Virus record (IMG/VR): IMGVR_UViG_3300027575_000001
Coordinates: 1-64,000 of that record
Source of the DNA: a virus
Strand: one strand, 5' to 3'
Length of the DNA: 64,000 bases
The notes beneath the pieces were generated by a model that searched no databases, had not been told where the DNA came from, and saw nothing but the letters and a program-made list of their open reading frames with translations. The translations under genes were made by a program, and so were the position numbers. Numbering within the stretch: the stretch's first letter is position 1; the number at the start of each line of letters is the position of its first letter. Positions 1-64,000 of this stretch are shown here, piece after piece.

Positions 1-87
1 GTCTCCGATGGTCTCCGACTCGCCTTCGATCACATCTGGCAGGATCAGGTAGCGGTTGCCGAGGGGTTCAAAATCAGGTTTGTTCAT
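1..87 (-). CDS. 5' end of a GroES-like co-chaperonin gene (partial, runs off the window)
   Basis: ATG at 87 preceded by AAGGAAAGGA. The 29 visible codons MNKPDFEPLGNRYLILPDVIEGESETIGD resemble the GroES/gp31 N-terminal PLGDRVLV pattern. Confidence 0.3.
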   Translation of the reverse strand, partial: MNKPDFEPLGNRYLILPDVIEGESETIGD

Positions 88-125
88 GGCGGTCCTTTCC
101 TTTTGAATGTACACCACAAGTGAGA

Positions 126-308
126 TTAGCTGAAAAGATTTTGCTGAGTGTCCCCCGGAGGTTCTTCTTTCTTCGCAGGACTCGGCTTCTCGTAACAAGT
201 GAGGCAATATTGGCGCCTACCATCTGCTATTCGCCACGGCGTCATCTTCCCGCAGCGGTTGCACCAGATTTCAGCTTGAACTGTCGTCTTCGTGAAGTGA
301 TGAGGCAT
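126..308 (-). CDS. small Zn-ribbon protein, hypothetical
   Basis: 60-aa ORF with CNRCG...CLTC cysteine pairs, in series with neighbouring minus-strand genes. Confidence 0.5.
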   Translation of the reverse strand: MPHHFTKTTVQAEIWCNRCGKMTPWRIADGRRQYCLTCYEKPSPAKKEEPPGDTQQNLFS

Positions 309-582
309 CTGGTTTCCTAGCGCTTTGCAATGGTCGTCCGCCGCAGTTGTGAGATTTCACGTGGCAGTCGCCACACCCCGTGTCCACGTTATCGATAACA
401 TCCGATCCGCCAGCGCCGCGGGACTTTCGGTGCATCATGTGTCCTGATGCCCACGACACCGGACGGCCACAATGGATGCAGCACCAGCCGTCTCGCGTGA
501 AACACTGCCGGCGCAGCGCAGCCAGCGCCTCACCCTTGAGCCGTATCCTACCGGTCTTGCCAACAACTCCAGAGCGGATCAT
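271..582 (-). CDS. HNH endonuclease
   Basis: CIHCG...GHMMHRKSRGAGGSDVIDNVDTGCGDCHVKSH is an HNH/Cys-box pattern. The ATG overlaps the DnaB stop (ATGA). Confidence 0.7.
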   Translation of the reverse strand: MIRSGVVGKTGRIRLKGEALAALRRQCFTRDGWCCIHCGRPVSWASGHMMHRKSRGAGGSDVIDNVDTGCGDCHVKSHNCGGRPLQSARKPDASSLHEDDSSS

Positions 583-1928
583 TGGTGCCAGTCCTTCAGT
601 TCATCATCAAGCTCTGCTTGTGTCACGAACTCAAGTCTCTTTGTGTCGAATTCGCCGTCGATATTCCCCGGTGATCCTCCTCCGCGCACCAGTGCCAGGT
701 GGACGTTGGCCTTTTTCGTCATTTTCAGTGTCTCTTTGTCCTGATACCTGTGCAGGAGGATCATGGCCGCGCAGTCCTGCAAGGGCTTTTTGCTCTCCCC
801 GATGTCGGCAGGACGCGGCAACTTGTCAGCGTATTCCCGCGGCACTTCGTTTAGCTGGAACAGCGCCAGTAGAGCTGCTTTCTTGCCGTAAATCTTCCGT
901 CTCAGCCTGCCGGAGTCCAACACGTAGCTCTCCCGGATCTTGTTCGGATTGTTTTTGCCAGCTTCGACCATAAGCCCAAAGTGATCCAGCACAAAGAGCA
1001 CTTCCTCACCATCTCGCGTCTCGCGCTCGATGATCCAGCAGGTCTCGTCGCAGTCGATGTCACCCTCGTAGATGCGCAGTGGCCATTCCAGCACTTTGCC
1101 CATCCCCTCGTTGAATAGCTGATTTTGCTCAGGCGTTTGTAGCTCCTGTCGGACGCACACGATGTTGGGCAGGTTTACGACGTGCGGCACCAGATTGTAG
1201 AGCGACATTTCGCGGTCAACTTCGAGTGAAATCTTGACGACTCGCCGGCCGCGCTGGCAGTTATAGGCGATCGCCGTATCCCCGAAGGCTGACTTCCCGA
1301 CCTTCGGGCGCGCCGCAACGATGGTGTAATAGCCGTGAAGGATGCCGCCAATTTTGGAGTCGATCCACGCGTTGCCGGTTGGGATGCGTGGAGCTTGCTT
1401 AGTTTGAAAGCGGCGGTTGGCTCTTTCCAGTGCCTCCATAAAGAAGCTGTCTACCGCGGCGTTCTTGGCTCCGATAGGGATCCCAATAGATTCTAGCCTT
1501 GACTGGATGGTACCGAGCACCCCGAGGGCGTCGATGCTCTGGTCTGCCGCCTCTCGAATACCGCTTGAGCATGCTTCTATGATCCTCCGGAGCATCGATT
1601 TGTCGTTCACGATGCGGATGTAGTCTTCGATGACAGGGCGGCGGGGCAAGCCCTCAGTGAGTGACGCGAGGTAGGCTACGCCGCCGACAGCTTCGACTTC
1701 ATGACGGTTTTTCAGATGGTTTGCCAGCGTCCTGATATCGATCGCGCTGCCCGCAGCCGCCAGGCGCTTCATGGCCATGCGGATGCGCAGGTGCGAGTCC
1801 AAGCTCCACGCTTCTTTGGGGATCAGCGAGACCTCATCCCAGGCGGCATTGTCGAGCAGCACAGCTCCGAGGAGCGTCTTCTCGCACTCAACGTTCGCTG
1901 GCAGTTCGAAGTCGGGCGCAGGACTCAC
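579..1928 (-). CDS. dnaB: DnaB-like replicative DNA helicase
   Basis: N-terminal ECEKTLLGAVLLDNAAWDEV (DnaB N-domain pattern) and Walker A ARPKVGKSAF. Start set at the GTG at 1928, which overlaps the upstream stop (GTGA), giving 449 aa. The longer ORF to 2165 overlaps the upstream gene. Confidence 0.85.
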   Translation of the reverse strand: MSPAPDFELPANVECEKTLLGAVLLDNAAWDEVSLIPKEAWSLDSHLRIRMAMKRLAAAGSAIDIRTLANHLKNRHEVEAVGGVAYLASLTEGLPRRPVIEDYIRIVNDKSMLRRIIEACSSGIREAADQSIDALGVLGTIQSRLESIGIPIGAKNAAVDSFFMEALERANRRFQTKQAPRIPTGNAWIDSKIGGILHGYYTIVAARPKVGKSAFGDTAIAYNCQRGRRVVKISLEVDREMSLYNLVPHVVNLPNIVCVRQELQTPEQNQLFNEGMGKVLEWPLRIYEGDIDCDETCWIIERETRDGEEVLFVLDHFGLMVEAGKNNPNKIRESYVLDSGRLRRKIYGKKAALLALFQLNEVPREYADKLPRPADIGESKKPLQDCAAMILLHRYQDKETLKMTKKANVHLALVRGGGSPGNIDGEFDTKRLEFVTQAELDDELKDWHQ

Positions 1929-2149
1929 TTGCTGGCCTCGCTCATCCACGCATCCAGCAACTTGTGGGCGCACGCCTGCCCGCAGAGATGCTGAATGTGG
2001 GCCTGTTCCCGGTAGCCGGGACTCCTGGGCAGATCCCAGGGAGTGAAGCTCAGGATGCCATTGGGAAGCTGCTCGGCAAGAAACCAGTGATTCGTGTCCT
2101 GGCGCTGCGCGCCGCAGATGTCGCATACGAATTGTGGCTTGACGCTCAT
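1925..2149 (-). CDS. small Cys-rich hypothetical protein
   Basis: 74-aa ORF with CDICG...CGQAC, coupled to flanking genes by 4-nt overlaps. Confidence 0.5.
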   Translation of the reverse strand: MSVKPQFVCDICGAQRQDTNHWFLAEQLPNGILSFTPWDLPRSPGYREQAHIQHLCGQACAHKLLDAWMSEASK

Positions 2150-2445
2150 TCCGGCTTACTCCCATCCCGATAAACTTTTGGAATGCCGCAGGCGTCGAGA
2201 AACTCTGACGGCGACGGCATGAAACGATTGGCCCGCAGGATCACACGATAGGCCCGGTTGAGGTCCTCGTCGGTCCTGTGCCCAACAGTGAGCACGTAGG
2301 CGTCCAGGGCTCGATCAGTGAGAGTGAACCGCGATGCCGGCCCCAGCGTCTCAGCGAGGCTGTATAGGATTTCGCCCAAGGTCAGCAACTTTGGCGTTGA
2401 CTCGGGCGATTCCTTCAGCTGCGGTGACGTTTGCTGTTTTGCCAT
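2146..2445 (-). CDS. hypothetical protein, possibly a G39P-like helicase loader
   Basis: Internal ATG at 2445 behind GGGAGGAAAA. The C-terminal RFMPSPSEFLDACG resembles the FPPSIAEI-type motif of SPP1 G39P-like loaders. Lies just upstream of the helicase. Confidence 0.4.
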   Translation of the reverse strand: MAKQQTSPQLKESPESTPKLLTLGEILYSLAETLGPASRFTLTDRALDAYVLTVGHRTDEDLNRAYRVILRANRFMPSPSEFLDACGIPKVYRDGSKPE

Positions 2446-2794
2446 TTTTCCTCCCGTTCGGTTTCTGCCACTCGGCAGGATCGTCGTAAAAGCGGTCTTG
2501 ATGAAACCACGTCGCAGGGTGAGGACGAAAGTCCTGCGTGGGGTCTTGAGGCTTCTGGCCGGCAGGACTCGCAGCGTACTCCGCAGCTTTTTTCCACAGG
2601 AAGCGGCGTGCGGCGACGGGATCTGTGACTGTCCTGTTGAATCGGTCTCCATTCGCTAAATCAACTGTGGTTTCTGTGACGGTGGCGGCTACACGCTGAA
2701 TCGCCTTCTCTATTTCTTTGAACGCTTTGCGCTTCCCAACCTTGCGGGGATAGGCGTCGTAGATTGCTTCAATTTGTTCTGATTCTGTGAGCAT
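2351..2794 (-). CDS. conserved phage hypothetical protein (replication-module)
   Basis: 147-aa ORF with GAGGGAAT RBS and the motifs YDAYPRKVGKRKAF ... HPATWFHQDRFYDD. Its 3' end overlaps the next gene by 95 nt in another frame. Confidence 0.5.
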   Translation of the reverse strand: MLTESEQIEAIYDAYPRKVGKRKAFKEIEKAIQRVAATVTETTVDLANGDRFNRTVTDPVAARRFLWKKAAEYAASPAGQKPQDPTQDFRPHPATWFHQDRFYDDPAEWQKPNGRKNGKTANVTAAEGIARVNAKVADLGRNPIQPR

Positions 2795-2921
2795 ATTCCC
2801 TCGAATAGCGGTTCGCGGAAAATGTTTGCGGTACGTGTCAATAGTATTATTTTTGGCGGGAGCAACCCAGAAGTAAAGGAGGAACCTTCCGGGTGCTCAA
2901 CCGCTTGGCAAGGTGCAGACT

Positions 2922-2953
2922 GACAGGACCCCGACCGCCATCAGAGTCCTGTC
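2922..2953. repeat. perfect 8-bp inverted repeat GACAGGAC-N16-GTCCTGTC built from two copies of the abundant motif core
   Basis: Read directly. Intergenic, 3' of the minus-strand gene that ends at 2978. Confidence 0.8.
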
Positions 2954-2977
2954 TCCCTGTCCAAGCGAGAGTAGCAC

Positions 2978-3565
2978 TTACTCGGCGGCTGGCTCTCTGT
3001 TGGCGCGCATGACGCCAGCGGCGCGTTCCAGGGGAGTTCGGGTATCCTCGATCATTGTTTTTTGCTTTGCCGTCTCTTCGGCCGCAACAGCGTCTAAATC
3101 GGCTGCTGATGGTTCCAGTTCACTTCTCAGCGCCGGCGAACCGTGGAGTCCCTGCTGGATCTCGGCGAGATTGGCTTCTGGCTGATGGCGCTCATAGGCT
3201 GAGTTGACCGCGGAGTGCTTTGGCCCCTCCAGCAGCGCCTCCTCGTTCAACTCCTCTTGGTCCAGCGCGTGCCCCCAAACGATGCTGTGGCGTCCTGCCT
3301 GGGCCTCGGGATGCGAGTGATGGACCACGCCAACCTCGCGCCGATACGCTCTGGCGAAGTTCGGGCCCTGAAGGACGGTCGGGTCTGCCGCAGGATCAGG
3401 AAAGGCTACAGTGAGCGCTGGTGCGCCGTCGGGCGTTAAAAGGTGAATCCCGCCGGAGATGGCGAGTACGTGGGCAACGACGGTATGCACTTTGTGGTGC
3501 CTGTCGAAATGGGAGACGACAACTGCGCCTCCAACGCGGGGAGCGATTTTGCGTTCGGTGGTCAT
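2978..3565 (-). CDS. hypothetical protein
   Basis: 195-aa ORF with GGAGAAAAAATC before the ATG. Confidence 0.6.
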   Translation of the reverse strand: MTTERKIAPRVGGAVVVSHFDRHHKVHTVVAHVLAISGGIHLLTPDGAPALTVAFPDPAADPTVLQGPNFARAYRREVGVVHHSHPEAQAGRHSIVWGHALDQEELNEEALLEGPKHSAVNSAYERHQPEANLAEIQQGLHGSPALRSELEPSAADLDAVAAEETAKQKTMIEDTRTPLERAAGVMRANREPAAE

Positions 3566-3620
3566 GATTTTTTCTCCATGGAGTGAGTTGATGGTACGTG
3601 GTTAGAGTAGCGCGCAGGAC

Positions 3621-4271
3621 TCAGCTAGGCTGTGCAGCATGGAACGCTGCTAAATCTTTGGGTCCTGATTTCCCCCCTGGCCGACGAGGGGGCGCGAGAA
3701 CCGGCTCGGCATCTGGATCAAGTTCTTTTTCCTCGGGTTTTTTGTCGGAAATATCTTCCAGTTCCTCGTCCTCGTCGACGTTGCCCCTTAGCTCCATTTC
3801 GCTTTGCGAGTAGACAGCTTCAAGGTGGAAATCCTTGTGGATGTGAATCCAAGCCCAATCGCGGAACTCGACTGATCCCGGCACATAGATGACGACGTGC
3901 AGATTGACCTCTTTTTTGTCTTCTTCTCCCTCGGTTGTTAGCCAGACTTTCTTGAAGTGGGCGCCGGCCGTAGAAGTCCAGTGGTCTTTGCTGGTGCCTG
4001 TCGAGAACACTTCCAGAGTCATGCCTTTGATCTCGACATTCACCACGCTGCGATCGGTCTTGCTGGTGTCTTTTGCCATCAACGAAAAAGGGTCGCCGAT
4101 CTCTTCGTTCATGCCGGTGACCGATTCGTTGAGCAACGGGAGACGCATTTCCAGCTTGATTGTGTCGATGCCCCTCTTATCGCGCGTTTGGTTCCAATTT
4201 GCTAGGAAAGCTTTGCGGCGATGTCCTTCAAAAAAGGTCTTAAGGATAGCTGGTTTTTGTTTTGCTGCCAT
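3621..4271 (-). CDS. hypothetical protein with a strongly acidic C-terminal tail
   Basis: 216-aa ORF with AAGGAAA RBS and C-terminal DEDEELEDISDKKPEEKELDPD. Confidence 0.65.
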   Translation of the reverse strand: MAAKQKPAILKTFFEGHRRKAFLANWNQTRDKRGIDTIKLEMRLPLLNESVTGMNEEIGDPFSLMAKDTSKTDRSVVNVEIKGMTLEVFSTGTSKDHWTSTAGAHFKKVWLTTEGEEDKKEVNLHVVIYVPGSVEFRDWAWIHIHKDFHLEAVYSQSEMELRGNVDEDEELEDISDKKPEEKELDPDAEPVLAPPRRPGGKSGPKDLAAFHAAQPS

Positions 4272-4300
4272 TGGCGGTTTCCTTTCTGGCGGTTGATGGT

Positions 4301-4861
4301 TCAGAAGTTGTCGGGTAGCTCAGAATAATACTCCGAGTCCTGCGTCTTTGGCGCTTTGGGGGTGTCTTTCTTCAATCGTTCGAGTTCGGCCATCAGGCCG
4401 CGTGACCTGGCTGCGGCCGCTGCAAGTTTGTTTGCTTTCTCCAGCCGCGACAGGACATCCTGACGTGCCAGTGGGTGAATCGTATCGAGATAAGCCAGCA
4501 GGTCTTTGTATTCCTGAACTGACAGCGATCCCTTGCGGTCGTTGTCCTGGGCGCACGGGTAGTCGATGTTATCGAGTCCCGTTGAGCCAGCCCGGCTCAA
4601 TGCGGTTCCATGGTCGACGTCGACTTCAGACAGCGTAAACCACCGCGAGCAGTACCGGCACTGGATCGGTGCGTCCTCCTTGCCACCCATCACGTTGTCG
4701 AGCAGGTCGCGCCTGAACTCTTCGAGCGTGAACGCAGGACGCGGAAGGCCTTTCCTCTCCAACCGCGCGACCATTCCCCGGTAGCGGTTCCCGGTGATCG
4801 TCATGAAAGACGAATGGGCGTCCTGGGGGAACAGACTGCCGGCTTTGAGATTAGGCTTCAC
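4301..4861 (-). CDS. HNH-family nuclease
   Basis: CRYCSRWF...VDVDHGTALSRAGSTGLDNIDYPCAQDNDRKG is an HNH-like core. Start placed at the GTG overlapping the Lar stop (GTGA). An ATG at 4804 is an alternative. Confidence 0.55.
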   Translation of the reverse strand: MKPNLKAGSLFPQDAHSSFMTITGNRYRGMVARLERKGLPRPAFTLEEFRRDLLDNVMGGKEDAPIQCRYCSRWFTLSEVDVDHGTALSRAGSTGLDNIDYPCAQDNDRKGSLSVQEYKDLLAYLDTIHPLARQDVLSRLEKANKLAAAAARSRGLMAELERLKKDTPKAPKTQDSEYYSELPDNF

Positions 4862-5052
4862 GCGCGCCGGTTCCACCTCTCGATAGCTTCGGTGTCAGAT
4901 GGCCTCGCGGCGGGGCTGGCACCGCAGCCTTGCGTGGCACATTTGACCCAAAATTGGGGCGACGATATCTTCCCATCGTTGTTGCTGCGCAAGATGCCTG
5001 GTTGTCCGCAAAAGGGGCAAGCATCTAAGATCGCTTCGGTTTCGACGATCAT
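4858..5052 (-). CDS. lar: Lar-family restriction alleviation protein
   Basis: CPFCGQPG...VKCATQGCGA...DTEAIERWNRRA matches the Lar_restr_allev pattern (CPFCG ... C..CGA ... A...WN.R). AAGGAG RBS before the ATG at 5052. Confidence 0.65.
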   Translation of the reverse strand: MIVETEAILDACPFCGQPGILRSNNDGKISSPQFWVKCATQGCGASPAARPSDTEAIERWNRRA

Positions 5053-5109
5053 CGTATTCTCCTTTTCGTTTCCCACACCTCCGTGGGCGGTAACCTTGCG
5101 TTCGGGACA

Positions 5110-5328
5110 TTACTCCCTTTGCCTAACAATCTCGTCAACAATCGCTCCTGCCGACAGGTTGGACTCCTCAGCGACTGCGGTTAGTGTAAAGAACCGTTCG
5201 GGCGTTCCAGCTTTTGATAGTCGCGCTACTCGCTGCGCTGCACGACGCAATTCCACCTTGAGCGTTGACGCGGCTAAGAGCTGGTTCCGTATGCTACCTA
5301 GCTTGACGAGTGCTCTAATCTCCTTCAT
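5110..5328 (-). CDS. hypothetical protein
   Basis: 72-aa ORF with CTGGAGGAAAA RBS. Confidence 0.55.
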   Translation of the reverse strand: MKEIRALVKLGSIRNQLLAASTLKVELRRAAQRVARLSKAGTPERFFTLTAVAEESNLSAGAIVDEIVRQRE

Positions 5329-5375
5329 TTTTCCTCCAGGGGAGTGAAGTATGTAAATCCCTTTCGTTTGTGTTG

Positions 5376-5409
5376 CCCCGTTCGTATTCCGCCTGCAATA
5401 CGGAGCCTA
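5376..5409. repeat. intergenic conserved element, copy 1 (CCCCGTTCGTATTC-N9-TACGGAGCCTA)
   Basis: Shares both flanks with the copy at 5647-5678. Contains a CGTATT/AATACG stem. Confidence 0.6.
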
Positions 5410-5419
5410 TGCAGCGCGG

Positions 5420-5647
5420 TCAATCTGCGGCCTTGGGAGCGCATAGGTTTTCGGTTCCATCCGTTGATTGACTGTAGAACCAACTTGAGGCCATGAGCTT
5501 ATACCCGAAAGGGCAATACTCAATAGCATCGTTATGAAAGTTAACCTCATCAGGGTCAGCTTCCTTTGGCAACCCAAACGCGATCTTTTTGACAGCAATT
5601 GGTTTATCAATAGCTTCACCTTCTTTCTTGCCGAAGTGTCGGCGCAC
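5420..5647 (-). CDS. hypothetical protein (weak)
   Basis: 75-aa ORF with a GTG start and no clear RBS. The start lies inside the repeated element. Confidence 0.3.
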   Translation of the reverse strand: MRRHFGKKEGEAIDKPIAVKKIAFGLPKEADPDEVNFHNDAIEYCPFGYKLMASSWFYSQSTDGTENLCAPKAAD

Positions 5648-5678
5648 CCCGTTCGTATTCAGGACGGTACGGAGCCTA
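5647..5678. repeat. intergenic conserved element, copy 2 (CCCCGTTCGTATTC-N7-TACGGAGCCTA)
   Basis: Same flanks as the copy at 5376-5409. Confidence 0.6.
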
Positions 5679-5700
5679 CGTCCCGAGCGTCAGAGTGCCA

Positions 5701-6840
5701 TTAGTGCATGCCGGACATGGCGTACCTACGCAGGCCCATCCGTGGATTTCGCACCGATAGCTTCTTTGATTCATTGGGCATCACCGTCCTCTCTATCGCG
5801 CTCACAGAATCTAGCCTTTCGGGTCTGTATCCTGCCGCGACCCACGTTTCCCAAGGTACGCCATTGGGCCATTTATCACCCTTGTGGGGCTTATCGTAGG
5901 CACCGATCACCCATCGCTGGAATCCCATTGACTCCTGCGTGCGGATGAACGGCATCGGATAGGGACGCGCTCCAAACTCGCGGAGAACTTTGCGGCGATG
6001 CTCCCACGAAGCCACAGTTTCTCCCGGCCAATATCCGCACAAAACATAGACCATAATGTGATCCGGCTTGACGCCGTACCGCACAAGCCGATTGAGACCA
6101 GCCAACAGACGGTCCTCATCTTTCAGGTTGTCCCACGCCGTATAGATGCGCTTCACCTTCATACTGTCATCGCGATAGGCTACGCTGGCGATTGCCTCTG
6201 CCGCTTCGTCGGTCAGGAACCGGGCATTGATGCCTTGATTGAAGCTGACTTTGAACCCGCCGTCTCGAATGTCGCGGATTACGTTTCTCCAATCAGGCTG
6301 GCCGAAGAAATCATTATCGAGCAGATGCAAGTGTTTTGGGTGTCCTTCGCCGCGCCAAACCGCATGGACGCCGTTCACACTTTTAAGTATCGGCTCCTTG
6401 ACATGGACGCAGCAGAACGAGCATCTCAGGCGGCAACCACGCTGCGTAAAACCGATTGAGGCTGTGTAGCTGGGATAGTGCGAGTAGTCAAAATCCGCCG
6501 CGCTTTCGCCGACAGATATGCCGTGGTTCTCTATGGCCGTCACCTGCGATTGGATAACGGGACTCAGCGGAATCAGTTCGCCTGGTCGCGCTGGATCGAC
6601 GCCGGTACCGCCGATTATTGCCTCCGGAAAGCATTGCTTTAGCCTTTCGACCAGCGGGATACTTTTGCGGAAGATCGCGGAGCCATACACCTTATCTGGA
6701 ACGGCATCAAAGAGTCGATTTTCAAAAGCCGCGCCGTGCCGCATCTCCACATCATCACCCAATGCCCGGTGGTGCGTTGAAATCCGCATCAGGGCGATGT
6801 TAGGCAACGACCCGTCGAGTTGGCACAGCAGGACTTTCAT
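5701..6840 (-). CDS. radical SAM enzyme with an N-terminal B12-binding-like domain
   Basis: RGCRLRCSFCCV is the CxxxCxxC radical-SAM cluster motif. N-terminal KVLLCQLDGSLPNIALMRIS resembles the Rossmann-like domain of class-B enzymes. Start at the ATG at 6840 (AAGGATGGA RBS, overlaps the upstream TAA). Confidence 0.8.
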   Translation of the reverse strand: MKVLLCQLDGSLPNIALMRISTHHRALGDDVEMRHGAAFENRLFDAVPDKVYGSAIFRKSIPLVERLKQCFPEAIIGGTGVDPARPGELIPLSPVIQSQVTAIENHGISVGESAADFDYSHYPSYTASIGFTQRGCRLRCSFCCVHVKEPILKSVNGVHAVWRGEGHPKHLHLLDNDFFGQPDWRNVIRDIRDGGFKVSFNQGINARFLTDEAAEAIASVAYRDDSMKVKRIYTAWDNLKDEDRLLAGLNRLVRYGVKPDHIMVYVLCGYWPGETVASWEHRRKVLREFGARPYPMPFIRTQESMGFQRWVIGAYDKPHKGDKWPNGVPWETWVAAGYRPERLDSVSAIERTVMPNESKKLSVRNPRMGLRRYAMSGMH

Positions 6841-7244
6841 TATTTCCATCCTTTCAGCAACTCATCCAGGGCGGCTTGCTCGCGGGCGACGATCTCCAGT
6901 AGCGCATCGCCATCTGCCCTATGATCGTGCGGATTCCTCTCCATTTCTGGAAGATGCTCATGTGTGTGCGAAATCAGTTTCAGTAAGGATAGGGCGTAGC
7001 GGCGTTTCCGTATCTCCTCTTTGCGAGCCTGCGTGAATTCAAAGGCGGCGTGGATGGCGTCAGACTCAGACGCAAACCAATCCGTGCAATGAGTGGTCGC
7101 GTAAATCCGGCCGAGCGACGCGCTCCACTGCTCGGTAACCCCTGCTGTTTTTCCTTCCCGCGAGCGCACTTCGGCGCGGAGCCACTTCGATAAAACATGC
7201 TGCCATTCCTCTTCGCTGGTCAGCGGTTTCGCTTGGGCGGTCAC
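6840..7244 (-). CDS. hypothetical protein
   Basis: ORF with AGGAGGGA directly upstream of a TTG-GTG start. Confidence 0.55.
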   Translation of the reverse strand: MTAQAKPLTSEEEWQHVLSKWLRAEVRSREGKTAGVTEQWSASLGRIYATTHCTDWFASESDAIHAAFEFTQARKEEIRKRRYALSLLKLISHTHEHLPEMERNPHDHRADGDALLEIVAREQAALDELLKGWK

Positions 7245-7253
7245 CAATCCCTC

Positions 7254-7445
7254 CTACAGGAAATACCACATAACTTGCACGATACCGACTATCGCTCCCG
7301 CCATAATCATTGCCCCGATCATCACGTGTGCGGCTTCTAAATCGGTCATTGGCCGCGTGGGAGTTAAGATGAAGGTCAGAAGAATCCACGCGCAAAACGA
7401 CCCTATCAAGCGCATCACAATCCGCTTGATAGATTGGGCGGTCAT
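7254..7445 (-). CDS. small membrane protein (2 TM)
   Basis: 63 aa with two hydrophobic stretches. Confidence 0.5.
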   Translation of the reverse strand: MTAQSIKRIVMRLIGSFCAWILLTFILTPTRPMTDLEAAHVMIGAMIMAGAIVGIVQVMWYFL

Positions 7446-7579
7446 GGGCGATCCTTCTTCTCCACAGCATCGGCAATGCGTTTAAGCTCTTGCGCCACCT
7501 CAGAGACGCAAGAGGCTACCCAGCTAGCGGCGTACAAAACACTAACACAGATACCAAAACAGATAGATAACGCACTCAC
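7442..7579 (-). CDS. 45-aa membrane micro-protein (not in the ORF track)
   Basis: GTG start overlaps the upstream stop (GTGA) and the stop overlaps the downstream ATG (ATGA). Translates VSALSICFGICVSVLYAASWVASCVSEVAQELKRIADAVEKKDRP. Confidence 0.45.
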   Translation of the reverse strand: MSALSICFGICVSVLYAASWVASCVSEVAQELKRIADAVEKKDRP

Positions 7580-8361
7580 GGCTTCTCTCCGATCCCGCGC
7601 CCTTCGCGGATATGCGCCCAGAACGCCTCTGCTTTACTTCCCGCTGTGTCGTAGCCGACCAGCCGCATGGCGTCGCCGATCAACTTGTCATCGTGAGCGA
7701 ATGCCACGCGCAGGGCTGCGGTCATGCCTTCGATACAAGCATCCTTCTCACACTGGGACAGCGCCTCGAACACGCCGCGATGGTAGTACGCTTTGCAGCA
7801 CCGCTCGACCACATCGTTCACTTTCGGGGCCGGGGCAGCATTCCCGTGGCATCGCTCGCAAACGCCCGACTCAGACGAATCGAGTCCGTCGCCACATTTG
7901 GGACACTTCGCAGGCGCTTGAACCTTATCGACAAGCATCGCTCCGCATCTCCCGCAAGCCGGATATGGCGGCGGCCACGCTACCTCAGGCTTAATGTCAT
8001 CTGTGGTTGCTTCGCAAGAACAGCACTTCATGATTGGCTGCACCCCCTGCGCACGTTGGGCGGCGTGTTCACGGCGATCAGACATCGCGCACGCCTCTCG
8101 ATATGCCTCAGCGTCGCGCAATACGAACTCAAGTACACTGGTCCCAGGCCTACACCCGTATTTCTCCGCATGGGCGCGGCAGGCCAACGCATGAGCGTTC
8201 GCCTCTTTTTCCCACCAAGGCTGTTCGGCGGGAGGCTGGCGCTCGGAAACCGCCTCTAGGACGGAACAGCCAATCTCCACCATCAACTTGCGAAGCGATG
8301 AAAACTCGTCGCTGTAGCACGTCAGACTTTCATCCAAAATTCTTATCTGCTCGCTATTCAT
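7576..8361 (-). CDS. Cys-rich hypothetical protein (multiple Zn-ribbon-like CxxC pairs)
   Basis: 261-aa ORF with GGAGGG RBS and ACGRCG...CPKCG...CERCH. Confidence 0.6.
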   Translation of the reverse strand: MNSEQIRILDESLTCYSDEFSSLRKLMVEIGCSVLEAVSERQPPAEQPWWEKEANAHALACRAHAEKYGCRPGTSVLEFVLRDAEAYREACAMSDRREHAAQRAQGVQPIMKCCSCEATTDDIKPEVAWPPPYPACGRCGAMLVDKVQAPAKCPKCGDGLDSSESGVCERCHGNAAPAPKVNDVVERCCKAYYHRGVFEALSQCEKDACIEGMTAALRVAFAHDDKLIGDAMRLVGYDTAGSKAEAFWAHIREGRGIGEKP

Positions 8362-8756
8362 TTGCCCTCCAGTAGCGCCAGCAGGCCATCGCCCACTTCC
8401 TGAGCGCCCTCCGCTGTGAATGTGCAGCCACGCTCCGCCAGGAACGCGATCACCTTGTCTTGTAGGCTCTGCGGGCGCCGCGATAGATTAGCGAATCGTC
8501 GCTCAAGGAACCTCCTCAGCGCAAACGACACCCTCATCTCGGTAGGTTCTCCACAAATGCGGAGTTGTGTGAGGAATCTTTCTACTTCGGACTGTGACGG
8601 CTCCGCCAGCGCCTCGCGGTAGTGCATCTCGCGCGTTAATTCCTCGGCCTTTCTACCCATCGCCGCGTACTCAGAGGGCGTATAAACGCCCATACATCGC
8701 GCCGAATCCATGATAGCCTTGCCGAACTTCCTCTCCTGCTCATCCGTCAGTTTCAT
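8358..8756 (-). CDS. hypothetical protein
   Basis: ATG at 8756 with GAGGAG RBS and an ATGA overlap with the upstream gene. Confidence 0.55.
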   Translation of the reverse strand: MKLTDEQERKFGKAIMDSARCMGVYTPSEYAAMGRKAEELTREMHYREALAEPSQSEVERFLTQLRICGEPTEMRVSFALRRFLERRFANLSRRPQSLQDKVIAFLAERGCTFTAEGAQEVGDGLLALLEGK

Positions 8757-9142
8757 GCTTTGCTCTCCTCGTAGAGTTTGAGGGCCGCGCGCGCATCGTC
8801 CCATCGTTGCGCCACACTGCCAGTCATCGCTAGAGGCATTTCGTATTTGATTAGAAACTCCAGCGCCTCCCGCATCCCCTCGGCGGCAGCGGCGGAGTTC
8901 ACGGCGGAGACGATGAGAGGCCCATCTGCGCGATTGCCGCCTTGGCAGGGGATTTCAGCGACGACGTTTCCTCGGGCGTCTATAATGAAGCATCCCGCGT
9001 CCTCATCCCAACGCCACGGCAACGGCGTGTGCTTCACTTCGCTCATTGTTTGTCCCATCCAAATATTTCGCGGTAAAGTCTGTCGCACTCTACGGAGCCA
9101 CATTGAATCGGGTGTTGTTGCTCTGACGCTCAATGCTTTCAT
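8753..9142 (-). CDS. hypothetical protein (HTPLPW motif)
   Basis: ATG at 9142 overlaps the stop of the ATPase gene (ATGA). A later ATG (MSEVKHTPLPW) is possible. Confidence 0.5.
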   Translation of the reverse strand: MKALSVRATTPDSMWLRRVRQTLPRNIWMGQTMSEVKHTPLPWRWDEDAGCFIIDARGNVVAEIPCQGGNRADGPLIVSAVNSAAAAEGMREALEFLIKYEMPLAMTGSVAQRWDDARAALKLYEESKA

Positions 9143-11046
9143 AACCGTTGGACCTTTCCATCCTGCACCCTGAAGTACGCCACGCCGGCCCGGCTCGGGA
9201 CGGTCTCGCGGTTGTCGGCAAGGATAATGAATGCCTTTTCGAGCAGCCCCTCTTTGCACATCCCGTCGATGGCCTTGAACAGCATCTTGCGCTGATCGTC
9301 GATCATGGTCTGAACCTCATCGATCGCCACGATCTTGAGTTTGGAGTGTACCGCGATCGCGCACTGAAGGGCCGCCTTGAACATCAGCAGCTCGAAGCCC
9401 GAGAGTTGTTTGGTTGGCAGCCAACCTTTCGGCGTGAGCACCGTGAACGCATCGGCCTCGGGTGAGAGCTGGCCCTCGTAGTCCCACTTCGACAGGACGC
9501 TATTTACCGTGGCCATGAACGTTGCGGCTCCCTGCGCAATCAAATCGGCTTTCACCCCATTGTCTCCGAAGTAGGAGCACAGAGTCTCAAGATCAGCAAC
9601 CTTTGCCGTCTGGTCCTGTTTCCGCACCACAGCCTCATCGATCTGTTTCAGCGTCGACTCGTAGTTGAGCGCAGGACTCAGCCGTGCTTCCCAGGTACTT
9701 AGCTCGGCGTTCGCTGCGTCGAGGGCTGTTGTATCTGCTGGCGCGCTCTCCTGCGCTTTGGCCTCGTCGAGCGCGATGCTGGCGCTGTCCACGGCCTGCT
9801 CCGTCTGCGAGATGGTCTGCTCCAATTCCTCGACACGCCGCTTCGTCTTCTCGTGCTTCTCGTGAAGTTCGGCGTTCTTGGCGAGGATCTGCTCGGCACT
9901 GGTGATGTCGCCCAAGGCTTGCTGTTCGGCTTGGAGCCCGGCCTTTGCTTCCTCCGCTTCCTGCTGGAGCTTCAAATGCTGAGCCATTTTGCCGTCGATG
10001 AACTTGCGCGTTATGGTCTGCGTGCAGGTGGGGCAGTGAGCTTCGCTCATTCCGTCCTGCAGCAACTCGCGGTACACGTCTTGGGCATCAGCCTGCGCCG
10101 CAATCTCGGCGTCGAGTTCGCGGATCTGCGCCTGCAACTGCTCCCACAGATTCCTGCCCGCGGCCGTGCGGTCTGCCTTCTTCACGTTTGGCTGGTCAAG
10201 GATGGCCTGAGCGAGATCGTCGCGCTGGTGGATCGCTGTCGCATAGTCGGCCTGCGCTGTCGTCAACTTCTCTTTCTCCTGCTCTAAACTCTGCTCGATG
10301 CGCCCGATCTGAACCGTGCCGCCGCCCTTGATCTTCTTGGCTTCAGCTGCAGCGCGTTTCCGGCAGGCCTCAATCTTCTCCTGCACGTGTCCTGCGGCGT
10401 ACTCCGGCTTGAGGGGCTGCTGCGGGATGTAGATGCCACTGAGTGCTGCCTTGGCGTCCCTGCGCGCGCTGTAGGCCGCTCCGTACACCTGGTCGATCAG
10501 GCCGACAGGACTCTTGTCCCATGCGAACTTGCCCAAGTGCTTCTCGGCTAGAGCTACCTTGTCGGCCTCGAATTCGTGGCTGGAAGGAAGGATCAGCGCG
10601 GCCAAGATGTCTTTCTGCTCTGTCTTCGGATTGAAGAAATAGTCCGAGTCCAGCACGCACGACAGCGCTTCGGACTTTCTTTCGAGGAATGCTTGGAAAC
10701 CGGCTGCTCCTTTGCCGTCGTCTTTGCCTTCGCCGGCCACGATGGTTTGGTTCCTGCGGCTGGCGCCAGGCCCGTAGGTGGTCCTTATCTGGAATGGTCC
10801 TGCGGCCGTCAAGACGCCGAGAACGATGTCGGCCTTCTTGGCGCCTAGCCGGATGTTCTCCATCGCCCCGCCGCCTTTCTTGTCGGTGTTAGGGCACCGC
10901 GGCGTCAAGGAGAGGCGGATCGCGTTGATGAGGGTGGTCTTGCCCTGGGCGTTATTCCCGATGACGCAGCACAGAGGCTCGTCGAATGTTACTTCAGCCT
11001 GCTCGATAGGACCAAAATCCTTGATGCTGATTGTGTTCAAATCCAT
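9139..11046 (-). CDS. SMC/SbcC/RecF-like AAA ATPase (recombination or repair)
   Basis: FGPIEQAEVTFDEPLCCVIGNNAQGKTTL is an SMC_N-type Walker A. A long coiled-coil middle is followed by C-terminal KIVAIDEVQ (Walker B). Start at the ATG at 11046. Confidence 0.75.
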   Translation of the reverse strand: MDLNTISIKDFGPIEQAEVTFDEPLCCVIGNNAQGKTTLINAIRLSLTPRCPNTDKKGGGAMENIRLGAKKADIVLGVLTAAGPFQIRTTYGPGASRRNQTIVAGEGKDDGKGAAGFQAFLERKSEALSCVLDSDYFFNPKTEQKDILAALILPSSHEFEADKVALAEKHLGKFAWDKSPVGLIDQVYGAAYSARRDAKAALSGIYIPQQPLKPEYAAGHVQEKIEACRKRAAAEAKKIKGGGTVQIGRIEQSLEQEKEKLTTAQADYATAIHQRDDLAQAILDQPNVKKADRTAAGRNLWEQLQAQIRELDAEIAAQADAQDVYRELLQDGMSEAHCPTCTQTITRKFIDGKMAQHLKLQQEAEEAKAGLQAEQQALGDITSAEQILAKNAELHEKHEKTKRRVEELEQTISQTEQAVDSASIALDEAKAQESAPADTTALDAANAELSTWEARLSPALNYESTLKQIDEAVVRKQDQTAKVADLETLCSYFGDNGVKADLIAQGAATFMATVNSVLSKWDYEGQLSPEADAFTVLTPKGWLPTKQLSGFELLMFKAALQCAIAVHSKLKIVAIDEVQTMIDDQRKMLFKAIDGMCKEGLLEKAFIILADNRETVPSRAGVAYFRVQDGKVQRL

Positions 11047-11087
11047 TGCGTTCTTCTCTCTGCCTCTGGCGGGAGGCGTCCGGTTCT

Positions 11088-11297
11088 TTACCAGTCCTGC
11101 CATGGTGCTTCGCCGTCGACGACGAAGACAGTGCCCTCGATGTGCGCGTGTGCGAAAACCTTCTGTCTTCCGCCCATCCACTTATCAGTAGCTTTGTCGA
11201 TCTTCCCCTGCCACCACTTAGTGATCTTGCGGTTGTAGACGAGGACTTCACCTTTCGGCCCAAACGGAGGTTGCGCTCTCTGAATCTTGACAATCAT
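11088..11297 (-). CDS. hypothetical protein
   Basis: 69-aa ORF whose start abuts the exonuclease stop. Confidence 0.5.
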   Translation of the reverse strand: MIVKIQRAQPPFGPKGEVLVYNRKITKWWQGKIDKATDKWMGGRQKVFAHAHIEGTVFVVDGEAPWQDW

Positions 11298-12616
11298 CAG
11301 TATTCAATCTCCTCGTTTCCTGCTGCATCCCAGCTCTTGTGTTCTGATCCCGTGCCGTCGTCAACCTCAGCGTCTCGCGTGATTTTCAGCTTCGGCTTCG
11401 TCTCCACGATGGCCAGGTCTCGGATGTTGTTGTGCAGGATCTCGCGCTTGTCAGTCTTCAAGTAACGGTTCAACTCAGTCGAACCGATCCTTAGATTGTC
11501 GAACCACGGCTTTGAACCTTTGCGCGGGATCAAGTCTTTCGGGTTCGTCGTCACCCAGTTCAAGAGCGCATCCACGATGGGCATGTTGAAACCCTCCTCG
11601 AGATTGCCCTCAAAGATCGGGTAGGTCACCTTCTCGGTCGGCACGTATCCAATCGAATAGACCTTCCCATTCGCGTCCTGCGAGAACACTGATTCCTGTG
11701 TCCCGTCGACGTGCTGCTTGAGAGCATCTTTCACGATGCGCACCTGAACCTCGGTCGACAGCAGCCAGTTCAGTTGCTCGGCAGGACTCTTGAGCATGGG
11801 GTTCAGCTTGCCGTTTGGACATGGTATCTCGATGGGGTCCAGAGCGCACGGGCAGTAGCAGCAATGTGCTCCACCGTGCACGCGCAGATCGCCGCCATCG
11901 GCAACCTTGGCGTGAATTTCTTTCTGCCGGTTCCTGATCCTGCGCACGTCCTCCATCATCTGCGGCACGTCGGAGCGGAAATATTTGTGGGTCTTGACGA
12001 TGTTGGCGTAGCGCACAAAGCGTAGGCCGAACTCGATCTCCTGCAACTCCGGCAGGTGCATGAACAGGAGAAGCGAATAGAGCTTGCCTTGAATGGTGTG
12101 CGCCTCAAATGGCCGAGGATGCGACTTCCAATCCGTGATGCGGGCCACCTTGCCGCCAGGCATCAGGTAGATCACATCGAGAGTGCCGCAGTAGGCTGGC
12201 GGATTGCGATTGGCATTCATGGCTGTAAAGCACCAAACGGAATTGACAGGTTGACTGCCGCCGTCGTGATCAACCGCATAAGTCGGCTGGAAATCCTCAT
12301 CCAGACCGCACAGCACTTCGACCGCGAACAGGTTCTGCCAGTCAATCGTTATGTTGTCGCGGCAGAACTCAAGAATCGTTGCCGCTTCGTCTCCCACACT
12401 GCTCGTGAGTGAATCGAGGTACATGAAGTCTGCCGGAACGCGCTTCTTCGCGCAGTGCATGGCATACGGCGCCAGAACTGCGTGGATGTCGGTCCCGCGG
12501 TAGCTGGCCTCGGTGTTGGGCGTCTTTAGTCCGTCGATCTGGACGAGGCGGTATCCGTGTTCGCAAGCCATCTGGCCCGCGAGGGTTTGCGTGAGCGGCG
12601 GAATCTGTTGACTCAT
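11297..12616 (-). CDS. PD-(D/E)xK exonuclease, Cas4/RecB-like with a C-terminal Cys cluster
   Basis: GTLDVIYL...ARITDWKS...QGKLYSLL gives the D...D/ExK...QxxxY motifs. There is an N-terminal Cys plus C-terminal HCCYCPC...CPNG. AAGGAG RBS. Confidence 0.7.
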   Translation of the reverse strand: MSQQIPPLTQTLAGQMACEHGYRLVQIDGLKTPNTEASYRGTDIHAVLAPYAMHCAKKRVPADFMYLDSLTSSVGDEAATILEFCRDNITIDWQNLFAVEVLCGLDEDFQPTYAVDHDGGSQPVNSVWCFTAMNANRNPPAYCGTLDVIYLMPGGKVARITDWKSHPRPFEAHTIQGKLYSLLLFMHLPELQEIEFGLRFVRYANIVKTHKYFRSDVPQMMEDVRRIRNRQKEIHAKVADGGDLRVHGGAHCCYCPCALDPIEIPCPNGKLNPMLKSPAEQLNWLLSTEVQVRIVKDALKQHVDGTQESVFSQDANGKVYSIGYVPTEKVTYPIFEGNLEEGFNMPIVDALLNWVTTNPKDLIPRKGSKPWFDNLRIGSTELNRYLKTDKREILHNNIRDLAIVETKPKLKITRDAEVDDGTGSEHKSWDAAGNEEIEY

Positions 12617-12648
12617 GGCGGGGAGTCTCCTTTCGATTTTGTGTTCCC

Positions 12649-12716
12649 GTGAGCCCTGCAGGGTAGTCCGACTCGTCTCCCTCCCAGGCGACGGCCATCA
12701 TGCTTTCAGGGCTCAC
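12649..12716. repeat. 10-bp perfect inverted repeat GTGAGCCCTG ... CAGGGCTCAC (48-nt spacer) in the 128-bp gap between two recombination genes
   Basis: Read directly. Lies just upstream of the AAGGAG RBS of the exonuclease gene. Confidence 0.7.
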
Positions 12717-12744
12717 AGGCTCGTAACGTTACCGCGCTGCAAGG

Positions 12745-14013
12745 TTAATATTCGTCATCGTCCGCTGCTGGAGCAGGATGGTGCTTGGCTGCAGGACTCG
12801 ATTTTGTGTTCTGCGGCGGCTCCGGTTCAGCGTCTAGGTTCTCAGTGCTGGATGCCGTAGTCGTCGTCTGCGTAGTCGGGGATGCCTGCGCCCCACCATT
12901 TGTTCCAGTGGTCGCGGGCTGCGCGGATTGTTTCGAGGATGTAGGGTCCGATACACTCGGCTCCTTCTTCTCTCCCGTGTTCTGCTTCTTGGCGACTTCG
13001 CTTTGGAGCCACTCGAGGAATTCTTTGTCGCGGCCGATGTACTTAGCTTTCTGTTTACGGGCCTGAGCTGGTGTCAGCTCTAAAACCTTGATTGCCTCAT
13101 CGATGGCTGTGGTCGTGGCCTCGTCCTCGTTCTCGCCTTCTTTGGCAGCAAGGATTTCCTTCCATGTGGTGTGGCCGCCAGCGATACCAGCATAGAGCAC
13201 GCGGAGATCTTCAACCTCCGCAGGACTCAGATCATTCGAATGCCCTAGGTACGATTTCAGGTTCTCAACCGAAACTCCTACTTCTGCGAATCCTGCGTAC
13301 AAGGCGCGCCGTGCAGCATCCGGGTCTTTGGCGTCCACTGTGCGTTGCGTAGCGAGAATCTGAGCTTTGGCGGCTTCCTTGAGCCAGCCGGGGAGCATTG
13401 ACAGGACCAAGTTGCGCTTGCGCTTTGAATACTGCACCAATTTGGTTTGCTCCATCTCCTCGTTGGTGGCGCGCACGATGTAAACCGGCTTGCCGTAGCT
13501 GTTGGTGCGCTGAGACACCACAATGTCCCCGTCTTTGACTTTGCTGCGTTCGACAGTTTTGGGCACGATGATGATTTCGCCCTCGGCTACGTTGGACTCG
13601 TAGTCGATGCGGACCACGCGGAACACGCGTTGTTGCTCGTCCTCACCCATCGGCCAGAGGTCTACGCTGGCATTCTTGATGTAGGGCAAAGCCATCTCGG
13701 CAAACCTGATAGTCAGATCCCGCACGATATTCGGCACCCACTTATCGCCCTCAAACTTTCCTCCGCGGGGAACACCGTACATTGCAATGCTTGACCCGTA
13801 CTTCTTGGGATCAGGATCGATCGCGCAGAACTGCGGGCGCCGGCATTCCTTGAGTACCTGTTGCTCAGCCGCGTCCCAATCTCTCGGATGCCGTTCGGCC
13901 ATGATGTAGGCGGATTGAATCTGCGCCTGGGCGAGCTGCTGGACCATCGAGACGTTCTGCTCGCTATAGGCAGGAATGGCAGGCTGTTGAACTTCTAAAG
14001 CGTTGTCAGTCAT
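12745..14013 (-). CDS. putative ssDNA-annealing/recombination protein with a long low-complexity tail
   Basis: 422-aa ORF with a strong AAGGAG RBS. The function is inferred only from its position next to the exonuclease and SMC-like ATPase. No diagnostic motif was recognised. Confidence 0.35.
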   Translation of the reverse strand: MTDNALEVQQPAIPAYSEQNVSMVQQLAQAQIQSAYIMAERHPRDWDAAEQQVLKECRRPQFCAIDPDPKKYGSSIAMYGVPRGGKFEGDKWVPNIVRDLTIRFAEMALPYIKNASVDLWPMGEDEQQRVFRVVRIDYESNVAEGEIIIVPKTVERSKVKDGDIVVSQRTNSYGKPVYIVRATNEEMEQTKLVQYSKRKRNLVLSMLPGWLKEAAKAQILATQRTVDAKDPDAARRALYAGFAEVGVSVENLKSYLGHSNDLSPAEVEDLRVLYAGIAGGHTTWKEILAAKEGENEDEATTTAIDEAIKVLELTPAQARKQKAKYIGRDKEFLEWLQSEVAKKQNTGEKKEPSVSDPTSSKQSAQPATTGTNGGAQASPTTQTTTTASSTENLDAEPEPPQNTKSSPAAKHHPAPAADDDEY

Positions 14014-14286
14014 AAATCTCCTTTTTGGCGGTTAAATTTGGGGGATCCTTTTGAAGTCGTTGACAGGACCCAATGTGCGCTCACAGCTCACTCTCCATTT
14101 TCTCTAGACGCTTCAAGCACGAATCGACATCCTCAGCGCTCAGTTTCTCACTCAACACGTTTGCCAGGCTAATCAGCGCCGGCCATCCACAAGCGGCACA
14201 TTCTCTTGAGTTGTTGCCGACCGCAGAGCATGAGGATCAAAGATACGCGCGGGATAACGGCATGAACTGGTTGCCCGCGAGTGCGC

Positions 14287-14529
14287 TCATAATTCAACGC
14301 CCATCGCTTCCAGGGCGCACGAGACGCAGAACTCTTCCTTGGTGAACGTGGGCCAGTCGTGGCAGATCGGGCAGTAGTGGCGGCAATCTTCGCAGCACCG
14401 TAGTCCCGCGTGCCGCACCAACTCACCATCGAGTACGGGTCGGCCGCAGGATTCGCAATACTCCACTTCGTCCCGGCGTGCGGGCCTGTCGTCGTCTACG
14501 TCGGTTCGGATGCGGGGCCAGTCAGTCAT
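14287..14529 (-). CDS. Cys-rich small protein
   Basis: Start at the ATG at 14529, overlapping the upstream stop. Contains CESCG...CCEDCRHYCPIC...CVSC. Confidence 0.5.
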   Translation of the reverse strand: MTDWPRIRTDVDDDRPARRDEVEYCESCGRPVLDGELVRHAGLRCCEDCRHYCPICHDWPTFTKEEFCVSCALEAMGVEL

Positions 14530-14854
14530 GGGGCCCCGCCTTGGCGAGAGCCGCCCTAGCCTCCGGGTAGGCAAACATCCTACTGCATGGATTAGCGGCC
14601 CTTTCGGCGTCCTCTACGATCAGCTTCAGCGCCTCGTACATCTCAGGAGCGGCGCTTACGAGGCGAGCGTAAGATGCACTGAGGGCAGGCTCTTCCATCC
14701 GCGTCCAGAACGCCACCAAGCCCTTGTTTTCACGCTTGCCGAACTGCATCGCCACGCACTTAATCGGCTTCGGCGTAAATTTCGTTTCACTCATTGCTTC
14801 CCCTCCACAACCTGCACGATCCGCAGCGAGCTGTTTAAGTCGCTCGATACTCAT
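14522..14854 (-). CDS. hypothetical protein
   Basis: ATG at 14854 overlaps the stop of a micro-ORF (ATGA). An alternative start at 14794 has a GGAGGGG RBS. Confidence 0.5.
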   Translation of the reverse strand: MSIERLKQLAADRAGCGGEAMSETKFTPKPIKCVAMQFGKRENKGLVAFWTRMEEPALSASYARLVSAAPEMYEALKLIVEDAERAANPCSRMFAYPEARAALAKAGPHD

Positions 14855-14955
14855 CGCCAGAACCCCGCCACCATCATGCCAACGATGCACAGAGCAGCCA
14901 ATACAACACAGGCGCGCGTGAACGTGTCGAAAGGGCAGGACTGGTTCAGCGCCAT
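14851..14955 (-). CDS. 34-aa membrane micro-protein (not in the ORF track)
   Basis: MALNQSCPFDTFTRACVVLAALCIVGMMVAGFWR. Its stop overlaps the next ATG. Confidence 0.35.
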   Translation of the reverse strand: MALNQSCPFDTFTRACVVLAALCIVGMMVAGFWR

Positions 14956-14998
14956 CGGGTGATAGCTGTTGCCGCCATGGACCGCAAAGCGTGTTTGC

Positions 14999-15220
14999 TC
15001 AGCACATTCGTTCACGTGCGACCTCCATCATTTGCGCCACGATACTGCGCGCCGTGCCCCGAATCGCAGCCTCTTTCAGCGCCTGAAGCTGCATCTCCCG
15101 CGCCGTGCTGGCTGCGTACTCCCATTCGTAGCGGCCGTCGGGCATGGTCGCCTGTGCGGCTTTCAGGTCGCAGAACGCGGCCCACTTACCGAATTCAATT
15201 GCCTCATCTTCGGGGTTCAT
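14999..15220 (-). CDS. hypothetical protein
   Basis: ATG at 15220 overlaps the upstream stop (ATGA). Confidence 0.5.
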   Translation of the reverse strand: MNPEDEAIEFGKWAAFCDLKAAQATMPDGRYEWEYAASTAREMQLQALKEAAIRGTARSIVAQMMEVARERMC

Positions 15221-15369
15221 GGGCGCTCCGTGCGTGTGCCGATCATGAAACAGACGGCGCAACCTAAGCCGACGAGGAAGCCCTTCCAAAATCCGTCATG
15301 CAGGGTTTCTACTATCGCAACCCCGCAGATGGTTGCCATGCACAACAGACCACCAACACGATATGTCAC
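15217..15369 (-). CDS. 50-aa membrane micro-protein (not in the ORF track)
   Basis: GTG start with GGAG 7 nt upstream. GTGA and ATGA overlaps at the two ends. Confidence 0.4.
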   Translation of the reverse strand: MTYRVGGLLCMATICGVAIVETLHDGFWKGFLVGLGCAVCFMIGTRTERP

Positions 15370-15500
15370 AGCGCATCTCCAATCAACGATCCATCGTATT
15401 TGCCCCCGTTGCGCATGACGCGGAACAGGTGGTAGTTAATCATCAAGGACAGCACCGTGAATAACGGGCTCAGCCACCAGAGCACGAAGGCCGGGTTCAT
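15366..15500 (-). CDS. 44-aa membrane micro-protein (not in the ORF track)
   Basis: MNPAFVLWWLSPLFTVLSLMINYHLF..., with GGAG 8 nt upstream. Confidence 0.4.
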   Translation of the reverse strand: MNPAFVLWWLSPLFTVLSLMINYHLFRVMRNGGKYDGSLIGDAL

Positions 15501-15561
15501 GTGCATGTCTCCGGTAAAAGACGTTGGCAGGACCCTTGCGAGCCCTGCGGGGGTGAAGAAG

Positions 15562-15765
15562 CTAGGCCGCGCGCCGTTCCTCGAGCTGGTAATCCAATTC
15601 CTGCTCGATCTTGGACGTGTAGTCGGGACGGTGCGCTAGGATGTAGGCGGCGGTGGGTTCCAATTCCTCATCAGAGCAATTCTCCAACACTCGCTCGATG
15701 TCAGAACGGCGAAGTTGCTCCACGCTGTCGGCTGCAATCTTGATTATGTAGTCAGGCTTCCTCAT
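15562..15765 (-). CDS. hypothetical protein
   Basis: ATG at 15765 overlaps the upstream stop (ATGA). Confidence 0.5.
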   Translation of the reverse strand: MRKPDYIIKIAADSVEQLRRSDIERVLENCSDEELEPTAAYILAHRPDYTSKIEQELDYQLEERRAA

Positions 15766-16085
15766 ACTGCCACCATTGCTGCGCGCATATATTCCCACCG
15801 CTCGATCATCCAGAGCGATTGCTGAGTCTGAGAGGTAATGTGGGACTGGCTAAAGAGCATCGCTTCGGCGACCTTGGCAGGACTCTTCTTAGCCTGTGTC
15901 GCGTGGATGCTGCTCGGGTAGGCGTATTCGATAGTCTTGTTGGTGAGGTTAGCCGCGTAGAATCCACCGTTCTTGTCCATCTTAGTTTCAATGATGGTGG
16001 ATTCGGTAGGATCGTTGAGGCGTGCGCAGAGCTCGCGAGCACGGTCGATTGTCGCGGTTTGCATTGCTTTAGCGGTTTCGTTCAT
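15762..16085 (-). CDS. hypothetical protein, first gene of the leftward operon
   Basis: ATG at 16085 behind CCGGAGGGG. Confidence 0.55.
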   Translation of the reverse strand: MNETAKAMQTATIDRARELCARLNDPTESTIIETKMDKNGGFYAANLTNKTIEYAYPSSIHATQAKKSPAKVAEAMLFSQSHITSQTQQSLWMIERWEYMRAAMVAV

Positions 16086-16205
16086 TTCAATCCCCTCCGG
16101 TAAAAGGTGATTTGCACTACTGGTGTAAATGTGCGCCTGATATGATGTCGCTGTCAACAAAAATCATGTGTGCTGGGGTAACTATTTTGTGGGAGCCTGC
16201 AAACA
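16086..16205. promoter_or_regulatory. divergent control region between the leftward and rightward operons
   Basis: 120-bp gap between divergent starts. Holds a perfect TTGACA on the minus strand (16153-16158) and the 11-mer CACTACTGGTG (16115-16125), which recurs at 17815. Confidence 0.45.
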
Positions 16206-16991
16206 ATGACAGATAAAGGAGATATAACGCGCATCCAAGAACCTAAAGACTTCTTGCAACGTGCTGGATACATGCAAGAGCTATCGACTATTGATCCCCT
16301 TCCCTACTTTCCGAACCTCGTCAGGCAGGTGCGCGGGCCCACCAACGCGATGGTGCTGACTTACATCGAGATGATTTACCCCTGTCCACAGGACGCAAAT
16401 GGGGCTGTTCTGGACCGCGCAGTGACCATCGATTGCGACCAAGCCTGCCGGGATATTCAAGTCTCCCGCAGGACCCTGCATGTCGCATTACGTTGCCTCG
16501 GAGCCTGGTACCTCACCGAAGGTGATCTCGGCCGCGCGGAGCGCGCGGGAAGAGCGTTCATCAACGCTGACCACTCCCTTCACGGCCCAGTCAAGATCTA
16601 TTCCATCGTCGGCTCTAAGTGCTTCAGCCAGCCTCATTCCATCCTCAGCGTTAAACGGAATTGGCCTCGACTCAACGCGATTTTTGCCAGCACAAAACTG
16701 GCTTTCCTGCAATATCCTTTCGTTTCAACACCATTTGGCGCAAACCACGTACCGATGAATGATGACACGGGCGCGACCTCTCGTTGTGCGTCTATCTTGG
16801 CGCGTGTAATGCCAGACTGGGGGGACAGGCGAGCGGAGCGTTGGGATCGTTGGAGGCGGGAGACTGGGAAGAAGACGCGGAATCCTGGTCGAATGAGGGA
16901 CACCAAGAAGTTGATGAGTTCTTGTGATTCAGGTGTAAATGGTGCACACATTATAGATACAGACGCTTCAGAAGTTGATTGCGGCGCGTAA
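16206..16991 (+). CDS. hypothetical protein, possible HTH regulator or replication initiator
   Basis: 261-aa ORF with GGGAG RBS. The segment CRDIQVSRRTLHVALRCL looks HTH-like. Confidence 0.55.
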   Translation: MTDKGDITRIQEPKDFLQRAGYMQELSTIDPLPYFPNLVRQVRGPTNAMVLTYIEMIYPCPQDANGAVLDRAVTIDCDQACRDIQVSRRTLHVALRCLGAWYLTEGDLGRAERAGRAFINADHSLHGPVKIYSIVGSKCFSQPHSILSVKRNWPRLNAIFASTKLAFLQYPFVSTPFGANHVPMNDDTGATSRCASILARVMPDWGDRRAERWDRWRRETGKKTRNPGRMRDTKKLMSSCDSGVNGAHIIDTDASEVDCGA

Positions 16992-17118
16992 ATCCAGTTT
17001 TGGTGGTACTGGGGACTGTCGGAGGGGTCAGCGATGGCTCTACGGGGCTTTAAACGCATCGTTTTAGGTGGATTGAGGGTGATTTTGGTGTTATACGAGC
17101 AAATGGGTATAGGGTCGC

Positions 17119-17181
17119 TGAGTACATCTGCCTCATGCTTTTGAGTACATCTGCCTCACTTGTTTGTGTACAATGTACTCA
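17119..17181 (+). promoter_or_regulatory. operator-like repeats: 2 direct 17-mers TGAGTACATCTGCCTCA plus 1 inverted half-site
   Basis: Direct copies at 17119-17135 and 17142-17158 (23-bp period). An inverted TGAGTACAT at 17173-17181 abuts the ATG at 17181. A TACAAT -10-like hexamer lies at 17169-17174. Confidence 0.55.
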
Positions 17182-17588
17182 TGGCAATCAAATATGGTAT
17201 TCGGGTGTTGGAGTGCGATGAGTGTGGGCATCGCTGGTTGCCCGAAGATAACGAGGCTTTGCCTGGGCAGTGTCCTAGCCGGATGTGCCGATCGCGTAAA
17301 TGGAATGCCAGCGGCAAGATTGTTGGCGAGGCTGCGGCCCAGCTACCAGCTCAGCCGTCGGCGCCATCTAATACCATCGCGGATATCACTGCGCGCCTGG
17401 GCCTTACCACAGCATCGAAGATGCACACACCGAAGCCTGAGCCACTGCCATCTCTTGTCGAAGACGATGAGCCAGACCTGCCGATGTGCATCTACACCGA
17501 GTACGACAGCGAGACTGGTGAGTGGTATCGATGTGGACTTCGGCAACACTCTGGCAAGGTGAAGCACACGCGCGGCAATAGAGTGTGA
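17181..17588 (+). CDS. Zn-ribbon protein, hypothetical regulator
   Basis: MAIKYGIRVLECDECGHRW...CPSRMC. The start is embedded in the operator repeats. Confidence 0.55.
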   Translation: MAIKYGIRVLECDECGHRWLPEDNEALPGQCPSRMCRSRKWNASGKIVGEAAAQLPAQPSAPSNTIADITARLGLTTASKMHTPKPEPLPSLVEDDEPDLPMCIYTEYDSETGEWYRCGLRQHSGKVKHTRGNRV

Positions 17589-17822
17589 CCATCCCGATCC
17601 GCTCCTAATGACCCTCCCACCCGGTCGCGCGCACCGATCACGCGACATCCGACCATCCGACCATCCCCGCGGCAATGCAAAACTCGCCTGCCACAAACCC
17701 AAATCCGTCTCGACGACGCCTCTCCGCAGATGGATGACGTGCACACAAGAGTATGGTCTGTGAATTTCAAAATCTGAAAAAAATAAATACTATGATGCGG
17801 GCAAACGTGAAGTACACTACTG

Positions 17823-18050
17823 GTGATGAACGACACGGTGAAATGGGCGAGACCGAAGAAGGTGCGTCATTGGCTGTACAACGCTGACGTGATAGACGGG
17901 GACAGATTAGCGCACGCTCTACGTGACTCGTTTCCACGGTTGATTGCGGTGGACGGAAAGCCGAGTGAGGAGTTCAGGCCGATCGAGGTATTTCTTCCAG
18001 TAAGGTCGAATCGGTTCGTGAGCCATTTTCCGTCGCGGAGGGCTACATGA
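17823..18050 (+). CDS. hypothetical protein
   Basis: 75-aa ORF (GTG-ATG start) after an AT-rich stretch and the CACTACTGGTG element. Confidence 0.4.
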   Translation: MMNDTVKWARPKKVRHWLYNADVIDGDRLAHALRDSFPRLIAVDGKPSEEFRPIEVFLPVRSNRFVSHFPSRRAT

Positions 18051-18199
18051 GACTGTTCCCGTTGTGGATGTGTGGGTTTCTGGGTCTGCTGGCGGTTGTA
18101 TTTGTCTACCGGGCATCCTGGTGGCTAGCCGCGTTTTTCTTCTTGGCGATGGTGCTGTGGATTGGGAACGAGATCTGCGAGAGGTTGAGGGCGCGATGA
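18047..18199 (+). CDS. 50-aa two-TM membrane protein (not in the ORF track)
   Basis: MRLFPLWMCGFLGLLAVVFVYRASWWLAAFFFLAMVLWIGNEICERLRAR, with ATGA overlaps at both ends. Confidence 0.45.
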   Translation: MRLFPLWMCGFLGLLAVVFVYRASWWLAAFFFLAMVLWIGNEICERLRAR

Positions 18200-18504
18200 C
18201 AACACTTTCGAGACGGAAGTTCTTCGCTCTGGCGGCTGGCGCCGCCGCTGCTCACGCGCTGCCGACCCCGGTGCTGGGGATGGGCGTTGAGCCTGCGGAG
18301 GACTGGGATAACCCAGCGCTGCTCGTGGGCGCCGATCTTCCACCTGCGCGCTTCCCCAAAGTCGGCGATATGATCTTTTGTAGCCGCGGTGGAATCTATG
18401 TTTTGCCAGCGACTGGGTATACGTTCAAGCTATCGAGCGACATCGCCGTCGAGCAGTTAGTGATTACCCACCTGCCTGCTTCTGTCGACAGGACTCGCGG
18501 ATGA
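18196..18504 (+). CDS. small exported protein with a twin-arginine (Tat) signal
   Basis: MTTLSRRKFFALAAGAAAAHALP is an SRRxFF Tat motif plus an h-region. Confidence 0.55.
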   Translation: MTTLSRRKFFALAAGAAAAHALPTPVLGMGVEPAEDWDNPALLVGADLPPARFPKVGDMIFCSRGGIYVLPATGYTFKLSSDIAVEQLVITHLPASVDRTRG

Positions 18505-18713
18505 CTCACGCATTTCTCAAGACTGGCGATCATGTCGAGGCAAAACAGCGCTGCACAAAGCGCGCCTACGCCTCGAGACAGGAGGCCCGGCGCCATATGA
18601 ACCGTGGAGTCGCGCGAAACAACGGCCGTGGGCTCGTGGCTGTAGGCAAAGGCCTCATGAATGTCTATCGTTGTCAGATCTGCGGTTTGTATCACTTGGG
18701 TCATAAATCATGA
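18501..18713 (+). CDS. small basic Zn-binding protein
   Basis: 70 aa ending in VYRCQICGLYHLGH, with an ATGA overlap. Confidence 0.5.
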   Translation: MTHAFLKTGDHVEAKQRCTKRAYASRQEARRHMNRGVARNNGRGLVAVGKGLMNVYRCQICGLYHLGHKS

Positions 18714-18829
18714 AGAAGGTTTTATGTTGGGCGCTCTTGCCTGTCCTGCTGCCGACGGTGTTCCTCGCGGCATTTGTGATCTCGATCATTGAAGTAATCA
18801 GTATGAAAGAAATTGGGAGGCGACAGTGA
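18710..18829 (+). CDS. 39-aa membrane micro-protein (not in the ORF track)
   Basis: MKKVLCWALLPVLLPTVFLAAFVISIIEVISMKEIGRRQ, with ATGA and GTGA overlaps. Confidence 0.4.
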   Translation: MKKVLCWALLPVLLPTVFLAAFVISIIEVISMKEIGRRQ

Positions 18830-20541
18830 AAAAAATCCATCTTGGGATCGCCGAAACTGGCGAGCAGGTCTACATCGACATCCCGATGTTGGTGGCCACG
18901 CGCCTGCTGGTCACGGCGTCATCCGGAGGAGGTAAGTCTGAGACCCTCCGCAGGATTCTCGAAGAGGCTGTCGGCCACATCCAGTGCATCGTCATCGATC
19001 CCGAGGGCGAGTTCTCGACCCTGCGGGAGAAGAAGCCCTTCGTGCTGGTCGGTGAGGGTGGCGAGACAGCGGCGGACGTCCGCACCGCGGCGCTTGTGGC
19101 CACCAGACTGCTGGAACTGAACGCCTCGGCGGTTTGCGACATCTACGAAATGCCCGTAGCTCAGCGCCATGAGTGGGTGAGGCGGTTCCTCGATGCCCTA
19201 GTTCACGCTCCAAAGTCGCTCTGGCATCCTGTGCTCGTTATTGTCGACGAGGCCCATACTTATTGCCCAGAGGCCGGCTACGGCAAGTCGGTGGCCTCCC
19301 AATCGGTGATCGACCTCTGCAATCTTGGCCGCAAACGAGGATTCTGCGCCATTCTCGCCACTCAGCGCCTTTCAAAGCTAGACAAGAACGCCGTAGAGCC
19401 CCTGCAAAACTACCTCCTGGGCCTCACGATGTTCGATGACCAGAAGCGCGCTTGCGAGACCTTCAAAGTGCCTGGCGGTGCGCCGACCCGCGAATTCTCC
19501 CTCGAGCTCGAGCGCCTGAAGGCTGGCCAATTCATCGCCCGCGGCCGCGCTATTACAGGGGACATGCTGAGGGTCCAGGTTCTGCAGGGCGAGACCAGGC
19601 CGCCAAAGACCGGCGCTGCAATGGCTGGCGTTGTTACGCCTACGCCCGAGGCCGTGAAGGCTCTCCTGCCAAAACTCGCTGATCTCCCGCAGGAAGCTGA
19701 GAAGAAAGCCAAGACCGAGGAGGATCTACGTCAAGAGGCCGGCGACGCCAAGCGGCGGATTGCGGAACTCGAACGCCAACTGAAACAACAAGTCCAACAA
19801 TCGAACGCTGAGGAGGTTCAGATGCTAAGAGAAACGCTTGCCCAACTCCAAACTGAAGCCGATGAGATGGAAAAGCAATTGGACGCCTACCAGAAGCGCA
19901 TCAAAAAGGCGGCTGAGATTGCGAAAACTCTCAGCGACACGCTTTCGGAACCAGAACTCGAGAAAGTTGTACGCGCATTCGTAGCGCCAGTTCCGCGCCG
20001 CGCGCCGCTTGCCCCCGTTTCTCGTCCCGCTCCGGCACCGCGCCCGGAAGGAGCCTCCGATGTGGCGATCAAGGCTGGCGCTCGCAGGATGCTTGGGGTT
20101 TTGGCCCAGTGGTTCCCGTCCGGCCGAACCGAGGCGCAGGTTGCGGCCCAGGTCCAGATGAAGAAGTCGAGTGGCACCTGGGGATCCTATAAATCGGTCC
20201 TGCGAATGGCTGGATACCTCGAGGTTGGCGGGGACGGCCTTTGGTACGCGACCGAGGCAGGACGCGATTTCATTGGACATAACGCGCAGGAAATGCCAGC
20301 AACGACTGAGGAGGTTGTCGCTCTCTGGGGATCGAAGCTAAAACGCGGAGCGCGCGCCATGCTCGATGTGCTCGTTGAGCACCGTGGCCGACCGATGAGC
20401 CGTGACGCTCTCGGAATCGCTGTGGATATGGAACCGGGAAGTGGAACCTTCGGGTCCTACCTCTCTGATCTTCGCCAAACTGGGTTGATTGTCACCGACG
20501 GCCAGGGCGTGCGTGCGAACGCGGAAACTTTGTTCCTTTGA
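18826..20541 (+). CDS. FtsK/HerA-superfamily (DUF87-like) ATPase with a coiled coil and two C-terminal winged-helix-like repeats
   Basis: Walker A VTASSGGGKSET, then CIVIDPEGEF, then Walker B VLVIVDEAH. Coiled coil at about aa 285-375. Two ~70-aa repeats share GAR.ML.VL...R...V.M..SGT[WF]GSY.S.LR..G (aa ~415-485 and ~505-571). Confidence 0.7.
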   Translation: MKKIHLGIAETGEQVYIDIPMLVATRLLVTASSGGGKSETLRRILEEAVGHIQCIVIDPEGEFSTLREKKPFVLVGEGGETAADVRTAALVATRLLELNASAVCDIYEMPVAQRHEWVRRFLDALVHAPKSLWHPVLVIVDEAHTYCPEAGYGKSVASQSVIDLCNLGRKRGFCAILATQRLSKLDKNAVEPLQNYLLGLTMFDDQKRACETFKVPGGAPTREFSLELERLKAGQFIARGRAITGDMLRVQVLQGETRPPKTGAAMAGVVTPTPEAVKALLPKLADLPQEAEKKAKTEEDLRQEAGDAKRRIAELERQLKQQVQQSNAEEVQMLRETLAQLQTEADEMEKQLDAYQKRIKKAAEIAKTLSDTLSEPELEKVVRAFVAPVPRRAPLAPVSRPAPAPRPEGASDVAIKAGARRMLGVLAQWFPSGRTEAQVAAQVQMKKSSGTWGSYKSVLRMAGYLEVGGDGLWYATEAGRDFIGHNAQEMPATTEEVVALWGSKLKRGARAMLDVLVEHRGRPMSRDALGIAVDMEPGSGTFGSYLSDLRQTGLIVTDGQGVRANAETLFL

Positions 20542-20596
20542 GCGCGTTATTTTAACTAGAAAAATGTCATAATGGCTTCAATCAGGATGTGCGCCA

Positions 20597-20944
20597 ATGT
20601 TTGACCACGAATTTTCAGAACGCCAACTCCAACAACTCCGAGAGGAACTAAACAAAGCCATGTCAACCACGAACGCAGGACTCGCCGCCCTGCAGCAGGC
20701 CGATCAGGACCTCGCTGCCGCCATCACCGCAAACACCGCCGAAGTAGCCGAGGCGGTCTCCGATATTCAATCACTCAGCTCGCAGTTGAGTGCAGCTACG
20801 AGCGGAGACCCCGATTCAACCGTCGCCACGATCGCGGCCGACCTTGAGACCAAGGTTGCAGCGCTCTCAGCAGCTACGACAGCGCTGACCTCTGCCGTGG
20901 GCCCTGCGTCCACTCCCACGCCGGCGCCGGCGCCAGGAAGCTAA
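20597..20944 (+). CDS. Ala-rich coiled-coil protein
   Basis: 115-aa ORF. A TGTCATAAT extended -10-like sequence lies about 30 nt upstream. Confidence 0.5.
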   Translation: MFDHEFSERQLQQLREELNKAMSTTNAGLAALQQADQDLAAAITANTAEVAEAVSDIQSLSSQLSAATSGDPDSTVATIAADLETKVAALSAATTALTSAVGPASTPTPAPAPGS

Positions 20945-20997
20945 GTTCGTCCCCCCAAACCAGCGGGGCGGCTCAGGTCGCCCTGCAGGACCTTAAA

Positions 20998-21219
20998 ATG
21001 ACCCGCGCCGAACTCAAAAAGCAAGCTCTCGGCCGATTGCGACTCAGTCTGCGTCCTGCAGACCTCGCGCGCGCGGGCCAAATTGCCGACGAGGTGCTTA
21101 TGCCATATCTCAAGCGGGATGAAACTGAGCACGATGGCAAAAAGGTCGTTGCCTTCAATTTTGGCCCACATTCAGTGATGTGGCTGGAACGGAAGATCAG
21201 GGAGAGGCTCAAACTATGA
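20998..21219 (+). CDS. hypothetical protein
   Basis: 73-aa ORF. Confidence 0.45.
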   Translation: MTRAELKKQALGRLRLSLRPADLARAGQIADEVLMPYLKRDETEHDGKKVVAFNFGPHSVMWLERKIRERLKL

Positions 21220-21410
21220 CCATGCACGAGCTCGTCACTGCAGTTCAACAGGACACTGGCCAACCGCGTGAGATGATCCTGCGCCGGGCCCGTGAAGCAT
21301 GGCCAGCCACTATCGACTTTAAAGATGTGCAGGTGCGTCTCCTGGCCGAGCAGTTGAGACGGAGCGAGAATCCGAGGAATCCGACGAGGGTCCTGTCGAT
21401 CGCGCGTTAA
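21216..21410 (+). CDS. hypothetical protein
   Basis: ATG at 21216 overlaps the upstream stop (ATGA). Confidence 0.45.
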   Translation: MTMHELVTAVQQDTGQPREMILRRAREAWPATIDFKDVQVRLLAEQLRRSENPRNPTRVLSIAR

Positions 21411-21930
21411 ATATATACACTTCTCCCTATTTTGTTGATCTTGCTTTTGTTCTGGTATTTGCTTCTAAAACCCCTGACACCCTCAACCTTAGGGGAAAAA
21501 CAACTCCCAAAATGGGTTGAGGATGAAAACGGCTCTTGGCCGTCACCCGACGTTTCCCAGGGGCTCCTGCGTCATACTCGCAGCCTAAATTCAGGAGCAA
21601 GCACCCCAATGCAGGAATCACGGCGCCTGGGGGCTACGATCTCAGCTCCCCCGCCGGTCCACGCTCTTGCACGCTCAGCGGATTACTCTCAGCGTCTCAT
21701 TGCCTGGACAGAGCCCAGGACGCAGAAATGCGCGATGGCAATGTGCAGGCCGAATTTTTCGGGGACATTTTCATCAATCTACTTCCCTGGCGATTGAAGA
21801 ATCGCACGGGCCGTGGCATAATGTCAATAGCGGTGGGAGTTCTTCTCTTCCATCCATCGATCTGCGACCCTGGCCGGCGTCAATCGATTCCCCACCGCGA
21901 CACATGTCCAACCCACAGCGCACGGCAGAG

Positions 21931-21958
21931 AGGCCCCTTAATTGGGGCCTTTTTGTTT
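21931..21958 (+). terminator. rho-independent terminator
   Basis: AGGCCCC-TTAATT-GGGGCCT followed by TTTTGTTT. Confidence 0.8.
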
Positions 21959-21984
21959 CTCCACCGCTGGTGTATATTGGTCCC

Positions 21985-22320
21985 GTGGCCGTCAAGAAAA
22001 TCCCGGTGCCGTTCTGCGATTGGTGCGGCTTGCCGTTCCTGCCGAAGTTTCTGCTGAAAGGCGGGACACGCAACCCGATCTTCGATCATCCGGAGAAATC
22101 AAGGCGCTGCGGGAAATGCAAACGAACGGGGTGGAACGCCGGCCGGATCGATCGTAGACGGAAAGCTGCCAATCTTCAGCCCCTGGCTCTCAGCGAAGAG
22201 GTCGTGGCAGATCTTGAGAAAGCTCCTTTGGCGACTCTTGTCGATACGGCACCCCGCGCGCGCCGCTGCCGCCACGGTCTATTCAACTGCAAAAAGTGCC
22301 AGCCTGCGGAGGCCGCATGA
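21985..22320 (+). CDS. Zn-finger hypothetical protein
   Basis: GTG start 7 nt after a TATATT hexamer. Contains FCDWCG...CGKC...CKKC and has no in-frame ATG. Confidence 0.4.
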   Translation: MAVKKIPVPFCDWCGLPFLPKFLLKGGTRNPIFDHPEKSRRCGKCKRTGWNAGRIDRRRKAANLQPLALSEEVVADLEKAPLATLVDTAPRARRCRHGLFNCKKCQPAEAA

Positions 22321-22646
22321 AAACGATCTGGACAAAGTGGCAGCGCGCCGTTGGGTGCGACAAGAAACTCTGGAGGCGCAGTTGGCGAGTCGAAGTCAAT
22401 AAAACATGGTCAGTCCAAAACGTCGGCCAGAAACCCTTTGCCGAGCTATTTATCCGCGAGTTCATGCCTTATCCTGGCATCATCTTTCGAATCAACATTC
22501 CGACAAAGCGGTCTCCTCGCCACAGTTATCGACAGATAAGCCTGTGCTTCAAAGCCGCCTTCCGATACACAGCATATTGCCGGCGGCGTGCCGCCGAACT
22601 TAAGATGGATCCCTACCAGTTGGCCGGAGCGAAGGAAACCCCGTGA
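22317..22646 (+). CDS. basic hypothetical protein
   Basis: ATG at 22317 overlaps the upstream stop. Confidence 0.45.
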   Translation: MKTIWTKWQRAVGCDKKLWRRSWRVEVNKTWSVQNVGQKPFAELFIREFMPYPGIIFRINIPTKRSPRHSYRQISLCFKAAFRYTAYCRRRAAELKMDPYQLAGAKETP

Positions 22647-22912
22647 GCGATCCAGGCATCCTGCACCGCTATTGGTTTTCCAAAATGACCTGTCCAGTGC
22701 ACGGGAAATATACCGCGCGCACCCACGAAAAGCCGATGAGTCCTGTTCCATGTCCTGAATGTGTTGCAGGTTGGGTGCTTGAAGATCAATGCCGAGGATG
22801 CGGAAAAAATGAAGTACCGTTCGTGAGCAAACCGCGCGTCCCGCAGGACACAAAAGTCGAGTTTATCCACTCAAAGAAAGCTACCCTCCGAAAACGAGGC
22901 CGAGCAAGCTGA
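22643..22912 (+). CDS. Zn-finger hypothetical protein
   Basis: GTG start with a GTGA overlap. Contains CPVHG...CPEC...CRGCG. Confidence 0.45.
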   Translation: MSDPGILHRYWFSKMTCPVHGKYTARTHEKPMSPVPCPECVAGWVLEDQCRGCGKNEVPFVSKPRVPQDTKVEFIHSKKATLRKRGRAS

Positions 22913-22918
22913 ACCCCC

Positions 22919-22928
22919 GTGTTACTCT
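22919..22928 (+). promoter_or_regulatory. late-gene decamer GTGTTACTCT (copy 1 of 6)
   Basis: Ends 6 nt before the GTG start of the tail-fibre gene. No SD sequence. Confidence 0.45.
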
Positions 22929-22934
22929 CACCGA

Positions 22935-25900
22935 GTGAAAAGAGCCATCTGCACCGCCATCTGTCTCTTCATCCTCTCGTGTGCCACGTTCTGCGCCCAG
23001 ACTCCGACTCCAATCCCCGTCACAGGCAACCTGAGCAGCATTTTGGGAAACGGGCAAGCCTACGCAGGCGTCTCGATCCAGCTCTTGAATTGTCCGAGTC
23101 CTGTGTCGATCCCCGGCTATTCGGTCATCGTTCAGCAGGGTTATCAGGTACAGGCAAATCCGTCTGGAGTCGTGAACACAACAGTCTGGTCGAACGACCT
23201 CATCAACTGCAACGGGACTCAAGGAAACAGCGAGTATCAACTCTCCTACGTCGCCAACGGCGCGGTACAGGGAACGCCGCAGTGCTATCAGGTCGTCTCG
23301 ACGCAAACCTGGAACCTCAACACTCAGAGCCCGATCGCATGCACAGGATCAGCGCCCAACCCATATGGGGTTTCCCAAATTATTGCGGGCTCCGGCGTGA
23401 CCATTTCGCCTACGACCGGAAAGGGGAACGTCGTCATCAACTTGACCGGCGGGGGTGGAATGATCTATCCCGGCGCGGGGATTCCAAACTCAAGCGGCTC
23501 TTCGTGGCTTACGAGCTACGGCGTGAATGGCAGCGGCAACGTGGTGCTGACTACGAGCCCTACTCTTGTTACCCCGACCGCCAACACCTATAACGCAACC
23601 ACCGGCTACGACATTAATGGCACCCCCTTCGGCACGGCGAACCTGGCCGACTGGACAAACGCGGGCGTAGTGAACGGGGACTGCGCAGTGTGGAACAGCG
23701 GCACGAGCAAGTGGACGCCGGGGAGTTGCGGGGGCAGCGGGACCATCACGCTGACGGGCGACGTTACCGGATCAGGAACGGGCACGATTGCAACATCCGT
23801 CGTCAAAGTAAACGGCGCGGCTGTTCCCTCTTCGCAGGGCCTCGTGGGCACGAACGGTTCTGGGCAGATCGTAGCCGCCGGAGTTCCAGCGACCAACTTC
23901 AAGCATTGGTTTACGGCGCTGGGAAATACGATAGCCGGAATTAGCGACACGCGTGTGTGTATGCCCGGAGATTCGACATTCTTTGGCGCATATGCGTTGC
24001 CAACCGCACCTAGTACGAGCTGGGCAACCTATGGGCCGGATGCGCAACTCGCCAATGTTTTTCAATCGCAGTACCATATCCTCGCTCAAGCTGCTTCGCG
24101 GTTTGGATCGGGCAGTTCGGTGAGCATCTCTCCTTCGCTGCTGGGTGACGATCCTCGATTCTCCGTGGCCTCGCAATGGACCGCCGACACCACCACTCCA
24201 GTTCCCGGAGGCTATGCGATGGAGGCGACTTCCGCGGGGGACATGGCCTTTACGCCGGTGGAGAATATAGACACGTTCACTATCCATTTCCTGACGGGCA
24301 GCGGGTGGGGCACGTTCGCAGCACACATCGACGGGGGCAGCTCGACTACCCAGAGCACCAACGGAAGCCCTGGTATTGGAACTCTGGTCCTCACCGCTGG
24401 CAGTGTCGGCGTACACACGCTGCATCTCACCTGGTCCAGCGGCGGCGTCGTGAAATGGTGGGGCGCGGAAGGACGCGACTCGACGACCCATCATGTGATC
24501 TTTGAACAGATAGGTAACAGCGGGGCGACTTCAGCCAACTTCAGCGATACGTCGAACGTCTGGGGCGCCGGAGAATCTCTACCGTGGTCCACGCTTGCCT
24601 GCGATCTCGTTGTGCAGGAATCCGGCATCAACGATTGGAATACCTCAGTACCGGTGGCGACCTACAAAACCAATATGCAGACCACGGTTACGGCGCAACT
24701 TGCAGCCGGAGCCGACGTTGCCGAAGTGAGCGGGAACCCCAGCGACACATCACAAACGGGCGTCACTGTTGCCACACAACTGACCTACGTGACAGCGTTA
24801 CAACAAGTGGCGGCAGCGAACTCGAACGCCGGCCTTTCCACGCCGCTGCCTTTCATTAATAACTGGCAGATGTTCGCCGGTCCCGTTGAAGCGGCCAACT
24901 ACGGATATGGCTACGCCCAGAGTTTCGGACAGATGGCCGGAATCGACGGGGGACTGCATCCGAACCTCTACGGATACTATTCAAGTTCGGTTTCGATCGC
25001 ATCTGGCATCCTGACCAATCCATCAACGACGAACTACCAGCTTCAAACCTTTGCGTCCAATCCTTACTGGAAAACAGGATCGAGCAACGTCGAAGTGTAT
25101 TTTACAGATCCTCCGTGGTGGGGGCACTGCGATGGGACAACGGATGACCACGCCGCGCTCGGCAATGCACTCTACTTTTACTCCTCAGCCTTCCCCTCGC
25201 AGACGCCGGGGGCGTTCGCGGTGAACCTGCCATATTCCTACTCGTCTAGCCAGCGCACGTGTCTGATCACGGGCGCTGTGGGGGTCTTCGGCAACAATAC
25301 ATTGAAGGGCAACGGCTCGATTATTTCCTACTCCGGAACAGGCGCTGCGCTCTCAGTTACCGGACTGCAATCGTCAGGTTCTGGACAAAGCATCATGCGG
25401 GCGAAGGTGCAGGATTTGAAAGTTGTGCTGACGGCAGCGAGCGGGTCCGTAACCGGCATTTCTGCTACCGGCAACTTCCAATTGGATAACGTCACAGTGG
25501 CGACGAATGCGACGCCGACCAGCTACACATCGCTGAGCGTGACGGATGCCAGCGCGCCTCCGAACGGTTCGGTGACGAACTCGAGCTTCGACGGGCCGGT
25601 TTCGATTGACGGATCGGCGGGGAATGGCCCGGATACTCAGGCGTCGCTCAACTTCCTCAATGACAAAGTAGGCAGCGGCTCAACCACTATGCCGTCTGGA
25701 AATACTTCAATGGTGACGGTAACGAACTGGCGGGGCGGCATCTTGAATCTCAATTTTCCGTGGATGTACAACGCCTGGTTTCCGAGCAGTTCAACTTTTT
25801 TCAAAATCACAAACACGGCGGCTACAGACTTCGGCAGCTCGGCTGCAATCAATATCAACGCCACGCCGATTTCAGATGGAGGCACGCCGACCCTGCTGAC

Positions 25901-27530
25901 GTTCTCAAACAGCGGCGGCGGATCGGTGCCGGTAGTCTACGGCAACATCGACACCACGGGAAACAATGGGGGCGTCACCGCGATCTCCGGCTCATGCAAT
26001 GGAGTGATAAATATCGGGAACGCGATCTATGAGAATTGCGCCGTGCTTAGCGGCACCGGCACCGTCACGACCACCGGCTCACCGGCCAACCCGCAGCTTG
26101 CATGTTTCTCTGGTTCGACCTCAATCACCAATTGCGCGACTGCTTATGCGACAGTTGCTCAACTGCCGTCCTCCATATCTGCTGGGTCGCATCAATTTCT
26201 GACCAGTTACACGGCTTCGACGGAGACCTTCACGCAAGCGCAGCCGCTATGCGGAGACCTGTCTGCGAGCTCAACGACCGGCACAGCGTCATCGTCCACT
26301 TTTTGCCGAGGCGATGGACAATGGGCAACACCGAGCGGCGGGGGCACAACCACCAATGCTCTGACCATGAACAATGGCGGCTCTGGTGCTGCATCGGGCA
26401 CCACCTTCAACGGCAGCGCAGCCGTGACTGTCAGCTACAACACTCTAGGAGCAGGAGGTCTAGCAGCCTCTAATTCGTGGTCGGGCAACCAACTTTTTTC
26501 TGCCACTGTAACAATGGGACAATTGGGCATCGCAACGTCTGGAGGCAACTTCTCTTCCAATATTTTTTACTGGCAGGGCGACTATTGGAACGGCAGCGCC
26601 CCGGTGAACGATAACTGGTCCATGCAAAATGTGCTCGCTGCCACAGGAAGCAGCCCGACATCGACCCTTACCTTTGTCCATGGCGGAAGCAGTGGTATCG
26701 CGTCAGTGTCGATCCCCTACCCCACTGCGGTTGGAAACGGCTCAACTGCAACCACGCAGACGACTGGCGACAATACGACCAAGATCGCTACGGATGCCTT
26801 CGTGATCGCCAATGCAGGTGCCGGAGTAACCAGCGTTGCGCTGAGCAGCGCGACCGGAAATCTATTCAGCACCACGCCGGGAACCCCCGTTACCGCCTCT
26901 GGGACTCTCGATCCTGACGCTCAACTCAAGACGCAATCTGCGAACTGTGTTGTGGCCGGACCATCAAGCGGATCGGCGGCGGTTCCGACTTGCCGCACTC
27001 AGGTTACGGCCGATCTTCCCGTTGGCACCGTCGTATCGAGCACACCCGCAGTGGGGTCAAGCGACACGCTTAACTGCTCGACTGGCACCGGCGTGCAGAC
27101 CTTCGCTACTACGATCACGAGGCCAGCCTTCACGCAGGTAGCCGGTGCCATGTGGAAGTTAATTGTCACGTTGGCAATCACCACGAGCGGAACGCCCCCG
27201 ACGTTTCTTTTCGAGGTTGAAGATGGGAGCAATGTTGTCTATTCAACTGCCGCAGGAACTTTTACAGTCACGTCCGCCACCAACCTTGTATCTTCCGGGG
27301 AGATCAACCAGACAATAGCGGTCACGGGTTCATCGACGACTATGTATTCGGGTCTGACGGGTTTATTTCCCGGCGTGTCCAGCGCAGCGAATGTGCAAAA
27401 CCGGAGCCCGGTTCTGAGTAGCTTTAACTCGACAGCGTCCGCGACTGAATCTGTGCTTTTCCAATGCGGAACGGCTACGGGGGGCAATAGCGCGACTTTG
27501 ATTGATCTTGAGTACGTGAAGATTCGGTGA
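22935..27530 (+). CDS. tail fibre/tailspike-like depolymerase: signal-peptide-like N-terminus, SGNH/GDSL esterase and pectate-lyase-like beta-helix
   Basis: N-terminal MKRAICTAICLFILSCATFCAQ. SGNH blocks VCMPGDSTFFG, ESGINDWN and DGGLHPN. The motif WWGHCDGTTDDHAALGNAL is typical of the Pectate_lyase_3/tailspike N-cap. The C-terminal half is Gly/Ser/Thr-rich. Confidence 0.7.
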   Translation: MKRAICTAICLFILSCATFCAQTPTPIPVTGNLSSILGNGQAYAGVSIQLLNCPSPVSIPGYSVIVQQGYQVQANPSGVVNTTVWSNDLINCNGTQGNSEYQLSYVANGAVQGTPQCYQVVSTQTWNLNTQSPIACTGSAPNPYGVSQIIAGSGVTISPTTGKGNVVINLTGGGGMIYPGAGIPNSSGSSWLTSYGVNGSGNVVLTTSPTLVTPTANTYNATTGYDINGTPFGTANLADWTNAGVVNGDCAVWNSGTSKWTPGSCGGSGTITLTGDVTGSGTGTIATSVVKVNGAAVPSSQGLVGTNGSGQIVAAGVPATNFKHWFTALGNTIAGISDTRVCMPGDSTFFGAYALPTAPSTSWATYGPDAQLANVFQSQYHILAQAASRFGSGSSVSISPSLLGDDPRFSVASQWTADTTTPVPGGYAMEATSAGDMAFTPVENIDTFTIHFLTGSGWGTFAAHIDGGSSTTQSTNGSPGIGTLVLTAGSVGVHTLHLTWSSGGVVKWWGAEGRDSTTHHVIFEQIGNSGATSANFSDTSNVWGAGESLPWSTLACDLVVQESGINDWNTSVPVATYKTNMQTTVTAQLAAGADVAEVSGNPSDTSQTGVTVATQLTYVTALQQVAAANSNAGLSTPLPFINNWQMFAGPVEAANYGYGYAQSFGQMAGIDGGLHPNLYGYYSSSVSIASGILTNPSTTNYQLQTFASNPYWKTGSSNVEVYFTDPPWWGHCDGTTDDHAALGNALYFYSSAFPSQTPGAFAVNLPYSYSSSQRTCLITGAVGVFGNNTLKGNGSIISYSGTGAALSVTGLQSSGSGQSIMRAKVQDLKVVLTAASGSVTGISATGNFQLDNVTVATNATPTSYTSLSVTDASAPPNGSVTNSSFDGPVSIDGSAGNGPDTQASLNFLNDKVGSGSTTMPSGNTSMVTVTNWRGGILNLNFPWMYNAWFPSSSTFFKITNTAATDFGSSAAININATPISDGGTPTLLTFSNSGGGSVPVVYGNIDTTGNNGGVTAISGSCNGVINIGNAIYENCAVLSGTGTVTTTGSPANPQLACFSGSTSITNCATAYATVAQLPSSISAGSHQFLTSYTASTETFTQAQPLCGDLSASSTTGTASSSTFCRGDGQWATPSGGGTTTNALTMNNGGSGAASGTTFNGSAAVTVSYNTLGAGGLAASNSWSGNQLFSATVTMGQLGIATSGGNFSSNIFYWQGDYWNGSAPVNDNWSMQNVLAATGSSPTSTLTFVHGGSSGIASVSIPYPTAVGNGSTATTQTTGDNTTKIATDAFVIANAGAGVTSVALSSATGNLFSTTPGTPVTASGTLDPDAQLKTQSANCVVAGPSSGSAAVPTCRTQVTADLPVGTVVSSTPAVGSSDTLNCSTGTGVQTFATTITRPAFTQVAGAMWKLIVTLAITTSGTPPTFLFEVEDGSNVVYSTAAGTFTVTSATNLVSSGEINQTIAVTGSSTTMYSGLTGLFPGVSSAANVQNRSPVLSSFNSTASATESVLFQCGTATGGNSATLIDLEYVKIR

Positions 27531-27554
27531 TCGCAATCTGGAGCTACTGAGCGC

Positions 27555-27809
27555 ATGACGGACACCAACACCGGAATATTGATTGTGACGATTGGCAGCG
27601 TGATCTCTACCATTGGCGCGATCATCATCGCCAAGCTAAACCAGATCGGTAAAACCGTCGACGGGAACTTCAAAAAGGTAACTGAAGAGTTGGAAACTGC
27701 CACCGAAGCACTCTTGACGCTCACCAGAAAATCGAGTCACGCTGAGGGCATGAAGGATCAGAAGGACGAGCACGCCGTAGTCGAGAAGAAAAAGCACCAC
27801 ACGTCGTAA
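27555..27809 (+). CDS. small type-II membrane protein (N-terminal TM plus charged helix), holin or spanin-like candidate
   Basis: GILIVTIGSVISTIGAIIIAKL followed by a coiled-coil-like tail. Confidence 0.45.
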   Translation: MTDTNTGILIVTIGSVISTIGAIIIAKLNQIGKTVDGNFKKVTEELETATEALLTLTRKSSHAEGMKDQKDEHAVVEKKKHHTS

Positions 27810-27873
27810 CCGCCTGAGCCAGTAATAGGCAAACCCGCAAGGGGAGGCGGAATCAAATTCAGGGAAGGGTACG

Positions 27874-28185
27874 ATGACCGAGTTTATATCTGAGAGGGCT
27901 GCTGTGCGCGTTCTTGAAGATTGGCGAGGGTCTCACGTTGACCCGACCTTGAAGAGGCACGGGGAGCAAATTGGTGACCTGCTCAAGTTCCGCGATGCCA
28001 CTGAGGGAAAGTTCGCCGTCATCATGTGGGTGACCGGCATCACAATGACGCTGGTGATCGGCCTGATTATTGGGCTTTTCGGATGGGCGCTGACGCATGT
28101 AACATTCACGGTAAAGACGGAGCCGATGGCACACAGCCAGTCAGCCCCGGTTCAAACCACAAACGACTTTGGCAGCAACCCATAG
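27874..28185 (+). CDS. membrane protein (single TM near aa 55-80)
   Basis: 103-aa ORF with FAVIMWVTGITMTLVIGLIIGLFGWAL. Confidence 0.5.
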   Translation: MTEFISERAAVRVLEDWRGSHVDPTLKRHGEQIGDLLKFRDATEGKFAVIMWVTGITMTLVIGLIIGLFGWALTHVTFTVKTEPMAHSQSAPVQTTNDFGSNP

Positions 28186-28195
28186 GAGGTAACAC

Positions 28196-28309
28196 ATGGC
28201 AAACGACGACAGCCCCAACGGACCAGGAGCGCCCGGCGCACCACCCGAATCACCCGGCAACCCGCAACCGGCAGGACCAGGCAACGAGCCGCCGCCGGAG
28301 CCAGCTTAG
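28196..28309 (+). CDS. 37-aa Pro/Gly-rich micro-protein (not in the ORF track)
   Basis: Strong AGGAGG RBS 8 nt upstream. Translates MANDDSPNGPGAPGAPPESPGNPQPAGPGNEPPPEPA. Confidence 0.35.
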   Translation: MANDDSPNGPGAPGAPPESPGNPQPAGPGNEPPPEPA

Positions 28310-28317
28310 ATCTCCAG

Positions 28318-28521
28318 ATGCCTACAAAGCCCAAGCCGACAGTTCCGCTTTGCTCGGTTCTGCGTAGGATCGGCTCAGCATTTCCGGTCTGCAAGCTGCA
28401 CGGTTGCCGCCTGCATATCGAGACAGTCGAGTTCGAGGGCAACAGGACTGAGGTCTACAAATGCTCGGCTTCAAATCAAATACTCAACGAAAGTCCGCCG
28501 AAAATCGGAGATAAGAGTTAA
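28318..28521 (+). CDS. hypothetical protein
   Basis: 67-aa ORF. Confidence 0.3.
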   Translation: MPTKPKPTVPLCSVLRRIGSAFPVCKLHGCRLHIETVEFEGNRTEVYKCSASNQILNESPPKIGDKS

Positions 28522-28662
28522 ACTTGGTGTGTTGCGCGGGACGCGGGTTTCACCGAACCTTGGCCCGTTGTCTTTCGGCGACGGGAAGCGAGCATGAACA
28601 CCCAAGGAGCCGCGACCGCCTAGAGCGTGATTATGTGACCCGCGCAACGTGAAAGGGAACCG

Positions 28663-29052
28663 ATGAACGAAACGGCTTTGAGCGCACAAATCACGGTAGC
28701 AGTGGTATCGACCTACGCGCTCCAACTGCTCAAGCAGAGCCGATTCTTCCCGTGGCTCACCGTCGAATCGCAGACCTTGAATCGCATTGCTGGCAGCGTG
28801 ATCGCGTTCCTGACCTCCGTGGGCATCTTGGTGACATTCAACCACGCTGCCGGTATCTTGACCATCTCCGGCCTTACCGTTGCCAACCTACTGCACGCCG
28901 GTTCGCACTTTGTTGAGCAGTGGGCCATGCAGCAGGTAGCGTACAAGGGGATCGTGGCGCCGCCGATGCCGGGAGCTATGCAGGCAGCAGCGGCCGAACA
29001 TCCCCCGGTGCTGGCAATCGAACCTCAACCCATTACATCCAAGGAGAATTAG
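28663..29052 (+). CDS. multi-TM membrane protein, holin candidate
   Basis: 129 aa with 2-3 hydrophobic helices, upstream of the endolysin. Confidence 0.45.
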   Translation: MNETALSAQITVAVVSTYALQLLKQSRFFPWLTVESQTLNRIAGSVIAFLTSVGILVTFNHAAGILTISGLTVANLLHAGSHFVEQWAMQQVAYKGIVAPPMPGAMQAAAAEHPPVLAIEPQPITSKEN

Positions 29053-29054
29053 AA

Positions 29055-29585
29055 ATGTGCCAAAACGCAGTTAAGACCGCAGGCGACCTGATGGCCGCTA
29101 TTGAACCCACCCTCAAGTCTCTACTCACAGAGACGGGCCTCATCAACACGCCCGCAGCGCAGACGGCACTTACCGAGTACAACGCGGCCTTGACGGCCAT
29201 TCAGAACTGGCAGAGTGGTACGCCGTCCCAGGATGCTATTGAAGCCATTGGAATCTTCCAAGAGGCACTTGCCGCGCTTCCGATCCCCACCCTGTACACC
29301 ACGCTCGCCAATATCGTCCTCGCGGGCATCGCAACGGTGATCGGCGTCATGACGGCCAACTCGCCCGCGCCAGCCGTTCCCGCTTCCGTCACGGATGGGG
29401 ATGTGGCTCCTGAGGAGATGCAGGCGACTTACCAGGCGCACGTCATCGCCGACACCACAACCAAGGTGCAGGCTCTCGTTCCGGGCTTTCACCGGAGCAT
29501 CTGGCACACCGCAGCGACCCAGTACAAGAACGCATGGAACGGCGCGGTGGACGCTGGCAAGTTCCCGGCGACGATGAAGGTTTAA
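29055..29585 (+). CDS. membrane-anchored hypothetical protein
   Basis: ATG at 29055 behind AAGGAG. One central TM (LANIVLAGIATVIGVMTA). Confidence 0.5.
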   Translation: MCQNAVKTAGDLMAAIEPTLKSLLTETGLINTPAAQTALTEYNAALTAIQNWQSGTPSQDAIEAIGIFQEALAALPIPTLYTTLANIVLAGIATVIGVMTANSPAPAVPASVTDGDVAPEEMQATYQAHVIADTTTKVQALVPGFHRSIWHTAATQYKNAWNGAVDAGKFPATMKV

Positions 29586-29588
29586 TCG

Positions 29589-29849
29589 ATGGCCACGGGC
29601 GGCCCAAAGGAAGGCAGGCCACAACGCGGCGGCTCCATGTGCTTCGCGGAAATCGCCCGCATTATCGGCGTCTCGGAGCGGTCAGTCTATGGTAATTACA
29701 GGAAGATTGCCGACAAGGTTCGCGGGGCTTCTCCTGCTTGGATTGCTGACTGGCTGCAACACGGTGCCGATAACGCCCGCGCCGCCGCCCGTCGCTCCGG
29801 TGCTCGATCCGGCGATCCCGACCGCAGCAGTCCCGACCAGCGTATTTAG
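29589..29849 (+). CDS. ORF with an N-terminal HTH-like segment; the C-terminal two-thirds overlap the lipoprotein gene out of frame (extent doubtful)
   Basis: CFAEIARIIGVSERSVYGNYRKI looks like a sigma-region-4/LuxR-type HTH. The remainder is Arg/Ala/Ser-rich, like an off-frame read. Confidence 0.25.
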   Translation: MATGGPKEGRPQRGGSMCFAEIARIIGVSERSVYGNYRKIADKVRGASPAWIADWLQHGADNARAAARRSGARSGDPDRSSPDQRI

Positions 29850-29928
29850 TTCCCAGGCTAGCTTTCTGATCGCGCTGTGCGAGCAAGTCAATGGCGTGGA
29901 GTACCTGTGCTGGGCACCGCCGCAGTGA
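29689..29928 (+). CDS. Pro-rich lipoprotein, o-spanin-like candidate
   Basis: MVITGRLPTRFAGLLLLGLLTGC carries a lipobox LTGC. GGAG lies 9 nt upstream. The mature part is Pro-rich and sits next to the endolysin. Confidence 0.5.
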   Translation: MVITGRLPTRFAGLLLLGLLTGCNTVPITPAPPPVAPVLDPAIPTAAVPTSVFSSQASFLIALCEQVNGVEYLCWAPPQ

Positions 29929-29935
29929 GGAGACT

Positions 29936-30409
29936 ATGACCATCGCACCATCACTTGCGGCGTTTTTGGATCTGATCGCGTTCTCGGAAGGAACCATTGC
30001 GGGCCTGGATAACGGCTACGGCGTCATCGTATCCGGCGTGGACGGCCCACACACCTTCACGGACTACTCGACGCATCCATTCGCCGACGGTCGGCCTCCG
30101 ATAGTGGTCAATCACGAGGGGCTTGAATCGACGGCGAGCGGACGCTACCAGCAAATCCTCCACAACTGGACGGTCTATAAGGTGCAGTTGAACCTCGCCG
30201 ACTTCGGCCACGCCTCGCAGGACGCAATGGCGATTCAACTCATCAAGGAGTGCAACGCGATTAACCTGATTGCGGATGGGAACATCGCGGGAGCGATCAC
30301 GGCCTGTGCGAGTCGATGGGCGAGTTTCCCCGGAGACTACAGCCAAGGGAACGGCCCACGCACCATGGGCGAGCTTTTACAAAAGTACGAGGAACTCAAT
30401 ACGGGATGA
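29936..30409 (+). CDS. endolysin, lambda R-type lytic transglycosylase
   Basis: FLDLIAFSEGT...GYGVIVSG..FTDYSTHP...STASGRYQ...DFGHASQDAMAIQLI...RWASFPG aligns by eye with lambda R (FLDMLAWSEGT...STGAGRYQ...WASLPG). GGAG RBS. Confidence 0.88.
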   Translation: MTIAPSLAAFLDLIAFSEGTIAGLDNGYGVIVSGVDGPHTFTDYSTHPFADGRPPIVVNHEGLESTASGRYQQILHNWTVYKVQLNLADFGHASQDAMAIQLIKECNAINLIADGNIAGAITACASRWASFPGDYSQGNGPRTMGELLQKYEELNTG

Positions 30410-30444
30410 GGAAAGGAGGTCGCGGACAGCCGCCAGAGCAAGAG

Positions 30445-30474
30445 AACCAGTCCTTCGGGACTGGTTTTCTTTTG
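30445..30474 (+). terminator. rho-independent terminator after the endolysin
   Basis: AACCAGTCC-TTCG-GGACTGGTT followed by TTCTTTTG. Confidence 0.8.
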
Positions 30475-30486
30475 CTCGATCCGCAC

Positions 30487-30496
30487 GTGTTACTCT
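30487..30496 (+). promoter_or_regulatory. late-gene decamer GTGTTACTCT (copy 2 of 6)
   Basis: Immediately after the terminator and 24 nt before the ATG at 30521. Confidence 0.45.
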
Positions 30497-30520
30497 TTGA
30501 ATCGTTGGCGGAGTGATGTG

Positions 30521-30715
30521 ATGCCACTTCTCAAAGGTCCCGGTCGCGTTGGCGACAACATTCGCGAATTCCGTCAAGGCCCTAAATTTGCCCATACCGA
30601 GAATAAATTGGGCAAGAAGCGTGCCGAGGAGCAGGCGGTCGCAGTTGCTCTGCATAAGCAGGATCAATCCAATGAGCGCGAGTACATGAAAGCAGCGAAA
30701 AGCGGGAGGAAGTAG
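30521..30715 (+). CDS. small basic conserved hypothetical protein
   Basis: MPLLKGPGRVGDNIREF...GKKRAEEQAVAVAL, with a GGAG RBS. Confidence 0.55.
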   Translation: MPLLKGPGRVGDNIREFRQGPKFAHTENKLGKKRAEEQAVAVALHKQDQSNEREYMKAAKSGRK

Positions 30716-31219
30716 ATGGCCGTTCTATCAGCAGCAGACCGTCGCGCGATGCCAGCCAAGGAGTTCGCAGGACCCAGAAGGAGTTTCCCGGTCGGCGATT
30801 CCACCCACGCTCGCCTTGCGATCAGCGGTGCCACTCGCTCTGAGCGCGCTGGCAACATCTCATCCAGCGAAGAGGCAAGCATTAAGGCCAAAGCTCGCGC
30901 CAGGTTGGGAGACAAAGGTGGCAGCAAAGAGGCCCCGGCGCACGGCGATTGTCCTGGCGGCGCGGCGTGCAAAGCGGCTGTCGATAAACTGCATCCTGGT
31001 CACGCGCACAGGATGATGGAGCATGCCGCGAGCGGCAAAGCCGGTCCCGAAATGCAGAAGATGGCACAACAAGCCATGCAAAGTCCTGCGGGGCCCGATG
31101 AGAGCGAAGCGCCGGCCGCGCCGCAGCGCCCATCCATGTTCTCTGGCGAATCGGACGGAGATGAGCAGGCGTCATCGGCCCCGCGTTCGACGGGCAGCAT
31201 GTTTTCGGGAGGTCAGTAA
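30716..31219 (+). CDS. hypothetical protein
   Basis: 167-aa ORF. Confidence 0.55.
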   Translation: MAVLSAADRRAMPAKEFAGPRRSFPVGDSTHARLAISGATRSERAGNISSSEEASIKAKARARLGDKGGSKEAPAHGDCPGGAACKAAVDKLHPGHAHRMMEHAASGKAGPEMQKMAQQAMQSPAGPDESEAPAAPQRPSMFSGESDGDEQASSAPRSTGSMFSGGQ

Positions 31220-31223
31220 CGCC

Positions 31224-31562
31224 ATGGCATTTGGACCCCTAGTTCAGGCCGTGCAAGCTGTCACGAGCGCTGCGCAAGTCAATCTCATAGCGAAGGCTTT
31301 CGCTAGCTATGTAGAGATCGCAGAGGACGCTTCTGGATCCGCCGCAGGACTCAAAGTGACTTGGTCGAATGGAAATGTCTCTGAATACAGCCCATCTCAG
31401 CAACCCATCACCATCGGCAGCAAAGAGCATATCGGCCGCGGTCCTTTAGTTGGAACGCCAGCCAACTACAACGGCGCCACTCCGGCTGCTCCAGCGACCC
31501 TCTACTGTCAGGTGGAGTCTCTTGGCGCCGCAACCGCTGTCAGAGTGTCGGAGTGGCCATAG
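31224..31562 (+). CDS. hypothetical protein
   Basis: ATG at 31224 behind GGGAGG. Confidence 0.5.
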   Translation: MAFGPLVQAVQAVTSAAQVNLIAKAFASYVEIAEDASGSAAGLKVTWSNGNVSEYSPSQQPITIGSKEHIGRGPLVGTPANYNGATPAAPATLYCQVESLGAATAVRVSEWP

Positions 31563-31563
31563 G

Positions 31564-32034
31564 ATGAGATGGCTCTGGATCAGCCGCGAGCACCATCGGG
31601 AAGTCATCGCGGCCAAGGATGCTCTGATTGCCTCGCTCGAGGCGCAGAACGCCATCCTCGGCAAACGGCTGGCCGAGCCCGTCGCAATTACGGTGCAGAT
31701 GCCTGAAAATTTCGCCCTTCTCCAGCCAGCCATCGTGCGACGCAAGAAAGAGCCAGTCGCAGGAACCGAACCCGCCAAAGTTCCCGTTGAAGTCGATTGG
31801 GCGAACGTCGATCCCGATAATCCCTTCGTCATGGCGCAATTAGCAGCGCAAGAATATGGGCGCATGGTGAGTCCTATCGAACTCGCGGAATGGACCGCGC
31901 GCGTCCGACGCCAGATCAGAGCGGCCAAAGAACAGGGCATCAGGACACCGCAGATTCCCCAAGCTGGAACGCTTGAAACGAAGCCGGTCCCCCCCCACAT
32001 CACAGAGATGATTGAGAGAGCGGAGGCGGTGTAA
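31564..32034 (+). CDS. hypothetical protein
   Basis: ATG at 31564. The stop shares 1 nt with the next ATG. Confidence 0.5.
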   Translation: MRWLWISREHHREVIAAKDALIASLEAQNAILGKRLAEPVAITVQMPENFALLQPAIVRRKKEPVAGTEPAKVPVEVDWANVDPDNPFVMAQLAAQEYGRMVSPIELAEWTARVRRQIRAAKEQGIRTPQIPQAGTLETKPVPPHITEMIERAEAV

Positions 32035-34457
32035 TGGCGACGTCAGTAGCCCCACAGAGCGCGATGGAGCAACTGAACGCCAATGGTTCAGGCGCGAGTC
32101 CTGCGCAGAGCCAAGATGCCACTGCCGATGCCCCGCAGGAGCTTACCGGTGAGCAGGTAGCCGCCAAAGCGAAAATGGACGAGAAGTGCAAGGCTGCGCT
32201 CCTCGAAATCCGCAAGACCTTCAAGATGCGCTACCAGCCCAAGCGCATGAAGTTTGTCTCAGAAGCCACGCGGGCTTTCGAAGCCATCCGGGGAAGCACT
32301 TTTGCTCTACTCAACGATCAATCTGCGGCGCTCGACACGATCAATCAGCTCATGGCCGGTTTTCTCGGCCAGGGCGAAGACCCCGATCTTTACCAGCACA
32401 ACGACAACATCTACCAGACGTTCCTGATGATCTTCATCGCAGCACTGATGGTCGACCTCGGAAAGGTTCGTTACCAGCCAGCCGACGCGCAGGACGAGCA
32501 GGATCTGGAGATCGCGAATAAGGCTTCGACCATCCAGGCGTTCAACGAGCGCAAGAACAAGATCGCTTCCCTGCATCAGTTGAAGTTGCTTTACCTCTGG
32601 ATCTGCGGCTCATTCTTCCGGTATACCCGATATACCATCGACAAGAAAAAGTGGAAAACGTCGATGACGCCGCAGTATCAGACGAAGCCCGTCAAAGTGA
32701 CGCCCGACGGCTATATGTGCTCGAACTGCGGGAAGTTCACGCAGGACTCAGGAGCGAAGCCGTTCTCCTCCTCGTCCGCATGTCCGCAGTGCGGCGCAGG
32801 ACTCAGCCAAAGCGATTGGTACGAGGGCGACACGCTTGATCTTCCTGTCAAAGTGGGCGAGATCGAGACGGCGAACGGCGGAACGGGATTCACGATTTGC
32901 AACGGCCTGATGGTCGACGTCAACCCCGACGCCCTCGAGGATCCCATTGCCGACACCGAGATTCTGGATTACACGATCGAGCTCTCGGCAGCCAAAGTCA
33001 GGGCGGCTTATCCAGCGATGTACGCGCAGATCGCACCGACGGCCGGAGTGGATTCCTCGACAGACGGGGATATGGCGCAGGTAGGGCGCGCGCAGCAAAC
33101 GACGCCGGGCTCGAACGTCCGCGCCATCAGGACCGAGGGCGTAATTCCCTACTCACGCTGCTGGATTGACGTTGAGGCGTTCAACGAACTCGACGATCAA
33201 GACTTGGCGAAAGAGTTGGCGAAGCGCTACCCGGTTGGGTGCAAGTTAGTCCTGTGCGGCGAGGAAACCTTTCTCGATTGCGTTCCTGAAGCCAAAGAGG
33301 ATCACTGGACCTGGTGCGGCACGATCAAGGGCCTGGGCGCTTATCCGTTCGCCGCGGGCAAAGTCGTGCTGGACGTGCAGGAGCGCGTCACAAAGGCCGT
33401 CAACAAGATCGAAGCCTACATGGACCGCATCGCCTTTGGTATGGGCATTTACGACGCGGACTACATCGACGGCAACGCCCTGCAGAACAAGATTGCGACT
33501 CCCGGCAACCTGACGGGCGTCAGCAGGACCGACGAGGAAACGGGGCAACACGTCCCGTTGGAAGATCTGTTCTACCACGCGGCTTTTCAGGCTGACCCAG
33601 AAATCTACAAATACCCAGACACCCTGACGACGCGGGCGCAGTTCCTGTGCGGCGTGATGCCCCAGGTATTTGGAGGATCGGACAAGAACGTCCAGACGGC
33701 GGAAGGGCAGGAACAGGCTCTCAATACAGCTCTCGGGCGGCTCAAGCAATACATCGACCAGATGCGCGGCGAGGACGCGGACGCTGCACAACTTTCGGTG
33801 CAGTGCTCCATTGAGAACATGGACGAGGAAATCAAGATCGTCGAAGAGGGTGAAATGCCGGGCTCGTGGAAGACGATCAGGATGCTTAAGGCGGAACTCT
33901 CAGGCGATTTCTTCACCTATCCAGAGTCCGACGAGGGCTTCCCGGCTACCTATTCCGAGATTCAGCAACGGCTGATGCAACTGCTGGCGCAGAACCAAAA
34001 GATGCCGATTGTGGCGCAGATGCTCGCCGATCCGAAGATTCAGCGGGTGATGGCGCAATATCTCTTGCCGCCGCAGATTAAGCTGCCGCTCGATGCGCAG
34101 TTGTCGAAGATCGAGAAGATCATTCATCGGCTGTCGCAGGACCCCAATGGTCCCGTTGCGCACCCGAATCCTGGCGGACCGAACCTGCCGCCCATCGTGG
34201 TCCCATCGATCACGCCAGAGCCGAATGTGGATGATCCTGCCGTTTGCCAGAGCGAGGCAAAACAATGGCTCTTGGCGAACTTTGAGCAGGCTGAAACCAA
34301 TCCCAAAGGGTATGGGAACGTGCTGGCTTATCTGACCGTGAGCGCGCAGTTGGCGAAGCAGCAACAGGCCGCGGCGGCTCTTACGATGCAGGCTCAGGCG
34401 CAGGCAGGAGCGAAGTCTGGGGCGGGATCGGGTCAGCCGGGACAGCCGGGAAGCTAA
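32034..34457 (+). CDS. putative portal protein
   Basis: 807 aa, immediately upstream of the scaffold-like and capsid-like genes. The assignment is positional and by size only. Contains an unusual CSNCG...CPQCG Zn-ribbon insert. Confidence 0.5.
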   Translation: MATSVAPQSAMEQLNANGSGASPAQSQDATADAPQELTGEQVAAKAKMDEKCKAALLEIRKTFKMRYQPKRMKFVSEATRAFEAIRGSTFALLNDQSAALDTINQLMAGFLGQGEDPDLYQHNDNIYQTFLMIFIAALMVDLGKVRYQPADAQDEQDLEIANKASTIQAFNERKNKIASLHQLKLLYLWICGSFFRYTRYTIDKKKWKTSMTPQYQTKPVKVTPDGYMCSNCGKFTQDSGAKPFSSSSACPQCGAGLSQSDWYEGDTLDLPVKVGEIETANGGTGFTICNGLMVDVNPDALEDPIADTEILDYTIELSAAKVRAAYPAMYAQIAPTAGVDSSTDGDMAQVGRAQQTTPGSNVRAIRTEGVIPYSRCWIDVEAFNELDDQDLAKELAKRYPVGCKLVLCGEETFLDCVPEAKEDHWTWCGTIKGLGAYPFAAGKVVLDVQERVTKAVNKIEAYMDRIAFGMGIYDADYIDGNALQNKIATPGNLTGVSRTDEETGQHVPLEDLFYHAAFQADPEIYKYPDTLTTRAQFLCGVMPQVFGGSDKNVQTAEGQEQALNTALGRLKQYIDQMRGEDADAAQLSVQCSIENMDEEIKIVEEGEMPGSWKTIRMLKAELSGDFFTYPESDEGFPATYSEIQQRLMQLLAQNQKMPIVAQMLADPKIQRVMAQYLLPPQIKLPLDAQLSKIEKIIHRLSQDPNGPVAHPNPGGPNLPPIVVPSITPEPNVDDPAVCQSEAKQWLLANFEQAETNPKGYGNVLAYLTVSAQLAKQQQAAAALTMQAQAQAGAKSGAGSGQPGQPGS

Positions 34458-35463
34458 TCTCGACCTGATTGAACATCGGCGCTTCGTTGCCGATCCGCTT
34501 TCGTGCGAGTTCGGCATACGCAGGATTCAACTCAATCCCTACAAAGTCACGGTGATAGCGCAAGGCGACCGCTCCGGTTGTGCCTGATCCGCAAAACGGA
34601 TCTAGCACAGTGTCGCCTTCTTTGCTGCCGGCGAGGATGCACGGCTCGACCAGTTTTTCGGGGAAAGTGGCGAAGTGTGCCTCGGCATAGGGCTGCGTGG
34701 CGATCTCCCACACGCTGCGCTTGTTGCGGTGAGTCACAGGAAGGCAAACCGCGCTCGTGAACGATGGGTTGTTTTTGTTGCCCGATCCGATAGCTGCGGC
34801 TTTCCGCCGGACCGCCTTCATGTTGCCATTCGTTTTGCCGCCGGCATGGGCAGGCTCGGAGCCGATCTGGTGAATCAAGTCCTGCGAGAGACACGGGTTT
34901 GTGTTCGGACTGCACAGTTCGAGAATTGCCTCCATGTCGCAGTAATACCGCGCGCTCTTGGTCAGCAGGAACAGGTACTCATGCGCCTTGGTGCAGCGGT
35001 CGGTCACACTTTCGGGCATCGGGTTTGGCTTGCTCCAGATGATGTCCTGCCGAAGATACCAGCCGTCGGCGCGCAGGGCAAACGCCAGCATCCACGGGAT
35101 GCCTACGAGGTCTTTTTCCTTCAGACCACATCCATCTGGAATTTTAAGCATCCGAGATTGATTGCCCTCCATATGCAGCAGCTCTCTGTTTCCGCCACCA
35201 GGCGTTCCGCCGTTTCGCGCGTAGCAATCCCCCATATTCAGCCACAGCGTGCCGTCATTGCGCAGCACCCGCCGCACCTCGCGGAACACTTCGACCATTC
35301 GCGCAATGTACTCCTCCGGCGTCTTTTCGAGGCCAAGCTGGCCAGCGGTTCCATAGTCTCTCAGGCCCCAATATGGCGGGCTCGTTACCACGCACTGCAC
35401 GGATTCATCGGGCAGGTCACGCAACCAGTCGAGCACGTCACCGACCAAAATGGTCGCTTTCAT
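34381..35463 (-). CDS. beta-class DNA methyltransferase (N6-adenine or N4-cytosine, PF01555-type)
   Basis: Motif IV VVTSPPYWGLRDYG is N-terminal and motif I VLDPFCGSGTTG is C-terminal. Antisense to the late operon. The 3' end overlaps the portal gene by 77 nt. Confidence 0.85.
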   Translation of the reverse strand: MKATILVGDVLDWLRDLPDESVQCVVTSPPYWGLRDYGTAGQLGLEKTPEEYIARMVEVFREVRRVLRNDGTLWLNMGDCYARNGGTPGGGNRELLHMEGNQSRMLKIPDGCGLKEKDLVGIPWMLAFALRADGWYLRQDIIWSKPNPMPESVTDRCTKAHEYLFLLTKSARYYCDMEAILELCSPNTNPCLSQDLIHQIGSEPAHAGGKTNGNMKAVRRKAAAIGSGNKNNPSFTSAVCLPVTHRNKRSVWEIATQPYAEAHFATFPEKLVEPCILAGSKEGDTVLDPFCGSGTTGAVALRYHRDFVGIELNPAYAELARKRIGNEAPMFNQVEISFPAVPADPIPPQTSLLPAPEPAS

Positions 35464-35538
35464 ATTCTCACCATTGGTGCAGTATAGCCCCGCGCGTCGG
35501 AAAGCGCAACAGGACTTTCAAAATGATCGTGCTACTCT
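35460..35538. repeat. bidirectional promoter/leader cassette, copy A
   Basis: The 29-mer TCATATTCTCACCATTGGTGCAGTATAGC is identical to 43056-43084. It is followed by CAGGACT...AAA...GTGCTACTCT in the same order as copy B. Confidence 0.8.
35529..35538 (+). promoter_or_regulatory. late-gene decamer GTGCTACTCT (copy 3 of 6)
   Basis: Ends 10 nt before the ATG at 35549. No SD sequence. Confidence 0.45.
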
Positions 35539-35548
35539 TCTCAACGTC

Positions 35549-37042
35549 ATGGCTACTCCAGTTATTCCCGCCGCCGCTCCCGCCAGTGCCCCGGCCCCAG
35601 TTGCCGCCGCAACGCCGTCACCGTCTCCGAGTCCTGCCGCCGCGGCGACTCCCGTAACTCCTACGCCCACGCCGTCAACTCCAGCCGCTCCAGCGGAGAT
35701 GGATCATGACCAGCGTGTAGCCGCTATGGTTGCGGCTGAGAAGGCCGCCGAGAAGCCAGCGATACCGGCCGCCGAGCCTGTCAAGGCCGAGGAACCGGTT
35801 AAGGCCGAACCTGCTGCTGAGAATAAAGAAGAGCCAGCCGCTGCGACCGCGACCGAAGATGGCGATGAGCCATTCTCGATGGCCGACGAGTCATTCTCTG
35901 GCGCGCGCGATCTCGCCGCAGAACTCGATGCTGTCGCAGGACTCTCAGGACTCCTGCCCAAGGAGACCCGCGACAAGATCATGGCGAACGCCCGGATTGC
36001 TGAACGCCTGGCGCCGTACCAAGAGCTTTTTGCTTCCCCAGAAGAGGCCAAGGTAATTTCCGAGACGGCCAACGAACATGCCGGGTTCGCCGAAGCGTTC
36101 AGTGCCATCGGCCGCGACATCGAAAAGGGCACGAACGCCTTTGTTGCGAAGCTGATTGAGGGATCGGCCCTGCGGGACGCCGACGGCAACGTCCGCAAGG
36201 ACGCAGATGGCAACATCCTCACCGACGGCACCGCCGGCAGATTTTTCAACACGATTGGCGCTCGCCACATCAATCTGGCGATCCAAAAGAAGGTAGAAGC
36301 ACTGAAAGACGAGAACGTGACAGCAGCTTGGGATCTGGTCATGGAGAGTGTAGGTTTGCGGCCCTCCACCGCGGCTCAAGACCAATCGCAGGACCCTGTT
36401 CTCACGGCTCGTAAAGCGGAACTCGACGCGCAGGAAGCGAGAATTCGCACCGAGCGCCAAACCCAACAGACGGAAGCGTACAAAGCTCATCAGTCAGCGG
36501 TCGATACCGAGACAACCTCCTCGTTCGAAAGCTCTCTGGAAAGCGTGATTGCGCTCGCCACAGCCCTATCGCCGCTCGAACGGAGCGCCGTGAAGGCCAA
36601 CATTGAGAGAGAGTTTGCATCCGCTCTCAAGCGCGGCGATCCAAGGTCAGTTGCCTATTACCGGGAACTCGATCGCATCCGTCAATCGCCCATCAGCGCG
36701 GCAAGGCAGCAGAAGGAAGTGGCTCTCGCAAAGAGGTTCACGCGGGAGAAACTGACGACGATTGCCCGGCCATTCTTCAAAGAAGCTGGTGTGGTTGTGG
36801 GCCAAAAAGCCGAGGAACGCGCCGCAGCACAGGCCGCACGAGCGGAAGCCGCTCGCAGCGAGGTAAGTGGAGGCAGGGCAGCCACGCCGACTGCCGCAGG
36901 AACCGGAGACGCAGCGCAGCAGGAAGCGCGCGCAGTCGAAGCGTTCAAGGCGGCAAATGGTGGTCGGGCTCCTGCGGATGACCACGAGAAGCGCATTGGG
37001 ATGATGCTTGCCCAGGCGAAAGCTCGCGGGATCGCAGCCTAA
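35549..37042 (+). CDS. putative scaffolding protein
   Basis: Ala/Glu/Pro-rich and largely helical-looking, 497 aa, between the portal-like and capsid-like genes. Confidence 0.5.
   Translation: MATPVIPAAAPASAPAPVAAATPSPSPSPAAAATPVTPTPTPSTPAAPAEMDHDQRVAAMVAAEKAAEKPAIPAAEPVKAEEPVKAEPAAENKEEPAAATATEDGDEPFSMADESFSGARDLAAELDAVAGLSGLLPKETRDKIMANARIAERLAPYQELFASPEEAKVISETANEHAGFAEAFSAIGRDIEKGTNAFVAKLIEGSALRDADGNVRKDADGNILTDGTAGRFFNTIGARHINLAIQKKVEALKDENVTAAWDLVMESVGLRPSTAAQDQSQDPVLTARKAELDAQEARIRTERQTQQTEAYKAHQSAVDTETTSSFESSLESVIALATALSPLERSAVKANIEREFASALKRGDPRSVAYYRELDRIRQSPISAARQQKEVALAKRFTREKLTTIARPFFKEAGVVVGQKAEERAAAQAARAEAARSEVSGGRAATPTAAGTGDAAQQEARAVEAFKAANGGRAPADDHEKRIGMMLAQAKARGIAA
35937..35953 (+). 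repeat. tandem pair of the abundant octamer (CAGGACTC-T-CAGGACTC)
   Basis: Read directly. Encodes AGLSGL in the scaffold-like gene. Confidence 0.9.
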
Positions 37043-37116
37043 CTTATCTCGCATTGCGTACTCCAGAACTGACGGTCAACGCCGAGTACAGGACTCGGAG
37101 AAGCGAGTTGTGAGTC

Positions 37117-38394
37117 ATGGCGGCTCTTCAAGCAGCAGTTGGAGCGGCATCAGTTATGTTGGAGGGCGTTTGGAATCAGCCTCAGTTGCTGGTGGAGAAA
37201 GACGCCCCCCTCGCAAAGCTCATGGGATCTGGCGGCAACGCCACGAAGGTCTCGGAGCACACCTACCGCGTCACCTTCCAAAATGCACTGCCTGGCGTTC
37301 GTTCAGCGGTGTATCTGGACGGCAACGCCAACTTCCCGTCCCCCGGCTCCCCGGCGTGGCAGGAAGGCTTCATGCAGCCTGTCTCGTGGGCTGTCTCTGT
37401 CGGCTGGACCCAACTGGCAGCTCTCACCACTGCGAGCGACACGTTGGCCGTGGCGAACGTGGTTGACAAGACCATGACGGACGCAGTGAGCCAAGTGAAG
37501 CTGACCCAGGATGAGTCGCTCTGCAACGGCGATGGAACCGGCTACTGGGCGACGATCAACTCCGTGACACTCGGCGCAGGCGGAAGCTATACCCTGAGTT
37601 CGACCGACTTTGGCGCCCGGACGTTCGGTGTCGGCAACAACATCGACATCTACAACGGGACCACCTACGTCAACACGTCCAACGTGACCGCGGTTCAGGA
37701 CGCCCTCGGCGGTGCGCAGATCCTCACCGTAGATAACGCCTACGGCGCGGCCAACGACGTAATCCGGTTTGGCGGTCTGGTTTCCGGTTCTCCCCAATTC
37801 GTTTATGGGCTGTCGTACTGGAACAACAACAGTCCTACCGGACTGACCATCGGCATCGACAGGACCCAAGCGGCAAACAACTTCATCCTGAGTCCGGGCG
37901 TGGCAGCCGGTGGCTCCTCGCTGACTCCTCCGCTCTTCCGTCTTGGTTTGGACCAGATCATCCAGGCCATCGGTGAAGCAGCGGTGACCAGCGGAAAGTT
38001 CAAGATGCAGATGCACATGGGCCAGAAGGCGGTCTATGAGCAGAGCGGCCTGTCGCTGACCAACTTCTATCGCACGGACAACACGGTCGGCGCAGGATTC
38101 GACATGCTGACCACGGGCGACATGAAGGCGGCTGGCAACCCGTTCCTCATCAACCTGCACGCGAACATGAGCCGCGTGGACTTCATCTACGGTGAGACGT
38201 GGCACTCGATCAAGTGGGGCGATTCTCCGTTCTGGTTCAACGACCAGGGGCGGACGATCTTCACGCAGACCGGAACCAACGGATTGCCGACGGCGACGTT
38301 CGCGAGTTTTATGATAGATACCCGTCAATTTTTCTGCGCAAATCCCAAGACACAGTGCTACATCAGCGGTCTGCCCGAGCCGACAGGCTACTAA
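37117..38394 (+). CDS. putative major capsid protein
   Basis: 425 aa, follows the scaffold-like gene. GGAGAAG RBS. Size and position fit an HK97-fold MCP, but no diagnostic motif was checked. Confidence 0.55.
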   Translation: MAALQAAVGAASVMLEGVWNQPQLLVEKDAPLAKLMGSGGNATKVSEHTYRVTFQNALPGVRSAVYLDGNANFPSPGSPAWQEGFMQPVSWAVSVGWTQLAALTTASDTLAVANVVDKTMTDAVSQVKLTQDESLCNGDGTGYWATINSVTLGAGGSYTLSSTDFGARTFGVGNNIDIYNGTTYVNTSNVTAVQDALGGAQILTVDNAYGAANDVIRFGGLVSGSPQFVYGLSYWNNNSPTGLTIGIDRTQAANNFILSPGVAAGGSSLTPPLFRLGLDQIIQAIGEAAVTSGKFKMQMHMGQKAVYEQSGLSLTNFYRTDNTVGAGFDMLTTGDMKAAGNPFLINLHANMSRVDFIYGETWHSIKWGDSPFWFNDQGRTIFTQTGTNGLPTATFASFMIDTRQFFCANPKTQCYISGLPEPTGY

Positions 38395-38466
38395 GAGCAA
38401 TGGCTTTACGGGGAGGCCTCCGAGTCTCCCCCAAAAGTCAACAACCCAAGTTCAAGGAGAGTCATC

Positions 38467-39360
38467 ATGAAGTCGTTCAGTATCAACAAAACGGTGAGGT
38501 CGCTTACCGTCTCTCTTCTGGGGCTGCTCTTTGCGGTCCTGTCGCCCACAATCTTTGCTCAAATTCCCAACCCCGTCCCACCGGGCCAAGTCGGCGGCTT
38601 CGACGGCTACGGGAATCAATACCCAATCTTCGGGAAACAGTATTTTCAGACCGGCTCGATCAGCACCCCAGCCAACTGTCTGGCTGTCGGAAATCCCGTC
38701 GTTACGATTTCGATCGCCAGTCCAGGCGTGATTACCGCGGCCAACACCTGCGCGGCCGGGCAGGCCATCGTCTTCCAGACCACCAGCGCACTGCCCACGG
38801 GGCTGACTGCCGGGACACTCTACTACGTGATCTCGACAGGACTCTCAGCTACAGGCTTTGAGGTTTCAACGACCGTTGGCGGTTCAGCGGTGAATACCTC
38901 CGGTTCGCAGAGCGGCACTCAATCAGCTTTTGCCACGTACACGAATGCAACCACATCGTTTACTTCGGCCATCACGCTGCCTCCAGTGCCTCCTGGGTTT
39001 GCTGTTCCCGGTCATTGCGTCCTGCCGTACACGTCAACTAACGCCTCGGGAACCATTGAATTGGGCGCCAGCGTGTCGAATATCAACTCGACCCTGCAGG
39101 TGACCAATTCGGCGCACACAGGCTCGGGCGGGGCAACTCTCGCGGACGTGACTACGACCGTAAACACCACAACTGCAACCGCTATTTCGAGCACCATTGG
39201 CGGTGGCACGGCAGGGAATATCTACGGGGATTACGTCTCATTCATCCTGTACACGCCGACCACGATCACGGTCCCGACAACGGTGCAAATCTGGGCCGAG
39301 TCGAGCTCGACGTCGTATACGCAGTCGCTTCAGGGCGCTTATTGCGTGCTCGGCAACTAA
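38467..39360 (+). CDS. protein with a Sec-type signal-peptide-like N-terminus (virion-module gene)
   Basis: MKSFSINKTVRSLTVSLLGLLFAVLSPTIFAQIPNPVPPG. The rest is Thr/Ser/Gly-rich. Confidence 0.6.
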   Translation: MKSFSINKTVRSLTVSLLGLLFAVLSPTIFAQIPNPVPPGQVGGFDGYGNQYPIFGKQYFQTGSISTPANCLAVGNPVVTISIASPGVITAANTCAAGQAIVFQTTSALPTGLTAGTLYYVISTGLSATGFEVSTTVGGSAVNTSGSQSGTQSAFATYTNATTSFTSAITLPPVPPGFAVPGHCVLPYTSTNASGTIELGASVSNINSTLQVTNSAHTGSGGATLADVTTTVNTTTATAISSTIGGGTAGNIYGDYVSFILYTPTTITVPTTVQIWAESSSTSYTQSLQGAYCVLGN

Positions 39361-40175
39361 GTTTCCTACGAAGGGATGCTCAGTGGCAGGATGCTGGTTC
39401 AGGTCCTGCCATTTCCGCGTTTGGTAGAATCAGGTTCGTGCCCAGCCACAAAGAACTCGACAGCTACTCAGGCCCTGAGAACGAGGAGACCAACGAGTAC
39501 CTGCGAACGCGCCACGGCGAATCCTATCTCGGCTATCCGATGTTCCGGTTGGTCCACTCGGCTTTCCTATGGCAATTCTCTGCCGGCGAGTGGTTCGATT
39601 GGGATCCCAGCCTGCCGATCAACGACCGTGGGACCCTCGTGGCTGACGAGACCGGCAAGAGCCTGGCACCGAATACTCGAGCTGAGCGCGTCGTCACCGA
39701 GATGCGCCGCCGGCACAAATACGCCGAATTCGTCCCATTCCCCGGCTGGATACTCGAGCGCTGGATGCCGCCAAGTTATTTTGGAACGCCAAACTGGTGG
39801 AACAGCCAGATTGTGCCGGGAACGAGTTTGCCTAAACTTGGGCCATATCCGTACCGGGGCGGCTATGTTTCGGTAATGGGTGAGGGATTCAGGCCATATC
39901 CCGAAGCGCCCACGGGACCTTTCCTTGATCGCCTAATTGAAATGTGGAACATCATGCAAGCGGAAACCCTGTCGATGACGCCAGAAACGTACATCCTCAA
40001 GCGTGAGCGCGAGAGCCGCGAAGAGCAGGAAGCAATCGACGAACGCTGGCGCCGGGAATCATCGGCCGCGAATATGACCGCCATGCAGCCGCTGTTCTCG
40101 ACGTATCTGGAGGCTGGACGTGCACGGGCATTGGCCGCGGAGCACGCAGGACTCACAAGCCACTACGGCAACTAA
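39342..40175 (+). CDS. hypothetical virion-module protein
   Basis: 277-aa ORF with an uncertain TTG start (a GTG at 39438 is possible). Confidence 0.5.
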   Translation: MRARQLSFLRRDAQWQDAGSGPAISAFGRIRFVPSHKELDSYSGPENEETNEYLRTRHGESYLGYPMFRLVHSAFLWQFSAGEWFDWDPSLPINDRGTLVADETGKSLAPNTRAERVVTEMRRRHKYAEFVPFPGWILERWMPPSYFGTPNWWNSQIVPGTSLPKLGPYPYRGGYVSVMGEGFRPYPEAPTGPFLDRLIEMWNIMQAETLSMTPETYILKRERESREEQEAIDERWRRESSAANMTAMQPLFSTYLEAGRARALAAEHAGLTSHYGN

Positions 40176-40196
40176 CCCGCTTCAAAAGGAGGATTT

Positions 40197-41438
40197 ATGC
40201 CAAAGGAAACGACACCTGGAGGCTACGGGACAGCTATACAGGACACGCCGCCAACGGTTCAACAAGAACGTGCACTAGCCGGCAGGATGGGGGGTCCTGC
40301 CATCGGGGCGAATGTGGACGTCACCGTCGTTACGCCGCAGGGCCTGCGCGAGACTGTGAATCTGCCGACTATCGATCACAAGGCAATGGGCCGCAAGACG
40401 GACCCGGCATTTGAGCGCAGCGCGCAGAGCGTGAAAGGCAGGATTCGCCAACTCGGCACCGTGCCGGCCGCAGTGGTCAGTTTCCTGCCAATCGAACTGA
40501 GAAGCGATTCCTACCTCTTCCCGTTGAAAGTCGCGTGCATCATGCCGCCAAAAGGCAAAGATCCCTACGCGATCTACGTGTTCCAAAGCTACTTCATCGA
40601 TTACACGAAACAGCACGTGGACAGCCCCACAACCGCCTTCGAATGGGCTCCGATTCAGATGGCGATGGAGTTCCCTGGCACCAATCCACGGGGCGTCTTC
40701 GTCTTCTCGGTCCCCGTAGGACCCGCAAACGAATCCACTGATGATCTACATCGCCGTGTCGCCTCTCTGATCGAAGATCCCACGTGGAAAGCGACAGTCA
40801 GCCGCGAGGCTCAGCACGTCGGCATGACCTACGGCGAGGCTCTTGAGGCTAAACGCCTGAGCGCTATCGCGTGGATGGATGAGCAGTTGAGCCGCGGCAA
40901 CACCATGGACTTGAGCGAGAAAGCGTGGGAACGGCCTGGGCTGCCACAGAAAGCTGCTGCGCGCCGACTACACGCACTCGGCAGGATTCAGGAACTCCCG
41001 AAATGGGTTGAGCAGCAACGGGACCTGACCCACAAGCCCAAGGACTGCCCGAACTGCGCAAAGCGTTGTGAGCCAGGCGCCATCTCCTGTTCGAATCCCG
41101 GCTGCAAGGTGAGGGGCGGCGGTCCCTACATCCTCGACCCGCGCAAAGCCTTCGAGAACAATATCATCAACGAAGAGGATGAGTCTCTGGAACGTCTATC
41201 TCGACGGGAACTAAAAGACATGGGCATCTCCGATTACGTGGCCGAGAGCGTGGAAGAGAAGAAAGCTCGTTTGACCGAAGGCGGCATCAAACCCAAGAGC
41301 TTGGCTGCGCTCCGGGTGATGGAAGCCGAGGACATGTCGAGGTCGCTCGACGCCGAGCGTGTGGGCAAGAGCATCGCGACGGCAGTAGCCGATGGCGCGA
41401 AAGGCAAAAAGACAGAGAGGGCCTCCGCAGAAGTGTAA
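40197..41438 (+). CDS. hypothetical virion-module protein with a Zn-ribbon (CPNCAKRC...CSNPGC)
   Basis: 413-aa ORF with an AAGGAGGA RBS. Confidence 0.6.
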   Translation: MPKETTPGGYGTAIQDTPPTVQQERALAGRMGGPAIGANVDVTVVTPQGLRETVNLPTIDHKAMGRKTDPAFERSAQSVKGRIRQLGTVPAAVVSFLPIELRSDSYLFPLKVACIMPPKGKDPYAIYVFQSYFIDYTKQHVDSPTTAFEWAPIQMAMEFPGTNPRGVFVFSVPVGPANESTDDLHRRVASLIEDPTWKATVSREAQHVGMTYGEALEAKRLSAIAWMDEQLSRGNTMDLSEKAWERPGLPQKAAARRLHALGRIQELPKWVEQQRDLTHKPKDCPNCAKRCEPGAISCSNPGCKVRGGGPYILDPRKAFENNIINEEDESLERLSRRELKDMGISDYVAESVEEKKARLTEGGIKPKSLAALRVMEAEDMSRSLDAERVGKSIATAVADGAKGKKTERASAEV

Positions 41439-41448
41439 GCGCCGCGCG

Positions 41449-41458
41449 GTGCTACTCT
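41449..41458 (+). promoter_or_regulatory. late-gene decamer GTGCTACTCT (copy 4 of 6)
   Basis: Ends 6 nt before the ATG at 41465. No SD sequence. Confidence 0.45.
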
Positions 41459-41464
41459 CTTCCC

Positions 41465-42190
41465 ATGGCGGTTCTCACTGTAGCTCAGATCGTGAAGCGC
41501 GTCGGAGTCCTGCTGGATGACCCGGCGAACATCCGGTTCTCGTCGGCGTACATCATGCCGTACCTGGATCAGGAGAACGAGTCTTTTGAGATCACCCTCG
41601 AAAGGCTCGGGATCCAGCAGCAGGAACAAATTGCTATCATCAATCTACCGGCCGCTACACAAACACAAGACGGCAGTTGTCCTCCGGTAGACCTGGCTCC
41701 CCTCTTTGCTGCTGGGCAACCCCTTCAATGGTTCCTGCGGCCGAAGCGGATCGACTGGAAACTCCAAGGTCAGCCCGATACCTCTTACCAGCAGTCTGAT
41801 CCTGTCAACGAACTCGACGACGTGCAGTACGGCAACTTGGGGCCATGGCAATATCGCTGGGCGCAAGGGTCGATCCAGTTGAGTGCCAACTACACGGCAG
41901 TGACCATCCGGGTCTATTTCTGGGCGCTTGCCAGCGACATCTACGACAATGCGCAGATGGTGATGCGTGGGATCGGGTTCATCCTAGCCACGCAGGTTGC
42001 AACTCTCATCTGCGCGACCAACAACAACATGGGGAAGTTGGCAGCCAAGCTCGAAAAGAACTTGGCGCGGGACAAGCAAAACTTGTCGAATCTGATGGTG
42101 ATGACTGCGCAGGCGCAACTCATCCACTTCCGCGGGACTCGGAGATTCGGTGTCGCCCCGATCTCAGCCGGCGGAAAGCCGTATTCCTAA
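41465..42190 (+). CDS. hypothetical virion protein, possible head-tail adaptor
   Basis: 241 aa. The N-terminal MAVLTVAQIVKRVGVLLDDPANIRFSSAYIMPYLDQ pattern resembles adaptor/connector proteins. Weak call. Confidence 0.4.
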   Translation: MAVLTVAQIVKRVGVLLDDPANIRFSSAYIMPYLDQENESFEITLERLGIQQQEQIAIINLPAATQTQDGSCPPVDLAPLFAAGQPLQWFLRPKRIDWKLQGQPDTSYQQSDPVNELDDVQYGNLGPWQYRWAQGSIQLSANYTAVTIRVYFWALASDIYDNAQMVMRGIGFILATQVATLICATNNNMGKLAAKLEKNLARDKQNLSNLMVMTAQAQLIHFRGTRRFGVAPISAGGKPYS

Positions 42191-42198
42191 GTCCTGTG

Positions 42199-43059
42199 TC
42201 AGTCTTCTTCATCTTTCAGGTCTGGTGAATCGATCATCGCCGCCTCAAGCACTTTGATCTGCTTTTCGATTTCAACCTTCAAATCCTCGGTCTTGCTGAG
42301 ATTGTATTTGGCGGTATCCAGAATTCTCTTGAGGGGGGTGTCTCCATCAAGCAACAATTTGACGATGCCCCCGACCTTTTCTGGCTTATTCCATCCATGC
42401 CGAATTTGCAGTCCAGACGCATCATCGAATGCCTTTACTGATGTTTCAAGGTTTTTGTATTCTTTTTCCCAATAATCTGAGCCGCTTCGATTGCATCCTT
42501 GCTTATAGCCTTCGTCTCTCGCGACCGTGAGCGCGGCACTGTCCAGTTTATCTTGGCGGCGCTGGATTGCATAAGCTATCGCCGTGAGGAACGTGAGGCT
42601 CATCGGCATCGGGTCGAGTTTGGGGCACGGCACAACACATTTGAGTCGATTCTTCTGCGCCACGTACATTCCCCACGTTGCCGGGAGTTCGCCCGCCTTA
42701 ACGATGCTCTCTGATGGAACAACCAGCGCCCAGTAGTTGCAGTAGCGCATGATGGATTCAGCCTTTTCCGGCTGCTTCAGTTCCTTTAGCCAGTCGTTGC
42801 GAGAGACTTTCATCTCGAATCCCCACACAGCTTTGCCCCTGCTCCGATAAAGGCTGATCGCAAGGGCATCCGCTGTTCGCACGCCATCAAATCCAGTGGC
42901 ATCGCGCACTTCCTCCAAAGTAATGTAGGCCGGGGCAGAGAAAGTTCCTTGGAGACGCAAGAACAGATCATGGGCAGCTAGCTTCGTTCCCGCTTGCAAT
43001 TCCTCATCGGCTACCGTCTCGGTGCCAACTAGTTCTTCGTAGGCTAATTCATCGCTCAT
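42199..43059 (-). CDS. MmcB-like PD-(D/E)xK nuclease-fold protein with a C-terminal coiled coil (antisense moron)
   Basis: Start at the ATG at 43059 (MSDELAYEE). RTADALAISLY...VWGFEMKVSRNDWLKELKQPEK...YCNYWALVVP matches the D...ExK...C-x-y-f-x-x-V-P pattern of DUF1052/MmcB. Confidence 0.5.
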   Translation of the reverse strand: MSDELAYEELVGTETVADEELQAGTKLAAHDLFLRLQGTFSAPAYITLEEVRDATGFDGVRTADALAISLYRSRGKAVWGFEMKVSRNDWLKELKQPEKAESIMRYCNYWALVVPSESIVKAGELPATWGMYVAQKNRLKCVVPCPKLDPMPMSLTFLTAIAYAIQRRQDKLDSAALTVARDEGYKQGCNRSGSDYWEKEYKNLETSVKAFDDASGLQIRHGWNKPEKVGGIVKLLLDGDTPLKRILDTAKYNLSKTEDLKVEIEKQIKVLEAAMIDSPDLKDEED

Positions 43060-43127
43060 ATTCTCACCATTGGTGCAGTATAGCGTGGATTCCCCAGCAG
43101 GACTCAAAGAATTTGGCGTGCTACTCT
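43056..43127. repeat. bidirectional promoter/leader cassette, copy B
   Basis: See copy A. Contains a full CAGGACTC at 43098 and GTGCTACTCT at 43118. Confidence 0.8.
43118..43127 (+). promoter_or_regulatory. late-gene decamer GTGCTACTCT (copy 5 of 6)
   Basis: 70 nt upstream of the ATG at 43198, which has a GAGGAG RBS. Confidence 0.4.
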
Positions 43128-43197
43128 CGTCCTGTCGCCGGAGACACCGGCGCTTTGAAACCGGGGAATGCTGGCCCGGACGAGGAGAATCGACGCC

Positions 43198-44451
43198 ATG
43201 AGTCTTGCATTGACCACCCAAACTGCCCATCACAGGCTTCGCACCAAACAGCTTTACATCAACGCTCAGGCGGCCGGTTCATACACGCCCGGCGGCGACA
43301 CGGTGAATTTCAACAGCCTCTCCGGCGGGGGTGCTGCGCCAGCGGACAATACCATCGGCTATCCCGGCAACATCAAGGACTTCGCCGTCATCAGCGCGCC
43401 CCCTGGATTTTCGGCCAATCTCGTCAAGGGATCGGGCCTAACCAATTGGGGTCTGCAGGTCTTCGAGAGCGCCGCGGCTGAACCGGACGGTGTTCCCCTC
43501 GGCCTGGGAACGCTATCTGCTGCGGCCACGCAGTCGACCTATACCGTTGGTGGCTTGGTCACCGTTGCGACGACCACTCCTCCGCCTCTCGGATCCTTCA
43601 TTGTCCTGTCGAACGGAACCTCTGGCGCTGGCATCTTCTTGGACGGCGTGATGGTCCAGGTGACGGCCGTTGTCCCAGGTGTCTCCTACAGCTTCAACTT
43701 CGGGCAGGGTTCGGCTCTGCACTACACAGTTGCCACTGACACCTTGAAGTACCAGGTGGTGCAGGCATCGGTTACCAATCTTTTGCAGGCGGTGGTGTTA
43801 GGGGCACCGATCACCGGTGTTCTCGCAACCGCGAATCTGTTGACGATCACGCAGGCCAATTCGCTAGTCGCTGGTCAGTTCGTGATCCTCAATGGCGTCT
43901 TCAAGACAGCCAGCGTCTATGCCTCCGGCGCCATCGTCCAAGTTGCCTCAGCAAGCGCGACCGGATGGACGGCAAACTGGCAGGGGACGATCATCAATCA
44001 GACTTCGGCTGAGGTCGCAACAGCTTCCTTGCTCGTCACGAACGGGGGCGCACCGATTGCCGCGTATCCCTACGCTGCCGGACCGACGGCCTTGATCACC
44101 AACTCGCTCGCTGTAGCTGCTGATGCCACCCACGCGGGCCTCTTGACCCTGACGGCCGCTCAGGCCTATCAGCCCGGCATGCTGATCGTGGCTGAAAACG
44201 TCGGCGCCAACACCCAGCTCGATGGCACTATCGCCACGGTAATCGCATCTGGGTTGACCCAGGCGATCATCAAGGCAAACGGTTGGGGCGCAATCGCCAA
44301 CACTTCGGCTGAGACAGCGGGCTACGCTTCTATCCTCGTCACTGGCGGCGCATCAAGCTCGACAGGCGAACTGCCGGCAGGACCCTATCCTGCGGGCGCT
44401 TTGGCTGCTCCGTTTGTCATCATGGTCGAAGGACCCAAAGGCCAGATCTAA
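43198..44451 (+). CDS. hypothetical virion protein
   Basis: Second ATG chosen because of the GAGGAG RBS. Ala/Gly/Thr-rich, 417 aa. Confidence 0.6.
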   Translation: MSLALTTQTAHHRLRTKQLYINAQAAGSYTPGGDTVNFNSLSGGGAAPADNTIGYPGNIKDFAVISAPPGFSANLVKGSGLTNWGLQVFESAAAEPDGVPLGLGTLSAAATQSTYTVGGLVTVATTTPPPLGSFIVLSNGTSGAGIFLDGVMVQVTAVVPGVSYSFNFGQGSALHYTVATDTLKYQVVQASVTNLLQAVVLGAPITGVLATANLLTITQANSLVAGQFVILNGVFKTASVYASGAIVQVASASATGWTANWQGTIINQTSAEVATASLLVTNGGAPIAAYPYAAGPTALITNSLAVAADATHAGLLTLTAAQAYQPGMLIVAENVGANTQLDGTIATVIASGLTQAIIKANGWGAIANTSAETAGYASILVTGGASSSTGELPAGPYPAGALAAPFVIMVEGPKGQI

Positions 44452-44477
44452 CCGGATTGGTCTGAGGGGCGTGAGCA

Positions 44478-47240
44478 ATGAACTTCGAGGGAGCGAAGGC
44501 GATTTCTATCCCCCGCTACGGCTCTAGCTGTCAGTGGGATGATGAAGTCAACTTGCCCCTCGGTCTCGCCCGAGTCGCTCAAAACGTGCGGTACACGGCG
44601 CAATCCGTTGCCGCACGTTTTGGCCATTCAACGCAACTCACCTTCGGCCTGAACGATTCCCTGACGGGCGGCGGCCTCCTTCGGTATCTCGCCGCCCAGC
44701 CGGGAACTCTAAATCTCCAAGCTGTTGAGACCATCCTGCTTTTTGCCTATGGATCGACTAACGGCAAAATCTGGTCGAATCCGCCCTTTATCCAGGCCGC
44801 GCAGGTCCTGCTGACCAATTCGGCGTTTACCACAAACAGCGGGATCGGGCTCTTCACAGGACTCAACCCTGTCATGCGCCAGGCGTTCAACAATTTCTTC
44901 ATCACGCTCGCAGACTTACTTCTGCCTCAGGGTCCTGTCCTCGTCTATAACTCGATCGACAGCACGCTCTATCCAGCTTCCGATCTTCCTTATGGCGCAC
45001 CGTGGAACCCCGGGACCTATTATCGCGTGGGCCAATTCGTCTCGCCCTCTCAGTTTCAAACCTTTGGGCAGACAGATGGTCAGGGGACCTGGGTCGAAGT
45101 CCAAACTGGCCATCTCTACCGGTGCGTGACAGCCGGTACAAGTGGCAACGCGGCGAGCCAGCCGACATGGCCTCTGAGCTTCAACGGGACCGTGGGCGAC
45201 AACACCGCGGAGTGGGAAGAGGATACGCCGCTCTTCATTTCAGGCTTGCCAGATGGTCCTGCGGCCATCACCCCTACGACAGCGCCAGATTCTGGCTCCC
45301 CGATCGCCAACGGTGCCACGGTCTACATCGCGCTCACGATGAACAATACGATCGGCGAGGGAACGAACTCACTTGTCGACACCCAGGGCAATATTGATCC
45401 CACGCGGGTACTGGTTTTCAAGAATACCACTGGGAGCGCTGTCGATCTGACAGTCACGATGCCGCCGATTCCGACCCTTCTCGGAGTCTCTGGTCCGCTC
45501 GGCGCGACTTACGGCGCCACAGGATATAACGTCTATGCTTTCATCGACACGGACTCAACCATCGACCCATCTCAAATTGTCGATGCGTCTTTTTACGCAC
45601 TGGTGAATACTGGAGGGCCGCTCGCCGCCGGTGCCACGCAGACCATCAGCGCGTTTCCCGCCGGGCAGCAACTCCCCGAAACCTCGACTGCGGCGACGAC
45701 GGCGGCAATCGGCAATGTGGACACGGGCCTGCGCTACATGGTGCCGTTCTTCCAAACGAACACGGGCTACCAGACAGGATTCTCAAATTCCGCTCCTCAA
45801 CCTGTGAATGTCACTCAATCCGGCTGGCCGATCCAGGCGCTCAACCTGCCGATAGGACCCTACAACTGCCAGGCTCGCGGGGTTGGCGCAACTGTTTCTG
45901 GTGCCAGCGCGGCCGGTCCCTTCACTTACATCTCGCAAGCCGACATTGAATCGCCGGGCTTCAACCAACCTAATATCGCCATCACGTCGACGCTCGTCGA
46001 GGACAACACGACAGTGACGACGACATTTAATTTCACCGACACCTATCTGCCGGGCGCATCGGACGTGACTAATTATTTCGATATCATCCAGATCCCGCCT
46101 AGCGTCGACGTGTATTTTGCAAAAACATTGCAGCGCGTGGTCTACACCGGTGCCGTCGGCTATCAGAGCGGCCATCTCTTCTCCGACATTGGCAGTCCAG
46201 AAATGGTGCGCATCCCCGGTGGAAATTTTCAGGTTTCCGAAAATGACGGCGACAGGACTGTGTGCTATCGAGAGATTCGTGGCATCGGCTACTCATTCAA
46301 GGAAAACTCGGGATTTGAAGTTCTGACGAGCGGCGGTGACCCGTCAACGTGGACGCCGCGGCAATCGTGGGGGGGTAATGGTCCTGTCGGAGCTTTGGCG
46401 ATCGACATCGGCGGCCAAGACGATTCAGAGTTTGCCGTGTGGGCGCACCGCAGCGGGCTCTACCTCTTCGCCGGCCAGCACCCCGAACTCATCAGCCGTG
46501 AACAGCAGACCACGTGGGAAACGATCAATTGGGACTACGGCCACATCATCAAGGTAAAGATCGATCAGGTGCGCCGGCTCGTTTATGTCCTGTGTCCGAT
46601 CAATGGCTCGACGACGATCAATTGTCGGCTGGTGATGAACTATTATTTCGGGACCGGTGATCCTGTCGTGTTCGTCCAGCGCCGCGGCATCTTGGTGCCG
46701 AATGTCGAGGGGCGCAAGTGGTCGCAGGACGCATTGAACTTCAACGATGCGCTTTACGTCCCGCAGAAATCGAAAAATGCTGTGCAATTGGCCGGCGTGA
46801 ACGTCGAGAACCAGATGCTATTCTTTGCGGCAGATGGGAGCATCAAGAATGTGGTTGCCGCCCAGTATTTCGACGAAGACTATGATGGCAATGAACTCGG
46901 TTATCTCGCAACATGGGTCGGAGTGCTCGGCGAGAATCCGAGCACGAGCTTCGATAAACTGGTCGGTGCGCGCATGTGGGCGACCGGGAACGGACTCTGC
47001 GGGGTAACGGCGTATAACGATCAGGACTGGCCGTTTATTTTGACAGGACCCTTGACGCCTTATTTGTTGACGCCCGGTCAGCGCACGAGGCTGGATTTAG
47101 GGTGTCCCGTGCAGGGCGCGATCTCGTATTCAATGCGGTGGGCGATTGGAATGGATAATGGTGGCGTAGCTGGCGCGTGGTGGGAAGTTTTTAAATCTGA
47201 TTTGATGGTGATCCCGACATGGCCGGGATTGCCGGGGTAG
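44478..47240 (+). CDS. large tail-structure protein (tube or nozzle candidate)
   Basis: 920-aa ORF in the tail-gene position. No diagnostic motif. Confidence 0.5.
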   Translation: MNFEGAKAISIPRYGSSCQWDDEVNLPLGLARVAQNVRYTAQSVAARFGHSTQLTFGLNDSLTGGGLLRYLAAQPGTLNLQAVETILLFAYGSTNGKIWSNPPFIQAAQVLLTNSAFTTNSGIGLFTGLNPVMRQAFNNFFITLADLLLPQGPVLVYNSIDSTLYPASDLPYGAPWNPGTYYRVGQFVSPSQFQTFGQTDGQGTWVEVQTGHLYRCVTAGTSGNAASQPTWPLSFNGTVGDNTAEWEEDTPLFISGLPDGPAAITPTTAPDSGSPIANGATVYIALTMNNTIGEGTNSLVDTQGNIDPTRVLVFKNTTGSAVDLTVTMPPIPTLLGVSGPLGATYGATGYNVYAFIDTDSTIDPSQIVDASFYALVNTGGPLAAGATQTISAFPAGQQLPETSTAATTAAIGNVDTGLRYMVPFFQTNTGYQTGFSNSAPQPVNVTQSGWPIQALNLPIGPYNCQARGVGATVSGASAAGPFTYISQADIESPGFNQPNIAITSTLVEDNTTVTTTFNFTDTYLPGASDVTNYFDIIQIPPSVDVYFAKTLQRVVYTGAVGYQSGHLFSDIGSPEMVRIPGGNFQVSENDGDRTVCYREIRGIGYSFKENSGFEVLTSGGDPSTWTPRQSWGGNGPVGALAIDIGGQDDSEFAVWAHRSGLYLFAGQHPELISREQQTTWETINWDYGHIIKVKIDQVRRLVYVLCPINGSTTINCRLVMNYYFGTGDPVVFVQRRGILVPNVEGRKWSQDALNFNDALYVPQKSKNAVQLAGVNVENQMLFFAADGSIKNVVAAQYFDEDYDGNELGYLATWVGVLGENPSTSFDKLVGARMWATGNGLCGVTAYNDQDWPFILTGPLTPYLLTPGQRTRLDLGCPVQGAISYSMRWAIGMDNGGVAGAWWEVFKSDLMVIPTWPGLPG

Positions 47241-47244
47241 ACTT

Positions 47245-47550
47245 GTGAGTGTTCCAACCCAGTTGAGTATCGGCAACTCGCAACTCCCGGCGCCCACCAC
47301 GTCGGAACTTGGCGGCGTAGAAGCTGTGAATCCTGTCGCTCACCAGTGGGTAAAATCGATCAACACAAGCGGAGTCCCTCAACTTGCGCAGCCAGCGTTC
47401 TCCGACATTTCGGGGCAGATCACAGCGGCCCAGTTGCCATCGACAGGACTCAGCGTTACGATTGTGACCGCGCAACTGACACCAACCGGGATGCAAGGCT
47501 CGCAAACTTTTACGAACGGTATACTTACCGCGCAGACACCGGCGACCTAA
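47245..47550 (+). CDS. small tail-fibre-like protein
   Basis: LPAPTTSELGGVEAV resembles the conserved tail-fibre N-terminal motif (ATTS..GGV). GTG start. Confidence 0.45.
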   Translation: MSVPTQLSIGNSQLPAPTTSELGGVEAVNPVAHQWVKSINTSGVPQLAQPAFSDISGQITAAQLPSTGLSVTIVTAQLTPTGMQGSQTFTNGILTAQTPAT

Positions 47551-47552
47551 CT

Positions 47553-49091
47553 ATGGGCTCTTCTCAAATCTCGCTGCAAAAACTACTCTCAGCTTCGCAG
47601 GGGAATACCGATCTGCTCGAAGTGTTGACGCAGATTCAGCAGGGAGCATCGCAGCAGGCGGCCGTGACGGGCACCACCCCGATAGCAGGACAAACCCCTG
47701 GACTGCCGAATGCCGCCGCGCCGGTCCCTCCGCAGGCGACAGGCGTTGTCAGCATCCTCGGAGGTTCCTACATTGTCCAAATCACGAACCCAGGCGCCCT
47801 CAGTCCTATCTCGGCGCTTCAGGCCGCGCAGGCTGGCAATAACGCCACGAACCTAACCCCGCTCCAGCCAGTGACGCCGATCTATCACCAGATCAGGGCA
47901 TCTACGAGTCCTGCGTTCAATGTGAACTCGAACACACAGACCTTTGGCGGCAACACGGGCTCGACCCAAACTTACTGGACGTTGACAGGACTCGGAACCG
48001 GAACTTGGTACATTCAGTTCCGTTCGAGTTACGACGGTGTGAATTTCAACACCTGGCGGAATGCGAACGGTGGAACCGCACTGGGTGGTCTTATCAACGA
48101 GGTCACCGAAGAGAATGCAGGGAACGCCAACTGGGCTCTGTTCACACTGCCGGGTTCGCTCGTCATGGGCGTTGGGGAGGGATATTGCACAGACGGAGAG
48201 ATATTCGATCTCGCCGAGCAACTCTATTCGTCAGGCATGTTTGCGATCGCAGGACCCAACGGCTACGTGATGAAGAACTTCAATTCAACGTTTGGCGTGA
48301 TCCACTGCGACGTCGACCTTCAGGTGCCAAACCCACTTCCAGTTTCCGGCGGGATCCCAGATTATCCTGCGATCTTAGCGATGGAGTACGGCCAGCAAAC
48401 AAACTCCGCGATCGAGTGGCCCGGCTCAGCTACCGTTTTCGCTCTCGCAGTTGACCCATCGAACGACGGGGTAAAGCTCTACGTAGATCCTGCAGGCGCC
48501 GCGACCTGGGCCACAATGAAGTTGCCCGGCGGTGCGCACATCGCTATCGGTCAGGGCAAAAATAACGACGGCGATACGCTCTGGATTCCGGCGCTGCCGT
48601 GGCTCAACGCCTCCCGCATGATGTCGATTTCGAGCTTTACTGATGCTGTCGACATCGGCTTTGGGCCCGACGGCTTTTACGCGAACGAGATCACTGCAGG
48701 AGTATTGGCCGCAAAGTATCACGATACGAACGGCGATATTTGGGGGACGACGGCGAATTGGCTCGCAATTGCATGGGAAATCGGCACAGATGTGCAAACC
48801 ATTTCCGGGGCACCGTGGCTGACAATCCAACTTCAGGGAGGGCATGCGGTAGTGATCGGAGCTGGTTCTTGCACAAACGGCTCAAGTGTCACGTTGCCGA
48901 CAGGATACACAGAGGAAAATTTGCTCTCGGTCGTTGTGCCCAATGGTGGCATCGTCAATCCCAACCAACATAATCTTTGTGGTATCGCACAATGTTCGAT
49001 GGTGGGGTTGACTCCGTTCCTGGCTTACCAAGACTCATCATGGAATACCTGGCCAGGCAACACAAATTTCATGATTTGTGCGTGGAAGTAG
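47553..49091 (+). CDS. hypothetical tail/virion protein
   Basis: Start at the ATG at 47553 right after the upstream TAA. 512 aa. Confidence 0.6.
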   Translation: MGSSQISLQKLLSASQGNTDLLEVLTQIQQGASQQAAVTGTTPIAGQTPGLPNAAAPVPPQATGVVSILGGSYIVQITNPGALSPISALQAAQAGNNATNLTPLQPVTPIYHQIRASTSPAFNVNSNTQTFGGNTGSTQTYWTLTGLGTGTWYIQFRSSYDGVNFNTWRNANGGTALGGLINEVTEENAGNANWALFTLPGSLVMGVGEGYCTDGEIFDLAEQLYSSGMFAIAGPNGYVMKNFNSTFGVIHCDVDLQVPNPLPVSGGIPDYPAILAMEYGQQTNSAIEWPGSATVFALAVDPSNDGVKLYVDPAGAATWATMKLPGGAHIAIGQGKNNDGDTLWIPALPWLNASRMMSISSFTDAVDIGFGPDGFYANEITAGVLAAKYHDTNGDIWGTTANWLAIAWEIGTDVQTISGAPWLTIQLQGGHAVVIGAGSCTNGSSVTLPTGYTEENLLSVVVPNGGIVNPNQHNLCGIAQCSMVGLTPFLAYQDSSWNTWPGNTNFMICAWK

Positions 49092-49100
49092 ACTAGAAAG

Positions 49101-49544
49101 ATGAAGCCGAGCGAGTTTTGGAAAGGCTGGATGAAGTGTACTGGGAAACTCACATGGCGTCCTGCCGTTCCCGCTGATCTTCCCGCAATCCGCCGTCTAA
49201 GAAACGTCTCCGAGCGCTTCATGGGGATGCCCCAACGGGATACGACTCTTTTCTCGATGCCCACCCTTTTGACGCTTGTGGCTGAGAATGAAAAGGGCAG
49301 GATCATCGACTGCATATATCTCGAATCTCAGGTAGAGTTGGTGAAAATGGCGTGCTCCCCGGAGAGCTTGGCCGAGATCGCAGGACTCGAAGAAGACCTC
49401 TCAAAGTGGCTCCGAAGCATCGGGATCAGGACCGTTCTGGCGACCACCTTGGCAGGACCCAAAGGCAAGATGGCGGCGGCGCTGGATGGCCTTGGGTTTA
49501 AGTGCTGTGATCGGGTATGGTCATATTTCAAAAGGCACCTGTAA
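49101..49544 (+). CDS. possible GNAT-family acetyltransferase
   Basis: RPAVPADLPAI...VAENEKGRIID...AAALDGLGFKC gives a GNAT-like N-terminal and C-terminal pattern. Weak call. Confidence 0.3.
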   Translation: MKPSEFWKGWMKCTGKLTWRPAVPADLPAIRRLRNVSERFMGMPQRDTTLFSMPTLLTLVAENEKGRIIDCIYLESQVELVKMACSPESLAEIAGLEEDLSKWLRSIGIRTVLATTLAGPKGKMAAALDGLGFKCCDRVWSYFKRHL

Positions 49545-49548
49545 CCCC

Positions 49549-49558
49549 GTGCTACTCT
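49549..49558 (+). promoter_or_regulatory. late-gene decamer GTGCTACTCT (copy 6 of 6)
   Basis: Ends 10 nt before the ATG at 49569. No SD sequence. Confidence 0.45.
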
Positions 49559-49568
49559 TTGCCTTGAC

Positions 49569-50144
49569 ATGAGCAATGCCGCTGGAAATCAAGCTGCCAT
49601 CGCCAATTCGGCCGCCACGACGGATGAAGGTAACGCAGCTTCGGCTTATGAGGCGGCAACAGGCGCAGATGCGGCCTACCTCAGCAACGTAAACAGCGCC
49701 CTTGCGGCCGGCAATCCCTTCGAGTCCAAGGACTACCTCACCCAGCAAAACATTGCCACTTCCGGAGCGATGAATTCCGAGAATGATGCGGCTCGCCAGC
49801 AAGAGCAGCAGACCGTGGCGCGCACGGGAACCAACAGTGCGGCTTTGGCCAGCGATGTTTCAGCCAATGCCCGCGCCGGCCAGCGACAGCTGACCGATTA
49901 CAATGCCACGCGCGACACGGAAAACGAGGGGACTTGGCTCAATCAGCAAGACAAACTTCTCAGTGATCAGGGGCAGGGAGCCAACATCGAGGCAGGACTC
50001 TACGGAACCTCGGTGAGTGGCCAGGACAGCACGCTGGGCACAGCACAAGAGGGTGAAGACGCCCAAGAGGCTTCTAACGACGGGATGATTGACGCTGGAA
50101 TTGGCGCGGCCGGAGCAGTTGGCGCCGGTATTGCAAGCAGGTAG
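49569..50144 (+). CDS. internal virion protein candidate (Ala/Gly/Gln-rich)
   Basis: 191-aa ORF upstream of the giant ejected-protein gene. Confidence 0.5.
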   Translation: MSNAAGNQAAIANSAATTDEGNAASAYEAATGADAAYLSNVNSALAAGNPFESKDYLTQQNIATSGAMNSENDAARQQEQQTVARTGTNSAALASDVSANARAGQRQLTDYNATRDTENEGTWLNQQDKLLSDQGQGANIEAGLYGTSVSGQDSTLGTAQEGEDAQEASNDGMIDAGIGAAGAVGAGIASR

Positions 50145-50156
50145 GGAGATCGACGC

Positions 50157-51683
50157 GTGGCGCTTTTCAGCCAAGACGACGATAGCGAAGACGAGACCCC
50201 CGAGATGGGCTCTGCGTTCTCTGGCGGGCAAGAGCCAAGCGATCCAGACGAAGTTTCCGAGAGTCCTGTGCCCGAAGCGGCTGACCAGGCAGATGAGCCT
50301 GAACCTGCTGCCCCGGATGACGCTAACGCCTACGCGCAGTCGCCCGATGACCCCGGCGCGCAGGAAGAGCCGACCGGCGAGGAGCCGTTTCCCGGGCAAG
50401 ATCAGAGCGCCGATTACGTGGCTCCCGAATCAGAATCCGCGCAGGACTCAGGGAGCGGCCCAGTTCAACTTCCCGCAATGCCTCAGTACGTCGACAATCT
50501 GCCGAATTATCAGGCGCTCGAAAAAGAAATCGCCAACTTCAAGCCGAGCGACTACAAGCCGTCGATAGGACGCAGAATCGCCGCAGCCCTGAGTGGAGGA
50601 GCAGTAGCTTTCGGGAGCCGTAACCCCGAGGCTGGATTGCGGGTAGCGAATCAGGTAAACGATGCGCCGCTGAACCGCGCGCGCGCCGCCGAGCAGCAAA
50701 CGGAGCAGGGAACGCGCCAGCAGATCGCCGACGTAAACGCGCAGAATCAGACACGCCAGGCGGTTTATCAGAATCAGCGCGTAGCAGCGAATGATGCGGC
50801 GTTGAATACCGAGAGGCAACAACGTGGTGAGGATTATGCGGCCCACGCGGTCGTGCGGGACGCGACGATTGTCCCCCAGAGCATGCGTCCTGTCGATCCT
50901 AAGAATCCTCTGGGGGAATGGCAGGGAACTGACGTCAAAGGGCGTCCGGCGACCAACCTTGCTCCTCCGGCGCAGTTCCTCAACTCTCCGGCTGGTAAAG
51001 CAGCTCAAGCCGAGAAAACCATCAGCGATGCGCGCGCAGCAGGACACCCATTCACTCCAGAGCAGGAGCAAGTCGTTCGCTCTGGTGGTCATCTGACCGT
51101 CAGGAACCCGACAAATATTCGGGTGCCTAGCGCCGAATCAGACATGTACAGGGACGCGAGGGAGACTTTCAAATCTCAACATGGCCGCTATCCCCAGACA
51201 ACGGCCGAGGAAAATGAGGTCACGCAGACGGCCCGAGGCACGCTTAAAGATGGCGCTACTGCGGCGCAGGATATTGTGGACGCTGCCAATGGCCAGAAGG
51301 AATCTTACGCGCAACAGTTTACCCGGAACCAAGACGGGACTTATACCAACATCTCAACCGGGGCGATCATTCCGGGCCAGGAATTCAACGCGAAGATTGA
51401 TGGATTCAGAACCGCGGCCAACGTGCGTCTACAGAAACAGGGCTATCAAATCGACCCGCAGGGAAATTTTGATCCCATCGGGCAGTCTTCCAATGGTCAG
51501 CCAGCGCAGCAGCAAGCGGCTCCGCAGCAACAGCAACCAGCCGCGCCTCCCACGGGGGCTCAGCAGGGCAAGACGCAATCGGGCCAGTCGGTCAAGGTCG
51601 GGGACCCGATCACCTATAACGGCAAAACCGGTATCATCGCAGGATTCACGCGGCAAGGGAAGATCATTCCCAAATGGAACTAA
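50157..51683 (+). CDS. internal virion protein candidate
   Basis: 508-aa ORF with a GTG start, an acidic N-terminus and a Gln-rich tail. Abuts the giant gene. Confidence 0.55.
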   Translation: MALFSQDDDSEDETPEMGSAFSGGQEPSDPDEVSESPVPEAADQADEPEPAAPDDANAYAQSPDDPGAQEEPTGEEPFPGQDQSADYVAPESESAQDSGSGPVQLPAMPQYVDNLPNYQALEKEIANFKPSDYKPSIGRRIAAALSGGAVAFGSRNPEAGLRVANQVNDAPLNRARAAEQQTEQGTRQQIADVNAQNQTRQAVYQNQRVAANDAALNTERQQRGEDYAAHAVVRDATIVPQSMRPVDPKNPLGEWQGTDVKGRPATNLAPPAQFLNSPAGKAAQAEKTISDARAAGHPFTPEQEQVVRSGGHLTVRNPTNIRVPSAESDMYRDARETFKSQHGRYPQTTAEENEVTQTARGTLKDGATAAQDIVDAANGQKESYAQQFTRNQDGTYTNISTGAIIPGQEFNAKIDGFRTAANVRLQKQGYQIDPQGNFDPIGQSSNGQPAQQQAAPQQQQPAAPPTGAQQGKTQSGQSVKVGDPITYNGKTGIIAGFTRQGKIIPKWN

Positions 51684-54600
51684 ATGGCAACGACGCCCAT
51701 CCAATTGTCCGATTCCGACCTCGACAGCGGAAGCCAGCAGGCTCCTGCGCAGCCGGTCTCTCTCTCCTCATCTGACATCGACCCGCAGAGCCAGCCGGGT
51801 CCTGTCAATCCATATTCCGACGCAGCTATGGTTGGCACTGCGCCGCGCGAGGGATTCTGGCATTCACTGGGCGCGACCTTCGGGATGACTCCCGAAGCTG
51901 CGCAGGCTCAAAGAGATGAATTTACGCGACATCCAGTGAGATCGACCATTGAAGACATTGGCGGTCCTGCCGTTTCGGGAGCCGAGGGCCTCTACCGCGG
52001 TTTTATGCGCACTACCGATGAGGCCGGACAGGCTGTAACTGCGGCGCAGCAGGGCAATCCGTACTCAGCCGCAGAGCATGCCGCCTACGCGCTGCCTTTT
52101 GTTGGTGAGGGGATCAAAAGGGGGGTAGAGCAACTTGGACCGGACGGCGAGGTCACTCCTGCTTCTGTAGGAACGGCATTGGGCACTGCGATTCAAACAG
52201 CGCCGATGTTGACCGGTGGTGGAGAGGCTGTCAAGACCATAGAGACGCCTGGCGAAGTATTGCCCCCTCCCGGCGAATTGCCTCCTCCGTCGTCCCCCCC
52301 TCCCACGCCCCCAACGATCGAAGGCGGCGGAGCAGGAGGAAGCGCCCCCGAAAGTCTGCAACTGGGAGGGGGCCGTGGTGGCGTTGCTACTGCTACGCGC
52401 ACTCAAACAACACAAGCACCGACGGTAATCCCTGCCAAACTACCGCTAGCCGCCACGCTTCCCCCCGAACTCGAAGCTCTGCAGGCGCGCGCCTCTCAGG
52501 CGACGGACGCCGCGCACGCGGCCGGGCAGGAACTGTTAAAGGCGCAAAGAGCGCAGCGCGCTGCACAGGCCGCTGGTGAACCAGTCCAACCGATCGATCC
52601 TGAATTGGTTCAGAGAGCGCAATATCTTCGCGCACAAGCGCAGGACCTGAACACAACGGCTATGCGCACCAGTGAGGAGTGGCGCAAAGGCCCTTCCCAA
52701 TGGGAGGCGGATCCTGCCGGGCGACAAACCACCGTCCCGAGTCCTGCCGAAGTCGGCGCCGATTACGTCGCCAAAGTGAAAAGCGGAATTCCCCCACAGA
52801 TCGCTGCGGCCGGTCTCGGGATGACCCGCCAGGACCAAGAAACTGTTCACGTGGCGGCCTTCTTTACGCCGTCCGCCGTCGCCACTGCTGCGGCTTCTAA
52901 TAAGCAGCCAGTGGCCCCCCAACAAACAGCCCCTACGCCGCCACCGCAATCGCCCAATCCGGTTGCTATGCAGCAGCAGGCCCAGCAGGCGACAATCGCC
53001 GAAACCGCTGCGCAAGCCCAGGGAATCAAAGCGAAGGCCGACGATATTGCGATGGGCATCCCCCCGCCGAAGCCGCCGCAGGTCCCCATGCCCGCGGGAA
53101 TGGATCAGGGTGCGCTCACGCAGGACACGGTGAATCTGGCTGGCTCGGTCATCATGCGTTTGCCAGCGATGCAGCGCCCTGTCGCGATCAGGGAATCGGT
53201 GGGAAACCTCGCCAACTGGATGCTCGCCACGCGCACGGTAGTCGCACCAGACGGAACCGTAGTCAACGTGGATAGCCAGAAGACGGCACAGACCGAGGCC
53301 GTGAACGTCATCAACAACGAGATCGGCAGGCAGAACGAACTGATTAAAGCTCAGCACGATGCCCAGCAGGACGCCGCGAAAGAGCGCCAGGAAAGCGCCC
53401 AGCAAGCGCAGGAGGAACGTGACGAGGCAATCCGACCCACCGAAACAGCCAAGAAGTCCACAGGAAATGCAGAGCCAGTGGAAATCCCGGACACGCCTGC
53501 TACTCAGAAGGCTGCTGTTGCGCTTGCGCGCGCGCCGATGGACGCGACCTCGGAACAACTTGACGCCCTGATTCGCAGGACCGCGACCGTCACAATGCCG
53601 GTGCGCAAAGCGATGGTCGAGCGGGAAATTCAGCGTCGGGCCAACCGGCAGGAAGATCACAACCAGGCCGGGATGATGGGCGAGCCGATCCCGCCAGGCC
53701 AGAGCCGCGAGGAACTGCAGCGCTGGGCCGATGCTGTAAAGAAAGGCGAACATCCGTTCATTCATGTTCCCGCCAACGTCGCGTGGAAGCCTGCTGGAGT
53801 GGAGGACCTCACGCGCACGCCAGTCAAGGGCGCGGGGACGTTCAGCGGGACCTACTACCACGCGAAGGAGATCGAGGCCGCAGACATTCGTAAAGCGGCG
53901 CGGGACAAAAAGAATCCCCAAGGTGAACTGGATAAGCTGGTCGCCAAGTTCAAAGGGGAAGCGAGTCCTGTTGAACTGAAGGATGAAGACGTTGCGCAGG
54001 TCCACAAGTACGGCAACACTCAGGCCGACATTCCTGACAACTCTGACGCTGGCCGTGCGCTGGCTGCGCTTCGCCAGACAATCAGCCCCGCAGACCTGAT
54101 GGGCGAAGGGCTGGTAAAGGACGCGCACATCACCGTGCGGTATGGCATCGATGGGACCGACACGGCTGGAATCAGGGCATATCTTGAAAAGCAAGCGCCC
54201 TTCCAAGCTACTCTCGGCAAGACAACGGCATTCCCGCCCAGCGAGCATTCAGACGGCGCTGCACCAATCGTCGTCGCCGTAGAGGCCGCGGATCTGCGCA
54301 GGATGGAAAAGGAGCTAGATCAGCACGGGAAGTTTGTCGAGCGGTCGTTCCCTGATTACAAGCCTCACGCAACAGTGGCCTACGTCAAGCCGGAAGCGGC
54401 CAAGAAGTACACAGGACTCGCAACTGCCGAGGGCAAGACCTTTACCGTCAGTTCGGTATCCATCTCCAAGCAAGACGGCAGTATCGAGGAAATCGCATTC
54501 AAGGGCCGTTCTCCAGTTGTTACCTCGGAAGCGCCAAAGGGAGAACAGCCAGCTAACAAACCTGAGATGAAAGCGGCTGAACCTGAGACGAAACGCGGCG

Positions 54601-57600
54601 AAGTCGGCATGATGCTGGCTCCCGGTGAGACGGTCTTGACTGTGACAGGACGCAAGACGACACCTTTCCCCCGGGTGGATACCAGCACCAATGGAAAGGC
54701 TACGAACACCGTCAAGCGTGTTGACCAGTGGCTCATGGATAACGCCATCCTTGAGGCGCAATCCCGGCATGACGAGTTCAACCTGCGCCAGTTCCAACAG
54801 AACAGCCAGAAGCCGTCTCCCGCCGACAAGGACTCAGCCGAGATGTACCTGTTCGACAAGGACAGCGTACAGCCGATTCCTAAGCCGTTCTTGAAACCGT
54901 TGCCCGCCCCAGCCGCCAAAGCCATCACCGCCCTAGTCGATGAGCAAGCCTCGCAGGACCCCACTGCAACCCTCGATAGCGTCCTGCGGGACAAGGACAC
55001 AGGACACTTTGTTGCCCAAGCTCTGGTAAACGATGGTATCCTCACCAGTAGTGCAGAAAACGTGAACCCGAGAAACGCTCTACTAACGACTTCCGCCAGA
55101 GCCAAAGTAGGGGATGCGCTCCTAGGTGAACTGTTGCCTGCTGAAGTGATTGAGCAGACGCCTGACTTCCTGAAACAGAAACTCTTGGGCACGATGGGCA
55201 GCATCAAAGCCATCGCTGGCGCTGAGGACGGCTGGAACCTCAAGCCTCATATCGTTGCCGCCGCCGAACGGTACGATCAAATCTTCCGTGGGCTTGATAC
55301 CCACGAGCAGGGTCCTGTCGTCGAGGCGATTCTCAAGAAGCTGGACGAGCCGATCGACAAGATGCGGCAGGCATTCTCGTCGTTCGCAGTCGCCGCCACG
55401 AATCACGATCCAAGCGATAAACCGTTCTTCGATTTCAACCTGGCTTTCGGAACGGAACTGACGCAAGAGCAGTACGAGAAGGGGCTGAAGCTGGTTGAGA
55501 AGGCCGCCAAGGGAGAGCCTGTAAAGGTCAGCCAGCACACATCGGAGATGGCACTCATGCGCGCTGACTCCACGCCTATGCTTGACATTCATCACGAGCC
55601 GACCGGATGGCTGAAAGTTGAGCACGACAACGGCACCGTTCTCGTTCACCCTCACGAGAACACGATGATCTACTTCACCAGCAAGGATCGCCGGTCTGGA
55701 ACTGAGGCCATGCGCGCTAAAGCCGAGGCGCAAGCATATGCCATCGACAATCCAGTTGCTCCGAAGCCTACCGGCCCGGCCGGAGAGTTGATCGTCAAGC
55801 CGCTCTTCCAGCAGCAGGAAGCCAAGCCTCTCGCCAAGGGCGACAGGGTAACCTACAGGACCAACAAAGGGAAAGAGCGCACCGGAGAAGTAGCTTGGAC
55901 CGACGGCAAAAAGGTGCGGATCGCGGACAACGGCTCGACTGTCAACAAGAACATCGAGGATGTAAGTCCTGTAAAAGCCGCGAGCGCCGAGGAATCGAAG
56001 GGCGAGCCAACTGGCGAAGCAACCCTCGTTGACGCGCTGCAATTGAAGTTTGAGCACGGCGCAGGACCGAAGGACTACAACGGCCTGAAAAAGATCGTCA
56101 CTGAGTTCGATGGCAAGGAACCTGACCAGCTCCGCATGAAGGAGGCTCAGGAAGCCTACGAGGCCATGCTGAACCGGGTCGCCTCCGAGATCATCACCAG
56201 CCAAGCAAAGAACTTTGGAGCGAGCACTTCTGGTAATCAGCGTGTCTTTGAACGCCTTGTAGGCCTCTACCAGGGCCAGCCCAACCTTGCTATCAGGACC
56301 AGCACCAGCATCGGGAACCAGGCCTATTCGACGCCACTCCCACTCGCCTTCGTGGCCGACCGCTTTGCCGGGGTCGACTGGCACAGCACGGTCTATGAGC
56401 CCACGGCTGGCAATGGGGCGCTGCTGATCGCTGCAAACCCCGAGAAGACCGCAGCGAACGAGTTGGACCCGGCGCGCGCGCAGACTCTTAAGGACGAGGG
56501 ATTCAACGTCGAGAGCCACGATGCAACTGTCTGGACACCGAACAATCGCTATGACGCCGTAGTCGCAAACCCGCCGTTCGGCAACCTTCCGGGTCCTGTC
56601 AAAGTGGATGGGTACAACATCGTAAAACTGGACCATCTGATCGCAGCCAAAGCTCTCGGCGTGATGAAGGACGCCGGAAAAGCTGCAATCATCCTCGGCG
56701 CAGGATCCAGAGAAGAGGCTGGCGAAGTCACGAACGCTGCTCGTCCCTTCTTTAATTGGCTCTACGCTCACTACAACGTGGTCTCTGATTTTGAACTCGA
56801 GGGAGACCTTTACTCACGCCAGGGTGCAGCATGGCCTGTGCGTGTGATCGCCATTGACGGCCGGGTTCGCTCCGCCAAAGTGAGTCCCGTTGCCGACACC
56901 ATTCCACGCTTGAAAACATGGGAGGAAGTTTATGACAAAGCTGCTGAATATCTGGGCTCCAATCTTGAAGGACAGCGACCGGCAGGTAATGTCGCTGGCG
57001 GTGCCGTGCGGGCCGAAAGCCCCGACACCGGAGCAATACCGGGAACTGTTGCAGGACGAAATCAGCCGGCTGATCGAGGAGAATCCTCAGCGGGCCCGGC
57101 AGGACCTCGAAGCGATGGGGGGACCAAGTTACAGCCCGGACCTATCCAACATAGCGGTCGGGTCCCCGACCCAGGAGTGGGGACCACAGATAGCACAGTT
57201 AGACCAAATGGGGATGTTGCTCGCTCAGATCGACTGGCAGAAGGAGAACCCCCCGCGCGAGTTGTCAGAAGACAATCTGCCGAGCCTGATGGACATCCTG
57301 CAAATGCTCTGAGTCCTATCGATACGATCGTCGACGAAAGCAACCAGTTCCAATCGAGCTACCGGCCCCACTCCGCGAAGAAGGACGTTGCAGTGATGGC
57401 GCCCAAGGCTCTGATAGGACCCATGCAGCAAGCGATGGACCGCGTTGCGGAGGAAGCTGGCGACATCGACGAGTGGGTGACGAACGAATTAGGTTACCCT
57501 GACGTCAAGACAATGCATGAGGCTTTCATGGGCATCCAGACGGACGCCATCGCCGCGGCAATTCATCAGATGCAGCGCGGGAAAGCTATCGTGGTTGGAG

Positions 57601-60600
57601 ATCAGACCGGCGTAGGAAAGGGCCGCGTAGCAGCAGCCATGATCCGCTGGGCGGAACTTCACAGCCATACGCCCGTTTTTGTCACTGAAAGTGCGCCCCT
57701 ATTCTCGCCGATGTACGCGGACCTGCAGGACATTGGCTCGGGGCAGACGATCTCTCCGCTGCTCTTCAACGCAGACGCTTCGATCACTGATGCGAGGACC
57801 GGAAGCAAAATCTTCCAGAATCCCGGCGCCATGCGTCCTGTGCTCGACAGGATTCGAGAGACGGGCGAGTTGCCGAAGGGACGCAACGCCGTCTTTCTTA
57901 CCTACTCGCAAATCAATACCGACAACCGACAACAGTTGACGCTTCAGCGGATCGCCGAGAACGCGGTATTCGTCCTCGACGAGAGCCACAACGCAGGGGG
58001 CGATTCGAATACGGGCAATTTCCTCTCCGAGTTGCTGACAGGATCAAAAGGTGTTGTCTTCCTGTCGGCTACCTGGGCCAAGCGTCCTGACAATCTGCCG
58101 CTCTACGCGGGGAAGACGGACATCTCGATCGCCATTCCTGATCGAGCCAAAGTTGCCGACGCAATCATGGCCGGCGGTGCACCGCTGCAAGCCGTCCTCA
58201 CAAGCCTGCTGGCTGAGACTGGCCAGTTTGTGAGGCGCGAGCGCTCTTTCGACGGGATTGAAATTAAGAATCTCGTGGACGAGGCGAACAAGGCCGAGGA
58301 CACGCGGATCTCTGACAAGGTGACTGAAGTCCTGCGCGCCATCGTGAAAGCCGACTCGATGTACCACAACCTCGATTTTGAGCGGATTAAGGCGCAAGCC
58401 ATGACACGCGGCGGTGGTGCACAGAGCAAAGTGCAGCCGATTCAGCATATGGAGTTCTCGTCTGTCGTTCACAACATGGTGAAGCAACTCCTGCTAGCGC
58501 TTAAGGCAGATACGGCCGCAGACGAAATCATTGCGTCCATCCAGCGCGGCGAAAAGCCAGTGTTCGCGCTCGAAAACACGATGGGCGCATTCCTCGACAG
58601 CTACATCGGTGGTCACAACCTGAAAGAAGGTGATTCCCTCAAAGACCTGGATTATTCGAGGATTAGCGATCGCGCCCTGATGCGCACTCGCTATTACAAC
58701 GAGACCGATGTGCAGGGCAACAAAACCCGCGTTGAGGTTCCGTTGGATGACCTGAGCGCGCCGGTGCGCGAGGCCTACGATGAGGCCCAGGCCCTGATCG
58801 ACAATCTGAAAGTTGATCTTCCCGTTTCGCCCATCGACTACATCAGGAACAAAGTCGAGAAGGCCGGATACAAGATTGCGGAGATTACCGGCCGCACCGC
58901 GAGAATCGACTACAGCGGCGACACTCCGAAGCTCGGCACGGTTCCAGGCATTGAGAAAAAAGATCGCGTCAACACGGCGACTCAATTCAACAACGGCGGT
59001 CTGGACGCGCTGATTATCAACCGCGCCGGATCGACCGGCATCTCTCTCCACGCTTCCGAGAAGTTCCGCGACCAACGCCCGCGGCACATGATTATCGGCC
59101 AGCCTGCCGGGGACGTCAACATCGTCATGCAGATTCTCGGCCGCGTCAACAGGACCGGCCAACTCGTTCTCCCGCGGTACACATTCCTCGCTGTGGCGCT
59201 CCCGGCTGAGATGCGTCCGGCGATCAACCTCGCAAAGAAGATGAAGTCGCTGAACGCGAACGTTTCGAGCAATACCCGCGCGGCGACATCGATTCAGGCC
59301 GTAGACCTGATGAACAAATATGGCGACAGGACCGTAGGGCAGTACCTCTTTGATAATCCCGAGATGAGCCGGTTGCTAGGCCTGAGCGCGGATACTAACG
59401 AGAAGGGAGAGCCCGGCGCGAACGAGGGCCTGGCGATGAAGGCGACCGGCCATTCGGCGTTGCTGCCTGTAGTTCAGCAGCAGGAGTTCATGGATTCAAT
59501 CTCGGAGGCGTACACAAACTACATCGACTTCCTCGACGAGACCGGCCAGAACGATCTTGAGCCACGGACCTATGACTACTCGGCGCGCGAACTCGACAGC
59601 AAGCGGATGTATCAGGGAACAGATTCGAGTTCGCCATTCGGACAGGACGCGACCTACGGCGAGTACTCGATCAAACGCCAGGGCAAGCCGTTTACCCCCG
59701 AAGAGGTCATGCAGCGGATCGCTGACACGTCTGGGCAAGAGGCAATGAAACTTGCACCCCATGAGCGCGATACGCTTGCAGCCCGCGCGTTGGCCGCTCA
59801 CTTCGAGGAACTCTACACGCCCTATTACGCAGGACTCGTGGCAGCCAGTTCGATGGAGCGCGCACAGCAGATGCGCACCCGCGGCCGTCAACTCCTGAAC
59901 GACTACCGGGTGGGAACCGGAGTTCGCATTGAGATCAATGGCGAGTCCTACAACGGCGTCGTGACTAATATCGAGGGAGCAAAAAAGCCCTCTGGAAATC
60001 CCTATGCCCCGAGTTCGCTGCAATTCACCATCGCCGTGAACAGCGGCCTACGGCAGACCAAGGTTCCCGGCTCGCAGATGGACGCGCTGGTCACGTCGAA
60101 CCTCGGGCGCAATGCTGACGTGCGCCAACTCTTCAAGGATTACGGCAGCGACCGGCAGAAGGCCAAGATCATCACCGGAAACCTCTTGGGCGCGTTCGGT
60201 GAATTAAAGCAGGGCGCAAAAGGCAGGATTATTAGCTTTACGATGGAGGACGGAACATCGAAGCTGGGCATCCTCATGCCGTCGAAATTCGACATCAACA
60301 CCGATGTTGAGGGAACCTACGCCATGCGCACGCCCGAGGGTGCTGAGAAGTTCCTCGAGGAGAACGGCTCATATCTCCAGAGCAGCGGATCGGAGATCGG
60401 GGTTTTCGGTCCTACCAATTCACGGGACGAAATGGAGATCAGGACCAAGATGTCGAAGGCGGCATCTGGCAAGTTCTTCCTGGATCCCAAACTGCTCGAA
60501 ACCGTGCAGGGCGGCGAGTTCGCGTCGAGCAGCGGCTTGATGAAAGCCACGGTGAAGGAAGGTCACGAACTGGATGCGCTCAAGGCCATCATGGGCAAGA

Positions 60601-63374
60601 TCGCGCTCTACGCATCGCCGTCTCACGTCGACCAGGCGCGGACTATAGACGAGAAAGCAAAAGCCGATCTCGATAAGCCAAAGCCGCCGCGGCGCGCGAC
60701 AGGATCCACAACGATGTCGTTCCTCGGCACCGGCGCTCTCGACCCCTACGTCACGAGGGTTCTGCAGCCGGTTGTGGACTATGCCAAGAAAGCGGTCGTG
60801 AGCACATGGAAGGAAGCCACAACCGCCGTGAAACGGGCCGGCCAGAGCGGAAAAGCTATGGGGTGGGAAGTGGCCAATACCTTGTTCCCCACCGTGGGCG
60901 TCGATAAGGACGCGCAGGACATCATGGGCAAAGCTCTCGGAGAACCTGCTCTTCGTCTATTCGAAGCCGGGCAATTCCTGCACAGCGTTAATCAGATGTT
61001 CGAACGGATGGAACCCGATGGGCCAGATGGATGGATCGAGTTTGTAGATCGCTGGCAGACCGGCAAAGAGCAGCCTACGCAGGACCTAGAGCAAGCCCAG
61101 CAGTTCATGCAAGAGGTCATGAGCCAGCAGCGCATGCGGGAGAAGGTCGCCGTCAACCTGGGAAAGAAGAAGAGCACCCAAGTCGAACTGAGTGATAAGT
61201 CGAATTATTTCCCGAATCGCTACAAAGTCGCTCCGGGCGGCGAGAAGACGCTGACAGAGGATCAGCAGATCGCGCGTCTCGGCCAGGTGTCCCGCCGGCC
61301 GTTCGAAGGCTCGAAGGCGTTCATGAAGCAGCAGCGTTACACCCTGAAGCAAGCCGTTGAAGAGGGTGCAGTTCCCTTGGGGAATCCTGTCGCGATGCTG
61401 CTGCGGCGTTTGCAGGAGGGTGCGAAATTCGTTGCGGCCCTGTATGCCTGGTACAACTTCAAGGATCAGGGCCTTGCGATGTTCCTGAAAAACGGGAAAA
61501 AGTTGCCCAAGGACTTTAGCTTTGTCGACGACAAGAGCGGCAACGTGTGGCGCGTCGTTGAGGCCGTCGACGGAAATACCTACCCAATTCAAACCGGCCG
61601 CTGGGCGATCCAAAAGGATGCGGCGCGGCTGCTCAATAACTACCTGAGTATCGATCACATCGCTGGCAGTGAGGTTCTCAGTGCGTTCGTCAAGTTGAAG
61701 AATTTCTCGACGGAAATGAAACTTGCAATCTCGGCTTTCCATTGGGCCTACATCACGATCGAGAATATGGCCTCCGGCCTTAACCTTGGGATGGACAAAG
61801 TAATCAACCAAGGTATTCGCGCGCTGGACCCGACCAAAGTGTCGGCAGGACTCGCGGATATTGCGAAGTCGATTGTGGCTCCCTATACGGCAATCAAGCG
61901 CGGTGGCGAGATCATCCAGTACGCTCGGAACCCTGATGAGTTCCTCGAGTCACCCGAGGGCAAGAAATTCGCCGAGCGTTACCCCGATTTCCCGCACCTT
62001 ATGGAGCTGCTTTTCGCCGGCGGCCTGCGGTGGAACATTGCCAGCCAGTTCCAGCAGTCATTCGGAGATCACTGCCTCGACGCCTGGAAGAATGGCGAGA
62101 TCGGCAAAGGCATCGGCAAATTCCTGCCCTGGCTCTCCCACGGGATCATGAGCCCGCTGTTCAGCCACTACATCCCGCGGTCGAAGTGGGCGTTTGCGGT
62201 TGAGCTCCTATCGACCAAGCTCGCACAGTACAGTCAGGCCATCGCGGACGGCGACAAGACCGAGGAAGAGATCGCGCGCGAAGTTGCACAGACCACGGAC
62301 AACCGCTTTGGCGAACTCAATTGGGACTCTCTCTACCTCAACAACGACCTCAAGGGAGCACTTCAATTCTTCTTCCGGTCGGCAACCTGGGCCATTGGCT
62401 CCTGGCGCGGTGCCTACCAGGCGGTCAAAGAGCAGGCCAGTTCAAAGATGTTTGACGACAAAATGTTCCAGCACTTCGATGCGCAAGCCAAAAAGGGAGA
62501 TTGGATCAGCCAAGCCCGGCGCGCCACATCCCGGCTCCCCCAGCTCGGAGTCAACGCTGGCTGGATCTTGTCGATGGCGCTTTTGACGAGTACCTTGGGC
62601 AGCGTAACCGAGAAACTGGCGACAGACAAATATCCGTGGGATTGGGCGCAGCAGGACTCGAAGACCAACGGATTATCACCAGAAGCCAACTCGGCCCTCG
62701 AAGCGATGCACCCGCGCACCGGTGCGCTGGATGAGCACGGCGAGCCGGTCAGAGTCTCGTGGCCGACAGGACTCAAAGATTACGAGCATGGCTTTGAGAG
62801 TCCTGGCCGCTACGCCAAAGGCAAAGTCTCTGACGTCGCCGTGAACGCCTGGGATACCTTCGTTCAGAATCGGGATGCTTTCGGTGACTACGTTTGGAAT
62901 CCCAATGACCCGTTCTACAAAGAGATGTGGCAGGGGCTCAAGTACAACGCCGTTGGCGATCTCACGCCGATGTCGGCCGACAACTGGATGCGCCCCTACG
63001 GCCCGCAGGACACGGCCAGCAAAGCCGAGCGATTCACTGGTATGATCGGCGGCGCACCGCCGGCTCTCGATCGCTCCCACGCGCTTACAGAAGCGCTGGC
63101 GCGGCGTGCAGTCTCTGATCCCCACACCCCGCTGACTCCCGAGCAGCAGGCGGAAAGGGACTATGCCAAGGATCATCCTACGGTGCACAGCGTCCGGCAG
63201 GCGGCGCGCGAGAAGAACCTCACCTACCTCGACCGAGTTTTCAAGGAACTCAACTATACTGACGCTAAGGCGATCTACGACGATCCGAAAACGACAGCGG
63301 CCGAACGGCAGGAGCTTAAGCCCCTGTTGGACAAGAAGCGGATCGACGCTATCCGGTCTGCCAGAAGGAAATAA
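51684..63374 (+). CDS. 3896-aa polyvalent protein (2H phosphoesterase, N6-adenine MTase, strawberry-notch/SNF2-like helicase, ~1400-aa C-terminal region with hydrophobic segments)
   Basis: A single uninterrupted ORF. The domain motifs are listed as separate features below. Confidence 0.85.
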   Translation: MATTPIQLSDSDLDSGSQQAPAQPVSLSSSDIDPQSQPGPVNPYSDAAMVGTAPREGFWHSLGATFGMTPEAAQAQRDEFTRHPVRSTIEDIGGPAVSGAEGLYRGFMRTTDEAGQAVTAAQQGNPYSAAEHAAYALPFVGEGIKRGVEQLGPDGEVTPASVGTALGTAIQTAPMLTGGGEAVKTIETPGEVLPPPGELPPPSSPPPTPPTIEGGGAGGSAPESLQLGGGRGGVATATRTQTTQAPTVIPAKLPLAATLPPELEALQARASQATDAAHAAGQELLKAQRAQRAAQAAGEPVQPIDPELVQRAQYLRAQAQDLNTTAMRTSEEWRKGPSQWEADPAGRQTTVPSPAEVGADYVAKVKSGIPPQIAAAGLGMTRQDQETVHVAAFFTPSAVATAAASNKQPVAPQQTAPTPPPQSPNPVAMQQQAQQATIAETAAQAQGIKAKADDIAMGIPPPKPPQVPMPAGMDQGALTQDTVNLAGSVIMRLPAMQRPVAIRESVGNLANWMLATRTVVAPDGTVVNVDSQKTAQTEAVNVINNEIGRQNELIKAQHDAQQDAAKERQESAQQAQEERDEAIRPTETAKKSTGNAEPVEIPDTPATQKAAVALARAPMDATSEQLDALIRRTATVTMPVRKAMVEREIQRRANRQEDHNQAGMMGEPIPPGQSREELQRWADAVKKGEHPFIHVPANVAWKPAGVEDLTRTPVKGAGTFSGTYYHAKEIEAADIRKAARDKKNPQGELDKLVAKFKGEASPVELKDEDVAQVHKYGNTQADIPDNSDAGRALAALRQTISPADLMGEGLVKDAHITVRYGIDGTDTAGIRAYLEKQAPFQATLGKTTAFPPSEHSDGAAPIVVAVEAADLRRMEKELDQHGKFVERSFPDYKPHATVAYVKPEAAKKYTGLATAEGKTFTVSSVSISKQDGSIEEIAFKGRSPVVTSEAPKGEQPANKPEMKAAEPETKRGEVGMMLAPGETVLTVTGRKTTPFPRVDTSTNGKATNTVKRVDQWLMDNAILEAQSRHDEFNLRQFQQNSQKPSPADKDSAEMYLFDKDSVQPIPKPFLKPLPAPAAKAITALVDEQASQDPTATLDSVLRDKDTGHFVAQALVNDGILTSSAENVNPRNALLTTSARAKVGDALLGELLPAEVIEQTPDFLKQKLLGTMGSIKAIAGAEDGWNLKPHIVAAAERYDQIFRGLDTHEQGPVVEAILKKLDEPIDKMRQAFSSFAVAATNHDPSDKPFFDFNLAFGTELTQEQYEKGLKLVEKAAKGEPVKVSQHTSEMALMRADSTPMLDIHHEPTGWLKVEHDNGTVLVHPHENTMIYFTSKDRRSGTEAMRAKAEAQAYAIDNPVAPKPTGPAGELIVKPLFQQQEAKPLAKGDRVTYRTNKGKERTGEVAWTDGKKVRIADNGSTVNKNIEDVSPVKAASAEESKGEPTGEATLVDALQLKFEHGAGPKDYNGLKKIVTEFDGKEPDQLRMKEAQEAYEAMLNRVASEIITSQAKNFGASTSGNQRVFERLVGLYQGQPNLAIRTSTSIGNQAYSTPLPLAFVADRFAGVDWHSTVYEPTAGNGALLIAANPEKTAANELDPARAQTLKDEGFNVESHDATVWTPNNRYDAVVANPPFGNLPGPVKVDGYNIVKLDHLIAAKALGVMKDAGKAAIILGAGSREEAGEVTNAARPFFNWLYAHYNVVSDFELEGDLYSRQGAAWPVRVIAIDGRVRSAKVSPVADTIPRLKTWEEVYDKAAEYLGSNLEGQRPAGNVAGGAVRAESPDTGAIPGTVAGRNQPADRGESSAGPAGPRSDGGTKLQPGPIQHSGRVPDPGVGTTDSTVRPNGDVARSDRLAEGEPPARVVRRQSAEPDGHPANALSPIDTIVDESNQFQSSYRPHSAKKDVAVMAPKALIGPMQQAMDRVAEEAGDIDEWVTNELGYPDVKTMHEAFMGIQTDAIAAAIHQMQRGKAIVVGDQTGVGKGRVAAAMIRWAELHSHTPVFVTESAPLFSPMYADLQDIGSGQTISPLLFNADASITDARTGSKIFQNPGAMRPVLDRIRETGELPKGRNAVFLTYSQINTDNRQQLTLQRIAENAVFVLDESHNAGGDSNTGNFLSELLTGSKGVVFLSATWAKRPDNLPLYAGKTDISIAIPDRAKVADAIMAGGAPLQAVLTSLLAETGQFVRRERSFDGIEIKNLVDEANKAEDTRISDKVTEVLRAIVKADSMYHNLDFERIKAQAMTRGGGAQSKVQPIQHMEFSSVVHNMVKQLLLALKADTAADEIIASIQRGEKPVFALENTMGAFLDSYIGGHNLKEGDSLKDLDYSRISDRALMRTRYYNETDVQGNKTRVEVPLDDLSAPVREAYDEAQALIDNLKVDLPVSPIDYIRNKVEKAGYKIAEITGRTARIDYSGDTPKLGTVPGIEKKDRVNTATQFNNGGLDALIINRAGSTGISLHASEKFRDQRPRHMIIGQPAGDVNIVMQILGRVNRTGQLVLPRYTFLAVALPAEMRPAINLAKKMKSLNANVSSNTRAATSIQAVDLMNKYGDRTVGQYLFDNPEMSRLLGLSADTNEKGEPGANEGLAMKATGHSALLPVVQQQEFMDSISEAYTNYIDFLDETGQNDLEPRTYDYSARELDSKRMYQGTDSSSPFGQDATYGEYSIKRQGKPFTPEEVMQRIADTSGQEAMKLAPHERDTLAARALAAHFEELYTPYYAGLVAASSMERAQQMRTRGRQLLNDYRVGTGVRIEINGESYNGVVTNIEGAKKPSGNPYAPSSLQFTIAVNSGLRQTKVPGSQMDALVTSNLGRNADVRQLFKDYGSDRQKAKIITGNLLGAFGELKQGAKGRIISFTMEDGTSKLGILMPSKFDINTDVEGTYAMRTPEGAEKFLEENGSYLQSSGSEIGVFGPTNSRDEMEIRTKMSKAASGKFFLDPKLLETVQGGEFASSSGLMKATVKEGHELDALKAIMGKIALYASPSHVDQARTIDEKAKADLDKPKPPRRATGSTTMSFLGTGALDPYVTRVLQPVVDYAKKAVVSTWKEATTAVKRAGQSGKAMGWEVANTLFPTVGVDKDAQDIMGKALGEPALRLFEAGQFLHSVNQMFERMEPDGPDGWIEFVDRWQTGKEQPTQDLEQAQQFMQEVMSQQRMREKVAVNLGKKKSTQVELSDKSNYFPNRYKVAPGGEKTLTEDQQIARLGQVSRRPFEGSKAFMKQQRYTLKQAVEEGAVPLGNPVAMLLRRLQEGAKFVAALYAWYNFKDQGLAMFLKNGKKLPKDFSFVDDKSGNVWRVVEAVDGNTYPIQTGRWAIQKDAARLLNNYLSIDHIAGSEVLSAFVKLKNFSTEMKLAISAFHWAYITIENMASGLNLGMDKVINQGIRALDPTKVSAGLADIAKSIVAPYTAIKRGGEIIQYARNPDEFLESPEGKKFAERYPDFPHLMELLFAGGLRWNIASQFQQSFGDHCLDAWKNGEIGKGIGKFLPWLSHGIMSPLFSHYIPRSKWAFAVELLSTKLAQYSQAIADGDKTEEEIAREVAQTTDNRFGELNWDSLYLNNDLKGALQFFFRSATWAIGSWRGAYQAVKEQASSKMFDDKMFQHFDAQAKKGDWISQARRATSRLPQLGVNAGWILSMALLTSTLGSVTEKLATDKYPWDWAQQDSKTNGLSPEANSALEAMHPRTGALDEHGEPVRVSWPTGLKDYEHGFESPGRYAKGKVSDVAVNAWDTFVQNRDAFGDYVWNPNDPFYKEMWQGLKYNAVGDLTPMSADNWMRPYGPQDTASKAERFTGMIGGAPPALDRSHALTEALARRAVSDPHTPLTPEQQAERDYAKDHPTVHSVRQAAREKNLTYLDRVFKELNYTDAKAIYDDPKTTAAERQELKPLLDKKRIDAIRSARRK
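54050..54560 (+). other. 2H phosphoesterase (LigT/Acb1-fold) domain of the giant protein
   Basis: Two HxT motifs about 80 aa apart: DAHITVRYG (His at about aa 815) and KPHATVAYV (His at about aa 895). Confidence 0.65.
56300..56960 (+). other. gamma-class N6-adenine DNA methyltransferase domain of the giant protein
   Basis: Motif I YEPTAGNGALL (about aa 1572) and motif IV VVANPPFGN (about aa 1629). Confidence 0.75.
57530..59190 (+). other. strawberry-notch-like SF2 helicase domain of the giant protein
   Basis: Walker A GDQTGVGKGR (about aa 1979), DExH VLDESHNAGG (about aa 2099), FLSATWA, NRAGSTGISLHAS and QILGRVNRTGQ (motif VI). Confidence 0.75.
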
Positions 63375-63377
63375 CTG

Positions 63378-63635
63378 ATGACCGTGTGGGCTCAACAGGC
63401 TTTCGATCACGTCCGGCAGGTTGCGCGCAGGAAGAATCTCTTCACGACAGATGACGTGATGGAATCGATGGGCGACATTCCATGTACGGTCGATCGGCAC
63501 GTCATGGGCTCTGTGATGAATCGAGCAGCAGGACTCGGGATCATCCAGAAGACCGATACCTTCGTTCCATGTAAACGCAGAAATCAGCACGGTAGCCCTC
63601 GCCGCGTGTGGAAATCCTTGGAGATAGCAGGATGA
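63378..63635 (+). CDS. hypothetical protein
   Basis: 85-aa ORF. Confidence 0.5.
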   Translation: MTVWAQQAFDHVRQVARRKNLFTTDDVMESMGDIPCTVDRHVMGSVMNRAAGLGIIQKTDTFVPCKRRNQHGSPRRVWKSLEIAG

Positions 63636-64000
63636 CGCAGGACCCTGAAAAGCCCCTCATGCCCCGGCGCCCGATAACCGCCTCTGACCCCTTGCGTCCT
63701 GTTGCTCACCGCAAACCTGAGAAGCTGAAACCCCTACGCAAGCGGGATAAGGCGAACCCCGAGCAAATCGAAGCCGACTGCTTGAGTCTCACTGTGATCG
63801 AAAAGGCTTGTGCCATCATCTGCGTCGAGAAAGACAAAGAATCCGCGGCCATCGAACTGAACATGAGCCTGACCGAAGTGCAGGAAATCCTCGACTCGGC
63901 ACCGGTACGCTTGTTCCTATCGAAGTTGCAGGACGAGGAAATCAAGGAACTGGCGAAGACCAAGGTTCGCAGGATGCGCAAAGTCGGCATCTGCAAAGCG
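63632..64000 (+). CDS. 5' part of a probable small terminase subunit (open to the window end)
   Basis: ATG at 63632 overlaps the upstream stop (ATGA). 123 codons with no stop. The segment AAIELNMSLTEVQEILD is HTH-like and the position at the end of the late module fits. Not in the ORF track because it has no stop. Confidence 0.35.
   Translation, partial: MTQDPEKPLMPRRPITASDPLRPVAHRKPEKLKPLRKRDKANPEQIEADCLSLTVIEKACAIICVEKDKESAAIELNMSLTEVQEILDSAPVRLFLSKLQDEEIKELAKTKVRRMRKVGICKA

Follow-up and report, generated by a model that had tools for sequence, protein, structure and literature searches.

A selected, strand-biased octamer as a candidate signal for a DNA-reading enzyme in uncultured soil phages

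Introduction

Most of what is known about hyperabundant oriented DNA words such as Chi, KOPS, and uptake sequences comes from bacterial chromosomes, and each of them revealed a machine that tracks along DNA. The genome of IMGVR_UViG_3300027575_000001, an uncultured forest-soil phage, raises the question of whether a virus may carry a word of this kind, as the initial annotation described the octamer CAGGACTC as hyperabundant and oriented by DNA strand. Here, we ask whether this excess exceeds chance and coding effects, whether it is maintained among related phages, and what may read it.

The genome is circular and 68,297 bp long, and the circular assembly (genome scale 68.3 kb) was recovered in four independent assemblies. 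The window refers to the whole stretch analyzed, namely positions 1–64,000 of this record. The lineage that bears the motif is an uncultured family of HK97-fold soil phages with genomes of 64–72 kb. In the window, a minus-strand block at 1–16 kb forms a replication and recombination module that includes DnaB, an exonuclease, and an SbcC-like ATPase. The gene at 18826–20541 encodes a HerA/DUF87 P-loop ATPase, and a core gene of the family encodes a virion-delivered SNF2-type helicase protein of 3896 aa (Table 1).

Abundance and placement of the octamer

Exact counting gave 33 copies of CAGGACTC on the plus strand and 12 on the minus strand of the window (Table 1), with no position of the initial annotation missed or false. 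Its counts of 100 CAGGAC and 64 GTCCTG on the plus strand were also exact, as was the purine that precedes 32 of the 33 plus-strand copies (G in 23, A in 9, and T in one). The whole circular genome of 68,297 bp contains 35 and 14 copies, respectively. Dinucleotide-preserving shuffles of the window, with both strands counted together, yielded 2.68 ± 1.76 matches and a maximum of 10, compared with 45 observed. CAGGACTC was the strongest 8-mer outlier of the genome, with observed/expected ratios (O/E) of about 23 on the plus strand and about 13 on the minus strand under a first-order Markov model. The reverse orientation is enriched in its own right by about 10- to 13-fold; under the same model, the complement GAGTCCTG was found 14 times on the plus strand versus 1.1 expected. 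The overall enrichment is about 20-fold (O/E about 19–23), and the density is 0.72 per kb, or approximately one copy per 1.4 kb.

Synonymous or within-gene permutation of codons left 4–6 copies on the plus strand and about 3 on the minus strand (counts that include five intergenic copies held fixed), compared with 35 and 14 observed. Amino acid sequence and codon usage fail to account for the excess. In the whole genome, 44 of the 49 copies are located inside genes, and the density of intergenic copies is at least equal to that of coding copies. The copies at 2944 and 37089 are intergenic as initially annotated, whereas the one at 43098, also listed as such, is inside a called minus-strand gene. 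Inside genes, the two reading frames proposed earlier were recovered, with xCA-GGA-CTC in 19 of 26 sense copies and AGT-CCT-Gxx in 17 of 18 antisense copies. The former encodes 18 of the 35 [A/T]-G-L tripeptides (about 1% expected) and G-AGT-CCT-G encodes 17 of the 49 S-P-[AVGDE] tripeptides (0.6% expected). The octamer entered coding sequences through point substitutions, in the two frames least costly to proteins. It has altered codon choice, and even peptide content, throughout the core genome, and it is kept by selection despite its cost in rare codons.

The motif takes the form R-CAGGACTC, in which the CAGGA core is strict and the 3' part is graded, C-[T>C>G>A]-C. The variants CAGGACCC, CAGGACGC, and CAGGACAC occur 5 to 9 times as often as expected, and all three break GANTC. 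The flanks hold no information beyond position -1, and no link between the sites and insertions or deletions was found. The spacing of copies is near-random (coefficient of variation 1.08), with a mean of about 2 kb on the favored plus strand.

Table 1. Location, coding context, and conservation of each CAGGACTC copy in the window.
Position	Strand	Placement	Gene	Codons or peptide	Remarks
176..183	+	antisense	126-308 (minus strand)	AGT-CCT-GCG (S-P-A)	
1919..1926	+	antisense	DnaB-like, 579-1928 (minus strand)	S-P-A	
2563..2570	+	intergenic			
2944..2951	-	intergenic			16 nt from GTGCTACTCT promoter-like element; kept in L021
3615..3622	+	intergenic			adjoins GCGCTACTCT element
4335..4342	-	sense	HNH, 4301-4861 (minus strand)	CAG-GAC-TCG (Q-D-S)	
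9672..9679	+	antisense	SbcC-like, 9139-11046 (minus strand)	S-P-A	kept in L021
10506..10513	+	antisense	SbcC-like, 9139-11046 (minus strand)	S-P-V	kept in L021
11782..11789	+	antisense	exonuclease, 11297-12616 (minus strand)	S-P-A	kept in L021
12792..12799	+	antisense	12745-14013	S-P-A	kept in L021
13221..13228	+	antisense	12745-14013	S-P-A	
15878..15885	+	antisense	15762-16085	S-P-A	
18489..18496	+	sense	18196-18504	D-R-T-R	rare frame
20676..20683	+	sense	20597-20944	GCA-GGA-CTC (A-G-L)	
22738..22745	-	antisense	22643-22912	S-P-V	
23096..23103	-	antisense	22935-27530	S-P-V	conserved N-terminal part of gene; kept in L010
31345..31352	+	sense	31224-31562	A-G-L	kept in 5/6 aligned relatives
32096..32103	-	antisense	32034-34457	S-P-A	kept in 5/6 aligned relatives
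32742..32749	+	sense	32034-34457	Q-D-S	common only to closest relatives
32797..32804	+	sense	32034-34457	A-G-L	common only to closest relatives
35629..35636	-	intergenic			kept in 4/4 aligned relatives
35937..35944	+	sense	35699-37042	A-G-L	first of pair, 9 nt start-to-start
35946..35953	+	sense	35699-37042	S-G-L	second of pair with 35937
37089..37096	+	intergenic			upstream of capsid gene; CAGGACCC or CAGGACTC at site in relatives
38837..38844	+	sense	38467-39360	T-G-L	kept in L010, L018
40147..40154	+	sense	39438-40175	A-G-L	kept in 4/5 aligned relatives
41505..41512	-	antisense	41465-42190	G-V-L	rare frame
43098..43105	+	antisense	42199-43107 (minus strand)	S-P-A	start of gene; 14 nt upstream of GTGCTACTCT element
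44857..44864	+	sense	44478-47240	T-G-L	kept in 4/4 aligned relatives
47444..47451	+	sense	47346-49091		rare frame
47906..47913	-	antisense	47346-49091	S-P-A	
47986..47993	+	sense	47346-49091	T-G-L	kept in L019
49381..49388	+	sense	49101-49544	A-G-L	
49993..50000	+	sense	49569-50144	A-G-L	
50261..50268	-	antisense	50157-51683	S-P-V	
50442..50449	+	sense	50157-51683	Q-D-S	
52739..52746	-	antisense	3896-aa protein, 51684-63374	S-P-A	
53963..53970	-	antisense	3896-aa protein	S-P-V	
54412..54419	+	sense	3896-aa protein	T-G-L	
59830..59837	+	sense	3896-aa protein	A-G-L	kept in L019, L020
61846..61853	+	sense	3896-aa protein	A-G-L	kept in L019, L020
62652..62659	+	sense	3896-aa protein	Q-D-S	
62767..62774	+	sense	3896-aa protein	T-G-L	kept in L019, L020; inverted pair with 62798
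62798..62805	-	antisense	3896-aa protein	S-P-G	
63529..63536	+	sense	63378-63635	A-G-L	

Strand asymmetry

In the whole genome, 71% of the copies are on the plus strand (35:14; binomial p = 0.004), and this bias holds evenly around the genome irrespective of gene direction. Genes on the plus strand carry 23 plus and 9 minus copies, those on the minus strand carry 9 and 3, and the sense/antisense ratio is unequal between the two gene arms (Fisher p = 0.007). The relatives have a weaker bias in the same direction (126:82, or 61% plus), which again tracks the DNA strand. The earlier claim that orientation follows the DNA strand rather than the gene is thus borne out in both gene arms and in the relatives. 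No GC skew able to explain the bias was found. The strand bias of CAGGACTC is real and moderate.

Conservation and turnover among related phages

Among the sites that could be aligned, 46 of 88 are kept in relatives, compared with 13.2 expected at the same codon phase (3.5-fold). A further 33 sites are present in relatives only, indicating turnover. The roughly 20-fold excess extends to related phages, and CAGGACTC is their top 8-mer down to 52–57% GroEL identity. On a deeper branch, only the shorter GCAGGA is enriched in L266 and nothing is enriched in L265. Deep-branching relatives, one of which is temperate, lack the motif; either the host or a phage protein could differ in them. Genes acquired recently have few copies, indicating that the motif accumulates slowly in resident DNA. 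A scan of all IMG/VR for close pairs of GCAGGACTC, for which the per-genome sensitivity is low, found dispersed excess in a single contig, and this contig belongs to the same phage family.

The shuffles, the two unrelated frames, the intergenic copies, and the conservation agree with the general claim of the initial annotation that this is a DNA-level signal rather than a codon or peptide preference. R-CAGGACTC is a recognition word in the DNA itself, maintained by selection. Taken together with the gene-independent strand lean, the excess and the selection indicate that it is probably a signal for a DNA-reading enzyme.

Comparison with known short DNA words

Several known systems share features with CAGGACTC. 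The stoperators of cluster A mycobacteriophages are 13-bp sites, mostly intergenic and oriented with transcription. They resemble CAGGACTC in that tens of copies of an asymmetric site are dispersed over a phage genome, but CAGGACTC occurs mostly inside genes and follows the DNA strand rather than transcription in both gene arms, and repressor sites of this type were rejected. The uptake sequences USS (Pasteurellaceae) and DUS (Neisseria) occur at about one per kb in tolerated frames, affect peptides, and have enriched near-consensus variants, all of which apply to CAGGACTC. In contrast to these sequences, CAGGACTC is found in a phage genome, is strand-biased, lacks a flanking consensus, and is absent from acquired genes. 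The combination expected of USS/DUS, namely no strand preference with extended flanks or inverted pairs, was not observed, which speaks against this class. The EcoP15I sites (CAGCAG) of T7 and the nick sites of T5 and phiKMV-like phages are asymmetric words that also prefer one strand over a whole phage genome. However, they have complete or near-complete strand exclusivity at far fewer sites, and the bias of the T7 EcoP15I sites coincides with the single direction of transcription, whereas the bias of CAGGACTC is partial and independent of transcription. One-strand nick sites, for which all sites are expected on the same strand, are a poor match given the 29% of copies on the other strand.

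For HIP1 of cyanobacteria (GCGATCGC), one report (PMC5861425) describes a hyperabundant octamer, 15- to 300-fold over-represented, that is maintained by selection and has a function still unknown. CAGGACTC shares the high abundance and the maintenance by selection. As a palindrome, HIP1 reads the same on both strands, whereas CAGGACTC is asymmetric and strand-biased; an octamer that is not its own reverse complement does not belong to the HIP1 type.

KOPS/SRS guide FtsK/SpoIIIE, and TRS are 8-bp repeats bound by the TraB translocase of Streptomyces plasmids. CAGGACTC is a similarly asymmetric 8-bp word, and its orientation could steer a DNA motor. However, KOPS has a skew of about 90% and one copy per 16–40 kb (PMC3384302), compared with a skew of 71% in this genome and 61% in the relatives, a far higher density, and a reverse orientation that is enriched instead of unfavored. 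The initial annotation had proposed a KOPS-like guide for the ATPase encoded at 18826–20541. This proposal is not supported, given the low skew and the distribution of the gene: no HerA/DUF87 ATPase homolog turned up in the relatives fetched, among them the motif-rich L010, L011/L267, and L018, which span the syntenic region. The gene carries no CAGGACTC copy, and Pfam detected no winged-helix domain in its product, contrary to the winged-helix repeats annotated earlier. A KOPS/SRS guide calls for a skew of about 90% or more and a cognate winged-helix (gamma-domain) FtsK-family motor co-occurring with the motif, neither of which was observed.

Candidate readers of the octamer

Our tentative best guess is that CAGGACTC may be a Chi-like signal for an end-processing nuclease. 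Chi sequences, such as GCTGGTGG of E. coli, regulate RecBCD/AddAB and are enriched in phages that lack nuclease inhibitors. For CAGGACTC, the reader would be an enzyme that enters at a DNA end, travels along the molecule, and scans a single strand. On meeting the word, a host helicase-nuclease of the RecBCD/AddAB class would stop degrading the DNA and become harmless or recombinogenic. Should the genome be circularly permuted or concatemeric, ends could arise in any region, and copies in both orientations would be required throughout. Rolling-circle replication and one-way packaging would repeatedly expose one end orientation, which would account for the surplus on one strand; in phage lambda, Chi activity depends on orientation relative to cos. 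The very high density would halt the nuclease within about 1–2 kb. Such a role is compatible with the enrichment of both orientations with one favored, the even distribution over a circularly assembling genome, the graded enrichment of single-base variants (expected of partly active sites), and the motif-poor acquired genes. It is also compatible with the gene content, in which no nuclease inhibitor was recognized alongside the phage's own exonuclease and SbcC-like recombination module. Similar to Chi, CAGGACTC is a short asymmetric word that is over-represented in coding DNA and strand-biased, and its use would depend on orientation relative to free-ended DNA. A Chi site would be expected in excess in the host core genome, with a skew to the leading strand; the genome and metagenome pattern matches listed were only random hits or microsatellites.

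Several observations argue against a Chi-like role. The bias is even around the genome, without the switch at an origin that Chi has, and amounts to only 61% across the relatives. CAGGACTC is also unlike, and unrelated to, any Chi sequence known to us. The enrichment and density are above the modest values expected of a Chi site: compared with E. coli Chi (O/E 2.3–2.4 and 0.2 per kb; PMC3784561), the enrichment is roughly ten-fold and the density three- to four-fold higher in this phage. The lack of the motif in deep-branching relatives is a further point against it. Moreover, the single family contig recovered by the IMG/VR pair scan is explained no less well by a reader that the phage encodes.

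It is nearly as likely that the reader is one of the phage family's own proteins, for which CAGGACTC would serve as a binding or guide word. Such a protein would mark and handle the DNA of the phage, possibly directionally. Examples would be a DNA translocase guided or loaded by the word, a protein that packages or condenses DNA, and the virion-delivered SNF2-type helicase protein, which is encoded by a family core gene. The motif is a property of the family, the only contig found by the pair scan is a family member, and acquired genes lack it. The restriction of L266 to GCAGGA, with nothing in L265, looks like a specificity that evolves within the lineage, and a strict core with a graded 3' part resembles the energy profile of protein-DNA binding. 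However, no gene restricted to motif-rich members emerged from the partial genomes of relatives, the obvious HerA/DUF87 candidate is missing from the motif-rich ones, and a strict KOPS-type guide would call for a much higher skew (PMC3384302) and would be impaired by the enriched reverse copies. It is possible, if rather doubtful, that CAGGACTC is a polar "self" word in almost every core gene, read by the phage's own protein in a virus-owned guide system instead of being a borrowed host signal. The reader, for example the 3896-aa helicase protein or another conserved protein, would then act directionally on phage DNA by loading onto it, drawing it in, protecting it, or packaging it, and its specificity would have shifted from GCAGGA to R-CAGGACTC during the evolution of the family.

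Other explanations

Replication offers another explanation, in which lagging-strand synthesis is preferentially primed at the copies and, under one-way or rolling-circle replication, its template would usually be the same strand. DnaG-type primases use the template trinucleotide CTG, the T7-type site is GTC, and Okazaki fragments are about 2 kb. The complement 5'-GAGTCCTG-3' ends in CTG and contains GTC, the mean spacing on the favored strand equals the Okazaki fragment size, the bias is even and independent of gene direction, and the phage has its own DnaB-type helicase. We nevertheless consider priming unlikely, as the spacing is random rather than regular, no primase or DNA polymerase was recognized in the genome, and the primases known to us read 3 bases rather than 8–9. 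Modification or strand-specific nicking of CAGGACTC by a phage methyltransferase, HNH, or radical-SAM protein is quite unlikely. The genome encodes one confirmed methyltransferase (34381–35463; N6/N4 type), three HNH proteins, and one radical-SAM protein, relatives have Dam, Mom, and PAPS-reductase-type genes, and the motif contains GACTC, a GANTC site. However, enrichment is not required of a modification target, and the GANTC methylation target suggested earlier is not supported by the counts. GANTC words on the plus strand (GAATC 100, GACTC 77, GAGTC 59, and GATTC 69) occur about as often as expected or less, GACTC is slightly rarer than expected when copies within the motif are set aside (87 vs. 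105), and the GANTC-breaking variants are enriched. Motif-rich relatives do not consistently carry the methyltransferase or the small HNH gene; the former is lacking at the syntenic position in L009, L010, L011, L013, and L018. Nicking is a poor fit to the copies on the other strand, some of which are 31 nt from an opposite copy, since the phage nick sites known to us occur on one strand only.

If the phage merely mirrored a host signature akin to uptake signals or HIP1, this would explain the density of about 0.7 per kb and the frame-restricted fit in coding sequences, which resemble uptake sequences. Such mirroring is very unlikely: at least 359 loci (2.7 Mb; genomes, viruses, and metagenomes) have a background of 0.04–0.05 per kb, and no motif-rich cellular contig with dispersed excess was found among at least 240 loci sampled from the matches listed. 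The initial suggestion of a host-shared uptake signal thus found no support among these matches, and acquired genes are motif-poor. The strand bias and the missing flanking consensus also argue against it, and a lytic-type phage would presumably be outside uptake-driven drive. Finally, it is extremely improbable that the excess is functionless and arises from repeated sequence or from a bias in codons, peptides, or mutation. The sub-words CAGGAC, AGGAC, and CAGGA have a gene-strand component that fits codon effects, but all shuffle controls, the two unrelated frames, the intergenic copies, and the above-background conservation speak against this explanation, as do the lack of flanking similarity and of an indel link.

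Implications

A comparable oriented word, enriched above Chi, is now found in an uncultured soil phage family. If a host nuclease reads it, these phages would pacify RecBCD/AddAB by signal saturation instead of enzyme inhibition, and CAGGACTC would be the first candidate Chi sequence for their soil host. With a phage protein as the reader, the word would represent a virus-owned guide or self-marking system. Either way, CAGGACTC provides a simple sequence marker by which metagenomes can be searched for members of this family and possibly for their host.

Abundance of the octamer

Direct counting and a pattern search agree on 33 copies of CAGGACTC on the + strand of the window and 12 copies of its complement GAGTCCTG, and every coordinate listed in the initial annotation was reproduced, with none missed and none false. 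The hexamers CAGGAC and GTCCTG occur 100 and 64 times in the window, respectively, and the base before the + copies is a purine in 32 of 33 cases. Dinucleotide-preserving shuffles of the window gave 2.68 ± 1.76 matches on both strands (maximum 10) versus the 45 observed. A census covering every 8-mer ranks CAGGACTC as the most extreme outlier; relative to a first-order Markov model, it is 23-fold over-represented in the + orientation and about 13-fold in the reverse. The 9-mer and 10-mer lists are headed by GCAGGACTC (24 and 6 copies) and CGCAGGACTC (14 and 3 copies), respectively. On the 68,297-bp circle, the octamer has 35 + copies and 14 - copies, including five copies in the 4.1 kb of intergenic DNA. 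Apart from the purine at -1, the flanking bases are uninformative, and the copies are spaced almost at random (coefficient of variation 1.08), indicating that they are not pieces of a longer repeat; the lack of flanking signal also rules out a larger element or a secondary structure at these sites. A literature search on the word itself returned nothing relevant.

Codon usage was addressed with three shuffles, in which synonymous codons were exchanged genome-wide, synonymous codons were exchanged within genes, or codons were permuted within genes. All three produced 4–6 + copies and about 3 - copies (five of these being intergenic copies left unshuffled), far fewer than observed. CAGGACTC is a clear outlier against dinucleotide and codon shuffles alike, which bears out the proposal that the signal lies in the DNA rather than in codon or peptide preference. 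Inside genes, the octamer is almost confined to two unrelated readings, and these are the ones named in the initial annotation: xCA-GGA-CTC (Ala/Thr-Gly-Leu) in 19 of 26 sense copies and AGT-CCT-Gxx (Ser-Pro-Ala/Val) in 17 of 18 antisense copies. Both rely on minority codons (GGA, 24% of Gly; AGT, 9% of Ser; CCT, 19% of Pro). Among the [A/T]-G-L tripeptides of the proteome, 18 of 35 are spelled with the word (expected about 1%), as are 17 of 49 S-P-[AVGDE] tripeptides (expected 0.6%). The CAG-GAC-TCN (Gln-Asp-Ser) reading is used only four times, despite being predicted as the commonest by a hand estimate from codon usage; this scarcity fits selection for the DNA word, with copies located where the protein can accommodate them.

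The word tolerates no change at positions 1–5 (CAGGA). C is favoured at positions 6 and 8, with T also allowed at position 6, and the order of acceptance at position 7 is T > C > G > A. The variants CAGGACCC (15 and 7 copies), CAGGACGC (13 and 12), CAGGACAC (8 and 3), and CAGGATTC (9 and 6) all show 5- to 9-fold enrichment, which is still 3- to 4-fold when synonymous shuffles serve as the reference. Not counting the full word, CAGGA too is over-represented (323 observed vs. 217).

Genome and gene content

The window and the fetched locus L003 close a circle of 68,297 bp, with 5,077 bases past the junction identical to the window start. The 79 called genes cover 93% of the circle and form two blocks of opposite strand (see table); no tRNA genes were found. 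Four independent forest-soil metagenome assemblies encode the same proteins on contigs of 68,298–68,438 bp that begin at different points, and the genome assembles as a circle in all four; they derive from ERR1700721 / PRJEB8420, a North American timber-harvest soil survey (PMC5525643). Among 50,697 deposited phage genomes, megablast found no DNA-level match; in tblastn searches of the same genomes, the capsid and 807-aa proteins were unmatched and DnaB had distant matches only. An alignment-based model of the 412-aa protein (25 homologs, pLDDT 54) has structural matches that are all HK97-fold capsid proteins or encapsulins; the single-sequence model (pLDDT 31) was not usable. Taken together, the lack of a deposited match and the HK97-fold capsid model identify this as an uncultured tailed phage, and with no cultured relative among the deposited genomes, none could indicate a host. 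The best cellular matches of the phage GroEL, from Acidobacteriota, Geothermobacter, and Eisenbacteria, are 38% identical, which is too distant for host assignment.

The 3896-aa protein contains AAA_34, Helicase_C_4, and weak ResIII matches and is conserved across the phage family; its homolog in the related contig L266 additionally has a ParB-like domain. It is reminiscent of P1 DarB and of the giant proteins that podoviruses deliver from the virion. The accessory genes beside GroEL differ among the relatives L022, L024, and L266 and are of anti-defence or modification types (Acb2/Tad1-like, Tad2-like, Sequestin, Mom, Dam, and PAPS-reductase-type).

Coordinates of gene blocks, genes, and sequence elements (window positions unless another record is named)
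Feature	Coordinates	Strand	Remarks
Minus-strand block	genome 66197 through window start to window 16085	-	18 kb; GroEL/GroES, HNH proteins, DnaB-type helicase, radical-SAM protein, SbcC-like ATPase, PD-(D/E)XK exonuclease
Plus-strand block		+	50 kb; small genes, 1531-aa protein, structural genes, 3896-aa SNF2-type helicase protein
Segment outside the window	L003 22318-26614		4.3 kb; four + strand genes, GroEL, part of GroES
Small HNH gene	271-582		
Lar-type restriction-alleviation gene	4858-5052		
HerA/DUF87-type ATPase gene	18826-20541		
Hexamer-free stretch	23200-27530		0 CAGGAC or GTCCTG; about 12 expected at genome rate
Direct pair of octamer copies	35937-35953		9 nt apart; CAGGACTCTCAGGACTC
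412-aa protein gene	37156-38394		
3896-aa protein gene	51684-63374		
Inverted pair of octamer copies	62767-62805		31 nt apart; within the giant gene
(C)GTGCTACTCT	2968, 3604	-	intergenic, upstream of genes
(C)GTGCTACTCT	35531, 41451, 43120, 49551	+	intergenic, upstream of genes
Excisionase-type HTH gene and tyrosine integrase	L265 11677-13680		deep-branching relative

Strand asymmetry

The strand bias is moderate, with 71% of the copies in this genome on the + strand (binomial p = 0.004). Genes on the + strand contain 23 + and 9 - copies of the full 8-mer, and minus-strand genes contain 9 and 3, such that the ratio relative to the DNA strand is equal in both gene blocks and the sense/antisense ratio reverses between them (Fisher p = 0.007). 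Orientation therefore tracks the DNA strand and not the gene, as initially described. Sub-words shorter than the 8-mer show a gene-strand component. Compositional skew is excluded as the source of the bias, since there is almost no GC skew and the AT skew tracks gene direction. The strand ratio in synonymous shuffles (about 72 to 28) was not taken as a null, because the protein sequences already bear the footprint of the sites and such a null is circular; tests on the gene arms were used instead. In minus-strand genes, S-P-x tripeptides, which permit a + copy, occur at 2.7 times the amino-acid composition prediction, and x-G-L tripeptides are not enriched. The direction of the bias is thus visible in the proteome itself. 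For 16 related contigs combined, the counts are 126 to 82 (61% +), with + copies equaling or exceeding - copies in 15 of 16. In these relatives, antisense copies outnumber sense copies 29 to 14 in the replication block, and sense copies predominate in the structural block.

Another over-represented element, (C)GTGCTACTCT, points in the direction of the downstream gene at every copy in both blocks, for which reason it looks like a phage promoter element; the orientation of CAGGACTC, unlike that of this element, is not tied to the downstream gene. The kin words TACTCTTT and GGTACTCT head the 8-mer lists of relatives, and a CAGGACT-like word lies within about 25 nt of four of the six copies of (C)GTGCTACTCT.

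Conservation and turnover among related phages

Relatives were gathered via three phage proteins and GroEL homologs from many soil and peat metagenomes, and are partial or near-complete genomes of 64–72 kb phages; more than 80 proteins of the family's clade appear in the GroEL search by itself. The census in these phages, which the initial annotation had put forward as a check, places CAGGACTC as the top or near-top 8-mer in most relatives down to 52–57% GroEL identity, at 0.38–1.97 copies per kb. The density is 0.16 per kb in the contig L016 and 0.14 per kb in L266 (47% GroEL identity), and no copy is present in 21.6 kb of L265 (45% GroEL identity), which has an integrase. L265 is probably temperate, judging from its excisionase-type HTH gene and tyrosine integrase. 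L266 still has an excess of the shorter GCAGGA, with the same strand bias (41 to 15); the 3' extension C-T/C-C is confined to the motif-rich clade.

Of the 88 aligned sites, 46 are conserved, compared with an expectation of 13.2 for 8-mers matched in codon phase (70–80% nucleotide identity). A further 33 sites are present in relatives only, and at several of these at least four of the eight bases are different in this genome. The sites have no association with insertions or deletions and align without gaps, and an origin of the 9-mer as an insertion scar was rejected on the latter ground. These patterns indicate purifying selection on existing sites, with gain and loss ongoing.

Genes without homologs in the fetched relatives have about half the density of shared genes, both for the octamer (0.39 vs. 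0.76 per kb) and for the hexamer (1.47 vs. 2.74 per kb; p = 0.008), indicating that the word accumulates in DNA long resident in the lineage. Octamer-free genes include those of the HerA-like ATPase, the methyltransferase, and the radical-SAM protein. Octamer copies are likewise missing from the 4.4 kb of the 1531-aa gene that is not conserved; this protein has homologs in relatives for its first ~145 residues only, and the 4.4-kb part is probably a recently exchanged module.

Possible functions of the word

That a phage-encoded protein reads the word is a tentative explanation, nearly as likely as the Chi-like reading described below. The initial annotation had suggested a KOPS-like guide for the phage ATPase, which is indeed a HerA/DUF87-type P-loop protein (Pfam E = 5e-13, with weak matches to solved HerA structures); the winged-helix repeats attributed to it were not recovered, as Pfam finds no winged-helix domain. 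This guide is not supported, as no ATPase homolog occurs in any of the fetched relatives, including the motif-rich L010, L011/L267, and L018 that span the syntenic interval. Moreover, KOPS-type guides have about 90% skew and one copy per 16–40 kb (PMC3384302), whereas the phage word has 61–71% skew and one copy per 1.4 kb, and its reverse orientation is itself about 10-fold enriched. Among the partial genomes compared, no gene confined to motif-rich relatives was found; the nearest candidate, the small HNH gene, is absent from the motif-rich L020. That the copies are priming sites is unlikely, and a modification or nicking target is slightly less likely. GANTC methylation, as once proposed, conflicts with the variant spectrum and site counts: GANTC sites are not enriched as a class, and GACTC sites that are not part of the word are slightly fewer than expected (87 vs. 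105 ± 8). One of the two phage methyltransferases initially named was confirmed and the second was not, and several motif-rich relatives lack the confirmed gene at the corresponding syntenic position. Strand-specific nicking is a poor fit, since 29% of copies occupy the opposite strand. That the word is an artefact is very improbable.

A signature shared with the host is very unlikely. The genomes of 185,579 species were scanned for two CAGGACTC within 30 nt, giving at least 120 matches, and those listed are random pairs or (CAGGACT)n heptamer microsatellites from many phyla. A viral-contig scan with the same pattern and a metagenome scan for 9-mer pairs revealed background only among the matches listed. 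In the 2.7 Mb of sequence listed by the three scans together, the background is 0.04–0.05 extra sites per kb, with no cellular contig showing a dispersed excess. The complete IMG/VR scan for 9-mer pairs returned 95 stretches, and a single one shows dispersed excess, with 17 clusters in 14 kb; it is a member of the same phage family, and no other lineage emerged. Given the low sensitivity per genome, these negatives weigh only weakly against a host-shared word. The (CAGGACT)n arrays in MAGs (L057, L091, L107, L113, L134, L139, L028, L084, and others; Acidobacteriota, Planctomycetota, Cyanobacteria, Bacteroidota, and other phyla) are often mixed with (CAGCACT)n, (CAAGACT)n, or (CAGAACT)n; they are microsatellite-like and unrelated to the dispersed phage word. 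Two unrelated viruses have dispersed copies that may be due to chance, namely L164 (IMGVR_UViG_3300027923_001821; six copies on one strand in 13.5 kb, 49% GC) and L172 (IMGVR_UViG_3300038701_003462; seven clusters in 12 kb, 73% GC, partly tandem).

A Chi-like signal for a host end-processing nuclease is the likeliest single reading, though a tentative one, and is compatible with the observed pattern. Copies in both orientations would serve a genome whose ends can fall anywhere, and the surplus of one orientation would match the single end orientation arising from rolling-circle replication and one-way packaging. Phage lambda provides a precedent for an end orientation exposed in this manner. 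Partly active variants would account for the graded enrichment. Counting against a Chi-like role, the phage word is far above E. coli Chi (O/E 2.3–2.4 and 0.2 per kb; PMC3784561) in both enrichment and density.

The word resembles oriented over-represented words as a class (Chi, KOPS, uptake sequences, and HIP1) yet fails the defining tests of each where these are applicable, which places it in this general kind and in no single class. R-CAGGACTC is firmly established as a word of the DNA itself, under selection and with a moderate strand bias, that typifies a clade of uncultured soil phages.

Follow-up and report, generated by a model that had tools for sequence, protein, structure and literature searches.

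At positions 17,823 to 20,541 of a 64,000-nt stretch of phage DNA (hereafter the window), a run of very small genes ends in a gene for a 571-aa protein with the motifs of an FtsK/HerA-type ATPase. This arrangement raises the question of what such a motor does for the phage: whether it pumps DNA in a direction set by a skewed octamer, works together with the small membrane proteins encoded upstream, or acts on phage DNA in some other way.

Gene arrangement

The sequence-only reading described six translationally coupled genes. Five of them, encoding proteins of 50, 102, 70, 39, and 571 aa, were confirmed: the raw sequence contains ATGA at 18047, 18196, 18501, and 18710 and GTGA at 18826, the five genes are linked through 4-nt overlaps, and all five are present in the public gene calls for the same contig (Table 1). 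The GTG at 18826 is preceded, at a distance of 6 nt, by a Shine-Dalgarno sequence, GGGAGG. The sixth, the 75-aa ORF, is absent from the public calls and gave no family match in profile searches (Pfam, PHROGs, NCBIfam, and PADLOC). Its composition is coding-like (GC1/2/3 = 0.55/0.45/0.64), and it is doubtful that it is a real gene. Across 157 homologous loci the median spacing to neighbours on the same strand was -4 nt, and close gene packing is not peculiar to the ATPase locus of this phage. The phage comes from soil, and the 571-aa gene is one of its early genes.

Table 1. Genes of the locus and parts of the 571-aa protein, in window coordinates
Feature	Residues	Position	Strand	Basis or remark
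75-aa ORF		17823..18050	+	GTG start; stop overlaps next start as ATGA
50-aa gene		18047..18199	+	ORF list and public gene call
102-aa gene		18196..18504	+	Start is an ATG internal to a longer GTG ORF; public gene call
70-aa gene		18501..18713	+	ORF list and public gene call
39-aa gene		18710..18829	+	ORF list and public gene call
571-aa gene		18826..20541	+	GTG start; HerA/FtsK-superfamily ATPase, helical spacer, and two winged helices
ATPase domain	1-270	18826..19635	+	Motif conservation, AlphaFold2 pLDDT >90, profile and Foldseek matches
Conserved peptide LPKLADLPxEAExKAKTE	281-300	19666..19725	+	Base of the helical spacer
Two long helices	287-324 and 328-373	19684..19944	+	AlphaFold2; coiled-coil-like spacer
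Proline-rich disordered linker	375-408	19948..20049	+	AlphaFold2 pLDDT <50
Winged helix-turn-helix domain 1	417-475	20074..20250	+	AlphaFold2, Foldseek, profile searches
Winged helix-turn-helix domain 2	494-564	20305..20517	+	AlphaFold2, Foldseek, profile searches

ATPase domain

The N-terminal part of the 571-aa protein is a complete, compact RecA-fold ATPase of the FtsK-HerA superfamily. The residues of Walker A (31-38), DPEGE (58-62), Walker B DEAH (141-144), GRKRG (168-172), and TQR (179-181) were invariant in an alignment of 45 homologues, and the motif strings that had been quoted for this protein were found in its translation (SSGGGKSE at aa 32-39, CIVIDPEGEF at 54-63, and IVDEAH at 139-144). 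The HerA/DUF87-like core proposed from these strings was borne out by a Pfam DUF87 match (E = 4.9e-13, 50 bits with a cut-off of 23) and by Foldseek, which matched HerA structures at E ~1e-12 and the DNA-bound FtsK motor at 4.5e-8. A family profile matched HerA in the PDB at E = 7.7e-16; HerA is the best match in both sequence and structure, and the NCBIfam HerA equivalog models gave 18-37 bits, with cut-offs of 800-970. The domain shares with archaeal and bacterial HerA (DUF87/PF01935) the RecA-fold core and the motifs Walker A, DP.GE, DEAH, GRK.G, and (T/S)QR. Unlike HerA, the 571-aa protein has no N-terminal HAS barrel, since Walker A starts already at residue 31, and its core is extended by a coiled-coil-like spacer and two winged helices. 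Nor was a NurA, Sir2, or DUF4297 partner found in the 157 loci.

A compact FtsK-HerA domain of ~200-260 aa without a HAS barrel is also found in the packaging ATPases of the PRD1 P9, PM2, and A32-like type, and the protein might be supposed to package the genome in their manner, replacing or assisting a terminase. Consistent with this role are a match to phrog_2666, which is labelled terminase large subunit (E = 1.8e-14), BFVD matches of the ATPase domain to the Haloarcula hispanica virus PH1 ATPase, a corticovirus NTPase, and A32-like packaging ATPases (target-normalised TM-scores of 0.57-0.79 for the PH1 ATPase, the corticovirus NTPase, and a 202-aa protein), and the finding that neither Pfam nor PHROGs recognised a terminase, portal, or capsid gene in this phage. 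However, the viral packaging ATPases have neither the spacer nor winged helices and are located in virion-assembly modules, whereas the present gene lies in the early region, outside the head module. Moreover, the same prophages hold a homologue together with canonical genes for TerS, TerL (ATPase plus nuclease), and portal, which are found a few kb downstream of homologues. A packaging role is thus extremely improbable, and the earlier statement that the protein, which lacks a nuclease domain, is not a terminase was upheld. A TerS-like ORF of helix-turn-helix appearance, also noted earlier, indeed starts at ~63632 and runs past the right end of the window. It is followed, just outside the window, by ORFs of 252 and 402 aa in which the TerL-like motifs KSRTMMVT, FFSDE, and NSTS were seen by eye; the TerL-like reading of these two ORFs found no database match.

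Spacer and winged-helix tail

The helical spacer that had been proposed to follow the ATPase was predicted by AlphaFold2 as two long helices. The peptide at its base contains invariant L284, P288, and A291 and almost invariant L281 and D286 in the 45 homologues, and it might brace the ring or dock a partner. The spacer varies in sequence and length within the family (5-27% identity in most homologues) and gave numerous weak matches to coiled-coil families.

The two C-terminal modules had been read as a duplication with winged-helix-like features. Residues 414-471 aligned with 504-561 (38% identity over 58 aa, E = 1e-9), AlphaFold2 gave two copies of an H-H-H-beta-beta topology with a pLDDT of 93.7, and every Foldseek match of the tail was a winged-helix protein. 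Pfam matches among the family members were to HTH_45 (14 of 28) and HTH_Crp_2 (11 of 28) as well as MarR_2 and HTH_24, and the tandem-domain profile resembled the ArsR-type regulator NolR over domain 2 (E = 0.006). Arginines are conserved in helix 1, the recognition helix, and the wing, and the median pI is 8.7. The C-terminus thus consists of two tandem winged helix-turn-helix domains, of the DNA-binding ArsR/MarR/Crp type. Winged-helix tandems can bind protein instead of DNA, as in ScpB; the match of the tandem-domain profile to ScpB was non-significant (E = 0.43). The suggested identity with FtsK gamma was not sustained, Ftsk_gamma being absent from the 25 families most often matched by the winged helices.

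Winged helices of a repressor type would also suit an ATP-dependent transcription regulator, in which they would sit on operators while the ATPase remodels a nucleoprotein complex at the early-to-late switch. Three winged helices also make up stand-alone proteins, whose gene comes first in a rightward operon at a divergent junction, a position that resembles that of a regulator, and the ATPase gene is frequently found a few kb 5' of late genes. We nevertheless regard such a switch as quite unlikely: operator-like repeats were not found beside the gene in the window, the neighbouring genes serve DNA metabolism and not regulation, and we know of no transcription factor that uses an FtsK-HerA ring.

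Skewed octamer

The octamer CAGGACTC occurs 45 times in the window (2.7 expected), with 33 copies on the + strand and 12 on the - strand (~2.75:1, p 0.0025), and its + bias persists where the genes run on the - strand (9+/2-). Such strong over-representation and skew, together with the joining of an FtsK-HerA motor and winged helices in one protein, speak for the proposal that the protein is an FtsK/SpoIIIE-like pump whose winged helices read CAGGACTC and orient translocation along the phage genome. The comparison of loci argues against it. In L086, the locus of the closest homologue among those of which the genomic locus was compared, 20 kb contained 0+/1- copies of the octamer despite winged helices 69-70% identical to those of the window, whereas ~14 copies were predicted from the window density. 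The window and L086 have the ATPase gene alone in common, and therefore the gene works after transfer into motif-free genomes. Only 4 of the 68 homologue loci of at least 12 kb approached the 8-mer over-representation of the window, and none of the four was strand-skewed. Seemingly strong 8-mer skews in other loci were tandem coding repeats, and a dispersed skewed 8-mer was missing from most other homologue loci, so that homologues occur in phages without any skewed oligomer. The strand bias of KOPS is near-absolute, far stronger than ~2.75:1. Together with the ArsR/MarR/Crp-like rather than FtsK gamma-like winged helices, these results leave the link that had been drawn between the ATPase and CAGGACTC unsupported and make the pump highly improbable. 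The 571-aa protein thus shares the logic of FtsK and SpoIIIE, in which a ring translocase from this superfamily is tied by a flexible linker to a winged helix at the C-terminus, but it is phage-encoded, has no membrane domain, carries two non-Ftsk_gamma winged helices per chain, and shows no sign, in the 68 loci and L086, of reading a skewed genome-wide 8-mer.

As for other DNA sites, no iteron array was found in or adjoining the 571-aa gene in the window, repeats near homologues had no consistent position across loci, and no site common to the window and L086 was found.

Small upstream proteins

The 50-aa protein, hydrophobic across residues 1-45, probably has two membrane segments (19-residue Kyte-Doolittle maximum 2.19), and the 39-aa protein has one hydrophobic segment (maximum 2.61); hydropathy thus backs the earlier description of both as membrane proteins. 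The N-terminus of the 102-aa protein, MTTLSRRKFFALAAGAAAAHA, follows a textbook twin-arginine pattern when read by eye, with SRRKFF, an Ala/Gly-rich stretch, and AHA in succession, and is putatively Tat-like. This protein gave no family match in Pfam, PHROGs, NCBIfam, or PADLOC and had a single partial match besides itself among 5.8 billion proteins, which makes it an orphan. The basic 70-aa protein possibly binds zinc through C58-x2-C61-x3-H65-x2-H68 (CxxC...HxxH) and matches phrog_3424, which has no annotated function (E = 5.3e-6).

A motor encoded beside small membrane proteins is known from Streptomyces conjugative plasmids. TraB is an FtsK-like hexameric motor whose C-terminus recognises 8-bp direct repeats at clt, and its gene adjoins translationally coupled genes for small membrane proteins (spd), with the products of which TraB interacts (PMC4447253). 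By description, TraB is the nearest analogue of the 571-aa protein, as a mobile-element motor that brings its own address module. On this precedent, the ATPase and the co-translated membrane and Tat-exported proteins could form a membrane-associated apparatus for exclusion or DNA transfer, as the chain of 4-nt overlaps and the hydrophobicity of the 50- and 39-aa products would suggest. However, homologues of the small genes were absent from all the other ATPase loci that had been collected for this comparison, and the 50-aa protein, like the orphan 102-aa protein, appears specific to this phage. Membrane proteins were not enriched near the ATPase in other loci (6.1% near versus 7.8% far, p 0.23), and no Tat-like neighbour was found there. 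Start/stop overlaps are the norm even with non-homologous neighbours, and the ATPase itself has no membrane segment (hydropathy maximum 1.29). Whereas TraB is membrane-associated and acts in conjugation, the present family belongs to tailed phages and lacks both a membrane segment and conserved membrane partners, and no clt-like repeat array was found. We therefore consider the membrane apparatus very unlikely, and neither the functional operon nor the exclusion system suggested for these genes is supported.

Distribution and mobility of the family

The ATPase/winged-helix family comprises about 890 clusters at 50% identity in tailed phages and prophages of more than 10 bacterial phyla, where its members lie in early polycistronic operons together with genes for replication, recombination, and DNA modification. 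A full-length homologue of the 571-aa protein was absent from 50,697 deposited phage genomes, and we found no paper on the family. No neighbour gene is conserved across the 157 loci; the commonest neighbour family, DUF5131, occurs in 22, and ParB_N-like (10) and SNF2 (8) proteins are also present. Further neighbours are ASCH, Dam, SSB, a PD-(D/E)XK nuclease, Rep_O, RecT, RusA, and a DnaC-like loader.

The ATPase gene shared by the window and L086 is 72% identical in nucleotides, and the gene has moved between unrelated phages. The winged-helix module has been exchanged among close ATPase relatives: in P0028, P0030, P0034, and P0044 the ATPase is 76-84% identical to that of the window and the winged helices just 16-29%, and in P0038 and P0049 the pattern is reversed. 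The homologue P0208 carries an intein within the ATPase domain; inteins favour conserved DNA-metabolism enzymes.

An autonomous and horizontally mobile gene is typical of arms races, and the protein could be a HerA-like ring of defence or counter-defence, in the style of Sir2-HerA, DUF4297-HerA, or mad8, that either detects or removes DNA-bound factors from the host or a rival phage. The best PADLOC match was mad8 (PDLC04140; E = 2.7e-16 over residues 4-190), followed by defence-system HerA models down to 3e-14, and the Foldseek neighbours include the Sir2-HerA and DUF4297-HerA complexes. The phage also has a giant ORF resembling polyvalent proteins, as well as a Lar-like restriction-alleviation gene, which would suit such a role. 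However, the protein has neither an effector domain nor a conserved effector neighbour, and the effector-docking N-terminal domains of defence HerA are missing. The mad8 model covers 314 positions and has no winged-helix tail, and none of the remaining genes of MADS, an eight-gene operon (bioRxiv 10.1101/2023.03.30.534895), lies near the 571-aa gene. The position inside packed early lytic operons is not moron-like, and the ATPase domain, ~50% identical between phyla, shows more conservation than is usual in an arms-race gene. We thus judge a defence function unlikely.

Proposed function

On balance, and with moderate confidence, we favour the view that the 571-aa protein is a hexameric DNA translocase or helicase that is autonomous, mobile, and site-targeted and that works in phage DNA metabolism. 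It would be a self-contained DNA motor bearing its own address label. Its ring, presumably hexameric as in its structural relatives, would be docked by the winged helices onto a phage-specific DNA site or structure, and ATP hydrolysis would then drive translocation along, or unwinding of, phage DNA in the early phase. Candidate purposes are the remodelling of origins or forks, the processing of recombination intermediates, and the clearing of bound proteins. The small membrane, Tat-like, and zinc-motif genes would be unrelated early genes that share the transcript by chance. The phage also encodes an SbcC-like ATPase and a DnaB-type helicase, so that a replicative-helicase role for the 571-aa protein is not needed.

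Architecture of the 571-aa protein

The 571-aa protein was matched by Pfam DUF87 ("Helicase HerA, central domain") at residues 9-125 (E 4.9e-13, 50.1 bits against a cut-off of 23.2). The PDB sequence search returned HerA proteins only, with E 4e-6 for the single sequence and 7.7e-16 for the family profile. Walker A (GGGKS), DPEGE, Walker B (DEAH), GRKRG and TQR were invariant among 45 homologues, and the RecA-like core carries the Walker A/B, arginine-finger and sensor motifs of the FtsK-HerA superfamily. An AlphaFold2 model built with the 45 homologues as input had a mean pLDDT of 85.5 and consisted of the ATPase, a helical spacer, a disordered linker and two C-terminal units (see table). Foldseek aligned the ATPase with HerA (9x1m, 4d2i; E ~4e-12) and with the FtsK motor (6t8b; E 4.5e-8, target-normalised TM 0.41). 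Among predicted viral structures, its matches were compact ATPases from viruses that contain a membrane, and phage proteins resembling FtsK. The 20-residue peptide directly after the ATPase (LPKLADLPxEAExKAKTE) is well conserved, and the helical spacer shows almost no conservation among homologues.

The sequence-only reading had described the two C-terminal modules as duplicated, which was borne out by an alignment of one with the other (38% identity over 58 aa, E 1e-9). When the modules were modelled alone, AlphaFold2 gave a three-helix plus wing topology twice with a pLDDT of 93.7. All Foldseek matches of the modules were winged-helix domains (RuvB domain III, the BpuJI recognition domain, IdeR/DtxR, SelB, Hpr), at modest E-values of 2e-3 or weaker. 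A profile of 28 C-termini matched the ArsR-type regulator NolR (E 0.006) and IdeR (0.027); searched singly against Pfam, 14 of the 28 matched HTH_45 and 11 matched HTH_Crp_2, with further matches to MarR_2, HTH_24 and HTH_IclR. The domains are mildly basic, and arginines are conserved in helix 1, the recognition helix and the wing. The fold, the profile and Pfam matches and the conserved arginines together identify the predicted C-terminal domains as winged helix-turn-helix domains of the DNA-binding regulator type, ArsR/MarR/Crp-like, which would be expected to bind DNA. Domains of this type could also serve an ATP-dependent regulator, which we consider quite an unlikely role for the protein.

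Features of the 571-aa gene, its product and related loci (positions are those of the window unless a locus or residues are named)
Feature	Position	Strand	Basis or remark
23-nt tandem direct repeat	17119-17164		TGAGTACATCTGCCTCA..., 83% identical
142-aa zinc-ribbon-like ORF	17160-17588		
75-aa ORF	17823-18050	+	ORF listing; absent from public contig's gene calls
50-aa ORF	18047-18199	+	ORF listing, public contig gene call
102-aa ORF	18196-18504	+	ORF listing, public contig gene call
70-aa ORF	18501-18713	+	ORF listing, public contig gene call
39-aa ORF	18710-18829	+	ORF listing, public contig gene call
571-aa ORF	18826-20541	+	ORF listing, public contig gene call
RecA-fold ATPase	residues 1-270		AlphaFold2, pLDDT >90
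Two long helices	residues 287-324, 328-373		AlphaFold2
Disordered stretch	residues 375-408		AlphaFold2
Two helix-helix-helix-strand-strand units	residues 417-475, 494-564		AlphaFold2
1531-aa ORF	22935-27530	+	
3896-aa ORF	51684-63374	+	
TerS-like 195-aa ORF, then separate 252-aa and 402-aa ORFs	~63632-64000, then L169 21949-24511		
GroEL and GroES genes	L169 24514-26701	-	
Tail-less HerA-like ATPase (350 aa)	L064 7595-8647		
Iteron-like direct repeats	L084 8959-9034		AAACGGTCAGGGGT, 3-4 copies
Iteron-like direct repeats	L039 9084-9291		GTTGTTGTAGG, 7 copies
Tripeptide-repeat genes	L031 3713-5014; L069 605-2242; L074 3583-5178; L121 8773-9285; L075 12699-13541		

Comparison with HerA, FtsK and TraB

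The 571-aa protein is closest in sequence to HerA, with which it shares the RecA-like ATPase core. HerA proper is defined by the HAS barrel, a partner nuclease and the scores of the curated models, and the protein lacks all three. The N-terminal HAS beta-barrel is absent because Walker A starts at residue 31 (31-38); in the AlphaFold2 model, no more than two short strands precede this motif. Alignments with HerA covered the core only (query 13-66 and 119-207 to HerA 167-222 and 418-505 in the PDB; likewise the core in NCBIfam), and the NCBIfam HerA equivalogs scored far below their cut-offs (NF040819, 36.6 against 970 bits; NF042944, 31.7 against 850; NF040937, 18.1 against 800). The HerA partners NurA, Sir2 and DUF4297 were not found among the neighbour families of 157 loci encoding relatives.

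PADLOC matched the protein to mad8 (2.7e-16) and to several HerA models, as would suit a role in defence or counter-defence. The MADS preprint (bioRxiv 10.1101/2023.03.30.534895) describes an eight-gene mad operon and gives no domain description of mad8. Only the ATPase core of the 571-aa protein matches mad8, no mad operon with its methyltransferase lies alongside, and PADLOC gave no match for the neighbouring genes, which are orphans. We regard a defence or counter-defence role as unlikely.

The membrane domain of FtsK and SpoIIIE is absent (maximum 19-residue hydropathy, 1.29). The FtsK_SpoIIIE motor family (PF01580) is not among the Pfam matches listed for the protein and is precomputed in one homologue (P0108); phrog_1358 (FtsK/SpoIIIE-like) matched with E 0.005. 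The FtsK gamma identity suggested for the C-terminal repeats did not hold, although the winged-helix fold itself is present: Ftsk_gamma lay outside the 25 Pfam families commonest across the 28 C-terminal sequences. The Streptomyces conjugative translocase TraB combines an FtsK-like motor with a C-terminal domain that binds 8-bp direct repeats at the cis site clt (PMC4447253). Likened here to TraB by description, the 571-aa gene has no clt-like repeat array within or beside it. The protein resembles FtsK and TraB in outline, with a motor of the superfamily, then a linker and a reader of the winged-helix type. It lies outside both families, being without the membrane domain, the gamma-type winged helix and evidence of guidance by a skewed motif, and its family is best described as a large, phage-borne, uncharacterised variant within the FtsK-HerA superfamily.

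A mosaic phage-borne family

A word-indexed search gave 974 matches, mostly full-length proteins of 520-600 aa. When the winged-helix tail alone was used in an exhaustive search, 890 clusters at 50% identity were found at E up to 1e-10 and 2,229 at E up to 1e-3; the tail was always C-terminal, in proteins mostly of ~550-625 aa. Relatives are encoded by 153 stretches of viral contigs, of which 80 loci were fetched, and by 94 stretches of genomes. The closest genome relatives are in Acidobacteriota (60-73% identity), and further ones are in Proteobacteria (Nitrobacter, Rhodanobacter, Variovorax, Nannocystis), Planctomycetota, Chloroflexota, Gemmatimonadota, Ignavibacteria, Patescibacteria and other groups. 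Prophage hosts with a homologue include Nitrobacter vulgaris DSM 10236, Rhodanobacter sp. B04 and Nannocystis exedens DSM 71. No full-length homologue was found in 50,697 deposited phage genomes, and window positions 17000-21500 had no DNA-level match among deposited phages. Plasmids matched in the ATPase domain only, amid uninformative hypothetical-protein contexts. The family carries no name beyond "DUF87 domain-containing protein", the clusters of ten NCBI-sourced homologues carried either no name or "hypothetical", and a literature search on the architecture and family found nothing relevant.

Precomputed Pfam annotation of the contexts points to prophage early regions. One prophage carries, around the gene, a DnaC-like loader and an SbcC-like ATPase together with a methyltransferase and a serine recombinase; in another, the genes for TerS, TerL and portal lie downstream at a distance of a few kb, and further contexts contain RecT, DUF5131, SNF2 helicases and integrase. 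All-against-all BLAST of the neighbours within 20-kb flanks, for 84 and then 157 loci, found no conserved partner gene. No neighbour family occurred in more than 22 of the 157 loci; the commonest were DUF5131 (22), ParB_N-like (10), SNF2 (8) and ASCH (7), followed by Dam, SSB and PD-(D/E)XK nuclease (5 each) and Rep_O and RecT (4 each). One locus, L064, has a further HerA-like ATPase, without the tail, whose gene lies 1.3 kb upstream of the full-length one.

Region-by-region identities revealed a mosaic family. Four homologues (P0028, P0030, P0034, P0044) are 76-84% identical to the window protein in the ATPase and only 16-29% in the winged helices, whereas two others (P0038, P0049) show the reverse pattern, with 51-60% in the ATPase and 53-57% in the winged helices. 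The protein of L086, the locus of the closest homologue with DNA at hand, is 85% identical in the ATPase and 69-70% in the winged helices, and this gene is the sole DNA that L086 shares with the window (72% nucleotide identity). Three stand-alone proteins of ~365 aa (P0173, P0274, P0292) have three copies of the same winged helix without an ATPase, and one of them is encoded by the first gene of a rightward operon. A 985-aa homologue (P0208) carries an intein inside the ATPase domain. A conserved engine, an exchangeable DNA-binding module, horizontal mobility and the lack of an obligate partner are what would be expected of a self-sufficient enzyme with its specificity in its own tail.

The upstream small genes

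The ORF listing confirmed the positions of the six ORFs, and the raw sequence confirmed the overlapping starts and stops, with ATGA at 18047, 18196, 18501 and 18710 and GTGA at 18826, the last preceded by GGGAGG. All six ORFs are coding-like (GC1>GC2<GC3), and the public contig used for the gene calls encodes an identical 571-aa protein. The 50-aa and 39-aa products are strongly hydrophobic. The 102-aa product begins with MTTLSRRKFFALAAGAAAAHA, which, read by eye, is twin-arginine-like. A Tat signal is defined by an S/T-R-R-x-F-L-K motif, an h-region of moderate hydrophobicity and a site for cleavage of the form AxA; the candidate stretches in the translation are SRRKFF, ALAAGAAAA (h-region hydropathy, 1.48) and AHA. 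In the 70-aa product, a CxxC...HxxH motif is found together with a match to phrog_3424, a function-unknown family. Further upstream, the 23-nt repeat lies directly before, and overlaps the start of, the zinc-ribbon-like ORF, and could be an operator or regulatory site.

The sequence-only reading joined the small genes and the ATPase in a membrane operon. Streptomyces TraB/Spd, in which an FtsK-like motor acts with translationally coupled small membrane proteins, is a real precedent (PMC4447253); the analogy finds no support in the loci compared here. No other fetched locus encodes a homologue of the small genes that neighbour the ATPase gene in the window, the 102-aa protein stayed an orphan when 5.8 billion proteins were searched, and none of the other ATPase loci has a Tat-like neighbour. 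Hydrophobic proteins are not enriched near the ATPase (6.1% within three genes vs 7.8% four to seven genes away; Fisher p 0.23). Across the loci, the median gap between the ATPase gene and its same-strand neighbours is -4 nt on both sides, so the overlaps seen in the window are no more than operon packing of the ordinary kind. The "membrane operon" is read as a chance juxtaposition, and a membrane apparatus built around the ATPase is very unlikely.

The skewed 8-mer

The window contains 45 copies of CAGGACTC against 2.7 expected, a count reached in no shuffle, with 33 on the plus and 12 on the minus strand (p 0.0025; positions e.g. 176, 1919, 2563, ... 63529). The plus bias is kept in the left arm despite its minus-strand genes (9+/2-), and was also seen for the extended form CGCAGGACTC (14+/3-) and the core GCAGGAC (59+/29-). 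The ATPase had been proposed to read this word as FtsK reads its own skewed 8-mers. L086 is motif-poor (0+/1- in 20 kb) and unrelated to the window apart from the gene. After removal of tandem copies, 4 of the 68 loci of at least 12 kb approached the over-representation in the window, and none of the 4 was skewed; the raw 8-mer skews in homologue loci (e.g. 45+/1-) were all tandem 9-bp or 15-bp coding repeats. The guidance known from FtsK had no parallel in the loci compared: the word is in the window, absent as a skewed word from the locus of the closest homologue and without a dispersed equivalent elsewhere. By the refuting condition that the sequence-only reading had set, homologues in phages without a skewed oligomer, the proposed link fails, and the 571-aa gene does not account for CAGGACTC. 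It is highly improbable that the tandem winged helices evolved to read (C)GCAGGACTC, with the ring loaded one way and pumping the genome directionally in an FtsK/KOPS-like manner. We do not set this probability at nil because specificity may differ between proteins 70% identical; the winged-helix modules are swapped and fast-diverging, and the 30% divergence from the motif-less L086 protein could alter it.

The search for another DNA target site, which covered arrays within or beside the gene, positions across loci and words common to L086, found none. The window has no iteron or origin array within or beside the gene. When the loci were pooled, several had repeat arrays ~0.75-1.1 kb upstream, but most of these coded for tripeptide repeats or were iterons within or beside other genes upstream of the ATPase gene (L084, L039), and they were not a common feature. 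Words of 13-16 nt shared by the window and L086 were only ~1.7-2 times the rough random expectation, and the shared 15-16-mers were single copy in each genome.

The iteron-like repeats of L084 and L039 lie 0.65-1 kb upstream of the ATPase gene; in L084 they fall within the gene of a small, wH-like putative initiator, much as in the lambda O gene. The ATPase gene would therefore be next to an origin in both loci. Several unrelated ATPase-bearing phages encode DAR/DAL/AAR (or LAD/LAY) tripeptide-repeat proteins from 9-bp tandem arrays, which mimic strongly skewed 8-mers in naive counts; in L031, L069 and L074, the proteins end, after the repeats, in a conserved Trp-rich domain.

Proposed role and packaging

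The domain identities and the genomic setting were established here, and what follows on the oligomer, DNA binding, translocation and biological purpose is inference. In our favoured reading, the 571-aa protein would be a ring ATPase of six subunits, on the model of all relatives whose structures have been characterised. The tandem winged helices would tether the ring to a phage-specific DNA site or structure, and the ring would translocate on or unwind DNA in the early replication or recombination phase. The phage encodes its own DnaB-type helicase and an SbcC-like ATPase, so the protein would be an accessory motor and not the replicative helicase. A ring motor whose winged-helix address module can be exchanged would, if borne out, add a new type of enzyme to phage DNA metabolism, and would be a natural case of a translocase retargeted by domain swapping.

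A packaging ATPase was considered because Pfam, PHROGs and the PDB sequence search recognise no terminase, portal or capsid gene in this phage. However, the RNase-H-like nuclease of the terminase large subunit is absent, with helices and winged helices following the ATPase instead, and the gene sits in the early region, not in the head module beside TerS and portal where TerL is found. Moreover, homologues coexist with canonical terminases (TerL_ATPase plus TerL_nuclease genes), and just past the right end of the window the TerS-like ORF is followed by two ORFs with TerL-like motifs. We thus find a packaging role barely credible. The motifs, read by eye in the 252-aa and 402-aa ORFs, are KSRTMMVT, FFSDE and NSTS, and suggest a split or very divergent large terminase; neither these two ORFs nor the TerS-like one had a match in Pfam, PHROGs or the PDB sequence search.

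Other features of the phage genome

The 3896-aa ORF matches 2',5' RNA ligase, ResIII, AAA_34, Helicase_C_4 and a methyltransferase-like PHROG, and resembles the giant polyvalent proteins that phages inject against host defences. The sole match of the 1531-aa ORF, which follows the early cluster, is a weak one to GDSL-lipase/acylhydrolase (E 1e-5); it may be a virion-associated enzyme. GroEL (575 aa, Cpn60_TCP1) and GroES (142 aa, Cpn10) are encoded beside an HNH gene and DnaB in L169, a locus of the same phage, at positions just beyond the window. The closest genome-borne homologues of the ATPase, in metagenome-assembled genomes of Terriglobales (Acidobacteriota), hint at the host. L169 and L170, both from this phage, represent a ~68.4-kb genome (68,352-68,438 bp) assembled independently in at least three metagenomes with differing start points, as expected of a complete circularly permuted or terminally redundant genome.

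Follow-up and report, generated by a model that had tools for sequence, protein, structure and literature searches.

Two antisense enzyme genes in a phage structural block

The window analysed here is a 64-kb stretch of the genome of an uncultured phage of ~68 kb, recovered as a metagenomic contig. Within its structural block lie two genes on the minus strand, one for a beta-class DNA methyltransferase and one for an MmcB-like PD-(D/E)xK nuclease-fold protein (Table 1). The first-pass annotation described these as the only two minus-strand genes of the late region. That count is correct from about 22.9 kb onward, provided that small minus-strand open reading frames (ORFs) at 28471, 30377 and 31239 are discounted; we rejected these as overlapped by plus-strand ORFs conserved in relatives, or as less plausible than a plus-strand membrane-protein ORF. 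Four independent assemblies share this gene arrangement.

Table 1. Positions of the two minus-strand genes, their start cassettes and the neighbouring boxes in the window
Feature	Position	Strand	Remarks
Beta-class N6/N4 DNA methyltransferase, orphan, 360 aa	34381–35463	-	PF01555, phrog_67
29-mer, copy 1	35460–35488	-	GCTATACTGCACCAATGGTGAGAATATGA on gene strand
ATG of methyltransferase gene, copy 1	35463–35461	-	
-10-like hexamer TATACT, copy 1	35481–35486	-	
Junction-1-specific upstream cassette part, AGTCCTG + TTGCGC	35504–35516	-	Conserved in L009 orthologous cassette
-35-like TTGCGC, cassette 1	35504–35509	-	17 nt upstream of TATACT
AGTCCTG box (CAGGACT on plus strand), cassette 1	35510–35516		Directly adjoins TTGCGC
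Backbone promoter-like box CGTGCTACTCT	35528–35538	+	Plus-strand scaffold-like gene, ATG at 35549
AGTCCTG at nuclease insert 3′ boundary	42190–42196	+	Abuts stop codon of 241-aa gene; same layout in L038
MmcB-like PD-(D/E)xK nuclease-fold protein, 286 aa, long helical C-terminal half	42199–43059	-	phrog_14517, fold
29-mer, copy 2	43056–43084	-	Exact match to copy 1
ATG of nuclease gene, copy 2	43059–43057	-	
-10-like hexamer TATACT, copy 2	43077–43082	-	
CAGGACT box, cassette 2	43098–43104	+	Gene strand reads AGTCCT, 17 nt upstream of TATACT
Backbone promoter-like box CGTGCTACTCT	43117–43127	+	Plus-strand 417-aa gene (43198–44451)

The methyltransferase matches PF01555 over residues 22–321 (4.2e-50; 171 bits against a cut-off of 26.7) and phrog_67 (1e-78), and its best PDB sequence matches are 2zie, CcrM and N4-cytosine methyltransferases. 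SPPY near the N-terminus and FCGSGTTG near the C-terminus reproduce the beta-class order of SPPY before FxGxG, which together with the domain match confirms the identity first assigned to the gene. Against the CcrM model (NCBIfam NF050803) the protein scored 112.7 bits, far under the equivalog cut-off of 830, and the GANTC count is not unusual (291 observed; about 320 from summed Markov expectations). The last 77 nt of the gene overlap, on the opposite strand, the 3′ end of a portal-like gene (32034–34457).

The nuclease-fold protein matches phrog_14517 (2e-40) and phrog_5429, ‘DNA repair protein’ (5e-23). Its Pfam search returned no match at E ≤ 1, the MmcB-like model PF06319 included, and one of 38 homologues touched PF06319 (E = 0.04). 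A mechanical ORF call and the ENA gene call place the start further upstream; the aligned homologues begin at the ATG at 43059. D65 and E83-x-K85 are invariant or near-invariant in the homologue alignment. In an AlphaFold2 model (mean pLDDT 85.6), the best Foldseek match is PDB 3dnx (E = 8e-9, probability 1.0), which we take to be a representative of PF06319; the second-best is the Type IIS restriction enzyme PaqCI (E = 1e-3), and the BFVD structure matches are phage proteins named MmcB-like. The predicted structure thus combines a PD-(D/E)xK fold with conserved D...ExK residues, as expected of an MmcB-like nuclease and as the first-pass annotation had proposed. What was read there as a coiled-coil tail is predicted to form long helices (residues 156–277).

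Both genes are lineage-specific insertions

Most relatives carry neither gene. At junction 1, the methyltransferase is missing from L003, L004, L005 and L012 and found in L002 and L044; in L004, L005 and L012, CGTG(C/G)TACTCT-N8-ATG of the scaffold-like gene lies ~12–20 nt past the portal stop. At junction 2, the nuclease is missing from L003, L005, L007, L012, L040 and L041 and found in L038. In nuclease-free L005 and L041, (G/A)ATGCTACTCT and then the downstream gene's leader come after the stop of the 241-aa gene, which the equivalent box (GATGCTACTCT or AATGCTACTCT) follows directly. A tblastn gene map of 12 relatives agrees with insertion at both junctions. Both genes are therefore lineage-specific insertions that fit exactly into the interval from the preceding stop codon to the following promoter box, and the label of moron stands in its sense of an extra gene between genes adjacent in related phages.

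Other relatives have used like sites. L003 carries a 227-aa plus-strand gene immediately upstream of a TGCTACTCT box, and in L001 the portal is followed by a different gene on the minus strand. These insertions support a hotspot upstream of promoter boxes.

The box that delimits the inserts belongs to the phage backbone. CGTGCTACTCT, of the form TGnTAnnnT, occurs eight times in the window at ≤1 mismatch against 0.68 expected, each time ahead of a gene and oriented like it, and relatives without either minus-strand gene keep it at the same junctions. By these features of its sequence and position, CGTGCTACTCT is a phage-wide promoter-like box of downstream plus-strand genes.

An exact repeat spans both gene starts

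A repeat search of the window returned an exact 29-nt repeat at the starts of the two genes. Its 28-mer GCTATACTGCACCAATGGTGAGAATATG occurs exactly twice in the window, both times on the minus strand (35461–35488 and 43057–43084), and 100 shuffles gave an expectation of zero matches with up to three mismatches allowed. The repeat takes in the ATG and one further base, so that both copies end in AATATGA, and encloses a GGTGA Shine-Dalgarno-like box, which AGGAG-type sites at some window genes make plausible for the host. The common start sequence and its TATACT hexamer, both described in the first-pass annotation, are present in each copy.

Flanking CAGGACT could recur by chance, at roughly one per kb. 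For the repeat itself, the probability of chance resemblance or an assembly artefact is negligible: shuffles expect none, four independent assemblies agree, and orthologous cassettes exist in L009 and L038. We consider this explanation refuted.

Beyond the 29 nt, a similarity of 70–80 bp had been reported to run through CAGGACT to a rightward element, GTGCTACTCT. The similarity exists, but it is not one duplicated promoter cassette. It is patchy and consists of three parts, AGAGTAGCACG, AGTCCTG and the 29-mer. Between copies 1 and 2, the promoter box is identical at 11/11 positions, the following spacer at 4/12, the AGTCCTG box at 7/7, the spacer adjoining the 29-mer at 6/21 (with an 8-nt length difference) and the 29-mer at 29/29. 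We rejected GTGCTACTCT as part of the minus-strand cassette; it forms the distal third and is the box that recurs ahead of plus-strand genes. CAGGACT is one occurrence of an octamer heavily over-represented genome-wide, and in cassette 2 a gap of 12 nt separates it from the plus-strand promoter box. This cassette 2 box recurs, inverted, as the AGTCCTG where the nuclease insert ends on its 3′ side, a correspondence that may be due to chance at such a density. TTGCGC in cassette 1 resembles a -35 element because of its spacing from TATACT; copy 2 has no recognisable -35 element. Specific to the two minus-strand genes is only the stretch from the TAnAnT hexamer through GGTGA to AATATGA.

Of the duplication and co-regulation initially proposed, the duplicated start and leader hold and the duplication of the whole 70–80 bp does not, while co-regulation is a reasonable inference from a start/leader cassette that is duplicated and includes a -10-like hexamer.

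The cassette precedes different cargo in relatives

Two relatives carry the cassette. In L009 it reads AGAGTAcCACG..GGTCCTGTTGCGCTTTCgGA..TAAAGTGTACTAATGGTGAGAATATGAAAGC and stands at junction 1 ahead of a 200-aa TIGR01712-like adenine methyltransferase. Identity between the window and L009 runs 8 nt into the ORF (ATGAAAGC) and then stops, the methyltransferase genes beyond being unrelated. In L038 the cassette precedes a nuclease 84% identical to that of the window, likewise antisense. The TAnAnT -10-like hexamer is kept in all four cassettes, which comprise the two window copies, L009 and L038 and are those found across all collections searched; each cassette-bearing relative contig is too short to cover both junctions. 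The cassette is thus conserved before different cargo and the junction-1 cargo is exchangeable, with replacement at a cassette breakpoint seen in one case, between the window and L009.

Comparison across genomes also bears on how the repeat arose. Junction-1 orthologues agree at 24/29 positions in the 29-mer and 16/21 in the adjoining spacer, and the orthologous cassettes show 24/29 and 23/30 identity as against 29/29 for the two copies within one genome. This pattern points to copying or gene conversion within the genome, and suggests that the last 29 nt of both copies were kept or made identical by a recent event of this kind. Selection on a shared regulator site could, alternatively, account for the 29/29 identity.

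Could the repeated blocks of promoter, Shine-Dalgarno sequence and start codon serve as short homologies for cargo swaps, with the 29-nt identity a footprint of recent exchange rather than of regulatory selection? The replaced cargo at junction 1 indeed lies between the cassette and the portal stop, identity follows a mosaic pattern, insertions concentrate just ahead of repeated promoter boxes, and T4-like phages offer a precedent with the same anatomy of promoter, stem-loop, Shine-Dalgarno sequence and start (PMC2839356). Yet each genome has just two copies, 29 nt offers little length for homologous recombination, and the cassette lies only 5′ of each gene, so that a simple cassette–cassette exchange could not by itself excise or insert one. 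We regard such a recombination module as possible, though unlikely.

We also considered whether the 29-mer acts as a shared control site beyond promoter and ribosome-binding site. In 4/4 cassettes conservation runs through the A of ATGA, and the TAnAnT-N6-ATG arrangement mirrors the spacing from plus-strand promoter box to start codon; a regulator gene was not identified. As an operator, the site would have a perfect 11-bp palindrome, CACCAATGGTG, overlapping the predicted start site in the window copies, and in L038 another palindrome, TGTCAC-N5-GTGACA, occupies this position, but L009 has none. As a hairpin hiding GGTGA, it would rely on a stem retained by RNAalifold in 4/4 cassettes that is only 4 bp long (-2.6 kcal/mol) and without compensatory change; were transcription to start ~7 nt after TATACT, the 5′ arm would lie outside the RNA. 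As a leaderless mini-ORF, it would encode four codons, ATG GTG AGA ATA TGA, with the stop overlapping the real ATG, but the corresponding start in L038 is CTG. An added control function of any of these kinds appears improbable.

The two enzymes are probably functionally independent

The nuclease family is widespread in phages and prophages of many phyla, in early and replication modules, and in four other phage contexts its members are co-directional among DnaB/primase, HNH, HTH and small early-type genes. This spread argues against a central proposal of the first-pass annotation, that the two genes could form a dispersed restriction-modification or exclusion pair. In such a pair the nuclease would attack unmethylated host or competitor DNA, the methyltransferase would protect the phage and the cassettes would balance both. 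Of 69 nuclease-homologue loci, only 4 include a beta-class methyltransferase at a distance of up to 4 kb, even if an N6_N4 methyltransferase occurs within 1–2 kb in two of the four contexts. PaqCI, as second-best structural match, fits a pair, but the best folds are MmcB-type repair nucleases rather than restriction enzymes, and no DNA-recognition domain is evident in a protein whose C-terminal half is helical. The shared start cassette and a nuclease that is probably active, given its conserved D...ExK, would suit a pair as well; in L009, however, the slot behind the same cassette holds another methyltransferase family, so probably another specificity. On the low linkage, the early-module homologues and the swapped methyltransferase family, the proposed pair is not supported, and we judge it highly improbable.

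Type II restriction-modification systems resemble this locus in having a methyltransferase and a PD-(D/E)xK-fold nuclease in one genome, possibly co-regulated. The close linkage of such systems is lacking here: the genes lie 6.7 kb apart, the nuclease family is unlinked elsewhere (4/69 loci), and the methyltransferase slot is interchangeable. A bolder version, in which the 29-mer is the operator and start of a circuit joining methyltransferase and MmcB-like nuclease as a split, self-protecting system for host-DNA degradation or exclusion, housed in exchangeable antisense slots whose CAGGACY borders aid slot exchange, strikes us as highly improbable as well.

We instead favour, as the probable explanation, two antisense accessory genes in the structural block, each with a reusable autonomous expression cassette and exchangeable cargo, co-regulated but functionally independent. 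Each insert fills exactly the gap from the stop codon of one structural gene to the phage's own TGCTACTCT promoter-like box for the next. On the 5′ side of each gene, a putative cassette of ~45–57 nt would run from a CAGGACY box to ATGA, comprising that box, the TAnAnT -10-like hexamer, a very short leader with the GGTGA Shine-Dalgarno box, and AATATGA. It would form a reusable slot, filled by a beta-class methyltransferase here and by the TIGR01712-like adenine methyltransferase in L009, and its second copy would serve a nuclease gene whose homologues in other phages normally reside in early or replication modules. We infer that the cassette combines a host-RNA-polymerase promoter with a ribosome-binding site. 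Synthesis of both enzymes would then not depend on the structural operon around them and would most likely precede its expression, and convergent late transcription would damp both genes. The methyltransferase may shield phage DNA from host restriction, and the nuclease may work in phage DNA replication, repair or recombination.

A sigma-70 consensus scan called neither cassette as a promoter, and terminator-like matches after either gene were not above shuffled expectation, none being convincing. Expression from the prophage, as originally suggested, finds no backing in a metagenomic contig in which ~37 scanned ORFs showed no integrase or repressor domain and whose capsid gene found no relative in 185,579 species genomes.

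Comparison with known systems

The methyltransferase resembles orphan phage methyltransferases (PF01555; CcrM-like and N4-cytosine enzymes) in domain, motif order and size, and likewise has no adjoining cognate nuclease; the role expected of these enzymes is evasion of host restriction. Its antisense placement between portal and scaffold genes is unusual among them.

MmcB is a Caulobacter SOS-induced PD-(D/E)XK endonuclease involved in mitomycin C and cisplatin tolerance (PMC9578287). The window nuclease is predicted to share the MmcB/3dnx fold over its N-terminal ~150 residues (TM 0.63 to target) and keeps the D...ExK catalytic residues, and PHROG and BFVD give its relatives the name ‘DNA repair protein MmcB-like’. 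It differs from MmcB in being phage-borne, in its additional helical C-terminal half of ~130 residues, and in lacking a Pfam MmcB-like match.

Classic morons of lambdoid and other temperate phages, a concept of Hendrix and Juhala, are expressed from the repressed prophage and usually carry a terminator. The genes described here are like them in being extra genes between neighbours adjacent in relatives, each with its own putative promoter, inside the late region. They differ in showing no sign of lysogeny and no clear terminator, and their cargo consists of DNA-metabolism enzymes rather than host-fitness factors.

The closest analogue appears to be PeSL (promoter-early stem-loop), a mobile regulatory cassette of T4-like phages (Arbiol et al. 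2010, PMC2839356; Comeau et al. 2014, PMC4122927). PeSL is a short repeated unit of promoter, small stem-loop near the -10 or start, Shine-Dalgarno sequence and start codon, attached to a non-essential gene (PMC2839356, PMC4122927). Whereas PeSLs number dozens in hyperplastic regions and occur on both sides of ORFs, the present cassette occurs twice in 64 kb, always just 5′ of its gene, in an unrelated phage lineage and with genes antisense inside the structural block. It has neither a strong sigma-70 consensus nor a strong terminator stem-loop. The -10-like hexamer, GGTGA and ATG of the PeSL anatomy are nonetheless repeated here; the stem is only 4 bp long and shows no covariation. As with PeSL, accessory ORFs are inserted, deleted and replaced between close relatives, and the cassette would give them expression apart from their virion neighbours.

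Two antisense genes share a start and leader block

The methyltransferase and nuclease genes, which lie antisense within the plus-strand structural block, begin with the same sequence. GCTATACTGCACCAATGGTGAGAATATG occurs exactly twice in the window, on the minus strand both times, and 100 dinucleotide-preserving shuffles returned no match even with up to three mismatches allowed. A repeat search set the exact identity at 29 nt, one base beyond the ATG and reading ...AATATGA. In both copies the repeat stops where a minus-strand ORF begins. For the nuclease gene, the ENA gene call and the mechanical ORF start lie upstream of the ATG at 43059, while 37 homologues align from 43059 itself. The repeat reported in the first-pass annotation is thus confirmed and refined; a core search with up to two mismatches found no third cassette copy in the window. 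The accompanying statement that these are the only two minus-strand genes holds beyond 22.9 kb, because the remaining small minus-strand ORFs there are not credible: they are overlapped by plus-strand ORFs with conservation in relatives or by a likelier plus-strand ORF for a membrane protein.

Positions of the features discussed (empty cells, nothing recorded)
Feature	Sequence	Positions	Strand	Context
Methyltransferase gene	window	34381-35463	-	junction 1
Nuclease gene	window	42199-43059	-	junction 2
29-nt exact repeat	window	35460-35488		methyltransferase start
29-nt exact repeat	window	43056-43084		nuclease start
GCTATACTGCACCAATGGTGAGAATATG	window	35461-35488	-	
GCTATACTGCACCAATGGTGAGAATATG	window	43057-43084	-	
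CGTGCTACTCT box	window	2968-2978	-	intergenic, before gene
CGTGCTACTCT box	window	3604-3614	-	intergenic, before gene
CGTGCTACTCT box	window	22918-22928	+	intergenic, before gene
CGTGCTACTCT box	window	30486-30496	+	intergenic, before gene
CGTGCTACTCT box	window	35528-35538	+	intergenic, before gene
CGTGCTACTCT box	window	41448-41458	+	intergenic, before gene
CGTGCTACTCT box	window	43117-43127	+	intergenic, before gene
CGTGCTACTCT box	window	49548-49558	+	intergenic, before gene
Hairpin and GTGTTACTCT box	window	30440-30496		plus-strand block
Methyltransferase/portal overlap	window	34381-34457		77 nt
CAGGACT bracket copy	window	42190-42196		abuts stop codon of 241-aa gene
CAGGACT bracket copy	window	43098-43104		inside cassette
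CAGGACT bracket	L038	1493-1499		
CAGGACTC sites (examples)	window	1919, 3615, 9672, 32797, 35937/35946, 43098, 62767		
571-aa protein	window	18826-20541	+	
1531-aa protein	window	22935-27530	+	
3896-aa ORF	window	51684-63374	+	
Junction 1 with other insert	L001	6713-6821		after portal
227-aa ORF	L003	10940-11623	+	upstream of 241-aa gene
207-aa ORF	L007	9353-9976	+	between portal and scaffold genes

We aligned four cassettes: those of the window and the related contig L009 at junction 1 (portal and scaffold-like gene), and those of the window and the related contig L038 at junction 2 (241-aa and 417-aa genes). Three blocks are conserved. Block 1, AGAGTA(G/C)CACG, is the reverse complement of CGTG(C/G)TACTCT; block 2, ATT..GTCCTG, contains CAGGACT, which is abundant genome-wide; and block 3, TAnA(C/G)TG..(C/T)AC..TGGTGA(G/C)AATATGA, is specific to the minus-strand genes. 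Within block 3, a -10-like TAnAnT is followed after 6-7 nt by (A/C)TGGTGA(G/C)AATATGA, within which GGTGA is able to base-pair with ...UCACC... in the tail of 16S rRNA. Other genes of the window use AGGAG-type sites. In the junction-1 cassettes, TTGCGC, resembling a -35 element, stands 17 nt before TAnAnT; the junction-2 cassettes, shorter by 8 nt, show AGTCCT in its place. A sigma-70 consensus scan called neither cassette as a promoter, no terminator signal rose above background at the window inserts, and Rfam matched nothing anywhere in the window. Predicted RNA structure in the cassettes is weak, a 4-bp stem without covariation. The idea of a leaderless mini-ORF was weakened by a CTG in the L038 cassette.

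Relatives carry the same junctions empty or differently filled

Twelve IMG/VR loci encode portals 66-95% identical to that of the window. At junction 1 of three of them (L004, L005 and L012), what separates the portal stop codon from the ATG of the scaffold-like gene is ~12-20 nt, then CGTG(C/G)TACTCT, then 8 nt, with the methyltransferase absent. The window's methyltransferase also occupies this junction in L002 and L044, L009 carries a 200-aa TIGR01712-like adenine methyltransferase, and in L001 the portal is followed by a different minus-strand gene, with a C-terminus that is HNH-like by eye. Junction 2 is free of an insert in six loci (L003, L005, L007, L012, L040 and L041); in two of these, L005 and L041, (G/A)ATGCTACTCT and then the leader of the following gene come after the stop codon. 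The nuclease is present at junction 2 only in the window and in L038, a 2-kb contig whose version is 84% identical and has the same antisense layout. Judged by the relatives' empty junctions, the methyltransferase and nuclease genes are insertions.

Several further features touch on these sites. The methyltransferase ORF overlaps the opposite-strand 3′ end of the portal-like gene, an arrangement also seen in L002, and its final ~24 residues are probably a read-through tail from insertion. Inverted CAGGACT copies bracket the nuclease insert in the window and in L038, and the methyltransferase insert lacks one on the left. At a density of about one motif per kb, the bracket may be chance. In L003 a plus-strand ORF immediately precedes the TGCTACTCT box of the 241-aa gene, and L007 has another between its portal and scaffold genes.

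The insertion sites adjoin a promoter-like box of the phage backbone

The box CGTGCTACTCT, of the form TGnTAnnnT, occurs eight times in the window with at most one mismatch, against 0.68 expected, and all eight copies share the orientation of the downstream gene. At four of the eight, the start codon lies just 6-10 nt beyond the TGCTACTCT box, which suggests leaderless mRNAs at those sites. Block 1, or the CGTGCTACTCT box, reads like an extended -10 element of leaderless or near-leaderless mRNAs. Relatives have the box at the corresponding junctions and, because those without inserts have it too, we regard it as a backbone element. CAGGACT was considered as the -35 element of this plus-strand promoter, and its spacing of 16-17 nt fits, but insert-free promoter boxes lack the motif; this role was therefore not adopted. 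Directly upstream of one GTGTTACTCT box lies a good intrinsic-terminator-like hairpin (ccagtcc-ttcg-ggactgg, then a T-run), and hairpin and box together resemble a terminator-promoter pair within this block of plus-strand genes.

A second recurrent element is the octamer CAGGACTC, the commonest plus-strand 8-mer of the window, with 45 copies against 2.7 expected from shuffles (~17-fold) and a Markov-1 expectation of about 1.4 + 1.0. Its extended consensus is (C/G)(G/A)CAGGACTC, with any next base but C. It occurs in several reading frames and favors the plus strand (33 plus, 12 minus; binomial p = 0.0025), also within 1-14 kb, where the genes lie on the minus strand. All relatives are rich in the octamer as well, with the two strands less unequal (about 62 to 40), and it may act as a Chi-like or other polar signal at the DNA level. 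We rejected it as the methyltransferase target through its GACTC (GANTC) core: the GANTC count is not unusual overall, and relatives without the methyltransferase have the octamer too. Apart from the octamer, GACTC and GAGTC stand at roughly half to two-thirds of expectation, and CTAG is strongly depleted (47 observed, 118 expected).

Cassette identity is mosaic

Between the two window cassettes, the 29-mer is identical at 29/29 positions, compared with 24/29 for the junction-1 orthologues (window and L009) and 23/30 for the junction-2 orthologues (window and L038). In the adjoining spacer, the corresponding values are 6/21, 16/21 and 4/13. From these block-wise identities, the two cassette types are therefore old paralogues. 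The last 29 nt of both window cassettes appear to have been homogenized, by recent copying, gene conversion or very strong common selection.

Searches for the cassette elsewhere returned little. A 23-mer of it had no match in IMG/VR, where the gapped pattern GTCCTG-N8-38-AATGGTGAGAATATG matched the L009 contig only; the same pattern gave 16 matches in metagenomes, all unrelated by context. One promising match, L020, proved to be an unrelated overlap of stop and start codons. The cassette-bearing relatives (L002, L009, L038 and L044) are short contigs, none spanning both junctions, and those close methyltransferase homologues that do lie on long contigs come from other phages. Nuclease homologues in other phages were considered as donors of the cassette; their upstream sequences are unrelated to it, and these genes begin by an ATGA overlap with the preceding gene.

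The two products are unlikely to be a restriction-modification pair

The junction-1 product is a beta-class N6/N4 DNA methyltransferase (PF01555 at 4e-50, phrog_67 at 1e-78), for which more than 8000 homologues reach E < 1e-60. Among solved structures it is closest to 2zie, CcrM and N4-cytosine methyltransferases, and its score falls far under the CcrM equivalog cut-off. The junction-2 product has no Pfam match; it matches phrog_14517 and phrog_5429 ("DNA repair protein"), and D65 and E83-x-K85 are invariant or nearly so across 38 aligned family members. AlphaFold2 predicts an N-terminal alpha/beta domain, with long helices at residues 156-277 (mean pLDDT 85.6). Its best PDB match is 3dnx (E = 8e-9), with restriction and repair nucleases next and much weaker, and several of its best viral matches are named "DNA repair protein MmcB-like". 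The product is an MmcB-like nuclease-fold protein. Family, PHROG and structure matches thus bear out both labels of the first-pass annotation. In Caulobacter, MmcB is an SOS-induced PD-(D/E)XK endonuclease required for mitomycin C and cisplatin tolerance (PMC9578287).

It had also been proposed that the two enzymes, sharing a cassette, form a split restriction-modification pair. The evidence goes against this pairing. The nuclease family, which numbered 114 proteins in a first search, is widespread: 82 records of cultured phages have a member, most of them actinophages and none reaching 60% identity, as do 65 loci among genomes of many phyla. A beta-class methyltransferase lies within 4 kb of a nuclease homologue at only 4 of 69 loci. 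The modeled fold is closest to a repair nuclease, and in L009 the methyltransferase slot holds a different methyltransferase family.

The phage shows no sign of a prophage state

ENA ERZ28655118 scaffold_15, a metagenome contig of 68,352 nt, carries the nuclease sequence, as do three similar contigs. Genes in the first 14 kb of the window lie on the minus strand and include DnaB and an SMC-like ATPase; from ~14.5 kb they lie on the plus strand and include portal-like (807-aa), capsid-like (425-aa) and giant (3896-aa) proteins. Among 50,697 GenBank phage records, neither a 10.5-kb region (megablast) nor the capsid protein (tblastn) found a match. No related capsid gene was found in 185,579 species genomes (GTDB), and ~37 scanned ORFs contained no integrase or repressor domain. 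Thus, there is no evidence of a prophage, and the earlier assignment to one is not upheld.

The giant ORF contains a Strawberry-notch-like helicase (AAA_34 and Helicase_C_4, residues about 1950-2555) and a 2′-5′ RNA ligase-like domain (residues 813-932), and resembles the very large "polyvalent" virion proteins known from phages. A HerA/DUF87-type ATPase domain makes the 571-aa protein a candidate packaging ATPase; the scanned ORFs showed no classical terminase domain. In the 1531-aa protein, one segment weakly resembles GDSL lipases/acylhydrolases (E = 1e-5, under the cut-off of Pfam).

A proposed account: slots, a reusable cassette and replaceable cargo

The simplest account of both inserts, read from sequence, combines slots, a reusable cassette and replaceable cargo. 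This phage lineage would take accessory genes into gaps directly upstream of TGCTACTCT boxes, the L003 insert marking a third such site. In one sub-lineage, a small reusable expression cassette would serve the antisense inserts. The cargo behind it appears replaceable, as window and L009 have the cassette in common as far as ATGAAAGC, beyond which the methyltransferases are unrelated. The cassette would let both enzymes be expressed independently of the structural operon and probably earlier, to be opposed later by convergent late transcription. We infer this mode of expression from the nuclease homologues in four other phage contexts, which are co-directional with DnaB/primase, HNH, HTH and small early-type genes. 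Of the original interpretation, accessory genes with a common cassette are retained; the functional pair and the prophage are not.

If this account of slots and cassette is true, it provides a clean, small, non-T4-like case of accessory genes entering fixed slots behind a reusable expression cassette, which would itself be a compact portable promoter and ribosome-binding unit. Slots placed directly upstream of the phage's own promoter boxes would aid annotation of uncultured phages and prediction of anti-restriction cargo. No new defence or counter-defence mechanism is revealed by it. For insight into this unstudied lineage of phages, the TGCTACTCT box and the ~17-fold enriched, strand-biased octamer are no less useful.

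Both genes qualify as morons in a loose sense, one that leaves expression from a prophage aside. The closest known analogue is the PeSL cassette of T4-like phages, a repeated unit of early promoter, stem-loop, Shine-Dalgarno box and start codon that mediates replacement of accessory ORFs (PMC2839356). The likeness lies in anatomy and cargo swapping. Unlike PeSLs, the present cassette has two copies, one-sided placement, a weak 4-bp stem without covariation and an antisense location. We therefore do not class it as a PeSL, but consider it PeSL-like in its working.
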